50,152 nt of DNA, taken from Gemmatimonadota bacterium. Its GTDB lineage: Bacteria; Gemmatimonadota; Gemmatimonadetes; Gemmatimonadales; GWC2-71-9. Of the stretch, positions 1-50,152 are shown in pieces. Position numbers and translations under genes: made by a program. Under the pieces are notes generated by a model. The model was given only the letters and a program-made list of their open reading frames with translations. It was not told where the DNA came from and searched no databases. Within the stretch, counting starts at the first letter, position 1; each line of letters opens with the position of its first letter. Location of the stretch: assembly GCA_041691295.1 (NCBI GenBank), contig JBEPVA010000004.1, positions 1 to 50,152 of the forward strand, read 5' to 3'.

Positions 1-1126
<1,126 letters not shown>

Positions 1127-1207
1127 GTGTCGAACTCCGTTGGAAGTGATCCGCGACTGCTGGCGGCCCGAAGCCGCCGAATTTCTTCTATTGTGGCGAT
1201 ACCACGT

Positions 1208-2146
1208 TCAGCGTTTGGCGGCCGAGGCGGTGAACAGCATCGGACCCCTGGCGGCCGGATCCGGCGCAGCGGCCCTATAGCGGCCGCTGACCAGTCCCGC
1301 TTCCTCGAGCCAGCCCAGCAACTGCGGCTCGGTAAATCCCTGCCACTGATGACCCATCGTCTGGCGATACTCGTCCCGGTCGTGTGGCATCAGGTCCACG
1401 AGCAGCAGCCGCCCGCCGGGCTTGAGCGCCCGCGCAGCTTCGGCCACCACTCGTGCCGGCTCGGCCACGTAGGGCAGCACCAGCACCAGGAAGGCGATGT
1501 CCAGCGCCGCATCCTCGATCGGCAGCGCTTCCAGCTCTCCCTTTCGGACCTCGACGCTGTCGTGGCCAGCCAGGCGGGCCCGTCCGGTTTTGATCATGGC
1601 CGCGGAGGAGTCCACCGCGATGACCCGGGCCACCATCGGCGCCACGGCAAGTGACAGGTGGCCGGTACCGCAACCGAGATCTCCCACTGTCCAGTCCGAC
1701 TCGAGCAGTCCCAGCAACGGCAGCAGTTCGGTCCGGCCACCGAACAGCTCGGCGCGGAGCTTGTCCCACTGGGCCGCGGCCGAGGCGAAGAACTCTTCGG
1801 ATCTGCTCCGGCGTTCAGCCAGGACGGTGCGGAGCCGTTCCCCATCACGCAACGATGCCGGCAGGGTGGCCAGCGATTCACGCACCACCTGCCAGAGCCG
1901 CCGGGCCGGGGCTTCGAGCTCATTCAGCGCCAGACGGTAGAGTCGGCTGGCACCCTCGGCGCGGGACCCCACCCAACCGCCGTCCGCCAGGATCCGGAGG
2001 TGCCGGCTGACCGTGCTCTGGGGTAGCTGCAGCGCGGTGCACAACTCCGATACCGTCAACTCATGCCGCTCGAGCACCAGGAGCAGGCGGCCCCGGGTGG
2101 CATCGGCCAGGGCATTGAGTCGGGTGACTACAGGCGGTTGCCGCAC
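1208..2146 (-). CDS. ArsR-family HTH plus SAM-dependent methyltransferase-fold regulator (SahR-type)
   Basis: N-terminal ALADATRGRLL...LPQSTVSRHLRIL HTH; C-terminal DLGCGTG SAM motif; directly upstream of ahcY on the same strand. Confidence 0.88.
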   Translation of the reverse strand: MRQPPVVTRLNALADATRGRLLLVLERHELTVSELCTALQLPQSTVSRHLRILADGGWVGSRAEGASRLYRLALNELEAPARRLWQVVRESLATLPASLRDGERLRTVLAERRSRSEEFFASAAAQWDKLRAELFGGRTELLPLLGLLESDWTVGDLGCGTGHLSLAVAPMVARVIAVDSSAAMIKTGRARLAGHDSVEVRKGELEALPIEDAALDIAFLVLVLPYVAEPARVVAEAARALKPGGRLLLVDLMPHDRDEYRQTMGHQWQGFTEPQLLGWLEEAGLVSGRYRAAAPDPAARGPMLFTASAAKR

Positions 2147-2152
2147 GGAGGC

Positions 2153-2181
2153 AATATCATCCGCTTATCCGGATATGTCAA
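2153..2181 (-). promoter_or_regulatory. Sigma70-like promoter with a palindromic operator in the spacer
   Basis: Minus strand TTGACA-17 nt-GATATT-6 nt-GTG start; palindrome ATCCG-N6-CGGAT at 2159-2174. Confidence 0.6.
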
Positions 2182-2190
2182 TGGGTACAA

Positions 2191-2350
2191 AGTCGAGAGT
2201 CGAGAGACAAGAGTCGAGAGTCAAACGTCACGAATCAGGGCTCGGGTCGTGGGCATAGGATCAGCAGTCCGGGTGGGTGTTGCGACTCTCTTCACATTGC
2301 CTACGGATCGGCTCAAGATCCTCGACCCTCGACCCTCAACTCTCGACTCA
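2191..2350. repeat. Inverted arrays of 7-nt tandem repeats, (gtcgaga)n ... (ctcgacc/tctcgac)n
   Basis: agtcgagagtcgagagacaagagtcgagagtc at 2191-2222; ctcgaccctcgaccctcaactctcgactc at 2321-2349; about 100 nt between the arms. Confidence 0.8.
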
Positions 2351-2440
2351 GTTTCACCCCGCACCATACCGTCCGAAATCGAAACCACCGCTACTTTTGC
2401 GACGTACGCCCCCTGACTCTTCGAGCGAAATTCCAAGCTG

Positions 2441-4798
2441 ATGCTGCTGAATCTTGTCCTGGCGCTGTCCATGCCTGTCGGTGTGCCCGCCGATTCGGTG
2501 CCGCACGCCGACGCCCCGCAGACCTATGATGGCCGAGCCGGGGCGTTGGAAGTCCGTCCGCCGCGGATCGTGGCCCAGCCGGTCATCGATGGCGTGCTCG
2601 ACGAGCCGGTGTGGGCCAGCGCCGACCGACTGGTCGGATTTTCCCAGTACTCGCCCAGCGATGGGGTGGCCGCCTCCGACTCCACCCAGGTGTTGGTCTG
2701 GTACTCCCCCACCGCCATCTACTTCGGCATCCGGGCATTCGAGAGTCACGGCCCGGTCCACGCCACGCTGGCGGACCGGGACAAGATCTTTGCCGACGAC
2801 TACGTCCAGCTGATGCTGGGCACCTTCAACGATGGCCGGCAGGCCATGATGTTCGCGGTCAATCCGCTGGGCGTGCAGGCCGATGGCATCCTGGTCGAGC
2901 GGGGGAATGGAGCGGGCGGCGGCGAGCGTGAACCGGTCGACCTGAGCCCCGATTTCGTGTTCCATTCCAAGGGGCACGTCACCGACTACGGCTACGAAGT
3001 CGAAATCCAGATTCCACTCAAGAGCCTCAGATATCAGTCGGCGGCGGAGCAGACCTGGGGATTGCATGTCCTGAGGACGGTCCAGCACTCGGGATTCGAG
3101 GATTCATGGGCCCCGGCCAGGCGGTCGAGCGCCAGCTTCCTGGGCCAGGCGGGGCAGCTGCAGGGACTCACCGGTTTTCATCGCGGCCTGGTGATGGACG
3201 TGACGCCGGAGGTCACTGGCCGAGCCGATGGCGCTATCCAGAAGAGCGGCAACTGGGGCTACGATGGCAACGGCCCCAACGTCGGCGGTACGGTGCGCTG
3301 GGGCGTGACCAACAGTCTGTCGCTCAATGCCACGGCCAACCCCGATTTTTCCCAGATCGAATCGGACGCCAGCCAGATCAACTTCGATCCCCGGTCGAAC
3401 AACTTCGTGGCGGAGAAGCGGCCCTTCTTTCTCGACGGGCTGGAGCAGTTCAGCACGCCTAACCAGCTGATCTACACCCGCCGCATTGTTCAGCCGATCG
3501 GCGCGCTCAAGTTCACCGGGACCACCGGCGGCACCAACGTTGGGTTCCTCGCCGCGGTGGACAAGACCACGGCCTCGCTGACCGGCAGCCATCCGGACAT
3601 GTTCGCGCTGCGGCTGCAGCAGAACGTCGGGGCCCAGTCCCGCATCGGGCTGGCCACCACCGACCGCCAGGATGGCGACAACTACAACCGGGTCGGCGCG
3701 CTCGATACCCGGCTGGTGTTCGGCAAGATCTACAACCTGGGGCTGCAGGCCGGCGGCAGTGTCACCCGGACCGATGGAGAGACCGTCACCGGCCCCGTCT
3801 GGCAGGGCCGCTTCGTCCGCAACGGTCACACCCTCGGCCTCAACTATGTGTTCAACGGACTGAGCGAGAACTTCTTCGCCCAGAGCGGCTTCATCTCCCG
3901 GCCGGGCATTGCCCATTTCGGACTCGATCACCGGATCTCGGTCTTCGGCCATCAGGGCGGATTCATCGAGCGGGTCGACAACGACGTCCTGTTCGACTGG
4001 ATCTGGAATTATCACGACCTGACCCACGGCAACCGATCGCTCGAACGCAAGAACCACTTCCAGACCACGGCGGGGCTCCGGGGCGGCTGGTCGGTCAGTG
4101 CCGGCGTGTTCATCGAGACGTTCGACTACGACCCCCAGCTGCTGCGCGGCGCCGCGATCGAGCGGCGGGGGCCCGGGGGCACCGTCGATACCGTGCCATT
4201 CCAGCCGGTGCCATCGATCAACAACACCGACTGGCTGCTGCAGGCCGCTACGCCGCAATTCAAGAATTTCTCGGCCAACACCTTCATTCTCTGGGGCAAG
4301 GACGACGATTTCTTCGAGTGGCAGCCCACCAATTTCTTCTTCATCGAGGCCCACACCCAGATCCGGCCCAGCGACCAGTTCCGGATTTCGCTCGACTATG
4401 CCCATATCCAGTACCGGCGCCCGCTCGACGGCAGCCTGGTCGGCCGGTTCCGCATTCCCCGGCTCAAGCTCGAGTACCAGGTGGCGCGGCCCATCTTCGT
4501 CCGCCTGGTCGGCGAATACGTGGCCAGCGAGATCGACAGCCTGCGCGACGATCGCAACGGCGGCGCCGCGATCCTGCTGCCCAATTCCAGCGGGGTCCTC
4601 GAAAAGTCCGTCCCCTACCTGAACAACAGCTTCCGGGTCGACGCGCTGCTGTCGGTGCAGCCCAATCCGGGCACGGTGTTTTTCCTCGGCTACGGCCGGT
4701 TGATGGACGATCCCGAGTCGTTCCGGTTCCGCAACTTGCAGCGGCAGTCGGACGGGTTTTTCCTCAAGATGAGCTACCTGTTTCGGATAGGATCCTGA
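2441..4798 (+). CDS. Exported CBM9-like/DUF5916-type probable outer-membrane protein
   Basis: Signal peptide; IDGVLDEPVW, FAVNPLGVQAD, NPDFSQIESD, EKRPFFLDG; beta-barrel-like C-terminus FFLKMSYLF. Confidence 0.75.
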   Translation: MLLNLVLALSMPVGVPADSVPHADAPQTYDGRAGALEVRPPRIVAQPVIDGVLDEPVWASADRLVGFSQYSPSDGVAASDSTQVLVWYSPTAIYFGIRAFESHGPVHATLADRDKIFADDYVQLMLGTFNDGRQAMMFAVNPLGVQADGILVERGNGAGGGEREPVDLSPDFVFHSKGHVTDYGYEVEIQIPLKSLRYQSAAEQTWGLHVLRTVQHSGFEDSWAPARRSSASFLGQAGQLQGLTGFHRGLVMDVTPEVTGRADGAIQKSGNWGYDGNGPNVGGTVRWGVTNSLSLNATANPDFSQIESDASQINFDPRSNNFVAEKRPFFLDGLEQFSTPNQLIYTRRIVQPIGALKFTGTTGGTNVGFLAAVDKTTASLTGSHPDMFALRLQQNVGAQSRIGLATTDRQDGDNYNRVGALDTRLVFGKIYNLGLQAGGSVTRTDGETVTGPVWQGRFVRNGHTLGLNYVFNGLSENFFAQSGFISRPGIAHFGLDHRISVFGHQGGFIERVDNDVLFDWIWNYHDLTHGNRSLERKNHFQTTAGLRGGWSVSAGVFIETFDYDPQLLRGAAIERRGPGGTVDTVPFQPVPSINNTDWLLQAATPQFKNFSANTFILWGKDDDFFEWQPTNFFFIEAHTQIRPSDQFRISLDYAHIQYRRPLDGSLVGRFRIPRLKLEYQVARPIFVRLVGEYVASEIDSLRDDRNGGAAILLPNSSGVLEKSVPYLNNSFRVDALLSVQPNPGTVFFLGYGRLMDDPESFRFRNLQRQSDGFFLKMSYLFRIGS

Positions 4799-5175
4799 CT
4801 CAGAAGAACTGAACAACACAGAGGCACAGAGGCTTCCCGACACCGGCAAAACCCGAGACGTCAGTTTGGAAATCGCTTTTTTATTCATTAAATGAACCTG
4901 GCTTGACGAACCGGAGGGGGTGAACGCAGGGCACCCTCTGTGCCTCCGTGTTTGAAATGAAGTTGATGATTTGCCTGTTTCGGATAGGATCCTGACTCAG
5001 AAGAACTGAAAAACACAGAGGCACAGAGGCTTCGCGACACCGGCAAAACCCGAGACGTCAGTTTGGAAATCGCCTTTTTATTCATTAAATGAACCTGGCT
5101 TGACGAACCGGAAGCGGTGAACGCAGGGAACCCTCTGTGCCTCCGTGTTTGAAATGAAGTTTCGGATAGAATCCC
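4777..5175. repeat. 197-bp tandem direct repeat (2 copies plus the start of a third), each starting with the 3' end of the upstream gene and containing an internal inverted repeat
   Basis: cctgtttcggataggatcctga at 4777 and 4974; gtttcggatagaatcc at 5159; each unit has aacacagaggcacagagg ... cctctgtgcctccgtgtt. Confidence 0.93.
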
Positions 5176-5224
5176 TCTCCAGCAAATCCTAGATTGTGCC
5201 TCCCAGCTACCCGGAAGGCCATTC

Positions 5225-5704
5225 ATGCAGTATCACATCAGCGGGCTCCCACAGGCGCTTATCGACCAGGTACGCACCACCCACCGCTCTCCCGGTTACG
5301 GCCACCCGGTCCACATCGAGCTCGCCACTGGCACCGGCCCCTGCCGCCAGTGTCTGCAGCCCTTTGCCATCGGCCAGGACCGGCGCATCCTGTTTACCCA
5401 TCGTCCGGTGGCGGATGGCGGCACCATCACTGCACCGGGGCCCGTCTTCATTCACGAGCAGGAGTGCCAGCGCTATGACGCGGCGGCATTTCCAACAGGA
5501 CTGCGGGAATTTCCACTGGCCATCGAGGCGCGGTCGGACCAGAGTCAGGTCCTGGAATGCCGGATCGGATCGGGCCGTGAGGCGGAGCGGATCGTCGCGG
5601 AGTTCCTCGACCGCAAGCCGGTGACCCATCTCTACCTGCGTCACGCCGAGGCGGGGTGTTTCATTGCGCGGGTGGAGCCGGTGGTTGAAGCATCGACGGA
5701 TTGA
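5225..5704 (+). CDS. DUF1203-like protein
   Basis: PCRQCL, GPVFIH..EC, HLYLRHAEAGCF motifs; 159 aa. Confidence 0.7.
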   Translation: MQYHISGLPQALIDQVRTTHRSPGYGHPVHIELATGTGPCRQCLQPFAIGQDRRILFTHRPVADGGTITAPGPVFIHEQECQRYDAAAFPTGLREFPLAIEARSDQSQVLECRIGSGREAERIVAEFLDRKPVTHLYLRHAEAGCFIARVEPVVEASTD

Positions 5705-5772
5705 AGGATTGGGGGGCGCGCGAGAGGTACGTCGTGACCCCACCAATCAGGCAATCCCTCAATCCAACAATT
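5697..5772. repeat. Inverted arrays of 8-nt repeats, (ggattgaa)n ... (caatcc..)n
   Basis: cggattgaaggattgggg ... ccaatcaggcaatccctcaatccaacaat; the left arm contains the upstream stop codon. Confidence 0.65.
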
Positions 5773-5868
5773 TCCTCAGTGCTTGCGTGCATTGCGCCGT
5801 CGGGTAGGTTGGCCCCGGATCGCGCGTCATGGTCCGCCCCGTGGGTTTCCCCATCCAGGCCATTCTCG

Positions 5869-6525
5869 ATGGCCGCTGCACCGCAGGAACTGCAGGATCT
5901 CTTGCAGGCCAACGGCAGCGTCGCCCGCGACGAGGCCTGGGGTCGCTTCGTCAACCGATTCAGCCCCCTCCTGCTGCACACCGCACGATCGGTCGGCCGG
6001 AATCACGACCGGGCCATGGATTGCTACGCCTTTGTGCTGGAGCGATTGCGCGAGGACCGCGGACGCCGGCTTCGAGCATATACCGAGACACCTGGCACCC
6101 AGTTCACCACCTGGCTGGTGGTCGTGGCTCGGCGGCTCTGTCTCGATCATCTGCGCCAGCGGTATGGTCGCGTCGGCGGCGATGCTCCCGCTGAGCGCGA
6201 ACAACTGGTCAATCGGAGGCGGCTGGCGGACCTGATCGCGGTGGAGCTCAGTCCCGAGGACGTCGTGACCAGCCGGGACGAGGGCCCTGACCGGCAACTC
6301 CGCCGCTCCGAATTGATGGCGGCGCTCGACGCGAGCCTCGCCCGGTTGCCGGCCCCGGACCGGCTGCTGCTGGCCCTGCGGTTCGAGGAAGATCTTCCGG
6401 CCCGCGAAATTGCCCGGATCCTCCGCCTGCCCACCCCATTCCACGTTTATCGCGCCATCAACGCCCTCTTGGGCGAGCTGCGCCTCGCGCTCGGACGGCG
6501 GGGAGTCGAAGACGCCCAACCCTGA
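5869..6525 (+). CDS. ECF-type RNA polymerase sigma factor
   Basis: Region 2 AWGRFVNRFSPLL...FTTWLVVVARRLCLDHLR; region 4 LPAPDRLLLALRFEEDLPAREIARIL; start moved to ATG 5869. Confidence 0.85.
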   Translation: MAAAPQELQDLLQANGSVARDEAWGRFVNRFSPLLLHTARSVGRNHDRAMDCYAFVLERLREDRGRRLRAYTETPGTQFTTWLVVVARRLCLDHLRQRYGRVGGDAPAEREQLVNRRRLADLIAVELSPEDVVTSRDEGPDRQLRRSELMAALDASLARLPAPDRLLLALRFEEDLPAREIARILRLPTPFHVYRAINALLGELRLALGRRGVEDAQP

Positions 6526-6635
6526 GAAGATTCGCTCCTCCCCGACTCTGCCCGACCTCCGGTTCCGCAAAATCCGCTGCCGTGTCCGTTTCACCTGATC
6601 ATAGGGCCAGATATCCGGCCTCAACGAGGACTTCC

Positions 6636-7220
6636 ATGTCAGTATCCGAACGTCAGCCTGAGCATCTGGATCCCGGCACCATCGCCGGCTTTCTCGACGG
6701 TGTCCTGACGGACGACCGACGGACGCGCGCTGAGGCGCATCTGGCGGAGTGTCGGGAGTGCCGCGAGGAACTCGTCGAGGTCCAGCGCCTGGTCCAGTCT
6801 CCGCCTCGCCGGCGGTGGGCGCCGCTGGTCCCGCTGGCCGCCGCCGCTGCGGTGTTGCTGCTGATCTGGTCCGGCGGCGGGTCTCGCCACTCGATTGATC
6901 CGCTCACTCGTGACCCCGCCCTGACGGCCACCCTTGCACCGCAGCCGCTGGCGCCGCTCGGCACCGTGTCGCAGGTCGAGCGAATGCAGTGGACCGCTGT
7001 CCCGGGCGTCCTGCACTATCGACTGACGCTCTTCTCCGGTGAGGGCCGGGCCGTCTGGCAGACCACCACCACCGATACCGCAGTGACCCCGCCCGATTCC
7101 GTGCACCTGCTCACCTCGACTCCCTACTACTGGCAGATCAAGGCCGAGACCAGCTACGGCCGCTGGGTGGAATCGGAGCTGGTCGCGTTCACTCTCGCCC
7201 TGCCGGTCTCCCCCCGATGA
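6636..7220 (+). CDS. zf-HC2 transmembrane anti-sigma factor with an extracytoplasmic FN3/Ig-like domain
   Basis: HLAECREC (HxxxCxxC); TM segment PLVPLAAAAAVLLLIW; beta-rich C-terminus; GAGGA RBS before ATG 6636; ATGA overlap with the next gene. Confidence 0.85.
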   Translation: MSVSERQPEHLDPGTIAGFLDGVLTDDRRTRAEAHLAECRECREELVEVQRLVQSPPRRRWAPLVPLAAAAAVLLLIWSGGGSRHSIDPLTRDPALTATLAPQPLAPLGTVSQVERMQWTAVPGVLHYRLTLFSGEGRAVWQTTTTDTAVTPPDSVHLLTSTPYYWQIKAETSYGRWVESELVAFTLALPVSPR

Positions 7221-10200
7221 ATCGGTTGTCGCTGCTCCTGACACTGGGCCTCGCCGGCACGGCGTGGGGGCAGCAGTCCGATCGCGCGCCTAACGCCGAT
7301 GCGGTGACCGACACGATTCCGCCGAGCTGGATCGTCCAGTATCCGGACCATGCCCGCGATTCGATCCGCAGCTGGCTGGCTGCCACTGCTCCGACCGACT
7401 CGGCGGGCGCGGCGGCGCTGCTGGCCCGGGCGGAACAGGTCGGTGCCGACTACGCCCGGGTCTGGGGCGATTCGTTTCCACTGCTGGATGTGCACCGGTT
7501 CGGCCGGTGGTCGCCGGAGCGCCGGGCACAGCGGCTTCGAGCCGACAGCCTCCGCAAGGCGGGGAATGCAGCGCTGGGGCGGGCCGGATTGGCGGCGGCA
7601 CTGGCGGACTGGCGGAAGAGTCTTGCGGTCGCCACCACCCTGGCCGATACCGCGACGATGGCCGCCGCGCTGGGGAACATCGGCGCGGGCTTTTACGGCG
7701 AGGCACGGCTCGACAGTGCCTCGCGCTACTTCATGCTGGCTCGGCGGTTGGCAGGCATCGCCGGGGACGGGCGGACCCGGATGAACGCGGTGGGCGGACT
7801 GGCCTCGGTCAGCAAGGACCGCGGCGAGTATCACGCGGCCACGGTCCAGTACACCGAGGCGCTCGAGCTCAGGCGCCAGATCGGGGACTACCGCGGGGTC
7901 GCGGCCGATGCCAACAATCTCGGCCTGATTGCCGCGGCCACCGGAGACCTGCCCGAAGCCCGGCGCCGTCACACCGAGGCGCTGGTCACAGCGCGGGACC
8001 ATGGCCTCGACGTTCCAGCCGCCGCCGCATTGATCAACCTCGGCGCCCTGGCCAGCAGCCAAGGCGATGACCTCACCGCCGAACGGCGGTATGACGAGGC
8101 CCTGGCGGTGTACCGGCAGCTGGATGATCCCGCCGATCAGGCGCTGGCGCTCCGCAATCTCGGGCTGATCGAGGCTGGCCGCGGCAACTACCCCGCGGCG
8201 GCTGGCCGCTACCGGGCGGCACTGGACATCTTCGCGACCACCGGACCGGTGGAGTCAACCGTCGGTACCCGGCTCGACCTGTCACAGGTCTTCGCGGCAA
8301 TGGGTAGTCTCGACCGCGCCGACCGACAGCTGGGATTGGCTGAGCGGGAGGCTCGCAAGGAAGGACTGAGTCCGGTCACCGAAGGCCGGCTTCGGCTGGC
8401 GCGGGGAGATCTGGCGCTGCAGTTCAATCGGCCGGCGCCGGCCCGGGAATCATATCGCGCCGGCCTGCTGCTGCTCCGCAAGGCCAAGGACCCGGCTGGT
8501 GAAGCCGCGGCGCTCGCCGCACTCGGCTCGCTGAGCCTGATGGAGGAGGACTTCGCGACCGCACGCGAGATGCTCGGATCCGCCGCGGTCCGGCAGCGAT
8601 CCCTCGGTGACGGCCGTTCGGCGGCATTCAACGATCTGCTCGGGGCCAGGGCCACGCTGGCATTGGGCGATACCGACGGCGCCCGCCGGATGGTCGCTAC
8701 CGCAGTCGACACCCTGCGGCACTCTGGCGATCGTATCGCGGTGGCATGGGCCCTCTGCCAGGTCGGTGAGCTCGAGCGCGCGGCGGGGCTGCCGCTCGCC
8801 GCCGAAGCCAGCTATCGCCGTGGACTCGAACGACTGGGTCGGCGTCCGGCGACCGACGTGGCCGTCTGCCTGTACGCGGGCCTCGGGCAGGTTCTGCGTG
8901 CCCGGGGCGCCGGACCGGAGGCGATCGCCGAACTCGAACTCGGAATTGCTGCCGTCGAGCTGGCGGCGGGGCAGGTGAGTGGCGCTGGTCGCCGGGCCGA
9001 TTTCCTGACCGACAAATGGGCGCTCTACACCGACCTTGCCCTGGCCCAGCGCGCCATCGGCCACGATTCCGCCGCCTTTGCCACCAGTGAGCGGCTGCGG
9101 GCTCGGCAAACCCTGGCGCTCATCGCGAGGGGACCGGGCGCCGCGCCGTTGGCTGCGGCTGAACCTCCACGCCTCTCGGCGCTCCGGCACCAGATCACCG
9201 GCCTGATGGACCTGTCGACCGCGCACGAAACCCCCGTGGCGCTGCGCGGCCCCGATGCACTCGAGCAGCTGCCCAACCGACGGCGTGAAGCGCTGACCCA
9301 GGCAGAGGACGCCTATGCGGCGCTGCTCGACTCACTCGAGGGCGCCGGCGGAACCCGGACCCCTGTCGTGGCAACGGCGCCTCCGTCCTGGCATGCCATC
9401 GCGGCCCGCCTGCCTGCCGACGAGGTGCTGATCGAGTACCTGGTCACCGACTCGGCCGCCGTCGCCTTTGTCATCGGGTCGGGTCGCCTCACCGCGGTCG
9501 ATCTGCCGGTGAGTGGAGCCGAGCTGACCACGGAGGTGGACTTCGTCAGGGGAACCCTCGCGGCCACGCGGACTGCCCGGGGCGGTTTTCCCTGGCAGGC
9601 GCCTTTGCGCCGATTGCAATCACAATTGATCGCCCCGATTGAAGCGGCCGGGCTGCTCCGTGACAAGCACCGGCTGTTGATCGTGCCGCAGCGCGAACTG
9701 CACTACTTCCCCTTTGCGGCGCTGCTGGGGAGTGGGGCACCGGAGCAGTACCTGATTCAGCGATTCGACATTGGCTATGTCTCCTCGGCGGCGGTCTGGC
9801 TCACGCTGACCTCCCGAGCCCCCACGTCGCAATCCGGTGGGCTGCTGGCGCTGGCGCCGCGCCAGGCCGATCTCCCCGGCGCCAGCGCCGAGGTGGCCGC
9901 CATCGCGGCGCTGTACGGCTCCGATGCCACCGTGCTCACCGGCGATCGGGCCACCAGCCAGGCCCTGGCCGCCGCGGCTCCCAACCGTTCGATCATCCAC
10001 CTCGCCTCGCTGGGCGTGCTCAACAAACACAACCCGCAGTTCTCTTACGTCGCGCTGGCGCCCGGCGGTGGCAGCGATGGACGGCTTGAGGTCCACGACG
10101 TCGCGCGGCTCAGCCTCAACGCTCGGCTGGTGGTGCTCAGCGCCTGCCAGACGGGACTCGGCTCGGGTCGGGTGGCCGACGTGCCGCCGGGGGATGACTG

Positions 10201-10432
10201 GGTGGGGCTGGTGCAGGCTTTCCAGTCGGCCGGGGCGCGAAACGTACTGGCCACACTGTGGCCGGTGGACGACCGGGCCACGGCGGAGTTGATGAAGCGG
10301 TTCTACGCCGAGCTTCGAACGGGCAAGTCAGAAGTGGCGGCCTTGGCGATGGCTCAACGCGGCACTCTCAGCAGTTCACAGTCGCTGTCTCCGTTCTACT
10401 GGGCGGGGTTTGTCATGGATGGAGGACTATGA
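7217..10432 (+). CDS. Exported TPR-repeat plus CHAT (caspase/HetF-like) domain protein
   Basis: Signal peptide; TPR repeats (ALGNIG, ANNLG, LINLG, LRNLG); CHAT motifs LLIVPQRELHYFPFAAL, LVVLSACQTG, LWPVDD, PFYWAGFV. Confidence 0.92.
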   Translation: MNRLSLLLTLGLAGTAWGQQSDRAPNADAVTDTIPPSWIVQYPDHARDSIRSWLAATAPTDSAGAAALLARAEQVGADYARVWGDSFPLLDVHRFGRWSPERRAQRLRADSLRKAGNAALGRAGLAAALADWRKSLAVATTLADTATMAAALGNIGAGFYGEARLDSASRYFMLARRLAGIAGDGRTRMNAVGGLASVSKDRGEYHAATVQYTEALELRRQIGDYRGVAADANNLGLIAAATGDLPEARRRHTEALVTARDHGLDVPAAAALINLGALASSQGDDLTAERRYDEALAVYRQLDDPADQALALRNLGLIEAGRGNYPAAAGRYRAALDIFATTGPVESTVGTRLDLSQVFAAMGSLDRADRQLGLAEREARKEGLSPVTEGRLRLARGDLALQFNRPAPARESYRAGLLLLRKAKDPAGEAAALAALGSLSLMEEDFATAREMLGSAAVRQRSLGDGRSAAFNDLLGARATLALGDTDGARRMVATAVDTLRHSGDRIAVAWALCQVGELERAAGLPLAAEASYRRGLERLGRRPATDVAVCLYAGLGQVLRARGAGPEAIAELELGIAAVELAAGQVSGAGRRADFLTDKWALYTDLALAQRAIGHDSAAFATSERLRARQTLALIARGPGAAPLAAAEPPRLSALRHQITGLMDLSTAHETPVALRGPDALEQLPNRRREALTQAEDAYAALLDSLEGAGGTRTPVVATAPPSWHAIAARLPADEVLIEYLVTDSAAVAFVIGSGRLTAVDLPVSGAELTTEVDFVRGTLAATRTARGGFPWQAPLRRLQSQLIAPIEAAGLLRDKHRLLIVPQRELHYFPFAALLGSGAPEQYLIQRFDIGYVSSAAVWLTLTSRAPTSQSGGLLALAPRQADLPGASAEVAAIAALYGSDATVLTGDRATSQALAAAAPNRSIIHLASLGVLNKHNPQFSYVALAPGGGSDGRLEVHDVARLSLNARLVVLSACQTGLGSGRVADVPPGDDWVGLVQAFQSAGARNVLATLWPVDDRATAELMKRFYAELRTGKSEVAALAMAQRGTLSSSQSLSPFYWAGFVMDGGL

Positions 10433-12327
10433 ACATCGGAGTCACTGGGATGCGAGACGGTGAATGGAGCGAATGGTCCCTCGGGCGGCGAAGCGCGCTA
10501 CCGCTGGTGATCGGCCTGGCCACAGTGCTCGGCTGCTCCGATGCGGGATTCTCACCGCGGAACGGCGGGGTGGCGGCGGCATTCGTCTCAGCGCCGATGC
10601 ACCGGTCCGGCTCCATTGGGCAATTGGGGATTGGCCCACAAAGCGATTCGACCCGGGTCTACGTCTCGATGTCCCCCGGCAGGATCCCTTCACTCACTCG
10701 GGTCACGGTTGAGAACACCAGGAATGGCGCGGTCGTGACCCCGGTAGTCGCCGAGGGGGGATTCGATCCGGTAGCGATCACGGGAGAAATCGGAGACACC
10801 CTTCGCGTGGCAATGGAATGGGGCAATGGCCAGGACTCGACGGACGTAGTTCCAGTCCCTCGGCGATCGAGTCCCCGGGTGGTGCGGACCAGTCCTCCCG
10901 ATCACAAGACCGATGTGCCACTCAACATGGTGGTCCGGGTCGTGTTCAGTCAGCCGATGGATTCAAGCAGCCTGCTCCCGGCCGTCACCTTGAGTCTGCA
11001 CGGTCAGCTCATCGCTGGAACGGTGCATCCAGTGGTCGACGCGCGTGGCCAGGTGCTCGAGGCCACCCTGGTTCCGCACGATCCGCTCGCCGCTGGTTCT
11101 TCCTATCAGCTGGGGGTCAGTACGCTCGCGCACGGTCTGAATGACGAAGCGCTGGCCACCGCGGTGCAAGCGGCCTTTGCCACCGTGCCACGAAGCCAAT
11201 TGGTCTTTGCGGTCGGCCCCAAGGACCATTTTTTCGGCCAGGGCTTACCGATTGAGGTTGAGGTCCAGAATCAGTTCGGGCAGGCCGCCGTCGATTTCAA
11301 CGATTCCGTGAGCCTCGCGCTGGAGGCGGACCTGCCGTCGAACCATCTCTTCGGGACTCGCACGGTGGCGGCGTTCCACGGTGTGGCCGTATTCGGCGAT
11401 CTCACCATCGATTCGGTTGGCGCGGGGTACAGGCTCACCGCCTCCGCGCCTGGATTGAGCCAGATCCGAAGCGCCGCCTTTTCGGTCTGCGTGCAACCGT
11501 GCTGGGTGAAGCGGGCCGCGCTGGTACCCGAACGGCAAGGCATCGCCATGGGCGCGGTAGCGGGTCGGATCTATGCGATTGGCGGAACCTCGCGCACAGG
11601 CTGGCCAGCCGAAGTTGCCATCTATGATCCGGTGGCCGATCGATGGAGTCTCGGCGCGCCAATGCCAACCCCTCGCACCAGCCCGGCGGTGGCCAGCCTC
11701 GGGGGCCTGCTCTACACGGTGGGCGGAGAATCACGGACGGGAATGACCACCGTCCTCGAAGTGTACGATCCTGCCACCGATCGCTGGACGACCAGGGCAC
11801 CCATGCTGACAGCCCGGAAGGGACTGGGTCTCGGGGTGGTGAACGGCATTCTCTACGCGATTGGCGGTTACATCGTCGGTGGCTTGAGTCTGACCGCTGT
11901 CGAGGCATACGACCCGGTGACCGATCGCTGGTCCGCCCGGGCGCCATTGCCATTCGCCCGCGACGGCTTCGGCGTCGGGGTCGTCAATGGGGTCCTCTAT
12001 GCGGTGGGAGGCAGTTCGGGCTTCGAGCCGGACTTTGTCCAGGCCTACGATCCCGTCGCCGATCGCTGGACGACAGTGGCCCCAATGCCGCTGCTGTCAG
12101 GTGGTGATGTGTCGGTGGCAGTCATCGGAGGGACGGTCTATGCCGCAGAGGGCAGCCCCGACGGCGTGACCATGGACAAGGTCTGGGTCAATGCGTATGA
12201 CCCGCCCACTGATCACTGGACGACGCAACCCGCAGCTCCGCTGCTCAGTGGCCGGCTCGGCCAGGTGGGCGTGGTCGACAGCACCCTCTACGTCGTCGGA
12301 CGACAGACCCAGGCCTTCCACCCATGA
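10429..12327 (+). CDS. Lipoprotein with SbsA/Big_5-like and Ig-like domains plus a Kelch propeller
   Basis: ATGA-coupled to the CHAT gene; lipobox VLGC; TSPPDHKTDVP...VFSQPMD; about six Kelch repeats (YAIGG...YDPVxDRW). Confidence 0.85.
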   Translation: MNIGVTGMRDGEWSEWSLGRRSALPLVIGLATVLGCSDAGFSPRNGGVAAAFVSAPMHRSGSIGQLGIGPQSDSTRVYVSMSPGRIPSLTRVTVENTRNGAVVTPVVAEGGFDPVAITGEIGDTLRVAMEWGNGQDSTDVVPVPRRSSPRVVRTSPPDHKTDVPLNMVVRVVFSQPMDSSSLLPAVTLSLHGQLIAGTVHPVVDARGQVLEATLVPHDPLAAGSSYQLGVSTLAHGLNDEALATAVQAAFATVPRSQLVFAVGPKDHFFGQGLPIEVEVQNQFGQAAVDFNDSVSLALEADLPSNHLFGTRTVAAFHGVAVFGDLTIDSVGAGYRLTASAPGLSQIRSAAFSVCVQPCWVKRAALVPERQGIAMGAVAGRIYAIGGTSRTGWPAEVAIYDPVADRWSLGAPMPTPRTSPAVASLGGLLYTVGGESRTGMTTVLEVYDPATDRWTTRAPMLTARKGLGLGVVNGILYAIGGYIVGGLSLTAVEAYDPVTDRWSARAPLPFARDGFGVGVVNGVLYAVGGSSGFEPDFVQAYDPVADRWTTVAPMPLLSGGDVSVAVIGGTVYAAEGSPDGVTMDKVWVNAYDPPTDHWTTQPAAPLLSGRLGQVGVVDSTLYVVGRQTQAFHP

Positions 12328-12491
12328 GCAGAATCAGCGTTGTCCGGGGGCTGCGCATCAGCGCGCTCATCCTCGCAGCGGGGTGCTCGGACGCGGTGGC
12401 GCTGGCCGTTGCCCAGCAGTACGCGATCGACGGCGCAGCGTTCCGGTCACCGTTCTACTGGGCGGGGTTCGTGCTGGATGGGAGTCTCTGA
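12324..12491 (+). CDS. 55-aa chimeric ORF: lipoprotein signal peptide fused to a copy of the CHAT C-terminal tail
   Basis: Translated by hand: MSRISVVRGLRISALILAAGCSDAVALAVAQQYAIDGAAFRSPFYWAGFVLDGSL*; ATGA overlap with the upstream stop; below the ORF-track size cutoff; could be a remnant. Confidence 0.6.
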   Translation: MSRISVVRGLRISALILAAGCSDAVALAVAQQYAIDGAAFRSPFYWAGFVLDGSL

Positions 12492-12510
12492 CGTGAGGAA
12501 GGATACGATC

Positions 12511-14094
12511 ATGGTGCAGCTACTGAGTCATCACAGATCCTGGAGCCGCCGCCGGAGGCTCGGCTGGTTCGGCCTCCTGGCCGTGCTCTTATCCTGCTCT
12601 GAGAACGTGGTCCAACCCGATCCGGGGCACCTACTGCCGCTCTCTGCCGCGCTGGTATCGTCAGCCGAGGAGGCTGTGCCGGGGCCGATCTCTGGCCGAA
12701 GACTCGGACTGGCCGCCGGATCCGGACCATCGGTGGCGTGGGTCTCGATGGCGCCCGGAACCGATACCGCCGGAGTCAGCGTGCTCATTCGGAATGGGCC
12801 GGCTGGATCGCCGGTCGACGCCGCGGTGATTGACGGCGGATTCGATCCGGTTGGAGTGCCGGCGGCCGCCGGCGATACCCTGCAGGTCACGGTGTCGCGC
12901 CACAGTGGCGCGATCGTCACGGGGTACGCGCTCGTCCCGCTGCACTCCCGGCCGGTGGTGGTCCGGACTGCTCCGCCTGCGCACAAGACCGACGTACCGA
13001 TCAACCCGACCATCCAGGTGGTGTTCAGCGAGCCGATGGACAGCGCCAGCCTGTCGGGCGCGGTGACGCTCAGCAGCGGCGGATCCGCCATCCCTGGCCA
13101 CGTCGTCGTGGCGGGCGTTGGTCAGGACATTCTCAAGGCGGGCTTCGTTCCCGATGAGGCGCTGCTGCCTCTGACGCCTTACCAACTGCAGGTCAGTACC
13201 GACGCTCGTAGCAGGGACGGAGACGCACTCGCCGCTCTTGCCATGTCCGCCTTCACGACCAGCGCGCTCGCGGCCGATACCATCGCGCCGATCGTCACGG
13301 TCCTCAGTCCGCTTGACGGCGACACCGTGCCGCTTGGCCACCTGCCCTTCGAGCTCCGAATAGAAGAGAATCGCGACCTTTCCAGCCTGCAGTGGAGGGT
13401 TCTGGACGGACCGCTGTCCAGCTTGATAGTGAACCTGGGGGCAGGCTTCTGGACGCCGCAGCTCGGCGCCTTCGGCTACAACTCCTCTACCCCCCGGCTG
13501 GCGCCCGGCCGGTACACGATCGTGGTGGATGCCATCGATGCCGCCGGAAATCAGGGCAGTTCGCCGCCGATCACCGTGACCCTAGGGGTGGTGGATACCC
13601 AGCCCCGGATCGTCGTGCGCTCGTTCTCCCTGGTGGAGTACCAGTACCCGGAAGTTCCCGGCGACTGGTTCTACGCGCCACAGCTGGTCGTCGCGGATGC
13701 TCCGGGGCAGGGCGGGGTTCAGATCACCGGGTTTGAAATCTTCGCGATTCCCGGGTTTCCGGGTCGGCCTGGGCCGTATTGGGCAAGATCGCTGACGGTT
13801 GGGCCGGGTCAGGACACCCCGCTCTTCAACGAAGTGTATGGTGACTTCCAGGCCTACTACTTTCTCGCCAATGGGGGCCGCTCGGCTGGAGGAGCGGTGA
13901 TGGCCCGCCTCACCTATCGGGATGCGCTCAGCCATCACTACTACTCGACGACCATTCAGGGTCCCATCGTACCTGGAACGCTGCCCACGACCTTCACGCC
14001 TCGCAATAATGGCTGCGGTGATTGGTACTCCTCGGGGGATTTCCCACTCCCGGCCTTCAGTTGTCCAGCCGCGTTACGCCAGGTGGTCCGATGA
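12511..14094 (+). CDS. Lipoprotein with Big_5/Ig-like domains; N-terminal half paralogous to 10429-12327, unrelated C-terminus
   Basis: AGGAAGGA RBS; lipobox LLSC; shared GGFDPV and PPAHKTDVP..VFSEPMD motifs. Confidence 0.8.
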   Translation: MVQLLSHHRSWSRRRRLGWFGLLAVLLSCSENVVQPDPGHLLPLSAALVSSAEEAVPGPISGRRLGLAAGSGPSVAWVSMAPGTDTAGVSVLIRNGPAGSPVDAAVIDGGFDPVGVPAAAGDTLQVTVSRHSGAIVTGYALVPLHSRPVVVRTAPPAHKTDVPINPTIQVVFSEPMDSASLSGAVTLSSGGSAIPGHVVVAGVGQDILKAGFVPDEALLPLTPYQLQVSTDARSRDGDALAALAMSAFTTSALAADTIAPIVTVLSPLDGDTVPLGHLPFELRIEENRDLSSLQWRVLDGPLSSLIVNLGAGFWTPQLGAFGYNSSTPRLAPGRYTIVVDAIDAAGNQGSSPPITVTLGVVDTQPRIVVRSFSLVEYQYPEVPGDWFYAPQLVVADAPGQGGVQITGFEIFAIPGFPGRPGPYWARSLTVGPGQDTPLFNEVYGDFQAYYFLANGGRSAGGAVMARLTYRDALSHHYYSTTIQGPIVPGTLPTTFTPRNNGCGDWYSSGDFPLPAFSCPAALRQVVR

Positions 14095-14165
14095 ACGCGC
14101 TCGAGACGGCCGGTCCGAATCCATCACCCGGTTCAACCCCGCGGGGCACTCATTCAGAAGGTCGT

Positions 14166-16031
14166 ATGCGCTCGATATCTGCGGGATGGCACCTTCTGTC
14201 ACTCTGTGCCGCGGCGTTACTCGGCTGCGCCAGTGGGCCATCAACGGGCCCGAACGGGACCGCCGCGACCCAATTGGTATTCACCGTATCACCGGGACTG
14301 TCGTTCAGCGGCACCAGGATGAGGGCGGTCAAGGTCAGCGCCGAGGACGCCAACGGGCAGGTGGCAACCGATTTCACCGGGGTCATATCGATCGATCTGG
14401 CGCCGCACGCTGCCGGCAAGTCGCTGCGCGGTACGACGATCATCGCGGCCGTCGGGGGCGTGGCCACCTTTACCGATCTCGAGATTGATGGCGCCGCCCC
14501 GGGAAACCTGTTGATTGCCTCGACCCAGGGTCTCACGCCGGCCACCAGCACCGCCTTTGCCAGCCACCTGACCCGGCTGGTGTTTGCGGTTCAGCCTGAT
14601 GACCCCATTGCCGGGACACCCATTGCACCGTCCGTCCAGGTCGCGGCCGTAGACTCCGCTGGCCATATCCTGACTGGCTTCACCGGCCAGGTGAAAATCT
14701 CCGACGAGGACGGGGGGCATTTCAGCGGTCTCACTGGTACCCTCACGGCAACGGCGGTCGCCGGGGTGGCGGCGTTCCCCAACATCATCATTGGCCACAC
14801 TGGCAGCGGGTGGCAGCTCATCGCCAACGCGCCCGGATTCGTCCTCGCTTACAGCGCTCCATTTGCCAGTCACCCGCCCCGGCTGGCCTTCACCGTCCAA
14901 CCTTCGGTCGGCCAGGCAGGGAAGCTGCTGGCGCCGCCCATTCAGGTCACGTTCCAGGATGATTCGGGCCATACCCTCACCGGGTTCACCCGCGGGATCA
15001 CGATCGCGCTGGTGGACAACCCCAGCGGGGGCCACCTGACGGGTGTCACCACGGAGGCGGCGGTCGGCGGTGTCGCCACCTTTGCCGATCTGGCGATTGA
15101 TGTCGTCGGCGCAGGCTACAGGTTGATCGCCAGCAGCGTGGCTCGCGCCGTCGGTGATACCAGCGCGGCATTTGACGTCATTCCCTGTTCACAGACCTGC
15201 TGGACTGTCAAGGCCCCGATACCGATCGCAAGATACGATCTGGGGGTCGGTGTGGTGCAGAACGTCCTCTACGCGGTGGGCGGAGCCACAGAACCCTACG
15301 GTGAGGGGATCGTAGCCAGCGTCGATGCCTACGACCCGGCGACCGACAGCTGGACCACGCGGGCGCCGATGCCAACGGCGCGAACCGGCGTCGGAGTCGG
15401 GGTCGTCGACGGGGTGCTCTACGCAGTCGGGGGTTCCAGCGCGACCGCCCTGTCCGGAGTGGCCGAGGCCTATGACCCGGCCACTGACACGTGGACCACC
15501 AAGGCGCCGATGCCGACCCCCCGCTATGGGCTGGGGGTCGCCGTCGTCGATGGTGTGCTTTACGCGGTGGGAGGATCTGACAACAGCGGCCTCTCGACGG
15601 TTGCGGAGGCCTATGACCCAGCGACCGACAGTTGGACCGCCAAGGCCTCAATGCCGACTCCGCGCTCTCGCCTGGGGGTCGGTGTCCTCAACGGTGTTCT
15701 CTACGCGGTGGGTGGATATACCGGCGCCGGCTATTCAGGGGCGGTCGAAGCCTACGACCCCGCGACCAACCGGTGGACCGCCAAAGGGTCGATGCCGAAC
15801 CCGACGATTGAACTGGGAGTCGGCGTCCTCAATGGAGTCCTCTACCAAGTGGGTTTGACAGACTACCGCAACGGGGCGCTTGAGGCCGACGCCTATGACC
15901 CAGTGGTCAATCGCTGGACCGCGCTGGCAACATCGCCCTTGGTGGGCGGCTTGGCCCGTTGGGGCGTCGGGGTGGTCAATGGGGTGCTGTATGTGCCGGG
16001 CCGCCCCGCCACTCTGGCGTTTCAGCCGTAG
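14166..16031 (+). CDS. Lipoprotein with three Ig-like repeats plus a Kelch propeller
   Basis: Lipobox LLGC; three LxFxVxP...GVAxF repeats; six VGVVxGVLYAVGG...AYDPATxxWT repeats; alternative coupled start at 14091. Confidence 0.88.
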   Translation: MRSISAGWHLLSLCAAALLGCASGPSTGPNGTAATQLVFTVSPGLSFSGTRMRAVKVSAEDANGQVATDFTGVISIDLAPHAAGKSLRGTTIIAAVGGVATFTDLEIDGAAPGNLLIASTQGLTPATSTAFASHLTRLVFAVQPDDPIAGTPIAPSVQVAAVDSAGHILTGFTGQVKISDEDGGHFSGLTGTLTATAVAGVAAFPNIIIGHTGSGWQLIANAPGFVLAYSAPFASHPPRLAFTVQPSVGQAGKLLAPPIQVTFQDDSGHTLTGFTRGITIALVDNPSGGHLTGVTTEAAVGGVATFADLAIDVVGAGYRLIASSVARAVGDTSAAFDVIPCSQTCWTVKAPIPIARYDLGVGVVQNVLYAVGGATEPYGEGIVASVDAYDPATDSWTTRAPMPTARTGVGVGVVDGVLYAVGGSSATALSGVAEAYDPATDTWTTKAPMPTPRYGLGVAVVDGVLYAVGGSDNSGLSTVAEAYDPATDSWTAKASMPTPRSRLGVGVLNGVLYAVGGYTGAGYSGAVEAYDPATNRWTAKGSMPNPTIELGVGVLNGVLYQVGLTDYRNGALEADAYDPVVNRWTALATSPLVGGLARWGVGVVNGVLYVPGRPATLAFQP

Positions 16032-16086
16032 CCTGGCGGGCCAACTCACTCGCGACTGCAACCCAATTCTCGGAGGCATTGAGCCC

Positions 16087-17568
16087 ATGTCCACTCGAAT
16101 CCAGCATCGATTTGCCGCCCTTTGTGGCATCCTCGCCACCACGCTCGGCTTGGCGTCATGCTCAAACGACGTACCGACCGCAGTTCAACCAGCACGGGTG
16201 GCCGAGGACCGGATATCCGACGACCGAAGCGCCGTCTGCCACCGTTCAGGGGGCGCCGGCCAGCTCATAGAGGGCACGCCGGCTGAAATGGAGTCTCACC
16301 GGCGCCACGGCGATTACCAGACCAATCTCGTGGTGACCCATGACGCTGATCGGTTCGAAGATGGCCGGCATTTCCGCCGCATCACCGACGCGCTCGCCGC
16401 GGCCAGGGCGGGCCGGCTTGCGCGAGGCGAGTTCAGGGAGGCCGCGTGCCGCATCACAATCACCGTCGCCGCGGGCGTGTTCCGAGGGACCGGCGATTCG
16501 AGCTCCAGTCGGTGGCTCGAGCGCTTCCCGCTCATCGTGGACGTTCCGGACATCACGCTCCGCGGCGCCCTGGTGATGCAACTGGATGCTCACGGCCGCG
16601 CCACCGGGCAGGGGCTCAATGGCGTTGAGACCACGCTTGTTCCGATTCATCCGCTTCCGTCCACTGACGAAGCGACGACCCCGCTCATCCTCGCCAATGG
16701 CCATCCCGGCGGCTCGGCGGGCAACGGCCTCACGGTAGAGGGATTCGTATTCAAGGCAGGCAGGGGGCCGGAGGACGAGGGCGGAGAGGCGGTGTTCGCG
16801 TTGCGAGTCACCGGTCTCACCATCCGAAGCAACCGGATCGAGGGGGGCTTCCTGCAGTCGGTGGATCTTCGCGCGACCAGCGCGGACATCGAGCGCAACC
16901 AACTCAGTGGGACCGTCGGTACCTGTGACATGTGCCTCGCCGGACCTGGGGCCTTTCGCGTCGTCGACAACCAGCTGCTGGCGGGTGGCGTCCCGGGCAT
17001 CACCACGAGTCCCGTGGTGGGTCTCGGAGTGCTGGATGGTGTCGAACCGTACACGCTCCCAGCCACCGCGCTGACGACGGTCGAGATCGGGAACAACGAG
17101 GTGCGCGATCACCTGCGCATCCCGACCGGCACGGGTCTTCGCCTCGAGGCGGTCGGCATCTTCGCGCCGGATGTCCATGGCACGATCCGCGCATCAATTC
17201 ACGACAATCTTCTCGTCAACAACCGCTTCGGGATGATCTTCCACGCCGCGTTTCCAGCACCTGATACGCGACTCAGAGGGGACCTCGACGTGACCCTCAG
17301 TGGCAACGTCATTCAGCAGAGCTGCCAGACGAAGCTGCTGGTGGCGTTCACCCGTCACAAGACCGCGTTCGGGCTGGAAAATGACCCATATCTCCGGAAT
17401 TCGACATACCGAGTGAGGCTGGGAGGGGATATTGAGTGGAGCGACGCGTGGTTCAGCAATCCAGTGGGATTCGGCAACACCCTCGTGGTCGACGGGCACA
17501 CGATCCCGAACGGCACGAGACAGTTCTACAGCGAGGAAACCTGCCCGGGGCTGGCGGCTGCGCCCTGA
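16087..17568 (+). CDS. Lipoprotein with a probable right-handed beta-helix domain
   Basis: Lipobox LASC; VCH...HRRHGD N-terminal motif; Asn-ladder repeats (IRSNRI, IERNQL, IGNNEV, IHDNLL). Confidence 0.7.
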   Translation: MSTRIQHRFAALCGILATTLGLASCSNDVPTAVQPARVAEDRISDDRSAVCHRSGGAGQLIEGTPAEMESHRRHGDYQTNLVVTHDADRFEDGRHFRRITDALAAARAGRLARGEFREAACRITITVAAGVFRGTGDSSSSRWLERFPLIVDVPDITLRGALVMQLDAHGRATGQGLNGVETTLVPIHPLPSTDEATTPLILANGHPGGSAGNGLTVEGFVFKAGRGPEDEGGEAVFALRVTGLTIRSNRIEGGFLQSVDLRATSADIERNQLSGTVGTCDMCLAGPGAFRVVDNQLLAGGVPGITTSPVVGLGVLDGVEPYTLPATALTTVEIGNNEVRDHLRIPTGTGLRLEAVGIFAPDVHGTIRASIHDNLLVNNRFGMIFHAAFPAPDTRLRGDLDVTLSGNVIQQSCQTKLLVAFTRHKTAFGLENDPYLRNSTYRVRLGGDIEWSDAWFSNPVGFGNTLVVDGHTIPNGTRQFYSEETCPGLAAAP

Positions 17569-17710
17569 AGGATTGTCGGATTGATGGATTGAAGGATTGG
17601 TGGGATCGTGCGGCGTGACTCGTCCTCCCTCGAATCCGACAATCCTTCGATCCGGAAATCTCATTCTTGGTCGATGGTCGAGAGTCGTAAATCGTGGGTC
17701 GGGGGTCGCT
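17567..17710. repeat. Inverted 8-nt repeat arrays followed by a 7-nt (ggtcga.)n array
   Basis: gaaggattgtcggattgatggattgaaggattgg ... gaatccgacaatccttcgatcc; then ggtcgatggtcgagagtcgtaaatcgtgggtcgggggtcg. Confidence 0.7.
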
Positions 17711-17721
17711 GGATCGCCGTA

Positions 17722-17819
17722 TCGTCCCGAACGGAGTGAGGGACCTCAACCAGGTCGTTCGTCCTCGGAGTTCGCGACGTGCCTTGAGTGGTTGAGATCC
17801 CTCGCGGGGCTCGGAGCGA
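17722..17819. repeat. REP-like inverted repeat pair
   Basis: tcgtcccgaacggagtgagggacctcaacc ... ggttgagatccctcgcggggctcggagcga; imperfect arms of about 30 bp. Confidence 0.6.
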
Positions 17820-17880
17820 CACCCGGATGGCACTGCGCCGGCTACAGTTTGTTCGAAGGTCGCGAGTCGCGAGTGGCAAG

Positions 17881-17974
17881 ATCGCCTTTCGTCAGCCTGA
17901 CCACTTCGGGCGTCGGGGTGGTCAATGGGGTGCTGTATGTACCGGGCTTCCCCACGTCGGCGTTTCAGCCTTAG
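17881..17974 (+). pseudogene. Orphan copy of the Kelch gene 3' tail
   Basis: SPFVSLTTSGVGVVNGVLYVPGFPTSAFQP* versus SPLVGGLARWGVGVVNGVLYVPGRPATLAFQP* at 15933-16031; identical run gggcgtcggggtggtcaatggggtgctgtatgt. Confidence 0.88.
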
Positions 17975-18052
17975 GGCCGAGTGACCAACAGCTGGGTGAT
18001 AGGCCAACGGATGGTTTGATCGTTGGATAGATGTGCTGGCTCCACCGATTCG

Positions 18053-18220
18053 ATGAACTCGACCCATCGGCTGGAGTACAACGGCGGTCTGCGCTGACAG
18101 GATGTCTGGCTCAGTCACCCGGCGGGATTCGGGAACCGGGTCATCGTGAACGGCCGCATCGTTCCCAATGGCCAGCGGACGTTCTAGGCAGCGGGCCACT
18201 GTCCCCACCTGGGTCACTGA
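18053..18220 (+). pseudogene. Degenerate paralogous copy of the beta-helix lipoprotein C-terminus
   Basis: NSTHRLEYNGGLR*QDVWLSHPAGFGNRVIVNGRIVPNGQRTF*AAGHCPHL versus NSTYRVRLGGDIEWSDAWFSNPVGFGNTLVVDGHTIPNGTRQFYSEETCPGL; stops at 18095 and 18185 align with W and Y. Confidence 0.85.
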
Positions 18221-18223
18221 GCT

Positions 18224-18306
18224 GGTCGGATGGGCGGAACCCTGGTAGGACTGCGCCTTGACCTGGTATCGCGAGTTGAGTCTCGCCCGTCCGCCCGTCC
18301 GCCCCC
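18224..18306. repeat. Inverted 8-nt repeats (cgcccgtc)n at a gene end
   Basis: ggtcggatgggcgga ... cgcccgtccgcccgtccgcc abutting the stop of 18307-18756. Confidence 0.5.
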
Positions 18307-18756
18307 CTACTGCACGGCCGCCTCTTTCCCTCGCGCGGTATCGGGTACCACGTTGTATGCCAGCGAATCCCCCTTGATCGCGCGGAGGGCCTGCTTGGCC
18401 AGGTGGGCAATGTCGTCGTTGGGATGATCTTCCATCTTGGTGAGTGACGGGATGGCGGCGGCGGCTGCCGGACCAATCTCGCGCAGCGCCACCTCGATCG
18501 GGTACAACACCACCGGCTGCTCACCGGGCTGGTTGAGCGCCTCGATCAGCGCCGGCACGGCAGGGGCGCCGGCCTTGCCGAACCAGGCAATCTCATACGC
18601 CGCGTCATGTCGGGTGGCGGGGGCCTGGCCCTTGAGGTCTGCGATCCAGGCGCTCAGCGGGCGCCCGTTGCCCATCGGGTCCTTGGCCGGCTTCTGGGCC
18701 AGGACCGGGGTGGCGAGTGCCGCAATGAATGCAACGGTGACAAAGGTGGTGCGCAT
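18307..18756 (-). CDS. Small exported HEAT/PBS-lyase-repeat protein
   Basis: Signal peptide; AVPALIEAL, ALREIGPAAAAAIPSL, AKQALRAI repeats. Confidence 0.75.
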   Translation of the reverse strand: MRTTFVTVAFIAALATPVLAQKPAKDPMGNGRPLSAWIADLKGQAPATRHDAAYEIAWFGKAGAPAVPALIEALNQPGEQPVVLYPIEVALREIGPAAAAAIPSLTKMEDHPNDDIAHLAKQALRAIKGDSLAYNVVPDTARGKEAAVQ

Positions 18757-18906
18757 ACGGTCTCCGAAGGTGTGCCGGCCCCCAATTTAGCACCCTCCTC
18801 CCCGCCCGGCGCTCCCCGGGTTAAGTTGCCACCCGCGCTGACGGACTTCCGGCCCCTCGGGACCCTCCGTTCCGTCGATTTCAACACATTTGCAGGATGG
18901 GCAGCA

Positions 18907-19473
18907 ATGGGCATCATCGCATCCGAAATGCGGAAGGGCATGACGCTGGTGTACGAGGGCGCCCCGTGCCGGGTGATGGACTTTCACCATCACACCCCGG
19001 GAAACCTCCGTGCCATGGTCCAGGCCAAGCTCCGCAACCTCAAGACCGGTAACCAGTTCGAACACCGTTTCCGGTCCACCGACACGGTCGAGCAGGCCAT
19101 TCTCGAGGCCCATGAGCTGGAGTTCCTTTACTCCGCGGCCGACTCCTATCACTTCATGAACACCGACAACTTCGACCAGCTCGAACTCGATGCCGAGGCG
19201 CTGGGTGATTCAGCCCAGTGGATGACCGGCGGGATGAAGATCCAGGTCGAGTTCTACGAGGGGCGGCCGATCGGCATCGTGATGCCGAACACCCTGACCT
19301 ACGAAGTCGTCGAGACCAACCCGCCGATGAAGAGTGCCACCAAGACCTCTTCAACCAAGCCGGCCAAGCTCGATAACGGAGTCACGGTCAATGTCCCGGA
19401 ATTCATCCAGAATGGTGAACGGATCCGGGTCAATCCGCTGACCGGAGACTATGTCGACCGGGCCAAGGACTGA
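18907..19473 (+). CDS. efp: Elongation factor P
   Basis: HHTPGNLRAMVQAKLRNLKTG, YHFMNTDNFDQ, KPAKLDNGVTVNVPEFI, YVDRA; start moved to ATG 18907. Confidence 0.95.
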   Translation: MGIIASEMRKGMTLVYEGAPCRVMDFHHHTPGNLRAMVQAKLRNLKTGNQFEHRFRSTDTVEQAILEAHELEFLYSAADSYHFMNTDNFDQLELDAEALGDSAQWMTGGMKIQVEFYEGRPIGIVMPNTLTYEVVETNPPMKSATKTSSTKPAKLDNGVTVNVPEFIQNGERIRVNPLTGDYVDRAKD

Positions 19474-19521
19474 GCCCCCTACCGTTCCGTAACCCCCCCG
19501 ACAACAGTAGCTTAGAGTACT

Positions 19522-19553
19522 TGGTTCCCGGGCCTCAAGAGCCCGGGGAACCA
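19522..19553. terminator. GC-rich hairpin after efp
   Basis: tggttcccgggc-ctcaaga-gcccggggaacca; no clear U tract. Confidence 0.35.
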
Positions 19554-19617
19554 TGCCTTCCCGGAGCTCCCCAATGTCGGTCGTGGCACTGCCACCTCGC
19601 ACGGCGAACCATCGCTC

Positions 19618-21669
19618 GTGAGCCGCCTTCCCGCGGCCGATGAGCGCACCTTCCTCTCGCGGGAGCTTTCCGTATTTCTGGTGCAGTTCTCCATCGCGCT
19701 GCACAAGCACGCCACCTACCCGCCCGGACATCCCTCGCTGGCCAGCGCCCTCGAATCGGTGCTCGACCGCCTGGCAGACCTGTTGAAGGACCGTGAAATG
19801 CTGGCCATCGGCATCTCGCGGCAGCAGCTTCTGATTGAAGGTGTCGCCACTGACCCCGCCAATCCCGTCCTCCGCGAACTGGCCCAGCGACTGCACCGCC
19901 AGCAGCTCGGCGCTATCCGCCTGTTGATCGGGATCGAGCCGGATGAACTGGGTGCAGTGCTGACGATCCTCAGCGCGGAGTCGCTGACCGGCAGCACGCC
20001 GATGGGGCTCAGGTCCACCGAGGAGCTCAATCGCTTTCCGTACCTGAAGCTGGTGCCGATGGCCTTCGACCAACTGGCCATCGCCGATGAAAATGCGCCG
20101 CCGCCCGAGACCGAAGGCCGGGGCCAGGAATTGTGGCTTTCGCTGGCCGCGGCCGCCCTGATCGGGACCGGCGCCGCGGACGACAACATCGATCCGGCCG
20201 CGGTGGCCCGCGAAATCAACCGCCGGCCCGTGAACGCGACCTACGACCGGGCCATCGTCAGTTATCTCCTCGAGCTGGGCCGCGAACTCAAGGCCGCACC
20301 CGAGGGACCGTCAGCGGCGCAGCTGCGCCAGCGGGTCGCGGCGCTGCTCGGCGAACTCCGGCCCGAGGTGCTCAACCGGCTGCTGGAAACCGGCGCCGAT
20401 CTCAGCCAGCGGCGCCAGCTGCTGCTCGACACCGCCCCGGTGCTGCCGGTCCGCGCGGTGCTCGAACTGCTGCGTGCCGCCAATAGCGCCAATCAGCAGA
20501 CCATCTCCCATTCACTGCTCCGGATCCTCGGCAAGCTGGCCCAGAATGTCGAAGCCGACGGGCCGGTCAAGATCAGGGCCGAGAGCGCACTGCGTGATGT
20601 GGTGGTCCAGCTGGTCTCGGGCTGGACCCTGACCGACCCCAATCCCGGCGGCTACACCGCGGTGCTCGACCGGTTGTCGCGCGCGACCGAGGAGGCCACC
20701 GACCGGCCGGATGACGAAGACCCGGGTGAATCGCTCCGGGTGGTCCAGCTGTCGGTCGAAGTCGGCTTTGCCGGGGACTCGCTCTGGCACGCCATGGATC
20801 AGATGATCGAGCATCTGCAGACCAGCAATCTGATCGAGCTGCTCGACATGCCACCCGAGGGTACGTCGCCGGCACTGATTGAAGCCTGCTGGACTCACCT
20901 GGCCACACCGCACTGTGTCCGCCGGCTGCTGCTGCACGAACAGCAGGATCCACAGGGTATCGACCGGCTGCTCACCCGGATGGGAATGGCCGCCGCCGAG
21001 CCGATGCTCGAGGCGCTGGAGGTGGCCGACTCGCGGGCGGTGCGCCGCCGCCTGCTGACCCGGCTCTCGGCACTGGGCCCCGCCCTCGGGCCGCTGGTCA
21101 TTCCCCGGCTGGCCTCGGCGCCCTGGTTCGTGCAGCGCAACATGCTGGCGCTGCTCGGGACGCTGCCCGAGCTGCCGTCCGATTTCTCGACCCTGCCCTA
21201 TGCCGAGCATCCCGACGGCCGGGTCCGCCGCGAAGCGATCAAGATGATGATCCGCCACCCCACTCAGCGTGACGACGGCATCATCCGCTCATTGGGTGAC
21301 GATGACGACCAGATTCTCCGGATGGGCCTCTCGGCGGTGTCCGAAGCCTGCCCGCCCAGCGCCGTCGGCCGCCTGATGACGCTGCTCAATGACAAGGACC
21401 GCGACGCCGAGGTCCGGGCGCTCGGGATCCGGGCGCTGACCGGCCTCAAGACCGCGAGTGTGAGGTCCTGGCTGCTGCAGCACGCATTGACCAAGCCGGG
21501 CTGGTTCCGCCGGGCCCGCCTCTGTCCCCGGTCTCCCGAGCTGGTGGCCATCCTGGTAGTGCTGGCCTCGCGCTGGCGCGATGATCCGGCGGTGATTCCG
21601 GTGCTCAGGATGGCGGACGCCAGTGCCGATCCCGATGTGCGCGCCGCGGCGCGGGGGGCCACTCTCTGA
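19618..21669 (+). CDS. HEAT-repeat protein with an N-terminal YPPGHP domain
   Basis: ALHKHATYPPGHP; C-terminal PWFVQRNMLALL and HPDGRVRREAI repeats. Confidence 0.75.
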   Translation: MSRLPAADERTFLSRELSVFLVQFSIALHKHATYPPGHPSLASALESVLDRLADLLKDREMLAIGISRQQLLIEGVATDPANPVLRELAQRLHRQQLGAIRLLIGIEPDELGAVLTILSAESLTGSTPMGLRSTEELNRFPYLKLVPMAFDQLAIADENAPPPETEGRGQELWLSLAAAALIGTGAADDNIDPAAVAREINRRPVNATYDRAIVSYLLELGRELKAAPEGPSAAQLRQRVAALLGELRPEVLNRLLETGADLSQRRQLLLDTAPVLPVRAVLELLRAANSANQQTISHSLLRILGKLAQNVEADGPVKIRAESALRDVVVQLVSGWTLTDPNPGGYTAVLDRLSRATEEATDRPDDEDPGESLRVVQLSVEVGFAGDSLWHAMDQMIEHLQTSNLIELLDMPPEGTSPALIEACWTHLATPHCVRRLLLHEQQDPQGIDRLLTRMGMAAAEPMLEALEVADSRAVRRRLLTRLSALGPALGPLVIPRLASAPWFVQRNMLALLGTLPELPSDFSTLPYAEHPDGRVRREAIKMMIRHPTQRDDGIIRSLGDDDDQILRMGLSAVSEACPPSAVGRLMTLLNDKDRDAEVRALGIRALTGLKTASVRSWLLQHALTKPGWFRRARLCPRSPELVAILVVLASRWRDDPAVIPVLRMADASADPDVRAAARGATL

Positions 21670-22844
21670 TGAGCGATCCGTTCCGGTTTCTGACCGCGGT
21701 CGGGCAGGCTCTGGCCACCGCGACGCTCTACCGGCCGGGCCATCCGGCGCGGGAACGATCGGTCGACGCGGCCTATCAGGCGCTGACCCGCCTGCTTGAG
21801 GATGAGCCCAAGCCCCGGTTCAACTTTCTCGATGGCGACGTGGTCTACGGCCCCCAGGTCCTCCGGCAGCTCAAGGACTGGGAGTGGGGACTTCGGCTGT
21901 CGAAGGTCCAGATCCAGCGGGTGGAATTCGAGTCACCGGTTCCCCGCGATGAGTTCGGCGAATTCCTGCTCGATCTGTGCCAGCGCCTGGCCGGCCAGGC
22001 TTCCGACACCGCCGAACTCCGCCAGATGCGGGAGAGCAACATTCGTTACGGCCCGATCATCGTGAAGCAGGGCGAGGAAGCGGCGCTGCTGAGCGGTGGC
22101 GCAGCCATTGCCGGCATCAACTACACGCTGGACGAAGAAATCGAGACCATCAACTGGCTGCACCAACAGGTACAGACCACCGATTCGCTGCCGCTGCTCG
22201 AGGCCGAAACGGTGGTCCGGTCACTGGCCGTCGCCATGCACAGCCAGGGCCAGATGTTCATGCCGCTGCTGCAGCTCAAGGAATTCGACCAGTACACCAC
22301 GACTCACGCCAGCAACGTGGCCGTCCTGGCCATGGCCCTCGGCGAGCACCTCAGGCTCGGCAGCGGCCTGGTCCGCGCGCTCGGCACCGCCGGCCTGATG
22401 CACGATCTCGGCAAGGTCAAGATTCCCCACGACATCCTGGTCAAGCCGGGCGCCTTTACTGATGCGGAGCGCGCGATCATGCGGCGGCATCCGGTCGACG
22501 GTGCCAAGCTCCTGCTCGAGCGGGAAAAGGGGATGGAGCTGGCCGCCGTGGTGGCCTACGAACACCACATCATGCTCAACGGCGATGGCTACCCCTCCAT
22601 GCACTTCGGCCGCCAGTGCCACTACGCCAGCAAGCTGGTCCACGTCTGCGATGTCTACGATGCGCTGTGCACTAACCGGCCCTACCGGGAAGCCTGGTCC
22701 AGCGAAATCGCCTTGTCCTATGTCGAGGCAAAGGCCGGCGTCGAGTTCGACGCCGACATCGTAGTCGCGTTCTCTACCATGATGCGGGAACATTCCCACC
22801 AGCGAGTGGCCATGCCCGACCGCGACCCCAAGCCTGCCTTGTAA
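21669..22844 (+). CDS. HD-GYP domain phosphodiesterase-like protein
   Basis: YTTTHASNV, MHDLGK, HPVDG, EHH..LNGDGYP, CDVYDAL..NRPYR. Confidence 0.9.
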   Translation: MSDPFRFLTAVGQALATATLYRPGHPARERSVDAAYQALTRLLEDEPKPRFNFLDGDVVYGPQVLRQLKDWEWGLRLSKVQIQRVEFESPVPRDEFGEFLLDLCQRLAGQASDTAELRQMRESNIRYGPIIVKQGEEAALLSGGAAIAGINYTLDEEIETINWLHQQVQTTDSLPLLEAETVVRSLAVAMHSQGQMFMPLLQLKEFDQYTTTHASNVAVLAMALGEHLRLGSGLVRALGTAGLMHDLGKVKIPHDILVKPGAFTDAERAIMRRHPVDGAKLLLEREKGMELAAVVAYEHHIMLNGDGYPSMHFGRQCHYASKLVHVCDVYDALCTNRPYREAWSSEIALSYVEAKAGVEFDADIVVAFSTMMREHSHQRVAMPDRDPKPAL

Positions 22845-22877
22845 CCCACCCGCTCCGGGCTATCCTCCGGAGTGCCG

Positions 22878-25800
22878 ATGACCCTGACCGTGCCCCTCAA
22901 GCCCGCTCGGCTCCTGGCCCTGGCTGCTGCCTATGCGGTGGCCGCCAGGGTGAGCATCCTCTTTGCCATCCCGGCCGGAGGCATCCCGCCGCTCTGGCTG
23001 CCGGCCGGCCTCGGGCTGTTTCTGGTCAGCCGCTACGGCCGGGGGGTGTGGCCCGCAATCGCGAGTGGATCGGTCGTCGTCTGGCTCCTGGCGGCCCGTC
23101 CTCACCATCCCGCGATTGTGATCATCGGCCTGGTGCTGGCCGATGTCCTCGAGCCGCTGGCCGGCACCGCGATTCTCTCCAGGCTCGGTTTCCGTCCCAC
23201 CCTCGACCGGATCCGAGATGTCTGGGCCATCGCCGGCGCGGCCCTCGTCCTGGCCCTGCTCACCGCCTCACTCGGCCTGCTGGCTCTCTATCTCGGCCAC
23301 GAAGTGGGCGACGGCCTGCCCAGCGTGTTCGAAACGTGGTGGACCTGGTTTGCCGCGCGGCTACTGGGCACCATGGTCATCGCACCGCTCTGTTTTGTCT
23401 GGAGCCGTCCCTCGCCGGCTCCCACCCCGCTGGCTTCCCGGCCCCTCGAGGCGGTGGCCCTCGGCTTCGCGACGCTGATCCTGGCCCTGCTCGCGGCCTG
23501 GTTGCTGCCCGGCCAGCTCCGGCTTGCCATGCCGGCACTGCTGATCGTCTGCGTGGCGTGGGCCGCCATCCGCGGCCACCAGCGCGGCGCCACCCTGATC
23601 ACCCTCGTGGTGGCGACGCTCTCGCTACTCGCGGTACGGTTCGGTCCCGCCCCCGATCTCGGATTGTATGCCGCGCTGGGTCCGCTGATCGCCCGGTTCG
23701 CGGTGTCGCTGGCACTGTTCGCGACCGCGGGCCTGGTGCTGGCCGCGACGGTACTCGAACGTGAAGCGGCGGTCGGCCAGCAACGCCTGATGGGGGAGGT
23801 CCAGGGCGCGCTGTTCGACCAGGCGCCGTTTGCGCTGATCGCGCTCGATGGCCAGGAACGGATCACCGCCTGGAACCCGGCGGCCGAACGGATCTTCGGC
23901 TGGCGCTCCGATGAAGTGCTGGGAAGACCCTCGCCGACGGTGCAACGGGAAGCCCAGCCCGAGGCCCGCGAGTTCATGCGCCTGATGCACCAGGGCAAAC
24001 CGGTGCTGGGCACCCTGGTGCAGCGCCAGCGCAAGGATGGCCGCATCCTGGACGTGCGGGTCAGCATGACCCCGGTGCAGAACGCCGCCGGCGGGCTGAC
24101 CCGGGTGCTGGCCATTGTCGAGGACATGACGGCGCGCCACGAAGCGGCCGAGGCGCTGCGCGAAGAGGAAGAGCGCTACCGGCTGGTGTTCGAGGGAGTA
24201 TCGGACGCGATCGTGCTGTCCGATGCCGAAACTGGCCGGATACTCGATGCCAACCAGGCGGCCGAGCAGCGCTACGGATACTCGCGAGGCGAGCTGATCA
24301 CCCTCAGCACCGCGGACCTGAGTGACGATCCGGCCGGGGCGGAGCTCGAACTCGGCGAGACCCGCCGGAGCGGCAGCTACCAGGTGCCGCTGCGCTGGCA
24401 CCGGTCGCGGGACGGGCGGCGCTTTCCGGTGACCATCTCGATCCAGCGTTTGAACTGGCGCGGGCACATGACCGCGGTGTCGGTGATCCGCGATATCACC
24501 GAGCAGCTCAACGAAGCCGAGCAGGCCAGCCGCCGCGAGGAATACCTCGAGGCCATGCTGGCCCAGGCTTCCGACTTCGTGACCATCATGGATCACTCCG
24601 GCGTGATCCAGTACCAGAGTCCATCGGTGACCCGGATGCTGGGCTGGGGCCAGTCCGAGCTGGTTGGCCATCCGGTGACCGAGTTCATCCACGAGGACGA
24701 CCGGCCCGAGCTGCGCGAGGCGCTGCGCCGGGGGCTGGCCCACCCCGGCGCCATCGTGACCTCGGTGGTCCGGGTCCGCCGCAGCGATGGCAGCTGGCGG
24801 GTGCTCGAAGGGGTGGGCCGGTTCCTGCCCGATGCGCCCGGCATCCGCGGCTTTCTGCTCAACTCCCGCGACATCACCGAGCGCCAGGAGGCTGAAGCGC
24901 TGGGACATCGCAGCCGCGAACGATTCGAGATCGTGGCCAACGCCACCAACGACGTGGTCTGGGAACTCGATCTCGACGGGCCCAACTCGTGGTGGAGTGA
25001 GGGGCTGACCCGGGTATTCGGCTGGCGGCAGGACGAATTGCTGCCGATGGTCGAGGCGTGGTCGGCCCGCATTCATCCGGAGGACAAGGACCGGGTGCTG
25101 GCCTCATTTCATGCGGCCATCGATGGCCATGCCACCGAATGGAGTTCGGAGTACCGGTTTCGCCGGGCCACCGGAGGCTACGCCACTGTCATCGACCAGG
25201 CCTGGTCCATCGTGCGGGCGCCGGATGGCCGGGTACTGCGGATCGTCGGCGGAATCAGTGACGTCACCGAGCAGCGCGAAGCCGAACGGCTGCTGGCCGA
25301 GAGCCGCGACCAGTTGCGCCAGGCCACCAAGATGGAGGCGATGGGCCGGCTGGCCGGCGGGATCTCGCATGACTTCAACAACATCCTGACCTCGCTGCTC
25401 GGCCACGCCGAGCTGGCCCTCACCCAGCTCTCGCCGGGACATCCGCTGGAAGAAGATCTCAAGGAGATCCGGGCCGCCGGACGGCGGGCCGCGGGGCTGA
25501 CCCGCCAGCTGCTGGCCTTCAGCCGCAAGCAGGTGTTGGAGCCGAGAATCGTCGACATCAATGAAATCGTGAGCGGCGTCCACAAGATGCTGGCCCGGGT
25601 CATCGGGGAAGATGTCGAGCTGGTACTCCACCTGATGCCGGACCTGGCCAAGACAGTGGCCGATCCGGGCCAGCTCGAGCAGGTGCTGGTCAACCTCGCC
25701 ATCAACGCCCGTGACGCGATGCCGGACGGGGGGCGGCTCACCATCGAAACCGCCAACGCCCCGGCGGGTGCGCTGCCCGACAAGCCGGGACGCGCAGTCC

Positions 25801-26432
25801 AGCTGTCCGTCACCGATACCGGTTCCGGCATGGACCCCGAAACCCAGGCCCGGATCTTCGAGCCGTTCTTTACCACCAAGGAACTCGGGAAGGGCACCGG
25901 CCTCGGCCTGGCAATGGCGTACGGCACCGTACAGCAGAGCGGCGGGCAGATCGAGGTCGAGAGTGAACTCGGCCGCGGCACGACATTCCAGATCCTGCTG
26001 CCCGAAGTGATTCCCCCTCCGGCATCGTCACCGGAAGGGCCGGGCGGCCCGCCGCCGGGTGGTGGCACCGAAACAATTCTGCTGATCGAGGACGAAGATC
26101 CGGTCCGCGGCATGATGCAGCGGCACCTGACTCAGCTCGGGTACCGGTTGCTGGTGGCGGCCGGTGGGGAAGGGGCGCTGGCGGCGGCCCGCGACAATCC
26201 CGATCCGATCGACCTGGTGATTGCCGATGTGGTGATGCCGGGAATGAGCGGACCGAAAGTCGTGGCCGAGCTGGCAAGGGAGCGGCCCGGTATCCGGGTG
26301 CTCTACATCTCGGGTTATATCGGAACCGAGGCGGTGCAGGAGGAGGTCCAGAAACTCGGCCGGCGCTTCCTGGCCAAGCCGTTCACGCCCGACGAACTGG
26401 CCCGCCGGGTGCGGGACGCCCTGGAGGATTGA
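22878..26432 (+). CDS. MASE1-like membrane domain, four PAS domains, hybrid histidine kinase and receiver
   Basis: LWLPAG and TM helices; PAS repeats; GISHDFNN, NARDAM, DTGSGM, FFTTK..GKGTGLGL; receiver DVVMPGMSG, KPF. Confidence 0.93.
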   Translation: MTLTVPLKPARLLALAAAYAVAARVSILFAIPAGGIPPLWLPAGLGLFLVSRYGRGVWPAIASGSVVVWLLAARPHHPAIVIIGLVLADVLEPLAGTAILSRLGFRPTLDRIRDVWAIAGAALVLALLTASLGLLALYLGHEVGDGLPSVFETWWTWFAARLLGTMVIAPLCFVWSRPSPAPTPLASRPLEAVALGFATLILALLAAWLLPGQLRLAMPALLIVCVAWAAIRGHQRGATLITLVVATLSLLAVRFGPAPDLGLYAALGPLIARFAVSLALFATAGLVLAATVLEREAAVGQQRLMGEVQGALFDQAPFALIALDGQERITAWNPAAERIFGWRSDEVLGRPSPTVQREAQPEAREFMRLMHQGKPVLGTLVQRQRKDGRILDVRVSMTPVQNAAGGLTRVLAIVEDMTARHEAAEALREEEERYRLVFEGVSDAIVLSDAETGRILDANQAAEQRYGYSRGELITLSTADLSDDPAGAELELGETRRSGSYQVPLRWHRSRDGRRFPVTISIQRLNWRGHMTAVSVIRDITEQLNEAEQASRREEYLEAMLAQASDFVTIMDHSGVIQYQSPSVTRMLGWGQSELVGHPVTEFIHEDDRPELREALRRGLAHPGAIVTSVVRVRRSDGSWRVLEGVGRFLPDAPGIRGFLLNSRDITERQEAEALGHRSRERFEIVANATNDVVWELDLDGPNSWWSEGLTRVFGWRQDELLPMVEAWSARIHPEDKDRVLASFHAAIDGHATEWSSEYRFRRATGGYATVIDQAWSIVRAPDGRVLRIVGGISDVTEQREAERLLAESRDQLRQATKMEAMGRLAGGISHDFNNILTSLLGHAELALTQLSPGHPLEEDLKEIRAAGRRAAGLTRQLLAFSRKQVLEPRIVDINEIVSGVHKMLARVIGEDVELVLHLMPDLAKTVADPGQLEQVLVNLAINARDAMPDGGRLTIETANAPAGALPDKPGRAVQLSVTDTGSGMDPETQARIFEPFFTTKELGKGTGLGLAMAYGTVQQSGGQIEVESELGRGTTFQILLPEVIPPPASSPEGPGGPPPGGGTETILLIEDEDPVRGMMQRHLTQLGYRLLVAAGGEGALAAARDNPDPIDLVIADVVMPGMSGPKVVAELARERPGIRVLYISGYIGTEAVQEEVQKLGRRFLAKPFTPDELARRVRDALED

Positions 26433-26436
26433 GCGC

Positions 26437-27336
26437 TCAGCGTCCCGGCGAGGCGGGCCGTGGCACCACCTCGAGAAAGGGGCGATGCCCCGATTCCCGG
26501 CGGACCAGGAAAATGTCGCCATTGCCGACCGTGATATACCCGCGTCCTTCCGCACTCCCCGCAGACTGGAACTGCTGCAGCCCGTCCATCGAGAACAGAT
26601 CCATCACCATCCGGTAACTGTGCAATCCCGCCGAGAGGATGGTGACGTCGAGGGTCTGGGGCAGCCGCATGTTGGACAGCCTGCCCGCCGGTTTGCCGTC
26701 GAACCAGAGCCGGGTTTCCTGGCCGATCTCGTTCTCCGCCAGCGGCGGGGTGCGGACCTCGACCCGGACCATCCGGGGCTCGCCGCTCACTGGCCCGGTC
26801 TCGACGCCGGTCTCGCCATCGCGCTGTATCAGTCCGATCCCTTCTTCCGGCGGCAGGCACGCCAGCAGCCGCTCGGCGCGCTGCGCGCCGGTCGGATGCA
26901 CCGCATCGAACCGGAAAGGACCGAGCCGGGTGAAGAACCGGATGGCCGCCTCGATGGCCGTGCGGCGGTCACGGCCGATATGGCTGGCGGCCCAGCAATC
27001 GGCCTCGAGTTCCTGGGCCCGCAACCCGGCGTCTCGAGCATCATCAGTGGAGTCGGCCATACCCTCGCGGGTGTGGTGCAGCGCAATGTGCCCGTACTCG
27101 TGGGCCAGGAAAAAATTGGAGAGTTCGGGGCCGTAACGCTGGAAGCGGGCGGGATTGTAATAGATGACGGGGTCGACCCGGTCTACCTGGGCCAGCGCCA
27201 CGTCGGGCAGATCGTCATCGGCGATTTCCGGAATGCCGGGGATCAGGTGCAGCCCCTGGGCCCGGACCGCGCCGGCTGCGGTACTCAGCAGCAATGCAGT
27301 CAGCGCAACCTGTCGGATCATGAGGCGCGGGGGCAT
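26437..27336 (-). CDS. Exported HExxH zinc metallopeptidase (M48-like) with an extra C-terminal beta domain
   Basis: Signal peptide; FFLAHEYGH, ELEADCWA, HPTGAQRA. Confidence 0.75.
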   Translation of the reverse strand: MPPRLMIRQVALTALLLSTAAGAVRAQGLHLIPGIPEIADDDLPDVALAQVDRVDPVIYYNPARFQRYGPELSNFFLAHEYGHIALHHTREGMADSTDDARDAGLRAQELEADCWAASHIGRDRRTAIEAAIRFFTRLGPFRFDAVHPTGAQRAERLLACLPPEEGIGLIQRDGETGVETGPVSGEPRMVRVEVRTPPLAENEIGQETRLWFDGKPAGRLSNMRLPQTLDVTILSAGLHSYRMVMDLFSMDGLQQFQSAGSAEGRGYITVGNGDIFLVRRESGHRPFLEVVPRPASPGR

Positions 27337-27381
27337 GAGGCAATGTGGGTACGACGATTCAGCGGGGCAACTCGGCGTTGT

Positions 27382-27894
27382 TCAATGTTGAGCGGTGCTT
27401 GCGCTGTCGGGCAGGCAGGAGAGAATCTTGGCGGCACGCTGGCTGCCCGAAGGATGCTCGAAGTCGTAGCGGACCGGACCCATGGCGGCGAAGAACCGGG
27501 AGGCCGCCAGCGCCGCCCGGCGATCGGTGCGGCCCAGTGATTGGCTGGCCCAGCAGTCGGCCTCGAGTTCCCGGGCCATGATCGCGGCGCGCTGCCCGGC
27601 GGCGGTGCCGTTCATGGCGTAGGCCCGGGTGTGGTGCAATTCGATGTGGCCATGTTCATGAGCCATGAAGAATTCCTGCATGGCGGGCTCGAACTGGCGG
27701 AGCCGGATCCGGTTGACGTAGATCACCGGATGCTGGGCGTCGTAGACCGCGACGGCCACATCGTGCAGTGTGTCGCTGTTCACAATGCTGAGAACCGGCC
27801 GGCCCTCCGGTGCAGCCCGCGGGCCGACATCCACGCGGCTCGACGGCGCGAGCGCGAGAATTCCGGTCAACAGGGTGCTGGCGAGCCTGGTCAT
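27382..27894 (-). CDS. Minimal exported HExxH metallopeptidase (M48-like), paralog of the downstream gene
   Basis: FFMAHEHGH, ELEADCWA, HPSGSQRA; 170 aa. Confidence 0.75.
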   Translation of the reverse strand: MTRLASTLLTGILALAPSSRVDVGPRAAPEGRPVLSIVNSDTLHDVAVAVYDAQHPVIYVNRIRLRQFEPAMQEFFMAHEHGHIELHHTRAYAMNGTAAGQRAAIMARELEADCWASQSLGRTDRRAALAASRFFAAMGPVRYDFEHPSGSQRAAKILSCLPDSASTAQH

Positions 27895-27930
27895 GGTGCC
27901 TTCGTCCCCCTCCAGTTGGTGTTCGGGGCC

Positions 27931-27971
27931 GACAACAAGAACGCCCCCGCATTCCTTCGATTGCGGGGGCG
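27931..27971 (-). terminator. Terminator-like hairpin in the 5' leader of the peptidase pair
   Basis: 10-bp stem cgcccccgca/tgcgggggcg followed on the minus strand by ttcttgttgt. Confidence 0.5.
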
Positions 27972-28274
27972 CTGCTCGGGCGCTGTAGCGCCATTGCGAC
28001 TACCCTCGCGTCATTCCGGGCCGTACTCGACCCCCCGGCTCATGTGCCGATTTCGACAGTTCCCAGCTTCAATTCGATACTGCCGTGGGTCGAAAATCAG
28101 AACCAACTCCGTGGTGTAGTGGCCCGCTGGTATGCCCAGAAGCAAGCGCCGTGCCGAGTGCTTGGTCGCTGAGTGCCTCACGCTTCAGCACCAGAACGCC
28201 CTGATCCGAGACCTGGTGCCGAGTTCGAGCGGGGCGGGATTGACCCCGGGGGGGCAGGGGGTTCGATTCCGCCG

Positions 28275-30189
<1,915 letters not shown>

Positions 30190-30220
30190 GGCTGACGTTA
30201 CCGAACCCCGGAGAGAACCT

Positions 30221-31228
30221 GTGAGACAGCTGATTGCAGCAACCCGGACCACCGCGTCCGTCCTGTCGGCCCTGTCACTGCTGGCGGTGCTGTCCGCCTG
30301 CGGCACCAAGGCCGCCAATTCCGCCAAGGCTGATTCCGCCGCCGCCAATACTGCCGGGGCCAGTGGTACGGCCGGCACCGGCGCCATGGTGGCGGCGCCG
30401 TTCGTTCCTACCCGCCTGACCACGACGGCCGGGTTCTCGACCCCGGAATCGGTGCTGTGGGATGCCCAGCAGAATGTCTGGTTCGTCAGCAACATCAACG
30501 GCGCTGCCACCGCCAAGGACGGCAACGGCTTCATCAGCCGGCTCAACGCCAACGGCTCGATCGACAGCCTGCACTGGGCCGAGGCGGGCAAGGGCGGGGT
30601 GGTGCTCAATGCACCCAAGGGGCTCACCATCGTGGGCGACACCTTGTGGGTGGCCGACATCGATGCGGTGCGCGCCTTTGACCGCCATACCGGCAAGCCG
30701 CTCGGCAGTGTCGAGCTGGGGCGCAGGGCGCATTTCCTCAATGATATCGTCGCCGGCAGCGACGGCACGCTCTACATCACCGATACCGGGGTCGAGTTCG
30801 ATGCCAAGGGAAAGGTGTCCCATCCCGGGCCGGACCAGATCTTCGCAGTGAAGAACCGCAAGGTGAGCGTGGCCGCGAGCGGGGCCTGGCTTGAAGGACC
30901 CAACGGGATCGCCTGGGACGCCGCCGCCAGTCATTTCGTCGTGGTCGCATTCACCGGTACTCATATCTTCGGCTGGAATCCCGGCAGTCCAAAGGTGGAC
31001 ACCCTGGCCAGCGGTCCCGGCCAGATGGACGGGGTCGAGCCGTGGGCCGGTGGCGTTCTCGTCACCAGCTGGACTGACTCCACCGTCTTCATGGTCAAGG
31101 ACGGCAAGACCAGCCCCATGATTAAGGGTGTTCCCTCGCCGGCGGACATCGGCCTCGACCAGGCTCGCGGGCTTCTCGCGGTGCCGATCTTCACCGAGAA
31201 CCGGGTCGAGTTCTGGAGCCTCAAGTAG
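30221..31228 (+). CDS. SMP-30/gluconolactonase-like beta-propeller lipoprotein
   Basis: Lipobox LSAC; GFSTPESV, DGNGFISRL, LNAPKG, FLNDI, PNGI, PADIG; GTG start after GGAG. Confidence 0.8.
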   Translation: MRQLIAATRTTASVLSALSLLAVLSACGTKAANSAKADSAAANTAGASGTAGTGAMVAAPFVPTRLTTTAGFSTPESVLWDAQQNVWFVSNINGAATAKDGNGFISRLNANGSIDSLHWAEAGKGGVVLNAPKGLTIVGDTLWVADIDAVRAFDRHTGKPLGSVELGRRAHFLNDIVAGSDGTLYITDTGVEFDAKGKVSHPGPDQIFAVKNRKVSVAASGAWLEGPNGIAWDAAASHFVVVAFTGTHIFGWNPGSPKVDTLASGPGQMDGVEPWAGGVLVTSWTDSTVFMVKDGKTSPMIKGVPSPADIGLDQARGLLAVPIFTENRVEFWSLK

Positions 31229-31241
31229 GGTGCGGCTGAAG

Positions 31242-31292
31242 CGGGAAGGGAGGGGGGGACCATTGTTCCCCTCCTCCCTCCTCCTTTCTCCG
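31242..31292. repeat. Purine/pyrimidine inverted short-repeat hairpin
   Basis: cgggaagggaggggggga ... tccccctcctccctcctcctttctccg. Confidence 0.45.
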
Positions 31293-31324
31293 CTTGACGT
31301 CACTCCACTTAATTCACCCACCTG

Positions 31325-33547
31325 ATGTCCTCCCCCTACCGCCCTTCCCCCATCCAGCGCCAGACGCTGTTCAGCGTGGTGCTGCTGCTCGGCATCGTGG
31401 CCAGTCTGGTGGTCATCGCCGCGGTGGGGTTCGAAACCCTGTCGTCGGCGCGGGCCTACGTCGGAGGTGAGGGCCTGTGGTCCAAGGCGCAGAAGGATGC
31501 GGTCTACTACCTGCTGCGCTACTCGGAGAGTCACGATTCCGCCGAATACTCGGCCTTCGAGCGTGATCTGCTGGTACAGGCCGGGGACCGGGCCGCTCGC
31601 CTGGAGCTCGACAAGCCCAGTCCCGATGCAGAGATCGTTCGCCAAGGGTTTCTGCAGGGCCGCAATCATCCAGAGGACCTGGCCGGGATGGAGCGATTCT
31701 ATCGCCGATTCGGGCGGGTGAGGTATGTCGCCCAGGCCATCGGAATCTGGACCGAGGCCGACACCGTCATCACTGAGCTCCATGGACTGGGGGCCCAGCT
31801 ACGGCATGAGATCGAGAGCCCCCGTCCCGATGACAACCGGATCCACCAGATCCGGATCGAGATTTACGCCGTCAATCTCCGGCTGACCAGGCTGGAGGAC
31901 TCGTTCTCGGGGGCCATGGGCATGGGCGCTCGCTGGGCCGAGCAGGTGCTGTTGATCCTGACCGCGAGCGTCGCGGGGCTGCTGCTGCTGGTGGCCATGC
32001 TGGGTTTGCGCTACCAGGCTGGCCGCCTGCAGGCCGCCGAGGATTCCCGGCGGGCCAGCGAGGAACAGCTGGGGGCGCTGGTGCAGCGGGCCCAGTTCGG
32101 CATCATCCGCTCGGCCGTCGATGGCGCAGTCCTCAGCGCCAACCCCGCGCTGGTGCGGATGCTCGGCTATGACACCGAGACCGAAGTCCTTGCCCTCGAC
32201 CTCGGCCGCGACGTCTACGCCAATCCGGCTGATCGGCCGCGGCTGCCGGACCAGGTGGCCAACGACTCAGTTTCGGGGGCGGAGGTGGAGTGGAAGCGGA
32301 AGGGTGGCGGCTCGGTCCAGGTCCGGCTGCACGGCCGGCTGGTGGGTGCCACCGGATCCGGCGCCCCCACCATCGAAGCCTTTGTCGAGGACGTGACCCA
32401 GCAGCGGGTGATGGAGGCCCAGCTGCGCCAGGCCCAGAAGATGGAAGCCGTCGGGCAGCTGACCGGCGGGCTGGCCCATGATTTCAATAATCTGCTGAGC
32501 GTCATCCTGTCGACCGCCAACCTGATCGCCGATGAACTGCCGCCCGGCGCCGCCCAGGCCAGGATCGACCTGGGCGCGCTGCAGCAGGCTGCCAGGCGGG
32601 GGGGCGCGATGATCCGGAAGCTGCTCGCCTTCAGCCGCGCGGACCAGCTGCAGTTCCGGCCTTACCTGCTCTCCCCGCTGGTGGAGGCCAATGCAATGGT
32701 GCTGCGCCGGCTGCTGCCGGCCAGCATCGAGATCGTGGTGGCCTCCGATCCGGATACGCCGACCATCCGAACCGATCCCTCGGCCCTTGAGCAGATCCTG
32801 CTTAACCTGGCCACCAACGCGCGCGACGCGATGCCCGGCGGCGGCACGCTGCGGATCATGACTGGAGCCGCACCGGCCGTCGACGGGGTCCGGCTGCACG
32901 GAGCCATCATCACCGTGAGTGATACGGGCACCGGGATGACGGAGGCGGTCCGGCAGCGCTACTTCGAGCCGTTCTTCACCACCAAACCGATTGGCGAAGG
33001 CACCGGCCTGGGTACCGCGATGATCTTTGGCCTGGTCAAGCAGCACGGCGGGCAGGTGGAGGTGGAGAGCGCGCCGGGCAAGGGCACCACGGTCACCATC
33101 CTGCTGCCGATCGTCGATGGGCTGGTGGCAAGTCCCCTGGAGGAAGAATCACGCGAGGTCCTGCCCGCGGGAGAGGGTACCATCCTGCTCGCCGAGGATG
33201 AGCCCCAGCTCCGCAGCTCGGCGCGGCGGATCCTCGAGCGGTTCGGCTACCGGGTGCTACCGGCGGCGGATGGCAATGAAGCGCTGGCGCTGTACCTCCG
33301 GTGGAAGGATCAGATCGACCTCATCATCACCGACGTGGTTATGCCGGGAATGGGCGGAGCCGCCCTGCTGGCGGAACTGGAGCGGCTGGGCTCGCGGATT
33401 CCGGTCCTGATCACCAGCGGATACACCGCCAGCGATCCGGACGGAGGGGTGCAGTTGCCGGACGGACTGCCATTCCTGCCCAAGCCGTGGGATGCGGCAG
33501 AGTTGCTGGCCAGTATCAGGGAAACGATCGAGCGCAGCCGGGGGTGA
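31325..33547 (+). CDS. Membrane hybrid histidine kinase (periplasmic sensor, PAS, kinase, receiver)
   Basis: Two TM segments flanking a [17 protein letters not shown] domain; [29 protein letters not shown]. Confidence 0.93.
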
Positions 33548-33652
33548 CTCCCCAAGATTGCAGACGGCTCCCCCTCGAGCCGTGTGCCCGTATTGCTGTT
33601 TTGCGGGTCGAACGGAATTCGATGCTTTTCAATGACCTTGGAATGGTGCGCA

Positions 33653-34660
33653 ATGCGAATCCAGAATCCGCTGCCGGTGGCGCTGCTGCTGATTGGCTCG
33701 GCCTGCGGTGGTGGAAGCGGTACCCCTTCACCCAGTATTGAAATCAGCAAGGCATCGCCGAGTGGAGACAGTCAGCACGTGGCACCATTTTCTACCGCGC
33801 CACAGCCGCTCCGGGTCAAAGTCACGAAGGATGGGGCTCCATGGGCGGGGCAGCCGGTACTGTGGATCCCCTCCCGCGATGCGGGCGTCGCCGGCAATAG
33901 CGTGACGGACGCCGACGGCATCGCGACCAGCTCCGTGTCGTCGGGCGATCAGGCAGGGACGGACACCGTAAATGCGACGTTGAACATCCACGGGCTTGCT
34001 TCAACCCCGCGGTTCCTTCTCTTCGTCGATCCGGGGCCAGCCGAGGCGCTTCGGTTTGTCGTCTCGCCATCCAACGTGATTCACGGAGGGGTGTTGGCAC
34101 CCGGGGTTCAGGTGGCGGTGATTGATCATGGTGGCAATACCGTGACCACTGCGGTGGGCGACATCACCCTGGTCATCACAGCCAATCCGAATCACGGAGC
34201 TCTGACTGGCGGTGGGCCCATCAGCGCAGTGAACGGCGTTGCCACATTTCCCGCCATGTCGATCGACTCCATTGGCGATGGATACACCGTGACCGCGTCC
34301 GCGGTGGCAGTGACTTCAATCACCAGTGCTGTCTTCAGTGTCACCGCGACGCCACCACTGGCCAGCGCGATCAGCGTGACCGTCGGGACCGGCCTTCGAT
34401 TCCGCAGTGTGCGGAACGGCACCGCCAACCCTGCGGTCGATACGCTGGCGGTCGGCGGCACCGTTACCTGGAACAAGGCGGGCGGCTCCCACAACGTGAC
34501 GTCGACCGGCGCTCCGAGCTTCCCCAGCAGTTACGGAAGCGCCTCGTCCCTCATCCCGATGGGCACCTCCTATGCGGCGACCTTCAACACCGCGGGCACC
34601 TATCACTACGATTGTGGCATCCATGGAACCGACATGACCGGCCGGGTGATCGTGAAATAG
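33653..34660 (+). CDS. Lipoprotein with Ig-like domains and a C-terminal cupredoxin domain
   Basis: Lipobox GSAC; type-1 copper ligands GSHNV...YDCGIHGTDMTG. Confidence 0.82.
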   Translation: MRIQNPLPVALLLIGSACGGGSGTPSPSIEISKASPSGDSQHVAPFSTAPQPLRVKVTKDGAPWAGQPVLWIPSRDAGVAGNSVTDADGIATSSVSSGDQAGTDTVNATLNIHGLASTPRFLLFVDPGPAEALRFVVSPSNVIHGGVLAPGVQVAVIDHGGNTVTTAVGDITLVITANPNHGALTGGGPISAVNGVATFPAMSIDSIGDGYTVTASAVAVTSITSAVFSVTATPPLASAISVTVGTGLRFRSVRNGTANPAVDTLAVGGTVTWNKAGGSHNVTSTGAPSFPSSYGSASSLIPMGTSYAATFNTAGTYHYDCGIHGTDMTGRVIVK

Positions 34661-34691
34661 CCCCGGCTCCGCGATCGCTGGGCCGGACATG

Positions 34692-34720
34692 ACAGAGGCG
34701 TCCCTTCGGGACGCCTCTGT
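34692..34720. terminator. Perfect 13-bp hairpin after the first cupredoxin lipoprotein
   Basis: acagaggcgtccc-ttc-gggacgcctctgt. Confidence 0.55.
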
Positions 34721-34747
34721 AGTCATCTCGAACGCAGGGGCGTCTGC

Positions 34748-34875
34748 ATACCGCCAGGGACCCCGATGGAGCGGTGCAGTTGCCGGACGGACTGCCATTC
34801 CTGCCCAAGCCGTGGGATGCGGCAGAGCTGCTGGCCAGTGTAAGAGAAACGATAAGCCGGAGTCAGGACATTTGA
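34748..34875 (+). pseudogene. Orphan copy of the histidine kinase 3' tail
   Basis: [41 protein letters not shown] versus [40 protein letters not shown]; more than 50 identical nt (33448 versus 34773). Confidence 0.92.
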
Positions 34876-34981
34876 TTACGTAGGAATACGAATAGCCGCC
34901 GTGCGGGTGTGCCCCCAGTTTAACCCGGCCGGTGGCACAACGTTGAAGCGCCGAAATTCCAATAACCCTGAGTGGTGCACG

Positions 34982-35995
34982 ATGACTCGTCACAAACCTT
35001 TCTCGGCCTTTGTCCTGATCAGCCTGGCTACCGCGGCCTGTGGTGGTGGCGGTGGGACACCGACGCCCGCCGTCGTGATCGCGAAGGCCGCTACCAGCGG
35101 CGATGCCCAGCATGCCGCCGTCACCACCGTGCTGGCGCTGCCACTGCAGGTAAAGGTCACGGAGGATGGCACCCCGAAGGTCGGCAGCACCGTGGTCTGG
35201 GCGGCCAGTGCGGCGGGCTCAATTGTGACGCCGGGCGGAGTGACCGGTGCCGATGGGATTGCCACGGCATCGGTCACCTTCGGCACCGTGGCCGGCCCGG
35301 ACACCGTCCGTGCCTCGCTCAGCGGCGCATCCGGCTCGCCGGTACGATTCATCATCTTTGCCGATCCGGGTGACGCGGCCAAACTGGGCTATGCCGTGGC
35401 GCCGAGCAATGTGCTCCACGGTGGAGTCATCACTCCGACGGTCAAGGTTGCGGTACAGGACTCGCATGGCAACACCGTCACTGATGCCACCAACGTTATC
35501 ACCCTGGCCATCGGCACGAATCCCGCGGCCGGCACGCTGACCGGCGGCGGTCCGGTGACCGCCACCGCCGGAGTGGCGTCGTTCACCACGCTCGCGATCG
35601 ATCAGATCGGAGCCGGGTACACGCTCACCGCGACCGCTACCGGGCTGACCTCGGTGACCAGCGCCCCATTCAGCGTCACGGCCACCCCGCCGCTGCCGAC
35701 CGCCATTGCAGTGACCGTCGGAACCGGCATCCTGTACCGGAGCGCCCGCAACAACACATCCAACCCGGCGGTCGACACCCTTGCGGTCGGTGGCACCGTG
35801 ACCTGGTCCAAGGCCGGCGGCTCGCACAGTGTCAGGTCCATCGGCCTCCCTGACTTTCCGAGCAGCTTTGGCGCCAATCCGGCAAACACGGTCATGGGCG
35901 CGACCTACGCCGCTACCTTCAATACGGCCGGGACCTACCAGTATGAGTGCGGAATTCACGGCACCCAGATGACCGGACGGGTGGTGGTGAAGTAG
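34982..35995 (+). CDS. Lipoprotein with Ig-like domains and cupredoxin; paralog of 33653-34660
   Basis: Lipobox TAAC; NPAVDTLAVGGTVTW; GSHSV...YECGIHGTQMTG. Confidence 0.85.
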   Translation: MTRHKPFSAFVLISLATAACGGGGGTPTPAVVIAKAATSGDAQHAAVTTVLALPLQVKVTEDGTPKVGSTVVWAASAAGSIVTPGGVTGADGIATASVTFGTVAGPDTVRASLSGASGSPVRFIIFADPGDAAKLGYAVAPSNVLHGGVITPTVKVAVQDSHGNTVTDATNVITLAIGTNPAAGTLTGGGPVTATAGVASFTTLAIDQIGAGYTLTATATGLTSVTSAPFSVTATPPLPTAIAVTVGTGILYRSARNNTSNPAVDTLAVGGTVTWSKAGGSHSVRSIGLPDFPSSFGANPANTVMGATYAATFNTAGTYQYECGIHGTQMTGRVVVK

Positions 35996-36198
35996 CGGCA
36001 AAGGGCGCGTCGGAGCCGGCGTCTCACGGCGCCTGAGTGGGTGGGTCTTTGGACATCGGAGGAGTGCGCAGCGGGCGGATCGTTTACCATTGACGTGCGG
36101 GGCCTGAGGAGGCCCCGGCGTCATTCTTCCTTTTGCCCCGACCCATTGCGCCGGGTCATCTCTCCACCGGCCGACCCAGGCCAATCCGGGAATGCCCC

Positions 36199-36654
36199 AT
36201 GGACTGGTTCATCAAGGCGTTCATCCGCGCATCCCTGCTTTGGTTCACCGCGGGGATCGTCCTGGGCCTGGCAATGGCGGTACACCCGGTCTGGATCGTC
36301 TACCGGCCGGCCCACGCCCACATGAATGTGGCCGGCTTTCTGACCCTCCTGGTCTTCGGGGTGGGTTACCAGCTGCTGCCACGCCTGTTTGGCGCCCCAC
36401 TCCATAGTCGCGGACTGGGCATCGCGCACCTCTACCTGGCCAACGTGGGTTTGGGCTGCCTGGTGCTCGGCTTCCTGCTCCAGCCCCAGATCGGGCTTCG
36501 GGCAGGATGGCTGCTGGCTGGTGGTGGTGGGTTGTACGCCATCGGGGCGCTCTGCTGGATCTGGAATCTCTGGCGCACCTTCAACCAGGCCGATGCCAGG
36601 CAGAGACTCCGCGACCAGGCGGGAGGCCCCGGGCTGCCCATCATCGGCCAGTAA
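36199..36654 (+). CDS. Four-TM membrane protein resembling a heme-copper oxidase subunit I fragment
   Basis: RPAHAHMNVAGF and YQLLPRL motifs; four hydrophobic segments. Confidence 0.6.
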   Translation: MDWFIKAFIRASLLWFTAGIVLGLAMAVHPVWIVYRPAHAHMNVAGFLTLLVFGVGYQLLPRLFGAPLHSRGLGIAHLYLANVGLGCLVLGFLLQPQIGLRAGWLLAGGGGLYAIGALCWIWNLWRTFNQADARQRLRDQAGGPGLPIIGQ

Positions 36655-36756
36655 TCGTCCGGTGGCCACCGGAGTGTCAATCGATCGGCGAGTCGGATTG
36701 TGATTGAGGCCGAACGGAGTGGCAACAGCGGCGCCCAGGCGGGCGCCGCTTTGACC

Positions 36757-37887
36757 TTACCCCACGAACCGCTGCACGAACCGCCGGTCGAGGGCGTCCT
36801 TCAGTTTCAGCACCCAGGCTCCGCGCACCACCAGCGCATCGTAGCTCAGGATGGCCTGGCCGGCGTTGGCCCCGAACAGCGCCGGAGTCCGGCCGCGCGG
36901 TCGGAACCGGGCCAGCCGCGGCTTGCCATCAGGATCGGCCGCCAGCATCGCGAGATTGGCCGCCAGCACCCTGCCCTGACGGCCGGCGGACACCGCCGAT
37001 TTCGGCGCGTTCTGCCAGGCCTCGAGCACCGCGCCCTCGCCGGAAGCCAGGATCTTCGGCTGTCCCAGAACCCGCAGTGTCTCATCCACCAGCAGAAATC
37101 CGTGGGACTCGGTCGGCAGGCCGGAATCACGGAACAGCGCTGGGGCAGCGGAACCTGTGGTCCAGATCAGCAGATCGACTGGCAGCACGCCATCACCGAC
37201 CAGCTTGAGATGCCCGGCACCGGCCGCCGCGACCGAGGTGGTCGGCCGCAGGGTGATATCCGCGGCCCGCAGCGTGATCCTGGTCTCGGCCTGGGCCCGG
37301 CTGGTGGCCACCGGAAGCACGGTGTGGCCCGCTTCAATGATGCTGACGGCGGCCAGCGCCGCACCGCGCTGGTCGAGCCTGGCCCTCGCGGCCAGCGCGA
37401 GCTCCACCCCGACCGGTCCACCCCCGACCACCACCACCCGGAGCGGTTCGGTTGCGTCCTGCGCCGCAGCCCGGTCGAGGGCTTCGCCGAGGGCCACGGC
37501 GGCGGACAATGTTCGAGCCGTCAGCGCCTGATCCGCCACGCCAGGAAGATTCAAGCCGGCCGGCGTTCCGTCGAGTGACAGCGACAGCAGGTCGTAGCCC
37601 AGCTTTTCACCCGACTCCATGATCACTTCGCTCCGGCCCGGGTCCACGCGCCGCAGCCGGCCGCGCACAATTCTGGCCCGGGCGCGTTCGATCACACGGC
37701 CGAGATCGATCGTCGCTTCGCTGGCCGGCAGGCGCCCCGCAACCACACCGGGCAGCATGCCCATATAGCCCAGCGGTTCCTCGACGCCGACCACCACGAT
37801 TTCGGTCCCGGAGAACGCGCCACGGGCGGCCGCTTCGAGCACGAAGAGGTGCGCGTAACCGGCGCCGGCCAGAATCATTCGAGTCAT
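36757..37887 (-). CDS. FAD-dependent pyridine nucleotide-disulfide oxidoreductase-like protein (resembles the domain found N-terminal to SelD)
   Basis: LAGAGYAH, YMGMLPG, VVGGGPVGVELA, KLKDALDRRFV; contains no Cys. Confidence 0.72.
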   Translation of the reverse strand: MTRMILAGAGYAHLFVLEAAARGAFSGTEIVVVGVEEPLGYMGMLPGVVAGRLPASEATIDLGRVIERARARIVRGRLRRVDPGRSEVIMESGEKLGYDLLSLSLDGTPAGLNLPGVADQALTARTLSAAVALGEALDRAAAQDATEPLRVVVVGGGPVGVELALAARARLDQRGAALAAVSIIEAGHTVLPVATSRAQAETRITLRAADITLRPTTSVAAAGAGHLKLVGDGVLPVDLLIWTTGSAAPALFRDSGLPTESHGFLLVDETLRVLGQPKILASGEGAVLEAWQNAPKSAVSAGRQGRVLAANLAMLAADPDGKPRLARFRPRGRTPALFGANAGQAILSYDALVVRGAWVLKLKDALDRRFVQRFVG

Positions 37888-37946
37888 GACGCAGTGTAGT
37901 CCCGTCTCCGGTCACTCGGAAGCAGGAAGAATCCACACCTCAGCGA

Positions 37947-37962
37947 TGTGCGACGGGTCACA
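37947..37962. promoter_or_regulatory. CRP-family-like box between divergent genes
   Basis: TGTGC-gacggg-TCACA, a 9/10 match to TGTGA-N6-TCACA. Confidence 0.4.
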
Positions 37963-38020
37963 GGCCATCGTCACATCGGGGTGTCAGCTATCTTGGAGGT
38001 TGACCTAATCCCCGATAACC

Positions 38021-39466
38021 ATGATCCTGACTCGCTTCTACGACGACTCGCTGGCCCAGGCCAGTTTTCTCATCGGCTGTAGTGCATCCGGTGAGGCGGT
38101 GATCATCGATCCCAATCGCCGGGTCGAGCAGTATATTGCCGCCGCGGAACAGGCAGGACTTCGGATCTCGGCAGTGACCGAGACCCATATTCATGCCGAC
38201 TTCGTCTCCGGCGCGCGGGAACTTGCCGCCCGCACCGGCGCCGCGCTGTATCTCTCCGATGAGGGCGGCGCCGACTGGCAGTATCGCTACGCCGCCGCCG
38301 CGGGCGCCGTGCTGCTCACCGATGGCAGCGCCATTGAAGTCGGGCGGGTCCGGCTGGTGGCCATGCACACCCCGGGGCACACGCCGGAGCATCTCTCTTT
38401 CGTGGTGACCGACACTGCAGGTGCGGATGGCCCGATCGGCATCGTGACCGGCGATTTTGTCTTTGCGGGTGATGTCGGGCGCCCCGACCTGCTCGAGCGG
38501 GCCGCGGGTGTGGCCCATGCCGCCGACGCCGGTGCCCGAGTCCTGTTTCGGAGCCTGAAGCGGTTCCGTACCTTGGCCGAACACCTTCAGGTCTGGCCCG
38601 GCCACGGCGCCGGTTCGGCCTGCGGCAAGGGGATGAGCTCGATGCCGCAGACCACGGTTGGCTACGAATTGCGCTACAACTGGGCCCTGCAGATTGCCGA
38701 TGAGGCGGAGTTCGTCTCTCAGGCACTGATGGGACTGCCGGAGCCGCCCCGGTATTTCGGCCAGATGAAGCGGATCAACCGGGATGGTCCGCCCCTGCTG
38801 GGTGACCAGCGTTCCCCCAGCCTGCTGCCGGAGCAGCGGCTCAAGCCGCTGCTGGCCGCCGGGGCCACGGTGGTCGATCTGCGGGGGGCCGCGGCGTTTG
38901 CCGCCGGGCATGTGCCGGGCACGATCAGCATTCCGTTCAACAAGAGTTTCACCACCTGGGCCGGATCGCTGATTCCCTTCGACCGTGAGTTCTACCTGAT
39001 CGCCGATGAGCGGGGCCGAGCGGTGCTGGACCATGCGGCACTTGACCTGATGATGATCGGGTTGTCGCGGATCGCGGGCGCCTTTGGCCCCGAGGTGCTG
39101 GAAACCTGGCCGGCGCAGGAGGGTTCGCTGCAGACCTCGGCACAGCTCTCCGTGGCCGAACTGTCGGACCGGCTCAAACGGAATGAGGTGACGGTGCTCG
39201 ATGTCCGCAGTCAGGCCGAATGGGATGCCGGCCACCTGGCCGGTGCCACCCACATTCCGCTCGGATCATTGCCCGAGCGCCTCAAGGACTTTCCCGTCGA
39301 TCGTCCGCTGGTGGTCCATTGCCAGGGCGGTGGCCGCTCGGCCATCGGTGTGAGCCTGCTGCAGGCGGCCGGCCACCGGGCGGTGGCCAATCTCTCCGCC
39401 GGTTTCGGCGGCTGGCAGGGCGCCGGCCTGCCGATCGTCCCGGGTCGCCCCGGGTCTGATGATTGA
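38021..39466 (+). CDS. MBL-fold persulfide dioxygenase fused to two rhodanese domains (CstB-like)
   Basis: ETHIHADF, TPGHTPEH, GDVGRPDL, GHGAGSACGK, HCQGGGRS. Confidence 0.88.
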   Translation: MILTRFYDDSLAQASFLIGCSASGEAVIIDPNRRVEQYIAAAEQAGLRISAVTETHIHADFVSGARELAARTGAALYLSDEGGADWQYRYAAAAGAVLLTDGSAIEVGRVRLVAMHTPGHTPEHLSFVVTDTAGADGPIGIVTGDFVFAGDVGRPDLLERAAGVAHAADAGARVLFRSLKRFRTLAEHLQVWPGHGAGSACGKGMSSMPQTTVGYELRYNWALQIADEAEFVSQALMGLPEPPRYFGQMKRINRDGPPLLGDQRSPSLLPEQRLKPLLAAGATVVDLRGAAAFAAGHVPGTISIPFNKSFTTWAGSLIPFDREFYLIADERGRAVLDHAALDLMMIGLSRIAGAFGPEVLETWPAQEGSLQTSAQLSVAELSDRLKRNEVTVLDVRSQAEWDAGHLAGATHIPLGSLPERLKDFPVDRPLVVHCQGGGRSAIGVSLLQAAGHRAVANLSAGFGGWQGAGLPIVPGRPGSDD

Positions 39467-41738
39467 TCTGAGCAAATATGAAGTGACTGCGGTCGTGGCC
39501 TTCATCGGCACGATCGTGCAGACCTCGGTCGCCGTTCTGCTGGCCGGCCTGTTCTTTCTCCTCAGCCGCCGGGCCGGCCGGCGCCCCTACACCGTGGCCT
39601 GGAGCTGGGCCCTGGTGGCCCTGGCCGGCGGCATCGGTGCGGTGGTGGCCAGCTATCTGCTGCCGAACAGCGGTCCGGTCCTCGGTGTGCCGATCCGGAT
39701 GACCGCGGCGGTCCTGCTCTGCTACACCAGCTATCTCTTCGGCAAACTGCTGTTCAGCGGGCTGCTGGTCGTGGGCGCGCTCGACTATATCGGGGTTCCG
39801 GTCCATCACGCCGTGGTCAGATCTGCGGCGCTGGCACTGGCCATCCTGACCCTGACCACCGTCGTCCTCCTGCAGACCCTCGACCAGATCGTGATCGTGC
39901 AGGCGGTCATTGTGGCCCCGACCCTGGCGGGGTGTGCCTTCGTCCTGATGAGGCTGCCACCGCAGCGGCGCGGCATCGGATCCAAGCTGACCATCCTGGT
40001 CTGTTTCCTCACCGCGGTGCTCTGGCTGGCCTACGGGGCCGGATTCCTGCTCAGCTGGCTGCACCGGCATGAGGTGGGTTACGTCAACCCGTTCTGGGGG
40101 CTGCTCCGCGCCAATCCCTTCATTGATACCGTGATGGAAATGCTGCTGGCCTTCGGGCTGGTGGTCATGATCAACGAACAGGCTGAGCGTGAGGTCGAGG
40201 GGGAGCGGGCCGCGCGGCTGAGCGAACTGGCCTCGTCGGGCGAGCGGCTCTCGGCCGTCATTCGCGGGGCGATGGATGCCATCGTCCTGCTCGACGGCAA
40301 GGGATTCATCACGCTCAGCAATGCCGCCGCGGATCAGATGTTTGCTTCGGCTGACGCGTCGGTGGCGGGCCGGCCATTCGCCCAGTGCGTGGCGGAGAGC
40401 GAGCGGATCGCGCTGGCGGCGTGGCTGGCCGCGCCACCCACCGGCGATGTTCCGAACCGCGCGATGCTCGGCCTCCGCCCCGACGAGAGTACCTTCCGCG
40501 TGGAGGCGTCCAGCGCCGATCTCTCGCTTGGCGGCTCGACGCACCGGCTGCTGGTCATCCGGGATATCACCGGCCGAGAAAAGGCCGAGGCCGAACGGCT
40601 GGAGCTACAGCAGCGGCTGGCCCAGTTCGAGAAGACTGAGGCGCTGGGGCGGCTGGTCTCCGGCATTACCCATGAGCTCAACAACCCGTTGGCGGCCATC
40701 CTGGCGGCAGTGGGGGATCTGCTGGAGCAGGAGCCGACCGGCCACAAGCGCTCGGTGCTGGCGGTGATTCACGAGCAGGCCCAGCGCTGCCGGCTGATTA
40801 CCCGTAATCTGGTCTACTTCATCCGGGGCGGCGAAGGACAGCGACAGGAAACGGCGCCGACGACCGCGGTCGGGCGGGCGGTGGAAGAGGTCCGGCCGGA
40901 GGCTGAACGCAGCCAGGTCACCCTCACGCTGGTCACCCCGCCAACCATTCCCTCGCTGATGGCCGATCCGGTGGCGCTCGAACAGGTCGTGGCTAACCTG
41001 ACCCTCAACGCCATCGAGGCGGCGGGGCGCGGCGGCCGGGTGCGGGTGGTGCTGTCGGTCAGGGACGGCCGCCTGGTGCTGGCGGTCGAGGACAACGGAC
41101 CCGGCATTCCGCCACTGCTGCTGTCACGGATCTTCGATCCGTTCTTTACCCGCAAACCGGTCGGGCGCGGCAGCGGACTCGGCCTGCCGGTGGCACTGGG
41201 CATCATCCAGCATCACGGTGGGACCCTGGTGGCGGAGAACATCGCGCCGCCGGGACGCGGGGCCCGGGTCACCGCGGAAATTCCGCTGGGACCCGGCAAG
41301 CCGCGAGCACATCAGATGGAGGAACGACCATTGCCAGCCACGCAGCGGCGGGCCCTGATCATAGATGATGAAGCGCCGGTCCGGTCACCATTGCGCCGTT
41401 TTCTCGAGCGGCGGGGCTGGCAGGTGGTCGAGGCGGAGGATGGCGAGCAGGGATTGCAGATCCTGCGGCGCAGCGGGTTCGATGACTTCGACCTGATCCT
41501 GTCGGACCTGAAGATGCCGGGGATGTCCGGCATCGACTTGCACGATCAGCTGATGGCGGAGCGATCCGACCTGGTCTCCAGGCTGGTCTTCATTACCGGG
41601 GACGTGGTGTCGACCGACGTGGCGGCGTTTCTCCGCCAAACCGCGCGGCCGGTGCTGGAAAAACCGTTCGAGCTCACCGAGCTCGACTCGGTGATCGAGC
41701 GGCTCAGCGGACCGCGCCAGGAAAACGGCTCGGGCTGA
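39459..41738 (+). CDS. Multi-TM sensor hybrid histidine kinase (PAS, kinase, receiver)
   Basis: About seven TM segments; ITHELNNPL, NAIEA, DNGPGI, GSGLGL, DLKMPGMSG. Confidence 0.9.
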   Translation: MIDLSKYEVTAVVAFIGTIVQTSVAVLLAGLFFLLSRRAGRRPYTVAWSWALVALAGGIGAVVASYLLPNSGPVLGVPIRMTAAVLLCYTSYLFGKLLFSGLLVVGALDYIGVPVHHAVVRSAALALAILTLTTVVLLQTLDQIVIVQAVIVAPTLAGCAFVLMRLPPQRRGIGSKLTILVCFLTAVLWLAYGAGFLLSWLHRHEVGYVNPFWGLLRANPFIDTVMEMLLAFGLVVMINEQAEREVEGERAARLSELASSGERLSAVIRGAMDAIVLLDGKGFITLSNAAADQMFASADASVAGRPFAQCVAESERIALAAWLAAPPTGDVPNRAMLGLRPDESTFRVEASSADLSLGGSTHRLLVIRDITGREKAEAERLELQQRLAQFEKTEALGRLVSGITHELNNPLAAILAAVGDLLEQEPTGHKRSVLAVIHEQAQRCRLITRNLVYFIRGGEGQRQETAPTTAVGRAVEEVRPEAERSQVTLTLVTPPTIPSLMADPVALEQVVANLTLNAIEAAGRGGRVRVVLSVRDGRLVLAVEDNGPGIPPLLLSRIFDPFFTRKPVGRGSGLGLPVALGIIQHHGGTLVAENIAPPGRGARVTAEIPLGPGKPRAHQMEERPLPATQRRALIIDDEAPVRSPLRRFLERRGWQVVEAEDGEQGLQILRRSGFDDFDLILSDLKMPGMSGIDLHDQLMAERSDLVSRLVFITGDVVSTDVAAFLRQTARPVLEKPFELTELDSVIERLSGPRQENGSG

Positions 41739-42954
41739 CCACAAAGCCGGGGAAAACACCGGCCAGGTCGGTCGCGCCGAGATGCCGGGTCAGCAGCTCG
41801 GAGAACAGGTCGCGGAAATCGGTGGTCACCGCTACGTCGCGGCCTTCGAACCGGGCCTCGGGAGCCAATCCTGGCCAGCGGCCGAGCATCCGGCCGCCGT
41901 GCACCGGGCCGCCCATCACCAGCATGGCCGTGGCGTGGCCATGGTCGGTGCCGCTGCTGCCGTTTTCCTTCACGGTGCGGCCGAACTCTGACATCGTCAG
42001 CACGATCACGTCGGCCATGCGGTCGCCGAGGTCGGTGGCAAACGCCGCCAGTGCGCCGCCAAACTCCGTGAGTCGACCCGCCAGCTGGCCATCGCCGTTG
42101 CCCTGGTTCACGTGCGTGTCCCATCCCCCCACATCGGCAAACGCGATTTCCACCCCGACATCCGCCCGGATCAACTGGGCAATCTGCTGCATCGACTTGC
42201 TGAACTTTCCCTTGGGATAGTTGGCGCCGTTGGCCGGCTGATAATGACCGGGATCGACGGAGCGCAGCATCCGCGCGGCCTCGAAGCCTTCCGCCGCCGA
42301 ACTGGCCACCAGATCAGTGGCCTGGTCCTGGTAGAGCGCCTCAAATGCCCTGGTCAGCCGGTCCCTCGCACCGCCCCCGCCGCGAATTCCGAACGCCTGC
42401 AGATCGTTGATCGCCAGCGCCGGTGACGAGCCTGAAAGAATCCGGGGCAGCTCGGGTCCGAACGCCACCGAGCGGAATGGAGTCGAAGTGTGCTCCTGCT
42501 GATGCTGGCAGTAGCGATTGAGCCAGCCATCGCTGGTCGACTTCACGCCCGGCGTCCCCGACTCCATGTAGTCCTGGGCATCGAAATGGCTGCGGGTGCT
42601 GTCGGGTGAGCCGATGGCGTGGATCGCCGCCAGGCTGCCATTGCTCCAGAGCGGCTTGAGCGCGGCGAGCGCCGGATGCAGTCCGAAATGCCCATCGAGA
42701 TCCACTACCTGATTCCTCGGGATCGCGATCCTCGGCCGCTCAGCGTAGTAGGCGTCCTCGCCGTGAGGCACCACCATGCTGAGTCCATCGACGGCGCCGC
42801 GCTGGAACAGACAGACCAGGATCGGCCCCTTGCCGCCGCGTCCGGACGGGCGGGTCATGCCCCAGGCTGCCCGGTCGAGGAAGACCGGATCGGCGCCGAA
42901 GCTGACCAGCGCGAGGGCGCCGGCCTTGACGAAGATTCTGCGTGAGATGGGCAT
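41704..42954 (-). CDS. DUF1501 family Tat-exported protein
   Basis: SRRIFVK; FQRGAVDGLS, RSHFDAQ, GGWDTH, SEFGRT..ENG..GTDHG. Confidence 0.88.
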   Translation of the reverse strand: MPISRRIFVKAGALALVSFGADPVFLDRAAWGMTRPSGRGGKGPILVCLFQRGAVDGLSMVVPHGEDAYYAERPRIAIPRNQVVDLDGHFGLHPALAALKPLWSNGSLAAIHAIGSPDSTRSHFDAQDYMESGTPGVKSTSDGWLNRYCQHQQEHTSTPFRSVAFGPELPRILSGSSPALAINDLQAFGIRGGGGARDRLTRAFEALYQDQATDLVASSAAEGFEAARMLRSVDPGHYQPANGANYPKGKFSKSMQQIAQLIRADVGVEIAFADVGGWDTHVNQGNGDGQLAGRLTEFGGALAAFATDLGDRMADVIVLTMSEFGRTVKENGSSGTDHGHATAMLVMGGPVHGGRMLGRWPGLAPEARFEGRDVAVTTDFRDLFSELLTRHLGATDLAGVFPGFVVSPSRFPGAVR

Positions 42955-42965
42955 CGATGCTCCGT

Positions 42966-44579
42966 TTATTGCCGCTGAAATTCGGGTCCGCCAAGGGCCA
43001 GGCCGATGGCGTAGGCCCGCGCGTCAGTGCCCGGTGGCGGATCTCCCGCCTCGCGGGTGATGACCTCCACCGAGTGGGCCGACAGACCGTTGGCGAAGAG
43101 GCGCGCCGAGATGGCGCTGACCAGATCGGCCGGCAGCATGACGCCCGGCGCCAGCAGGTCGAGCCTGGGCATCAGGCTGCCGAGCCGGCCCGATGCGAGC
43201 GCTGTTGCCACGTTCATCCGATCGAGCAGCGCGCCGCTGTTGGCCCATTCTCCCTGTGCCTCCGGATATCCCGCCGGTGAGGCCTGCATGAAGAGCGGCT
43301 GGCCGAGTCGTGCAACAGTCTGCGCCAGGATCGGGGCGGTGTCGGGAATGGCACCCACTGCGCGGGCAGAACTGACCACGAATTCGAGCGGAGTCTTGAA
43401 CTTGTGACCGACTCCGCTGGGAGCCCAGAAGTCCGGTGAGCGAAAGATGGCGAGCAGGATCTTGCGGATGTCCCCCTTCGACTGCTGCCACGCGCGTACC
43501 GCATCGTCGACGCAACCGTCGCTGGGCTGGTCACTCACGAACCGGGCGCACAGCTTGGCGCTCACGTGGTGCATGGTGGCGGGGTTGTCGGCCAGCATCC
43601 GAAGCAGCCGTTCCCCTTCGTCCTCTCCATGGCCGGACGGGAACCGGACGCCGAGCACCAGCTTTTCGCCGGGGTCGTGGGCCCAGTCGTGGAACTCGAA
43701 GCCGACTCCCTTTTCGGGGCGTTCCATGCTCCAGCCAGTCAGGATCTGTGCGGTATTGATGACATCCTGCTGGGTATAGCCGCCGTCAACGCCGAGGGTG
43801 TGGAGTTCGAGAATTTCCCGGGCGTAGTTCTCGTTGATGCCGGTGGGCAACTTGGCCCGCATCGAATCCACCCGGGGATTCTGAAACCGGCGCATCCGGG
43901 CCCGGGTCAGCGCCGGCGGTTCACTGCCCGGCGCCACGCTGCGGACGTTGTCGAGGTAGAAGAGCATGGCGGGGCTGTGGGCCACGGCCACCAGCAGGTC
44001 ACTGAATTTTCCCATCGCGTGCGGGCGGATCGTGGTCTCGATGTAACCCGGCAGCAGATAGCGGTCGGCGCCCTTGGTGAGCACTACGTTGAAGTGATTG
44101 GTCCAGAAGTCAATCATCACTTCCCGCAACTGGTTCTCGGCAAGGACTGCCCGGGTGGCCGCGAGCTCCTGGAACTGTTCCGCCAGCCGCCGCGGATCGT
44201 CTGGGCCGCGGGCTCCCTTCCGACGCTGGTCGTCGTCACCGGTGCCGGTGGCCATCTTCTTGGCTTCACGCCGCTGCTTTTCCATTTCGACCGCCCGCTT
44301 GGCCAGCTCCGACGGACTGATTCGCAGCAGGTCAAACTGACGCTCGGCGGCATCCAGCGCGGGCTCCGGCAGCGCGGCGCCCACCTGCGCATCGATCCAG
44401 CGGGTGACGCCGATCCGGGCCACCGAGTCGATCTCGCCAGGGCGGGGGCCGTAGGCCAGCCGGTTGAGCACATGGAGTGCGGAATCGCGCGCCGTCATCG
44501 GCGCCGGCTGCTGGGCGGCGAGCGATGAGGAACCGAAGATGAATGCAGCGGTCAGACCCAGGGGGAGTCGCATTGGCAT
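42966..44579 (-). CDS. DUF1800 family protein
   Basis: LNRLAYGP, FWTNHFNV, AMLFYLDN, NENYAREILELHTLG, PEFQ; adjacent to DUF1501; start uncertain (44573-44600). Confidence 0.88.
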   Translation of the reverse strand: MPMRLPLGLTAAFIFGSSSLAAQQPAPMTARDSALHVLNRLAYGPRPGEIDSVARIGVTRWIDAQVGAALPEPALDAAERQFDLLRISPSELAKRAVEMEKQRREAKKMATGTGDDDQRRKGARGPDDPRRLAEQFQELAATRAVLAENQLREVMIDFWTNHFNVVLTKGADRYLLPGYIETTIRPHAMGKFSDLLVAVAHSPAMLFYLDNVRSVAPGSEPPALTRARMRRFQNPRVDSMRAKLPTGINENYAREILELHTLGVDGGYTQQDVINTAQILTGWSMERPEKGVGFEFHDWAHDPGEKLVLGVRFPSGHGEDEGERLLRMLADNPATMHHVSAKLCARFVSDQPSDGCVDDAVRAWQQSKGDIRKILLAIFRSPDFWAPSGVGHKFKTPLEFVVSSARAVGAIPDTAPILAQTVARLGQPLFMQASPAGYPEAQGEWANSGALLDRMNVATALASGRLGSLMPRLDLLAPGVMLPADLVSAISARLFANGLSAHSVEVITREAGDPPPGTDARAYAIGLALGGPEFQRQ

Positions 44580-44782
44580 GCAGTGACTGTCGGTAGTCAC
44601 CCCCGTTAAGTCAAATCAGCAGCCCGAATGTCGGACAGGCAGATAGCCGAGGAGCTGCGCTGTCAGGATGGCCAGTCGCTGGCGTTTCTCGGCGGGACTC
44701 TGGCTGCGCAGAGGGCGCACGAAGCGAGGCCGCACTCAAGGGTCAGCCTGGGTTGAATCACTATATAAGGAGAGCAAGTACC

Positions 44783-45223
44783 ATGACTGTCATGCCGCGC
44801 GGTCCGGTCCAGAACGGCGACCTGTTGGGATTCCGGACCCTGAACCGGGTGTTCGATGAGGCGTTCAACCTGTCCGATCACGCCGCTCCCACCGCCTGGG
44901 TGCCGGCCACCGACATCAGCGAGAGCGCCGAGGGCGTCACGCTGTCGCTCGACCTGCCCGGCGTCGAGGCCAACGGCGTGAAGATTTCGCTGGAGAATCG
45001 GGTGCTGACGATCTGCGGTGAGAAGCAGCGCAAGAGTGCGGACAAGGGCGAAGGGGGCTACCGATTCGAGCGGGCCTTCGGATCGTTCGAGCGGACCTTC
45101 ACCCTGCCGGGCACGCTGGAGACCGACAAGGTCGAGGCCTCCTATGAGAACGGCGTGCTGTCCATTCTCCTGCCGCGGGCCGAGAAGGCCAAGGCGCGCG
45201 AGATCTCGATTACAGCGCGGTAG
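44783..45223 (+). CDS. Hsp20/alpha-crystallin small heat-shock protein
   Basis: WVPATDISE, DLPGV, ERAFGSFERTFTLP, ASYENGVLSILLP; AAGGAG RBS. Confidence 0.93.
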   Translation: MTVMPRGPVQNGDLLGFRTLNRVFDEAFNLSDHAAPTAWVPATDISESAEGVTLSLDLPGVEANGVKISLENRVLTICGEKQRKSADKGEGGYRFERAFGSFERTFTLPGTLETDKVEASYENGVLSILLPRAEKAKAREISITAR

Positions 45224-45225
45224 TA

Positions 45226-45324
45226 GGAGCGGAGAGAGGAGAGGGGAGAGCAAAGAGGGGACCGGCACTTCCTCTCTCCACTCTCCCCTCTTCGCTTTTT
45301 CCTATCGCCTCTCGTCTCTCGCCT
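45226..45324. repeat. Inverted 7-nt purine/pyrimidine repeat arrays between convergent genes
   Basis: ggagcggagagaggagaggggagag ... cctctctccactctcccctct ... cctctcgtctctcgcc. Confidence 0.6.
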
Positions 45325-45329
45325 ACAGT

Positions 45330-46781
45330 TCAATACCACCCGATCGGCGCCTCATCGAGATTGATGTAGATCTGCTTGGTCTCGAGATATTCCTCGACTC
45401 CCCAATGGCCCAGCTCCCGGCCAAAGCCCGACATCTTGTAGCCGCCCCACGGCGCTTCGAGCATGGTGGGCTGCATATGGTTGACCCAGACCACCCCCGC
45501 CTCGAGCTGCTTGACCACCCGGAAGGCCTTGAAGATATCCCGGGTCCAGACCGCAGCGGCCAGGCCGAACGGGGTGGCGTTGGCAATCTCGAGCGCCTGC
45601 GCTTCGTCCTTGAACGGTATGACGCTCATGACTGGTCCGAAGATCTCTTCCTGCGCAATCCGGGCGTTGTTGTCGACATCATAGAAGATCGTGGGTTCGA
45701 CGTACCAGCCCTTGTCGAATTTGGGCACGCCGCCGCCGGCCGCGACCTTCGCTTCCTGCTTGCCGATTTCCTGGTACTTCCGGACCCGGTCCCGCTGCTC
45801 GGCGCTGATCAGCGGGCCCATCTTGGTTTCCCGATCAATGCCGGGTCCCAGCTTGATCGTCTTGGCCTTGGCGGCACAGGCATCGACGAATTTCTGGTAG
45901 ATCTCCTGCTGCACCAGCACCCGGCTGCCGGCCGAACAGACTTCGCCCTGGTTGATGAAGGTGCCGAACAGGGCGCCATCGACGGCGGCCTCGAAGTCGG
46001 CATCGGCAAAGAAGATGTTGGGTGACTTGCCGCCGAGTTCCAGCGAGACCCGCTTGAGCTGATCGGCCGCGCTCCGCATGATGATCTTGCCGACTTCGGC
46101 GGAGCCGGTGAAGGCGATCTTGCGGACATCAGGGTGGGCCACCAGCGGAGCACCGGCGTCAGGACCCATTCCGGTGATGATGTTCACCACACCCGGCGGC
46201 AGGCCGACCGCTTCGAAGTCCTCCGCCAGCGCCAGCAGCGACAGCGGAGTCTGCTCGGCCGGCTTGATGACCACCGTGCAGCCGGCGGCGAGGGCGGGAC
46301 CGAGTTTCCAGCTGGCCATGGCCAGCGGATAGTTCCACGGGATGATCTGTCCCGCCACACCCATCGGCTCCTTGACCGCCATGACCATCGCGTTGGTCGG
46401 GACCGGAATGACCTCCCCGTTGATCTTGGTGGCCAGCCCGCCGTAGTACTCGAAGCAGACCGCCGTGTCGTCCATGTCGTACTCGGACTCGACGATCGGC
46501 TTGCCGGAGTTCAAGGTCTCGATCTTTGCCAGTTCATCCTTCCGGGCCCGGATCCGCTCGGCCAGCCGAAACAGGATCCGGCCCCGGTCCTGCGCGCTGG
46601 TCTGCTTCCAGCCGCCGTAGAACGCCCTCTTGGCGGCCTCGACCGCGCGGGCCACGTCCTTCGCGTCTCCTGCGGGGCAGGTGGCGATGACCTGCTCGGT
46701 GGCGGGATCGTAGACCGGGAAGGTCTTGAGAGACGATGCCGAGGTGAAGCGACCGTCGATATACATCTGATATTCGCGCAT
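45330..46781 (-). CDS. Aldehyde dehydrogenase (betaine/aminoaldehyde dehydrogenase-like)
   Basis: IIPWNYP, KPAEQTP, FTGS, LELGGKSP, NQGEVCSAG, EEIFGP; start moved to ATG 46781. Confidence 0.93.
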   Translation of the reverse strand: MREYQMYIDGRFTSASSLKTFPVYDPATEQVIATCPAGDAKDVARAVEAAKRAFYGGWKQTSAQDRGRILFRLAERIRARKDELAKIETLNSGKPIVESEYDMDDTAVCFEYYGGLATKINGEVIPVPTNAMVMAVKEPMGVAGQIIPWNYPLAMASWKLGPALAAGCTVVIKPAEQTPLSLLALAEDFEAVGLPPGVVNIITGMGPDAGAPLVAHPDVRKIAFTGSAEVGKIIMRSAADQLKRVSLELGGKSPNIFFADADFEAAVDGALFGTFINQGEVCSAGSRVLVQQEIYQKFVDACAAKAKTIKLGPGIDRETKMGPLISAEQRDRVRKYQEIGKQEAKVAAGGGVPKFDKGWYVEPTIFYDVDNNARIAQEEIFGPVMSVIPFKDEAQALEIANATPFGLAAAVWTRDIFKAFRVVKQLEAGVVWVNHMQPTMLEAPWGGYKMSGFGRELGHWGVEEYLETKQIYINLDEAPIGWY

Positions 46782-46790
46782 TGGCGGTTC

Positions 46791-47313
46791 GGAGTTAGGA
46801 GTTGGGAGTTCACTCGGCGGAATATTGATGTATCCGCGCGAGATTCCGGTTACCTCGAGAGACTCTCCAGGTGCATGATGGTGTGTGAGCAACTTTAGAT
46901 CTCTGCTGGTTTGGCAACGAGCCTTCGCCTTTGGGCTTCAGGTCACCCGAGCGACTGATTCCTCTCCGCGCGCTGAACGGTTTGGAATCACCGCTCAGAT
47001 CAGGCGGGCCGCCGTATCGGCGCCCTCGAACATTGCAAAAGGCTCTCGCCGGAGCGGAAATCGTGAACTGATCTACTTCCTGAATGTCGCTCGAGGATCG
47101 ATCGGCGAGCTGGAATGCCAACTCCAGTTTGCCCGAGAGCTTGGCTATCTGACTGGTGAGAGTTGGTCGGCACTGGACCGTGAGGCGCAGGAAATCAGCC
47201 GGATGCTGGCCAAATTGATCAGCTACCTGCGACAGAGTCAGAGTGGGGGCCAGCATGGCCACAAACGCACCGGTCGGCCCCCAACTCCCAACTCTAACTC
47301 CCAACTCCTAACT
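46791..47313. mobile_element. Inverted heptamer-repeat-bounded cassette carrying a four-helix-bundle gene, antisense within an operon
   Basis: Left arm ggagttaggagttgggagtt (46791-46810) is the reverse complement of the right arm aactcccaactcctaact (47296-47313); mobility is inferred. Confidence 0.6.
46885..47298 (+). CDS. Four-helix-bundle protein (23S rRNA IVP/Avd-like family); stop codon apparently lost, so the end is approximate
   Basis: FRSLLVWQRA, ERFGITAQIRRAAVSAPSNIAKG, FLNVARGSIGELECQL, LGYL; the frame stays open to 48555 antisense to the next gene. Confidence 0.85.
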
Positions 47314-48897
47314 GTCCTTCAAGATCTCCCGCGCCGCATTATACCCGCACGCCCCCATCACCCCACCGCCGGGATGGGTGGCCGCACCGCACAGGTAGAG
47401 CCCCTTTACTGGGGTGCGATAATCCGCGTAGCCCGGTACCGGCCGCATGAACGACAGGCTCGACAGCGACATGGTGCCCTGCATGATGTTGCCACCGGTC
47501 AGGCCATACCGCTTCTCGATATCCGCGGGGCTCAGGACCTCATAATTGAGCACCGACTTCCGGAAATTGGGCGCGTACTCGGTCATGATGTCGATGCACC
47601 GCTCGGCGTAGCGCTTCTTGTTCTCTTCCAGCGTGCCCGCGTCATCGGCCAGCTTGTACGGGAAGTACTGGGTGAACATCGACATTACGTGCTTGCCCTT
47701 GGGCGCCACGGTGTCGTCGAGGGACGAGGGAATCGTGGCCTCGATGATCGGGTTGTCCGAGATGTAGCCATACTTGGCCTTGTCGTAGGCCTTTTCGATG
47801 TAGTTCCGGTCGGGACAGAGGTGAATGGTGCCCCGATGCTGCGGGCCCGGCGTGTTGCCCGGCAGGCAGGTGAAGTCCGGCACTTCACTCAGCGCCAGGT
47901 TGACCTTGCAGCTGCCACTGGCATAGTCGAGATGCTGGACCGACTCGACGAAATCCGCCGGCAGATCCTTCTGGTCCATCAGCCGCAGGAAGGTCACATT
48001 GGCGTCGAGACAGGAGATGACCCGCTTGGCGCTGTACTCGGTGCCATCGGCCAGGGCCACACCGGTGGCCTTGTTGTCCTTGACCACGATGTGTTTCACC
48101 GTGGCCCCGGTCTTGATCTCGGCGCCCTTTTCCCTGGCCGCACTGGCAATCGCGTTGCTCAGCCCGCCCATCCCGCCGCGGACATAGCCCCAGACTCCAC
48201 GTACCCCGTCACACTCGCCCATGACGTGATGGAACAGCACATAGGCGGTGCCGGGCATCGAGGGAGTGGCAAAGGCGCCGATGATCGCGTCGGTGGCAAT
48301 GGTGGCCTTGAGCTGCTCCGACTCGAACCAGCGGTCCAGGATCGGGTTGGCGGCGCCGGTCAGGATCTCGATGGCCTTCTGGCCATCGGTACCCAGCTTC
48401 TTGAAGGCCAGTCCGAGCTTGAGCATGGCGATCAGATTGCCGGGCGCCATCGACCAGGGATTGGGCGGGGTCTGGATCAGGGTGGGCTCGAGGAAATCGG
48501 CCACCCGCTCCAGCATGGCTTCATACTTGGGAAGATTCTCGGCGTCCTTCTTTGAGAACTTGGCAACTTCCCGGTGGGTCATCTCCTTGTCCGGGCCCAT
48601 CAGCAGGTAGCGGCCGTCCGGAAAGGGAGTAAAGCTCGACGGGCTCCGCGGCAGCATGGCAAAGCCATGGCGCTTGAGCTCGAGGTCCCGGATGATCTCG
48701 GGCCGGAACAGGCTGTTGACGTAGCTGGCGGTGGACACCTTGAACCCCGGCCACAGCTCCTCGGTGACGGCGCAGCCGCCCACCAAGTCTCGGCGCTCGA
48801 GGACAAGGACCTTCTGACCGGCGCGGGCCAGGTAGGCAGCGGTAACCAGGCCGTTGTGGCCGGCACCGATGATGACGGAGTCGTAGGTGGTTGGCAT
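47308..48897 (-). CDS. Phytoene desaturase-family FAD oxidoreductase (PYROXD2-like)
   Basis: IGAGHNGLV.AAYLA, GGCAVTEE, GGMG, GLTGGNI, YRTPVKGLYLCGAATHPGGGVMG. Confidence 0.88.
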   Translation of the reverse strand: MPTTYDSVIIGAGHNGLVTAAYLARAGQKVLVLERRDLVGGCAVTEELWPGFKVSTASYVNSLFRPEIIRDLELKRHGFAMLPRSPSSFTPFPDGRYLLMGPDKEMTHREVAKFSKKDAENLPKYEAMLERVADFLEPTLIQTPPNPWSMAPGNLIAMLKLGLAFKKLGTDGQKAIEILTGAANPILDRWFESEQLKATIATDAIIGAFATPSMPGTAYVLFHHVMGECDGVRGVWGYVRGGMGGLSNAIASAAREKGAEIKTGATVKHIVVKDNKATGVALADGTEYSAKRVISCLDANVTFLRLMDQKDLPADFVESVQHLDYASGSCKVNLALSEVPDFTCLPGNTPGPQHRGTIHLCPDRNYIEKAYDKAKYGYISDNPIIEATIPSSLDDTVAPKGKHVMSMFTQYFPYKLADDAGTLEENKKRYAERCIDIMTEYAPNFRKSVLNYEVLSPADIEKRYGLTGGNIMQGTMSLSSLSFMRPVPGYADYRTPVKGLYLCGAATHPGGGVMGACGYNAAREILKDS

Positions 48898-48925
48898 TCG
48901 GAACTCGAAGTGAGAGACGAAAAAG

Positions 48926-49003
48926 CCGTTAATTGTGAGCTGTTAGCCGTTCGCAAGCAGTCAGTAGCCAGTAGCTAACGGCTACTCACTAACGGCTAAT
49001 GGC
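48926..49003. repeat. Inverted 7-nt repeat arrays, (gccgtta)n ... (taacggc)n
   Basis: gccgttaattgtgagctgttagccgttcgc ... gctaacggctactcactaacggctaatggc. Confidence 0.65.
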
Positions 49004-49009
49004 TGCACC

Positions 49010-49129
49010 TCACCATTCGTCCTTGTCGAGCCGGAGACCCACGCCGCCGGCGGCATCCCAGGTCACCGCGGCCGAGGTGCCGGCGGTGCGGATCAGGGAG
49101 GTGCGGCGGAGCGGGGAGCTGGAATGCAT
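49010..49129 (-). pseudogene. Possible orphan C-terminal fragment of an ABC ATPase TOBE-like domain
   Basis: MHSSSPLRRTSLIRTAGTSAAVTWDAAGGVGLRLDKDEW*; coding-like GC3; resemblance by eye only. Confidence 0.3.
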
Positions 49130-49180
49130 ACGGAGCTAAGCTAACGGCGGCGGTGATAGGCGGAAGGGGGCCTGAACTGC

Positions 49181-49272
49181 GGGAGAGGGGAGGGAGAAGA
49201 AGGGAGATGGGAATTGCATGACTGCCACGATCCTGCTCTTGCCCTCTCCTCTCCCCCTGCTTCCATCTCCCG
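49181..49272. repeat. Inverted 7-nt purine/pyrimidine repeat arrays at a gene end
   Basis: gggagaggggagggagaagaagggagatggga ... ccctctcctctcccctgcttccatctcccg. Confidence 0.6.
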
Positions 49273-50112
49273 TCACCGGTCTTCTCGCATGAGCCGCGCC
49301 CACGCCACGATGATTATCACCGACAGCGCGAAGATCACGGTGGCCGCCGCATTGACCTCCGGGGTAATCCCTCGGCGCAGCATTCCCCAGATCTGCAGCG
49401 GAATGGTGTTCTGCCGTCCGATCAGGAAAAAAGTCACGGCGATTTCGTCGAGGCTCAGGGTCAGCACCAGCAGCGCGGAGCCGAGGACGGCGGAGCGGAT
49501 GTTGGGGAGGGTGACCAGCCAGAAGGTCTGCCACTCGTTGGCGAACAGATCCTGGCTGGCCTCCTCCTGGGCCCGATCGAACCGCCGCAACCGGGCGTAG
49601 ACCTGGGTGACCACGATCGAGGTCAGCGCCGCGCCATGGCCCAGCACCACCGGCCAGCCGGGAATCACCGGGAAGCCGCTCGACAGGCTGAGCCCGATGA
49701 ACGAGAAGAAGGTCAGCATCGCCACGCCGGTGATGATTCCCGGCAGGATCAGCGGCAGCAGCACCAGCCGTTCGAAGATGGTCTTGCCGGGAAAGTCGAA
49801 CCGGTCGAGCACGAAGGCGCCGGGGACTCCGACACCCAGTGCCAGGAGCGTGGCCATCAGGGCGAGCTTGAGACTGGCCAGCGCGGCATCGAGCAAGCCC
49901 CGGTCGTGTGCCAGTGCCACGAACCACTTGAGGGTCCACCCCTTGAACGGCCAGGCCACGATGCTGGGCTCGTGAAAGGCGTACAGCACCACGACGAGGA
50001 GCGGGAGGTAGATGAAGAGGAAGACTGCGGCGCCAGTGATTCGGAGTGCCACCGTAAGATTGTCTCGTGGCGCCGGGGGGCGGGGGGGCAGGGGGGCAGG
50101 AGCGTCGATCAT
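49273..50112 (-). CDS. ABC transporter permease, PotC-like (spermidine/putrescine family)
   Basis: FIYLPLLVVVLYAF, GWTLKWF, EEASQDL, VTLPNI, LSLDE, ITPEVNA. Confidence 0.88.
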   Translation of the reverse strand: MIDAPAPLPPRPPAPRDNLTVALRITGAAVFLFIYLPLLVVVLYAFHEPSIVAWPFKGWTLKWFVALAHDRGLLDAALASLKLALMATLLALGVGVPGAFVLDRFDFPGKTIFERLVLLPLILPGIITGVAMLTFFSFIGLSLSSGFPVIPGWPVVLGHGAALTSIVVTQVYARLRRFDRAQEEASQDLFANEWQTFWLVTLPNIRSAVLGSALLVLTLSLDEIAVTFFLIGRQNTIPLQIWGMLRRGITPEVNAAATVIFALSVIIIVAWARLMREDR

Positions 50113-50152
50113 TTTCGGAGACCTGGTGTGCCACCTGGCATTCCGACAGTCT

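Follow-up and report, generated by a model that had tools for sequence, protein, structure and literature searches.

Paired heptamer arrays at gene ends of a Gemmatimonadota bacterium: a probable family of insertion elements built like 23S rRNA intervening sequences

Small palindromes whose arms are short tandem-repeat arrays are scattered through the genome of a Gemmatimonadota bacterium, and they very probably represent one family of discrete insertion elements with the build of an intervening sequence. We lean towards the fuller view that they are palindromic insertions with the construction of ORF-bearing 23S rRNA intervening sequences, and that their RNA stems may be processed by RNase III. 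An element consists of a short tandem array, usually of about three to five heptamer copies and less often of octamers, followed by a loop of some 5-700 nt and then by the array in reverse complement. In the long form, which lies between protein genes, the loop carries a four-helix-bundle gene of the PF05635 family together with a promoter-like region; the short forms would be gene-less members of the same population.

The elements were noticed in a sequence-only reading of the window, that is, the whole stretch of 50,152 nt that was analyzed. From this interpretation the common family, the kinship of gene-less and gene-carrying pairs and the filled and empty sites were supported, the idea that gene-less pairs are scars was not supported, and an enrichment at GxxExxY and GIY-YIG genes was found in part.

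Hairpin sites in the window and in the genome

Tandem arrays were called with TRF, and inverted arms were identified by a repeat search of the window (Table 1). The claimed architecture was real: every site was present within a few bases of its stated position, and 11 of 11 formed inverted pairs. Nine sites (2191 not among them) were folded as RNA; long stems formed in all nine, the z-scores ranging from -2.2 to -4.7. The fold of 49175-49278 was the weakest and was equaled by 6 of 200 shuffles; for 18215-18310, 1 of 200 shuffles folded equally well. Periodicity was weak at sites 18224, 31242 and 49181, and purine and pyrimidine runs served as arms at the latter two. The first unit of the 5695 hairpin encloses the TGA stop of the 5225-5704 gene, and the array of the 17566-17660 hairpin matches many places in the congener G003. 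According to our own gene calls, the 2191 element is flanked by divergent genes, 1208-2146 (minus) and 2441-4798 (plus).

Table 1. Features of the window. Complementarity of the inverted arms is given in percent; RNA fold z-scores are relative to dinucleotide shuffles.
Feature	Position	Strand	Description	Inverted arms	Fold z-score
Gene-less hairpin element	2191-2349		Arms (AGTCGAG)n 2191-2222 and (CCTCGAC)n 2320-2349; loop ~100 nt	2191-2218 / 2321-2348, 28 nt, 82%	
Conserved-terminal-repeat hairpin, copy 1	4814-4953		23-nt terminal inverted repeat; loop 94 nt	4815-4838 / 4929-4952, 88-91% (both copies)	-2.8
Conserved-terminal-repeat hairpin, copy 2	5011-5150		Second copy of the 4814-4953 element	5011-5033 / 5128-5150	
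Short hairpin	5695-5760		(GGATTGAA)-type arms		-4.0 (-34.3 kcal/mol)
Octamer-arm hairpin	17566-17660		(TGAAGGAT) arms; opens with TGA stop of 16198-17568 gene	17579-17608 / 17631-17660, 73%	-3.8
Weak member	18222-18305		(CGCCCGTC)x2.6 array 18284-18304, imperfect pairing with 18226-18241		-2.4 (18215-18310)
Gene-less hairpin	28717-28780		(AGTCGAG)n arms; 9-nt loop	28718-28744 / 28754-28780, 27 nt, 81%	-4.7
Purine-arm/pyrimidine-arm hairpin	31239-31295		13 nt past stop of 30221-31228 gene; 7-nt periodicity weak		-3.2
(GGAGAGG)-type hairpin	45225-45324		Between convergent genes; starts 1 nt after TAG stop 45221-45223	45227-45261 / 45284-45318, 74%	-3.3
Gene-carrying cassette	46787-47313		Left arm (GGAGTTA/G)n 46787-46810; right arm (CCCAACT)n 47280-47313	46793-46810 / 47296-47313, 18 nt, 100%, 485 nt apart	
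ATTCCGGTTACC promoter-like motif	46843-46854	+	~30 nt upstream of GTG start; picked by eye		
Four-helix-bundle gene	46885-47280	+	PF05635 (23S rRNA intervening-sequence protein, S23p, Avd-like)		
Gene-less hairpin	48926-49004		(GCCGTTA)n arms; 5-nt loop	48938-48968 / 48974-49004, 71%	-4.0
Purine-arm/pyrimidine-arm hairpin	49179-49272		GGGAGAG/GGGAGAT type; abuts stop of 49273-50052 gene (minus)		-2.2 (49175-49278)

Genome-wide, inverted period-7 and period-8 pairs were far commoner than in shuffled DNA, in line with what the sequence-only reading had led us to expect. An independent scan of the 3.93-Mb genome detected 105 period-7 and 21 period-8 hairpins with periodic arms, compared with 3 and 3 in the shuffle, and TRF called 972 period-7 and 399 period-8 arrays, compared with 143 and 168 after block-wise dinucleotide shuffling. 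Our crude gene calls span 90.8% of the DNA, and 78% of the period-7/14 arrays had their centers outside them. Of 980 arrays, 227 had an inverted partner no more than 700 nt away (controls: direct 40, reversed 6, complement 47), and comparison by consensus unit gave 126 inverted versus 28 direct partners. At this strict threshold 753 of the 980 arrays had no detected partner; on visual inspection, pairing with downstream sequence was seen for most of 12 such 'solitary' arrays. The median arm length was 23 nt and the median complementarity 90%. These results support the assignment of the window sites to a single family that spans the genome and shares one geometry. The host is a soil bacterium, and the spacers between its genes hold many such small hairpins. 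Among related genomes the array density differed strongly. The array-rich genomes in the sample all had PF05635 genes, and four genomes (G064, G025, G082 and G042) had many PF05635 genes and few arrays.

The observation that the units differ by site was correct within the window, but not for the genome, where a limited vocabulary recurs: 239 units account for 848 sites, and some 20 heptamers are used again and again, the commonest of them at 72 sites. Eight of nine heptamer-armed cassettes used one of the 19 commonest units. The two kinds of element, with and without a gene, thus draw on one heptamer vocabulary, which supports the proposed kinship between them. The cacagagg sites, by contrast, had been counted as further members of the varied-unit set and form a family of their own, apart from the heptamer arrays, in which the sequence of the arms is conserved. 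Their 23-nt terminal inverted repeat has the consensus AAACACAGAGGCACAGAGGGTTC, which holds the octamer CACAGAGG twice; it had 41 matches in the genome versus 0 in shuffled DNA, and these formed 18 pairs. The two window copies sit in a 197-bp tandem duplication (4777-5161, 96% identical).

The pairs were polar and anchored at gene ends. The G-rich arm was the 5' arm in 102 of 121 pairs, and this polarity was symmetric on both strands. Within -15 to +40 nt of a stop on the same strand, 316 arrays started in the G-rich sense versus 82 in the C-rich sense. Of the former, 70 overlap the stop codon, as they begin 1-3 nt ahead of its end. Hence, the reported position at gene boundaries, with several window arrays overlapping or abutting stops, was recovered as a genome-wide excess.

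Gene-carrying cassettes and orthologous sites

One pair in the window had been said to enclose a four-helix-bundle gene, and a PF05635 match at 46900-47211 (E 6.2e-32) bore this out. The encoded protein also matched the Xanthomonas S23p structure Xcc0516 (PDB 2gsc_A, E 3.5e-20). Both neighboring genes (45330-46781 and 47308-48897) are on the minus strand, so the PF05635 gene is antisense to both; the arms of the cassette abut the start codon of the former and hold the TAG stop of the latter. In this genome the gene has no in-frame stop and its open frame continues to 48555 (558 aa), and the orthologue in the congener G002 has a 139-aa open frame. By eye, 9 of 11 cassettes of this genome were seen to have a GGT(T/A)A(C/T)-like hexamer 52-92 nt upstream of the Pfam match.

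Each of the 12 PF05635 genes in the genome was accompanied by TRF arrays, nine of them on both sides and three on one side, and for two of these three a degenerate complement was seen by eye on the other side. In a search of relatives, 10 of 12 PF05635 loci, one of them this genome's own, had inverted arrays on both sides; the other two were a locus cut by a contig end and one with a one-sided array. In public genomes, arrays flanked the gene on both sides at 7 of 10 loci, including Phycisphaeraceae and Anaerolineaceae records, and at a Nitrospirota locus a complement was seen by eye; two of these ten loci duplicate arrays counted before. Array-flanked homologues were thus found in relatives and in three other phyla, in most of those examined. 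At further loci of the same order, 17 of 20 had an inverted repeat across the gene that scored above 18, the maximum over 200 random segments. In the array-poor genome G025 the cassette arms were long non-periodic inverted repeats, showing that periodic arms are not obligatory for cassettes. GxxExxY and GIY-YIG genes often lay between inverted repeats, but these repeats were not periodic, and the octamer repeat was present at only one of four GxxExxY genes.

Gene-less forms were about tenfold more frequent than gene-carrying forms. The loops of 66 gene-less heptamer or octamer hairpins contained no detectable remnant of a four-helix-bundle gene and were unrelated to each other, which argues against their being scars. 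The loops of the 18 conserved-terminal-repeat hairpins were likewise mutually unrelated, and no whole element was repeated in either set. The four-helix-bundle paralogues shared at most 45-72% amino acid identity. Together with the unrelated loops, this gives no sign of recent copy-and-paste. No transposase was tied to the elements, and the Y1-transposase-like genes of the genome were not flanked by arrays.

Comparison with congeners showed that, at orthologous sites, a cassette or a gene-less hairpin is either there or missing as a unit. The filled and empty sites that had been predicted were found: five cassette sites were empty in a congener. Two of them kept a gene-less heptamer hairpin, and three were without any array; in these three, therefore, the arms came or went with the gene. 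The 46787 cassette was filled in G002, with one extra unit, and in G001, with GGTCGGA arms, and G003 had a gene-less 119-nt (AGTCGTG)n hairpin at this site. The C14 cassette was absent in G003, where the flanking genes overlap (TGATG), and about 8 nt of this junction stand on both sides of the cassette in our genome. The C54 cassette was absent without an array in G003, and the same was true for C1:21768 in G001. Cassettes were stable between this genome and G002, the DNA of which is ~91-93% identical.

The gene-less hairpins at 2191, 48926 and 49181 were each absent in a congener. The 2191 element was missing from the orthologous 58-nt spacer of G001; G002 and G001 shared the (GCCGTTA)n unit at 48926, and the corresponding 50-nt spacer of G003 contained no array; and at 49179 a (GGTGAGA)n hairpin was present in G001 and a 9-nt spacer in G003. 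Both G002 and G001 retained the 84-nt site at 28717, in G001 with other units. The 31239 hairpin was present in G002, and G001 had a shorter G/C hairpin there. At 45225 all four congeners had a hairpin, and the units varied (GGAGAGG, GGCGAAA and GGGAGCG types). At 45225, 46787 and C37:9589 both arms had changed together, with complementarity kept. Copy numbers differed between this genome and G002 (3.6 versus 8.4, and 8 versus 6), in agreement with the description of the arrays as register-slippable.

Mode of action and alternative explanations

If the elements are palindromic insertions, their arms, once transcribed, would base-pair to form a long duplex, which RNase III could cleave. Cleavage would excise the insert or separate it from the transcript, and the upstream message would then end in a hairpin; this would account for the tolerance of insertions at gene ends and inside operons. 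The arrays may arise and turn over by replication slippage, and the complementarity of the arms would be maintained by selection or by arm-to-arm correction. By analogy with known intervening sequences, RNase III processing of the stem is a tentative candidate for the mode of action. The missing G-U excess among stem mismatches, described below, weighs against this view of the elements, as do the absence of signs of recent copying, the many arrays without a detected partner, the stability of cassettes between this genome and G002, the non-periodic arms in G025 and the lack of large inserts in the 23S rRNA genes of relatives.

The start of arrays at stop codons could also mean that the hairpins are host 3'-end structures, either terminators without U-tracts or REP-like message-stabilizing stem-loops, which undergo slippage in place and into whose existing loops four-helix-bundle genes insert secondarily. 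Consistent with this, hairpins per spacer were about half as common at divergent (11/323) as at convergent spacers (19/259), the sites 28717 and 45225 kept a hairpin of altered sequence in three or four congeners, and two cassette sites were a gene-less hairpin in a congener. Nevertheless, we consider this origin unlikely. The 2191 element and ten further pairs, 11 of 121 in total, lie between divergent genes, and on a given strand a T-rich tail follows only 6 of the 121, which makes canonical termination by the hairpins unlikely. Stem mismatches in the sense strand showed no G-U preference (139 G-U versus 118 A-C, p = 0.21), which counts against a strongly selected RNA stem because such a stem would be expected to show one. 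In addition, hairpins were gained and lost among congeners, three of the five empty cassette sites lacked a hairpin, and exact units recurring at up to 72 sites are not predicted by evolution in place.

Polymerase slippage has been considered for heptanucleotide repeats before, an idea credited to reference 33 in the discussion of PMC4692102. The elements might be a functionless by-product of a 7-nt slippage bias, by which any inverted repeat expands in both arms. The variation of copy number among close relatives, the strongly different array densities of related genomes and the non-periodic cassette arms of the array-poor G025 would fit, as would the order of variant units: in a test of low power, it was mirrored between arms (p <= 0.05) in only 1 of 76 informative pairs. 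However, slippage does not account for the excess of inverted over direct partners, the fixed polarity, the highly non-random vocabulary, the tight anchoring at stop codons, or the joint change of both arms between species, and we regard this explanation as improbable. A role as DNA appears very improbable. The elements would then act as G-quadruplexes or i-motifs, as cruciforms, or as binding sites, possibly of the pentameric four-helix-bundle protein itself, and would affect supercoiling, replication or transcription. The missing strand-specific G-U signature, the polarity on both strands, the presence of PF05635 genes in all sampled array-rich genomes and the G-quadruplexes formed in vitro by Xanthomonas and Nostoc heptamers (PMC4692102, in its available text) point in this direction. 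But a GGG or CCC run was present in the unit of only 264 of 972 arrays (27%), and therefore quadruplexes cannot be the general explanation; moreover, G064, G025, G082 and G042 combine many PF05635 genes with few arrays.

Comparison with known systems

REP/BIME sequences and the REPINs of RAYT transposases are abundant extragenic palindromes at gene ends, inverted pairs of which form long hairpins. Message stabilization and termination have been proposed as roles of REP/BIME, and their variant population resembles a mutational network. The elements described here share the position at gene ends, the hairpin-forming inverted pairs and the network-like population of variants. However, REP is one conserved palindrome of 20-40 nt, whereas the arms here are tandem arrays of many unit families, and only the cacagagg family has a conserved arm. 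Unlike in REPIN/RAYT systems, the Y1-transposase-like genes have no flanking arrays. Cyanobacterial STRRs comprise several tandem heptamer families dispersed in the intergenic DNA of one genome, in which they resemble the present arrays; to our knowledge, they have not been described as inverted pairs or gene carriers.

Heptamers have also been described by Rehm et al. 2015 (PMC4692102). The available text reports GGGAATC in Xanthomonas campestris and X. citri and GGGGA(C/T)T in Nostoc/Anabaena, and mentions three repetitive heptanucleotides for Calothrix. These repeats are intergenic, with the G-rich strand just downstream of an ORF on the coding strand, form 70-75 cases per genome of two convergent arrays able to form stem-loops, are depleted between divergent ORFs and vary in length and sequence among close relatives; their function is given as unknown. 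The arrays studied here agree in their intergenic location, inverted pairs, G-rich strand downstream of ORFs, rarity at divergent spacers and variability among close relatives. In contrast to one unit per genome, however, many units occur here, and 73% of the arrays cannot form the G-quadruplexes favored in that paper. Its main text contains neither xcc0516, S23 nor four-helix, and the available passages do not connect the repeats with four-helix-bundle genes. Xcc0516, the S23p protein of solved structure, belongs to the same Xanthomonas species as these heptamers.

Paired heptamer arrays in Xanthomonas and heptamers in the stem of the Coxiella intervening sequence have both been published; a link between the two was not found in print. 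According to the available text of PMC4990558, the terminal inverted repeats of the helix-45 intervening sequence of Coxiella burnetii form a 28-bp stem, and the loop contains an S23p ORF. Three GACAGAT heptamers, the number of which varies among strains, stand in tandem at the 5' end of the intervening sequence. RNase III cleavage within the stem, at the start of the first heptamer repeat, was shown experimentally, and the element is regarded as selfish. The gene-carrying cassettes share with the 23S rRNA intervening sequences of C. burnetii, Leptospira and others a PF05635/S23p ORF in the loop of a long inverted-repeat stem. They differ in location, being flanked by protein-coding genes, to which they are often antisense, instead of interrupting rRNA: a search of the window revealed no rRNA, and the four 23S rRNA genes found across 13 relatives (2949-2983 nt) had no large insert. 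Furthermore, in contrast to the Coxiella element as described there, both arms are whole arrays with a vocabulary of about 20 units, and the gene-less forms predominate.

Inverted arrays in the window and across the genome

All 11 sites in the window at which the sequence-only reading had noticed a short tandem array facing its reverse complement were recovered, the arrays by TRF and the inverted arms by repeat search. Periodicity was clear at sites 2191, 5697, 17566, 28717, 45225, 46787, and 48926 and faint at 18224, 31242, and 49181, which are hairpins of a purine arm and a pyrimidine arm. RNA folding of nine window sites, a set without site 2191, gave a long stem at each, with z-scores of -2.2 to -4.7.

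The same architecture was quantified throughout the draft genome of which the window is contig C4 (G000; 3.93 Mb, 65.6% G+C, 354 contigs). TRF detected 972 period-7 arrays versus 143 after dinucleotide shuffling in 500-nt blocks, and 399 period-8 arrays versus 168; excesses at periods 6, 9, and 12 lay in coding DNA. The centres of 762 of the 980 merged period-7/14 arrays fell outside the gene calls, which are crude (3727 genes, 90.8% of the G000 DNA covered). An inverted partner within 700 nt, with an ungapped score of at least 12, was found for 227 of the 980 arrays, while the direct, reversed, and complement controls yielded 40, 6, and 47. Pairing by consensus unit gave 126 inverted pairs (113 of them of period 7) versus 28 direct pairs. 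A hairpin scan independent of TRF found 881 hairpins versus 294 in the shuffle; 105 had arms of period 7 and 21 had arms of period 8, compared with 3 and 3 in the shuffle. The counts of arrays and of periodic-arm hairpins therefore identify 7 as the dominant period. The observation made in the window is real and strongly non-random.

The anatomy was characterized with 121 strict pairs of G000. Their loops range from less than 10 to about 700 nt, mostly 10-160 nt, the median arm is 23 nt long, and median complementarity is 90%. The 5' arm contains more G than C in 102 pairs, less in 18, and equal numbers in one; because the element is a palindrome, this G-rich-first polarity is valid on both strands. 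Between co-directional genes lie 60 pairs, between convergent genes 19, and between divergent genes 11, with 18 inside gene calls and 13 at contig ends; G000 has 1236, 259, and 323 spacers longer than 30 nt in the first three classes, respectively. Among arrays whose start lies from -15 to +40 nt relative to a stop codon on the same strand, 316 were G-rich in the sense strand versus 82 C-rich, and 70 of the 316 overlap the stop codon, starting 1-3 nt before its end. With gapped alignment, a complementary arm within 200 nt was found for 130 of 423 stop-anchored arrays versus 4 with shuffled downstream sequence, and most of 12 apparently solitary arrays inspected by eye do pair. The number of 121 pairs is thus conservative. 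Folding of solitary arrays with 120 nt of downstream sequence gave a mean paired fraction of 0.57 versus 0.49 for shuffled sequence, a difference too weak for counting partners.

Pairs of reverse polarity, with the C-rich arm first and a long loop (e.g. G000 contig C8, 19663-20410), are mostly the outer arms of two hairpins that have a common unit and flank an ordinary gene. Elements next to each other thus often have the same unit.

According to the sequence-only reading, the units differ between sites. This holds within the window; genome-wide it does not, as 848 sites with two or more exact tandem copies of a heptamer use 239 canonical units (shuffle: 313 sites, 195 units). The commonest units occur at 72, 52, 43, 32, 28, 25, and 23 sites, and many are one substitution apart. 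The two cacagagg sites of the window are tandem copies within a 197-bp duplication and belong to a separate family with a conserved 23-nt terminal repeat, for which 41 arm matches were found in G000 and none in the shuffle when up to 5 substitutions were allowed. The arms form 18 hairpins whose loops span 12 to 400 nt; one of these hairpins encloses a GxxExxY (PF13366) gene. Three genomes elsewhere in the order also have octamer arrays of the cacagagg kind flanking four-helix-bundle genes.

Three further repeats were observed. An additional array, (GGGGGGCA)x3.2, lies at the end of the window (50075-50100), so that any partner would fall outside it; it has matches at many places in the congeners G002 and G003 and forms an inverted pair on G000 contig C21 (15350/15492). 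The long ORF at 14274-16031 contains a 141-bp tandem repeat (15461-15845; 2.7 copies, 73% matches), which has the look of a repeated protein domain and does not belong to the hairpin family. G000 contig C135 begins with 53 consecutive G (1-53), most likely a sequencing or assembly artefact.

Four-helix-bundle genes between the arms

One of the 11 window sites, situated between two protein-coding genes, carries a PF05635 four-helix-bundle ORF in its loop; the other ten lack such an ORF.

Features of the gene-carrying cassette in the window
Feature	Position	Properties
Four-helix-bundle ORF	46885-47280	PF05635, E 6.2e-32; PDB 2gsc_A (Xcc0516, Xanthomonas campestris), E 3.5e-20
Cassette arms	46793-46810 / 47296-47313	100% complementary; longer degenerate arrays 46787-46810 and 47280-47313

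Xcc0516 is described as a homopentamer of four-helix bundles, in a family with the Avd protein of diversity-generating retroelements, DGRs (PMC10053308, PMC4990558). G000 contains 12 PF05635 genes, nine with TRF arrays on both sides and three with an array on one side; at two of these three a degenerate complement was recognized by eye on the other side. A search of relatives found the family in 26 of 31 genomes (a tally including the unpublished G016), and inverted arrays flanked the gene on both sides at 10 of 12 loci, one of which is G000's own. Arrays on both sides were also present at 7 of 10 public-genome loci, including records titled Phycisphaeraceae and Anaerolineaceae; this is a small cross-phylum sample derived from a three-sequence alignment, and two of the ten repeat arrays already counted. 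At a Nitrospirota public locus the arms pair by eye. At 17 of 20 further loci from seven genomes, an inverted repeat across the gene scored above 18, the maximum among 200 random G000 segments. In one relative, G025, six arms of 28-75 nt are non-periodic and some are alike between copies. The long stem is therefore the constant feature, and periodicity is a property of some genomes.

Eight G000 cassettes lie between co-directional genes; six of them have the ORF antisense to the neighbouring genes, and two have it in sense orientation. A GGTTAC-like motif, picked by eye, precedes the Pfam match by 52-92 nt in 9 of 11 G000 cassettes; a search for six-mers enriched upstream of the four-helix-bundle ORFs gave nothing convincing. 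In the window cassette, the frame of the ORF has no in-frame stop in or after the right arm and stays open for 558 codons (46885-48555), antisense through the next gene. The G002 orthologue (locus L013) has an open frame of 139 codons, and its right arm differs in length by one base. By our reading, this difference would place a TAA of the arm in frame, in which case the arm would give the cargo its stop codon and a small indel would remove it.

Gene-less and gene-carrying forms are one population, and in 8 of 9 heptamer-armed cassettes the unit belongs to the 19 commonest. Decayed cargo in the loops was considered and rejected: an HMM of the G000 four-helix-bundle proteins, applied to 66 loops, matched only the true cassettes, the next E-value being 0.17. 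The loops of these 66 heptamer or octamer elements are unrelated to each other, as are the 18 loops of the cacagagg family, and the four-helix-bundle paralogues of G000 share at most 45-72% amino-acid identity. Together, these results argue against decayed cargo and against recent copying.

Other small genes lie within inverted repeats in G000. Several GIY-YIG and GxxExxY genes stand between repeats scoring 15-22 (random 95th percentile, 12), and two Y1-transposase-like (PF01797) genes (C135:67-704 and C1:16336-16639) lie within non-periodic inverted repeats of their own, of 55 nt and 26 nt. Stem-bounded cassettes with small nuclease-like genes seem to be a general habit of this genome.

Orthologous sites and array density in related genomes

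Orthologous sites were examined in three congeners, of which G002 has about 91-93% DNA identity and G001 and G003 have about 70-83%. The 84-nt hairpin at site 28717 is retained in G002 and also, with different unit variants, in G001, and at site 45225 all four genomes have a hairpin with differing units. GCCGTTA at site 48926 is retained in three genomes and missing from G003; at site 49181 the unit differs in G001, and G003 has a 9-nt spacer; and at site 2191 G001 has no hairpin.

Gene-carrying sites also varied. The window cassette site is filled in G002, with one extra unit, and in G001, with GGTCGGA arms, and it holds a 119-nt gene-less AGTCGTG hairpin in G003. A gene-less hairpin, with GGGAGCA units, also occupies the site of the cassette at C37:9589 in G003. 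No array at all was found in G003 at the site of the C14 cassette, where the flanking genes overlap (TGATG); about 8 nt of this stop/start junction occur on both sides of the G000 cassette, a duplication that keeping both genes intact would itself demand. The other sites are too diverged for a target-site duplication to be judged. Arrays are likewise absent from the site of the C54 cassette in G003 and from that of the C1:21768 cassette in G001. Array copy numbers differed between G000 and G002 (3.6 versus 8.4, and 8 versus 6). At 2 of 7 sites shared with G001, C14 and C37:9589 (G001 loci L146 and L148), the strands of the matches showed that the cargo is flipped relative to G000, as expected if the inverted arms recombine. 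This behaviour is characteristic of discrete insertions whose arms remain complementary through slippage, flipping, and turnover.

Four G002 contigs (C190, C111, C148, and C130) end exactly at arrays. Short-read assemblies are broken at the arrays, so that counts from draft genomes are probably too low.

Array density was compared with PF05635 content in 24 genomes of the phylum from outside the window's genus, using stretches picked regardless of four-helix-bundle matches. The 12 genomes without a PF05635 match had 0 to 12.6 period-7 arrays per 100 kb, the G000 shuffle level being about 3.6. Every genome with at least 13 arrays per 100 kb has at least three PF05635 genes, and four genomes with 3-9 of these genes are poor in arrays. 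Spearman coefficients, uncorrected for kinship, were 0.38 when all arrays were counted (p = 0.06) and 0.62 when complex units were. The family itself occurs in 51 of 71 genomes (a tally including the unpublished G073). The genome-level link between arrays and PF05635 is suggestive only.

Mechanism and relation to known systems

The G000 hairpins were compared with several known kinds of element. Intrinsic terminators consist of a G+C-rich stem followed by a U-tract; a T-rich tail, scored as at least 5 T in the 8 nt after the 3' arm on either strand, follows only 6 of the 121 pairs, so that a canonical, rho-independent terminator is unlikely. REP/REPIN-RAYT systems have one conserved palindrome per family and a flanked cognate Y1 transposase, whereas G000 uses 239 units. 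A period-7 array lies about 200 nt downstream of one PF01797 match, on C1; none of the four matches is bracketed by heptamer arrays or by the cacagagg repeat, and a link to RAYT/REP was rejected. MITEs have a conserved internal sequence and a related autonomous element with a transposase, whereas the loops of G000 are unrelated and its cassettes lack a transposase. The DGR accessory protein Avd is accompanied by an adjacent reverse transcriptase and by template and variable repeats; no reverse transcriptase lies beside a cassette. An origin of the arrays by a telomerase-like or other reverse transcriptase was considered because of the inward-pointing G-rich polarity and the kinship with Avd. 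It was dropped for lack of support: the single PF00078 match of G000 lies on another contig, and its N-terminal translation reads like that of a group II intron protein.

A published analogue is the 23S rRNA intervening sequence of Coxiella, whose terminal inverted repeats are described as forming a 28-bp stem with an S23p ORF in its loop; RNase III cuts within this stem, and the 5' end of the intervening sequence carries three tandem GACAGAT heptamers in strain-variable number (PMC4990558). Because this is a direct analogue, we infer that the arms of the G000 elements would pair in the transcript and that the stem would then be cut by RNase III. Cleavage would set the insert apart, and the upstream message would be left with a hairpin. 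A purely RNA-level role is counted against by two observations. G-U and A-C mismatches in the stems showed no bias on the sense strand (139 versus 118, p = 0.21; a smaller ungapped set agrees), and a test of low power, which considered unit phase and no indels, found variant units in mirrored order between the arms in 1 of 76 pairs.

A broader reading is put forward here as speculative and on balance improbable. The cassettes of the S23p/Avd family and the gene-less hairpins would be the autonomous and non-autonomous forms of one widespread selfish system that inserts at gene junctions and is rendered harmless by its own RNase III-cleavable stem. The pentameric protein would recognize or maintain the arms by their 7-nt periodicity and not by their sequence, and the system would be the source of the long-unexplained bacterial heptanucleotide excess (Xanthomonas, Nostoc, and others) and of the rRNA intervening sequences.

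The observations touch three separate puzzles of the literature: the excess of heptanucleotide repeats in some bacteria, the paired GGGAATC arrays of Xanthomonas, which have no known function, and the ORF-bearing 23S intervening sequences, whose S23p protein has no known role. In G000, features of all three occur in one element family, gene-carrying and gene-less, present or absent at orthologous sites. Should RNase III cut these stems, a processing site would terminate about 8% of the G000 genes (316 stop-anchored arrays per 3727 gene calls). In Gemmatimonadota and further little-studied phyla this would bear on gene-end annotation, on operon structure, and on the stability of messages, and it would offer a testable job for a protein family with solved structures and no function.

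The Xanthomonas repeat is described by Rehm et al. (2015) as one unit, GGGAATC, in 70-75 convergent inverted pairs per genome, near the upstream ORF and depleted between divergent ORFs, variable between close relatives and without known function (PMC4692102). The G000 arrays are likewise intergenic and often convergent inverted pairs near the 3' end of an ORF. The Xanthomonas-type unit has a G-tract able to form a G-quadruplex, whereas only 264 of the 972 G000 arrays (27%) have a GGG or CCC run in the unit, which rules out the G-quadruplex as a general explanation. The main text of that paper does not mention xcc0516, S23, or four-helix proteins, and a literature search, supplementary files excepted, found no paper linking inverted heptamer arrays with PF05635 genes that lie outside rRNA.

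The ORF-bearing intervening sequence sits inside the 23S rRNA gene, and the window cassette does not. Rfam gave no family match in the window or in 12 related cassette loci, no 23S match was found in the G000 assembly, and the 23S genes found in 4 of 13 relatives (2949-2983 nt) contain no large insert. The window cassette has both structural traits of these intervening sequences, complementary termini that form a long stem and, within the loop, an S23p/PF05635 ORF. The G000 elements join two kinds that are already known, heptamer repeat pairs and ORF-bearing intervening sequences, and their interest lies in this joining and in their clear presence or absence at orthologous sites.

What the first reader, a model, noticed from the sequence alone, without database searches (positions are those of the whole stretch)
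4768..34875. Recurrent displaced 3' gene tails: a candidate cassette-accretion mechanism at gene ends
Seen: five times the last 20-170 nt of a gene, with its stop codon, reappears downstream after an intervening segment. These are the DUF5916 tail (4777 copied at 4974, partly at 5159), CHAT tail (about 10335-10432 copied at 12395-12491), Kelch tail (15933-16031 copied at 17881-17974), beta-helix tail (about 17398-17568 copied at 18053-18220) and kinase tail (33421-33547 copied at 34748-34875). In the CHAT, Kelch and kinase cases, what follows the displaced tail is a diverged paralog, or a remnant of one, of the gene following the live tail. Inference: new alleles of downstream surface-protein cassettes integrate through homology in the anchor gene's 3' end, restore it, and push the old tail and old cassette downstream. 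This resembles homology-facilitated illegitimate recombination or polymorphic-cassette stacking, with no integrase in the window.
Basis: partly seen in the sequence, partly recalled or inferred. Interest (0 to 1): 0.85.

Follow-up and report, generated by a model that had tools for sequence, protein, structure and literature searches.

The report
Displaced gene tails mark cassette insertions
Short leftover copies of gene ends in this soil or sediment bacterium mark places where an extra gene was slotted in behind a resident gene by recombination in that gene's last ~100 bases, a pattern known from bacterial toxin loci but seen here at ordinary genes.

Summary
Orphan 3' tails of the CHAT, Kelch, beta-helix and hybrid-kinase genes are real. 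The beta-helix tail shows at protein level only. The DUF5916 item is a plain 197-nt tandem repeat.

The kinase case can be resolved. Two congeneric genomes and an independent metagenome contig carry one cupredoxin-lipoprotein cassette and no duplicated tail. The window carries an extra 1221 bases: new last codons of the kinase, a new spacer, cassette B and a hairpin. A 104-nt direct repeat brackets them. The relative's tail matches the live copy to the left of 33503-33515 and the orphan copy to the right. That is a recombination joint inside the tail.

Identity falls from 91% to background at both block edges. B is not sister to B' (AU p 0.004). Simple tandem duplication followed by drift is therefore excluded.

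A second case lies on contig C77: a BrnT toxin-antitoxin insert behind a Ser/Thr kinase, with a 98-nt repeat. Its spacing is also exactly 1325 nt, which is unexplained.

The CHAT, Kelch and beta-helix tails sit in a 13.4-kb hypervariable island. There, duplication plus decay cannot be excluded.

The nearest precedent is C-terminal displacement at Rhs, CdiA and T6SS loci. Verdict: partly supported, a new variant of a known kind.

The parts
2441..4798 (+). DUF5916 gene. It forms the left border of the variable island.
   Evidence: Pfam PF19313, E 5e-14. Orthologues in G001, G002 and G003 end at the same place.
4768..5174 (+). 197-nt tandem repeat: 2 copies at 95.4% identity plus 13-16 nt of a third. 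Each unit is the last 31 nt of DUF5916 plus a spacer with a long imperfect hairpin.
   Evidence: The unit occurs nowhere else in the genome.
4809..18234 (.). 13.4-kb variable island. It holds DUF1203, an ECF sigma factor, a zf-HC2 anti-sigma factor, a TPR-CHAT protein, four lipoprotein cassettes and three orphan tails.
   Evidence: The island is absent in G001 and G003, where DUF5916 abuts the EF-P flank. G002 carries different content at the same site.
7217..10432 (+). TPR-CHAT gene. Its stop overlaps the start of L1 in an ATGA.
   Evidence: Pfam CHAT, E 6e-64. Sequence read.
10429..12327 (+). Cassette L1, a lipoprotein with Big_5 and Kelch domains. Its N-terminal half resembles L2 and its C-terminal half resembles K2.
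12324..12491 (+). 55-codon ORF. A lipoprotein-type signal peptide is fused in frame to the orphan CHAT tail (12372-12491). Its start overlaps the L1 stop in an ATGA.
   Evidence: Pfam CHAT positions 249-289 of 289, E 7e-4, below the curated cut-off.
12511..14094 (+). Cassette L2, a Big_5 lipoprotein.
14160..16031 (+). Cassette K2, a Kelch-propeller lipoprotein.
16087..17568 (+). Cassette BH, a lipoprotein that is probably a right-handed beta-helix.
   Evidence: No Pfam hit. Atlas feature hits to NosD/Beta_helix clusters score 0.93-0.94, which is a lead only.
17843..17974 (+). Orphan Kelch tail. It covers K2 residues 579-623 and has its own stop and no internal stops.
18053..18211 (+). Orphan beta-helix tail. 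It covers BH residues 438-489 and has two in-frame stops. It matches G002 BH* at 51% of 53 aa (55.8% of 43 aa) against 44% of 52 aa to its own BH.
31325..33547 (+). Hybrid histidine kinase with PAS, HisKA, HATPase_c and receiver domains. This is the anchor gene.
   Evidence: Orthologues are 94% aa identical in G002 and 70% in G001.
33425..33528 (+). Live copy of the 104-nt tail block.
33529..34749 (+). 1221-nt segment present only in the G000 type. It holds the new last 6 codons and stop of the kinase, a new spacer, cassette B and a hairpin region.
   Evidence: The segment is absent from G002, from G001 and from a 5774-nt contig of run X4. It has no second copy in the genome.
33653..34660 (+). 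Cassette B, a cupredoxin-domain lipoprotein. Its start is uncertain (33632-33653).
   Evidence: Pfam Copper-bind. It is 58.7% aa identical to B'. The best other database relative is 60% identical.
34692..34720 (+). Perfect 13-bp stem-loop behind B, 29 nt before the orphan tail.
34750..34875 (+). Orphan kinase tail: the 104-nt block (34750-34853) plus the old last codons and the old stop (34873-34875).
   Evidence: Downstream of the block it continues the G002 gene end at 109 of 120 nt.
34982..35995 (+). Cassette B', the resident cupredoxin lipoprotein. It is the orthologue of the single G002 cassette.
   Evidence: 80.4% aa identical to G002. Clade support 100/98.

Best explanation
The orphan tails are scars of cassette accretion anchored in the last ~100 nt of an upstream gene.

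A DNA segment carried three things: a homologous copy of that gene's 3' end, its own different last codons, and one or more downstream genes. It recombined with the resident tail. The upstream gene stayed whole with a partly new end. The resident tail became a promoterless fragment behind the newcomer, still followed by the resident spacer and cassette.

A single reciprocal crossover with a circularised or tandem donor segment gives exactly this product. So does ordinary double crossover with a donor that already had the array.

Shown: the extra segment, its sharp edges, the switch of parentage inside the tail block, and the non-sister status of B and B'.

Inferred: the direction (gain in G000 rather than loss in G002), the form of the donor molecule, and that the older CHAT, Kelch and beta-helix tails arose the same way.

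The DUF5916 repeat is a separate thing: slippage-type tandem duplication of a 3' spacer.
For: Collinearity. G002 is collinear at about 92% nt. Window 22217-33528 matches L001 20000-8690. Window 34750-35994 matches L001 8793-7552. The two matches overlap on the same 104 nt of G002. G001 also has one cassette.

Parentage switch. Before the block, live against G002 is 114/120 and orphan against G002 is 72/120. After the block, orphan against G002 is 109/120 and live against G002 is 72/120. Of the 9 live/orphan differences, G002 agrees with the live copy at 5 of the 6 sites up to block position 79. It agrees with the orphan at all 3 sites from position 91.

Identity profile. Identity is 92-97% within the block and 45-60% in the adjoining spacer and cassette.

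Cassette relations. B to B' is 58.7% aa and B' to G002 is 80.4% aa. B lies outside the B'+G002 clade. Forcing B and B' together is rejected (AU p 0.0036).

Read evidence. An X1 contig covers 33473-34802 with 0 differences and spans B into the orphan tail. X2 and X3, from another study, hold kinase-B or B stretches with 4-5 differences. An X4 contig at about 92% identity joins 33503 to 34829, which is the single-cassette form.

Second case on C77. A 98-nt block is 98% identical between copies. The insert carries a BrnT toxin (E 5e-28) and has 60% GC against 65% in the flanks. It is absent in G001 and G002. The G002 alignment runs through the orphan copy into the downstream DNA, but stops 4 nt after the live copy.

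Kelch pair. The tail is 79% nt identical, while the beta-helix remnant is 54% nt identical to BH.
Against: Direction is not proven. Deletion between the two tail copies in the G002 lineage would give the same mosaic. B branches after the G001 split, so G001's single cassette does not count against an older duplication.

No donor was found. The best database relative of B is 60% identical. Two collection scans found no close locus.

The nine differences avoid a central run of 55 nt (P about 0.001 if spread evenly). This points to gene conversion between the copies, or to a strongly conserved stretch.

On C77 both copies carry G000-type states, so no donor/recipient mosaic is visible there.

For the CHAT pair, tail and cassette divergence are similar: 51% against 42% aa.

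The contigs laid include one that spans the whole extra segment from inside one tail block to inside the other (33473-34802). I infer a loop in the assembly graph, which by itself does not distinguish an integrated copy from a circle plus an empty site.
Confidence: 0.55

Rival explanations
1. Old tandem duplication of tail plus cassette. The tail copies were later kept alike by gene conversion from the live gene while the cassettes diverged. G002 then lost the first cassette by recombination between the tails.
For: The mosaic is symmetrical for gain and loss. A central run of 55 identical nt fits conversion. B falls inside the clade that postdates G001, so only one loss is needed. Direct repeats of about 100 nt are substrates for deletion (general knowledge).
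Against: The C77 insert is a lower-GC toxin-antitoxin module absent in both G001 and G002, where gain is the simpler reading. Conversion would have to stop within a few nt at both block edges. The run X4 relative also has the single form.
Confidence: 0.2
2. Plain tandem segmental duplications whose left breakpoint fell inside the upstream gene, followed by ordinary divergence and deletional decay of one copy.
For: This fits the CHAT-L1-L2 arrangement, where the tail is 51% aa and the cassettes 42% aa identical. The signal-peptide head fused to the CHAT tail at 12324-12491 looks like a duplication joint. G002 carries beta-helix then Kelch before the flank, so an ancestral (Kelch, beta-helix) x2 array is possible.
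Against: It is excluded for the kinase pair. Identity drops from over 91% to background at both edges. B and B' are not sisters. The neutral orphan tail is far better kept than the spacer beside it. For the Kelch pair the tail is 79% nt identical but the cassette remnant 54%.
Confidence: 0.15
3. Site-specific integration of small integrase-less cassettes by a recombinase encoded elsewhere. The tail blocks would be att sites, as for cis-mobilisable elements at gene 3' ends.
For: Direct repeats of about 100 nt bracket both clean inserts and restore the target gene. Both units measure exactly 1325 nt.
Against: The genome has only 3 tyrosine-recombinase matches, none on C4 or C77. The two blocks and the two inserts share no sequence: the best match between the units is 12 nt at E 0.098. 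The anchor genes differ.
Confidence: 0.05
4. Assembly artefact: two strains' alleles chained in one contig, or a small circle wrongly threaded into the chromosome.
For: The genome is a 354-contig metagenome bin. The contigs include one spanning the whole extra segment, which I read as a loop in the assembly graph. Summed depth over B is about 1.4 times that of the flanks in X1, although the tool warns that this depth is unreliable.
Against: The junction from the hairpin region into the orphan tail is unique sequence, present in an independently built contig with 0 differences. Two bubble arms could not be chained without it. The orphan block differs from the live one at 9 sites. A 1.3-kb circle has no replication gene.
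Confidence: 0.05

Closest known systems
C-terminal displacement and orphan module arrays at Rhs, CdiA and T6SS effector-immunity loci
   Same: A new 3' module enters through homology in the conserved upstream part of a gene. The old 3' end and its partner gene are shifted downstream. Orphans keep a stretch homologous to the upstream gene. Homology-facilitated illegitimate recombination is the proposed route, with no integrase required. I read passages of PMC5361080 and PMC4927057. Jackson 2009 and Poole 2011 are known to me only through those papers' citations and from recall.
   Different: No toxin or immunity genes are present. The anchors are a hybrid histidine kinase, a CHAT protease-like protein, a Kelch lipoprotein and a Ser/Thr kinase. 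Only the last 6-11 codons of the anchor change. The variable part is a separate downstream gene: lipoproteins in the window and a toxin-antitoxin pair on C77.
Integrative elements that target and restore the 3' end of tRNA or protein genes, including tandem accretion of ICE and CIME elements (recalled, not searched)
   Same: The element carries a replacement 3' end. A displaced 3' fragment lies at its far side. Repeated events stack.
   Different: There is no recombinase in or beside the inserts. The inserts measure only 1.2 kb. There is no common core sequence.
Campbell-type insertion-duplication by a single crossover of a circular DNA that carries a gene's 3' end (a laboratory method, recalled)
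   Same: It gives exactly this product: an intact upstream gene, the insert, then a headless tail copy, with reciprocal parentage on either side of the crossover.
   Different: Here it would be a natural event. How the circle or donor array forms is unknown.
Long-period non-coding tandem repeats
   Same: This describes the DUF5916 item: head-to-tail 197-nt units.
   Different: In this genome such arrays favour gene 3' ends and sometimes take in the last codons.

Membership tests
C-terminal displacement / orphan-module arrays (Rhs, CdiA, T6SS E-I) | A conserved upstream gene part, with a variable 3' end plus partner gene that differs between close relatives. | tested here: met
   The kinase is 94% aa identical between G000 and G002. 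Its last codons, the spacer and the cassette content differ.
C-terminal displacement / orphan-module arrays (Rhs, CdiA, T6SS E-I) | The displaced old 3' end lies downstream and keeps a stretch homologous to the upstream gene. | tested here: met
   104-nt block at 91.3% identity in the window. 98-nt block at 98% identity on C77.
C-terminal displacement / orphan-module arrays (Rhs, CdiA, T6SS E-I) | The variable module is a toxin domain with a cognate immunity gene. | tested here: not met
   Pfam finds Copper-bind, Big_5 and Kelch domains, or nothing, in the window cassettes. Only the C77 insert holds a toxin (BrnT), and that is a separate toxin-antitoxin pair and not a gene tip.
Integrase-mediated island at a gene 3' end (ICE, CIME, genomic islet) | A tyrosine or serine recombinase in or next to the element. 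| tested here: not met
   PF00589 matches only on C72, C270 and C49. No such domain appears among the 34 window and locus ORFs and ORF fragments scanned. Serine recombinase families were not searched genome-wide.
Integrase-mediated island at a gene 3' end (ICE, CIME, genomic islet) | A shared att core between independent insertions. | tested here: not met
   The two 1325-nt units share at most 12 identical nt (E 0.098).
Plain tandem segmental duplication | The two copies are each other's closest relatives and are evenly diverged along the unit. | tested here: not met
   This is for the kinase locus: the identity profile, the tree and the AU test at p 0.0036. The group was named after I had seen the tree, and B sits on a long branch.
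Plain tandem segmental duplication | The same test applied to the CHAT-L1-L2 and Kelch/beta-helix units. | tested here: inconclusive
   CHAT tail 51% aa against L1/L2 42% aa. Kelch tail 79% nt against beta-helix remnant 54% nt. No relative shows the empty state.
Homology-facilitated illegitimate recombination | One homologous anchor and one illegitimate joint at microhomology. | tested here: inconclusive
   The anchor block is present. The left joints show no clear microhomology. Without the donor sequence this cannot be judged.
Non-coding tandem repeat (DUF5916 item) | Head-to-tail copies with no unique DNA between them. | tested here: met
   Period 197, 2.0 copies, 96% matches.

The most novel reading that the evidence does not exclude
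This Gemmatimonadota lineage has a general process, free of any integrase, that adds single-gene or few-gene cassettes behind ordinary genes. It would work through about 100 nt of 3'-end homology, perhaps via size-defined circular intermediates, since both clean units measure exactly 1325 nt. If so, the C-terminal displacement known from polymorphic toxin loci would be one face of a wider way of building variable surface-protein and toxin-antitoxin loci.
Probability: 0.12. Interest if true: 0.8.

Novelty: new variant of a known kind. Interest (0 to 1): 0.55.

Why it matters
If the reading holds, the scar left by homology-anchored accretion is not peculiar to toxin and immunity loci. The scar is an intact gene, a newcomer, then a headless copy of the gene's tail. 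It could serve as a general marker for finding recent gene gains, and their order of arrival, in genomes that lack integrases or insertion sequences at the site.

It also shows that lipoprotein loci in an uncultured soil and sediment lineage turn over between species that are 92% identical. That bears on how surface variation is generated there.

The practical value is modest until more genomes show how common the scar is.

Tried and rejected

Search for a donor. The search for related loci with B in genome contigs gave 1 locus at 36% identity. With the four-cassette alignment in metagenome contigs it gave 80 loci. None of them matched B, B', the kinase or the downstream gene at 45% identity or more over 150 aa or more. 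The search for homologous proteins returned 33 proteins at E 1e-20 or better among 8000 scored candidates, and the best non-self hit was 60% identical. No donor was found.

Is the signal-peptide head at 12324-12392 the head of a neighbouring cassette? Local nucleotide alignment against six cassette heads scored at most 20, so no support.

N-terminal remnants between the beta-helix stop and the orphan Kelch tail, or before the orphan beta-helix tail: none found at relaxed thresholds.

A displaced DUF5916 tail at the far end of the island: none.

The promoter and terminator scan of 33200-36200 found 0 promoter-like sites and 1 terminator-like site, no more than in shuffles. It says nothing about a promoter inside the tail.

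Contig C12 16384-16509, listed as a tail hit, looks like the end of a frameshifted tandem paralogue. I did not count it. The C103 hits belong to a small gene family and were not counted either.

A self-repeat scan of all 92 fetched loci (559 kb) found no further tail-type pair apart from C77.

Parts of the window without contig cover in runs X2 to X4 are not used as evidence.

Depth figures are not used for copy number.

Supplementary files of the two papers were not available. The supplementary trees of PMC5361080 might bear on how often such arrays carry gene-end fragments.

Full report
SETTING. The window is the whole of contig C4 of a 354-contig, 3.93-Mb metagenome bin with 66% G+C. Names attached to database relatives point to Gemmatimonadota, which is a lead only. 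I made crude gene calls with a codon-usage score: 3652 calls covering 90% of the genome. Stop codons in these calls are exact. Start codons are approximate.

THE OBSERVATION. Self-blastn, pairwise alignment and six-frame reading confirm the kinase tail (33425-33528 and 34750-34853, 104 nt, 91.3%). They also confirm the Kelch tail (15925-16031 and 17874-17974, 79.4%) and a 36-nt core of the CHAT tail (10387-10422 and 12446-12481, 89%).
- At protein level the CHAT match runs over 39 residues to the stop, at 51% identity.
- The beta-helix tail is seen only as protein: 52 residues at 44% identity, with two in-frame stops in the copy at 18053-18211.
- The DUF5916 item is different. Copies at 4768-4964 and 4965-5161 lie head to tail at 95.4% identity, and the first 13-16 nt of a third copy follow. 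The unit holds only the last 31 nt of the gene.

What follows each orphan tail is a paralogue, or a remnant of one, of the gene behind the live tail. L2 matches L1 at 42% over 230 aa. The beta-helix remnant follows the Kelch tail. B' matches B at 58.7%. All six cassette proteins start with a signal peptide and a cysteine lipobox. I read this from the translations and recognised the pattern from general knowledge.

THE KINASE LOCUS. The same-genus genome G002 is collinear with the window at about 92% nt. Window 22217-33528 matches L001 20000-8690. Window 34750-35994 matches L001 8793-7552 at 82.6%. Window 36767-44260 matches L001 7488-1.
- The first two matches overlap on one 104-nt stretch of G002. 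G002 therefore has one tail and one cassette, the orthologue of B' (80.4% aa).
- The more distant congener G001 (72-81% nt across the aligned pieces of this locus) also has one cassette.
- The window thus carries 1221 extra bases (33529-34749). They hold six new last codons and a stop for the kinase, an unrelated spacer, cassette B, and 89 nt with a perfect 13-bp hairpin.

Numbers:
- In the 120 nt before the block, live against G002 is 114/120 and orphan against G002 is 72/120.
- In the 120 nt after the block, orphan against G002 is 109/120 and live against G002 is 72/120.
- Inside the block the two copies differ at 9 sites. G002 sides with the live copy at 5 of the 6 sites up to block position 79. 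It sides with the orphan at all 3 sites from position 91.

One switch of parentage between 33503 and 33515 explains the pattern. This is what a single reciprocal crossover between the resident tail and a homologous tail on the incoming segment leaves behind. The reverse event, deletion between two tail copies in the G002 lineage, leaves the same pattern.

WHY NOT SIMPLE DUPLICATION. Identity is 92-97% in the block and 45-60% in the spacer and cassette on either side. A non-coding tail copy cannot stay at 91% while the spacer next to it drifts to background, so the block and its surroundings have different histories. In a tree of 17 cassette proteins, B sits outside the B'+G002 clade (support 100/98) on a long branch. 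Forcing B and B' together costs 16.9 log-likelihood units (AU p 0.0036). I named that group after seeing the tree, and long branches are involved. B has no second copy in the genome. Its best relative among 5.8 billion database proteins is 60% identical. It is a divergent allele of the same family, and its source is unsampled.

IS THE ASSEMBLY SOUND? Contigs of four public runs were laid on 16001-36000.
- Run X1 is probably the source. A 1330-nt contig covers 33473-34802 with no differences, so it spans B, the hairpin and the start of the orphan tail.
- Runs X2 and X3 come from another study. They hold kinase-tail-B stretches (33448-34093 and 33302-34103, with 4 and 5 differences). X2 also holds the stretch from the orphan tail into B' (34860-35188, 0 differences).
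- Run X4 holds a relative at about 92% identity. A 5774-nt contig joins 33503 directly to 34829, which is the single-cassette form.

The unique junction cannot come from chaining two strain alleles. I read the X1 contig that runs from one tail block to the other as a loop in the assembly graph, so contigs alone cannot exclude a mixture of filled and empty sites.

A SECOND CASE. The genome-wide searches turned up contig C77. Behind a Ser/Thr kinase gene (C77 9848-11230) a 98-nt block (11100-11197) recurs at 12425-12522 with 2 differences.
- The DNA between the copies has 60% G+C against 65% in the flanks.
- It encodes a BrnT toxin (Pfam E 5e-28), a short ORF behind it, and a 152-aa ORF.
- G002 and G001 lack the insert. 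The G002 alignment runs from the orphan block straight into the downstream DNA, while the alignment through the live block stops 4 nt after it.
- The architecture is therefore the same: new last codons (11 here), the cargo, then the old tail with the old end.
- Both copies carry G000-type states, so no donor mosaic is visible.

The start-to-start spacing is exactly 1325 nt, the same as at the kinase locus. The two units share no sequence. I cannot explain this and treat it as a coincidence to be tested.

THE ISLAND. Window 4809-18234 is missing in G001 and G003, where DUF5916 is followed within about 60-130 nt by the EF-P flank. G002 has a different island at the same site:
- a DUF1203 gene (71% aa);
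- a TonB-dependent-receptor-like gene;
- a BTAD-TPR gene;
- then a beta-helix gene (56% aa to BH);
- a Kelch gene (64.5% aa to K2);
- and the flank (88% nt from window 18235).

G003 carries a related sigma, anti-sigma, CHAT and lipoprotein island elsewhere in its genome. No orphan CHAT tail was detected there at E 1e-3.

In the window the order is K2, BH, orphan Kelch tail, orphan beta-helix tail, flank. The orphan Kelch tail stands where G002 has its intact last Kelch gene. The orphan beta-helix tail matches the G002 beta-helix at 51% of 53 aa (55.8% of 43 aa) and the G003 one at 56% of 41 aa, against 44% of 52 aa to its own BH. These scars are old. The pattern fits accretion, but a (Kelch, beta-helix) x2 array eroded by deletions fits as well.

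The CHAT tail lies in a 55-codon ORF. That ORF begins with a lipoprotein signal peptide, overlaps the L1 stop in an ATGA, and ends 19 nt before L2. It could be a duplication joint. It may also still be translated.

HOW COMMON. I ran tblastn of 3250 solid gene calls against 1791 non-genic stretches. This gave 139 places, of which 21 lie within 6 kb of the parent gene: 11 tails, 5 heads, 3 internal and 2 full-length.
- After inspection I accept as orphan tails the 4 in this window and the one on C77, which was scored 'internal' because its last 10 residues differ.
- I rate at most 2 or 3 of the 5 head rows as possible orphan heads.
- At nucleotide level, 53 local direct-repeat pairs were found, and 29 are purely non-coding. 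Only the two 1325-nt pairs link a gene's 3' region to distant non-coding DNA.

There is no genome-wide excess. There is clustering in variable loci.

TRF finds 21 loci with a period of 50 nt or more. Of the 13 outside genes, 7 lie at or within 60 nt of a gene's 3' end and 1 lies near a 5' end. The DUF5916 repeat belongs to this class.

COMPARISON WITH WHAT IS KNOWN. Passages of PMC5361080 describe successive insertion of effector-immunity modules in Vibrio T6SS clusters. Homology-facilitated illegitimate recombination is proposed as the route, and the 3' end of the old effector is shifted back. The paper cites the same idea for Rhs 'C-terminal displacement'. Passages of PMC4927057 say that displaced cdiA-CT/cdiI modules trail cdi loci. 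They also say that many orphans keep sequence homologous to the upstream cdiA. The topology here is the same. The content is not: no toxin tips and no immunity genes, ordinary signalling genes as anchors, and lipoproteins or a toxin-antitoxin pair as cargo. Integrase-driven islands at gene 3' ends also leave displaced tails (recalled). However, there is no recombinase on these contigs and no shared core.

VERDICT. It remains open for three older scars and is wrong for the DUF5916 repeat. It is a new variant of a known kind of process, of moderate interest. The identical 1325-nt unit length is the one truly odd point.

Noticed in passing
window 33425/34750 and G000 contig C77 11100/12425: The two clean tail-duplication units have exactly the same start-to-start spacing, 1325 nt. 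Yet their sequences and cargo are unrelated: a cupredoxin lipoprotein against a BrnT toxin-antitoxin module. No other local repeat pair in the genome has this spacing.
   Followed up: partly
G000 contig C77 11198-12424 (locus L090 4199-5425): A G000-specific 1.2-kb insert behind a Ser/Thr kinase gene. It carries a BrnT toxin gene, a likely antitoxin ORF and a 152-aa ORF with a weak HepT-like match (E 1e-4, below cut-off). Its G+C is 60% against 65% in the flanks.
   Followed up: partly
window 35996-36766: A further 0.77-kb stretch lies between B' and the convergent downstream gene. It is absent from both G002 and G001. It holds a 151-aa ORF (36199-36654) with a sub-threshold COX1 match. No flanking tail repeat was seen.
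   Followed up: partly
window 2181-2232, 2308-2357, 5692-5771, 17566-17660, 28709-28746: Short intergenic repeat and hairpin elements built from heptamer-like units (of the GAGTCGA type) recur many times in G000 and in G001 to G003. The stretch 17569-17668 folds into a long hairpin (z -4.5). They look like a REP-like family of this genus.
   Followed up: partly
G000 contigs C71, C76, C106, C206, C214 and window 4768-5174: Long-period non-coding tandem repeats in this genome sit mostly at gene 3' ends: 7 of the 13 loci outside genes, against 1 near a 5' end. Several take in the last 3-31 nt of the gene, so short orphan stop-codon regions are produced by slippage alone.
   Followed up: partly
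window 10429-12327: Cassette L1 is a domain mosaic. Residues 30-252 match L2 (42%) and residues 238-632 match K2 (44%). This suggests recombination between cassettes.
   Followed up: no
window 12324-12491: The orphan CHAT tail is the C-terminus of an intact 55-codon ORF with a lipoprotein signal peptide. The ORF is ATGA-coupled to the L1 stop and is followed after 19 nt, which include a GAGGAAGGA stretch, by the L2 start. It may still be translated and may couple L2 translation.
   Followed up: no
locus L006 (G003:C3) 11420-13171: The related CHAT-lipoprotein island of G003 contains 307-316-nt repeats just upstream of its third lipoprotein gene: an adjacent pair at 90% identity and a second pair 822 nt apart at 84%. 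I did not examine whether they include gene ends.
   Followed up: no
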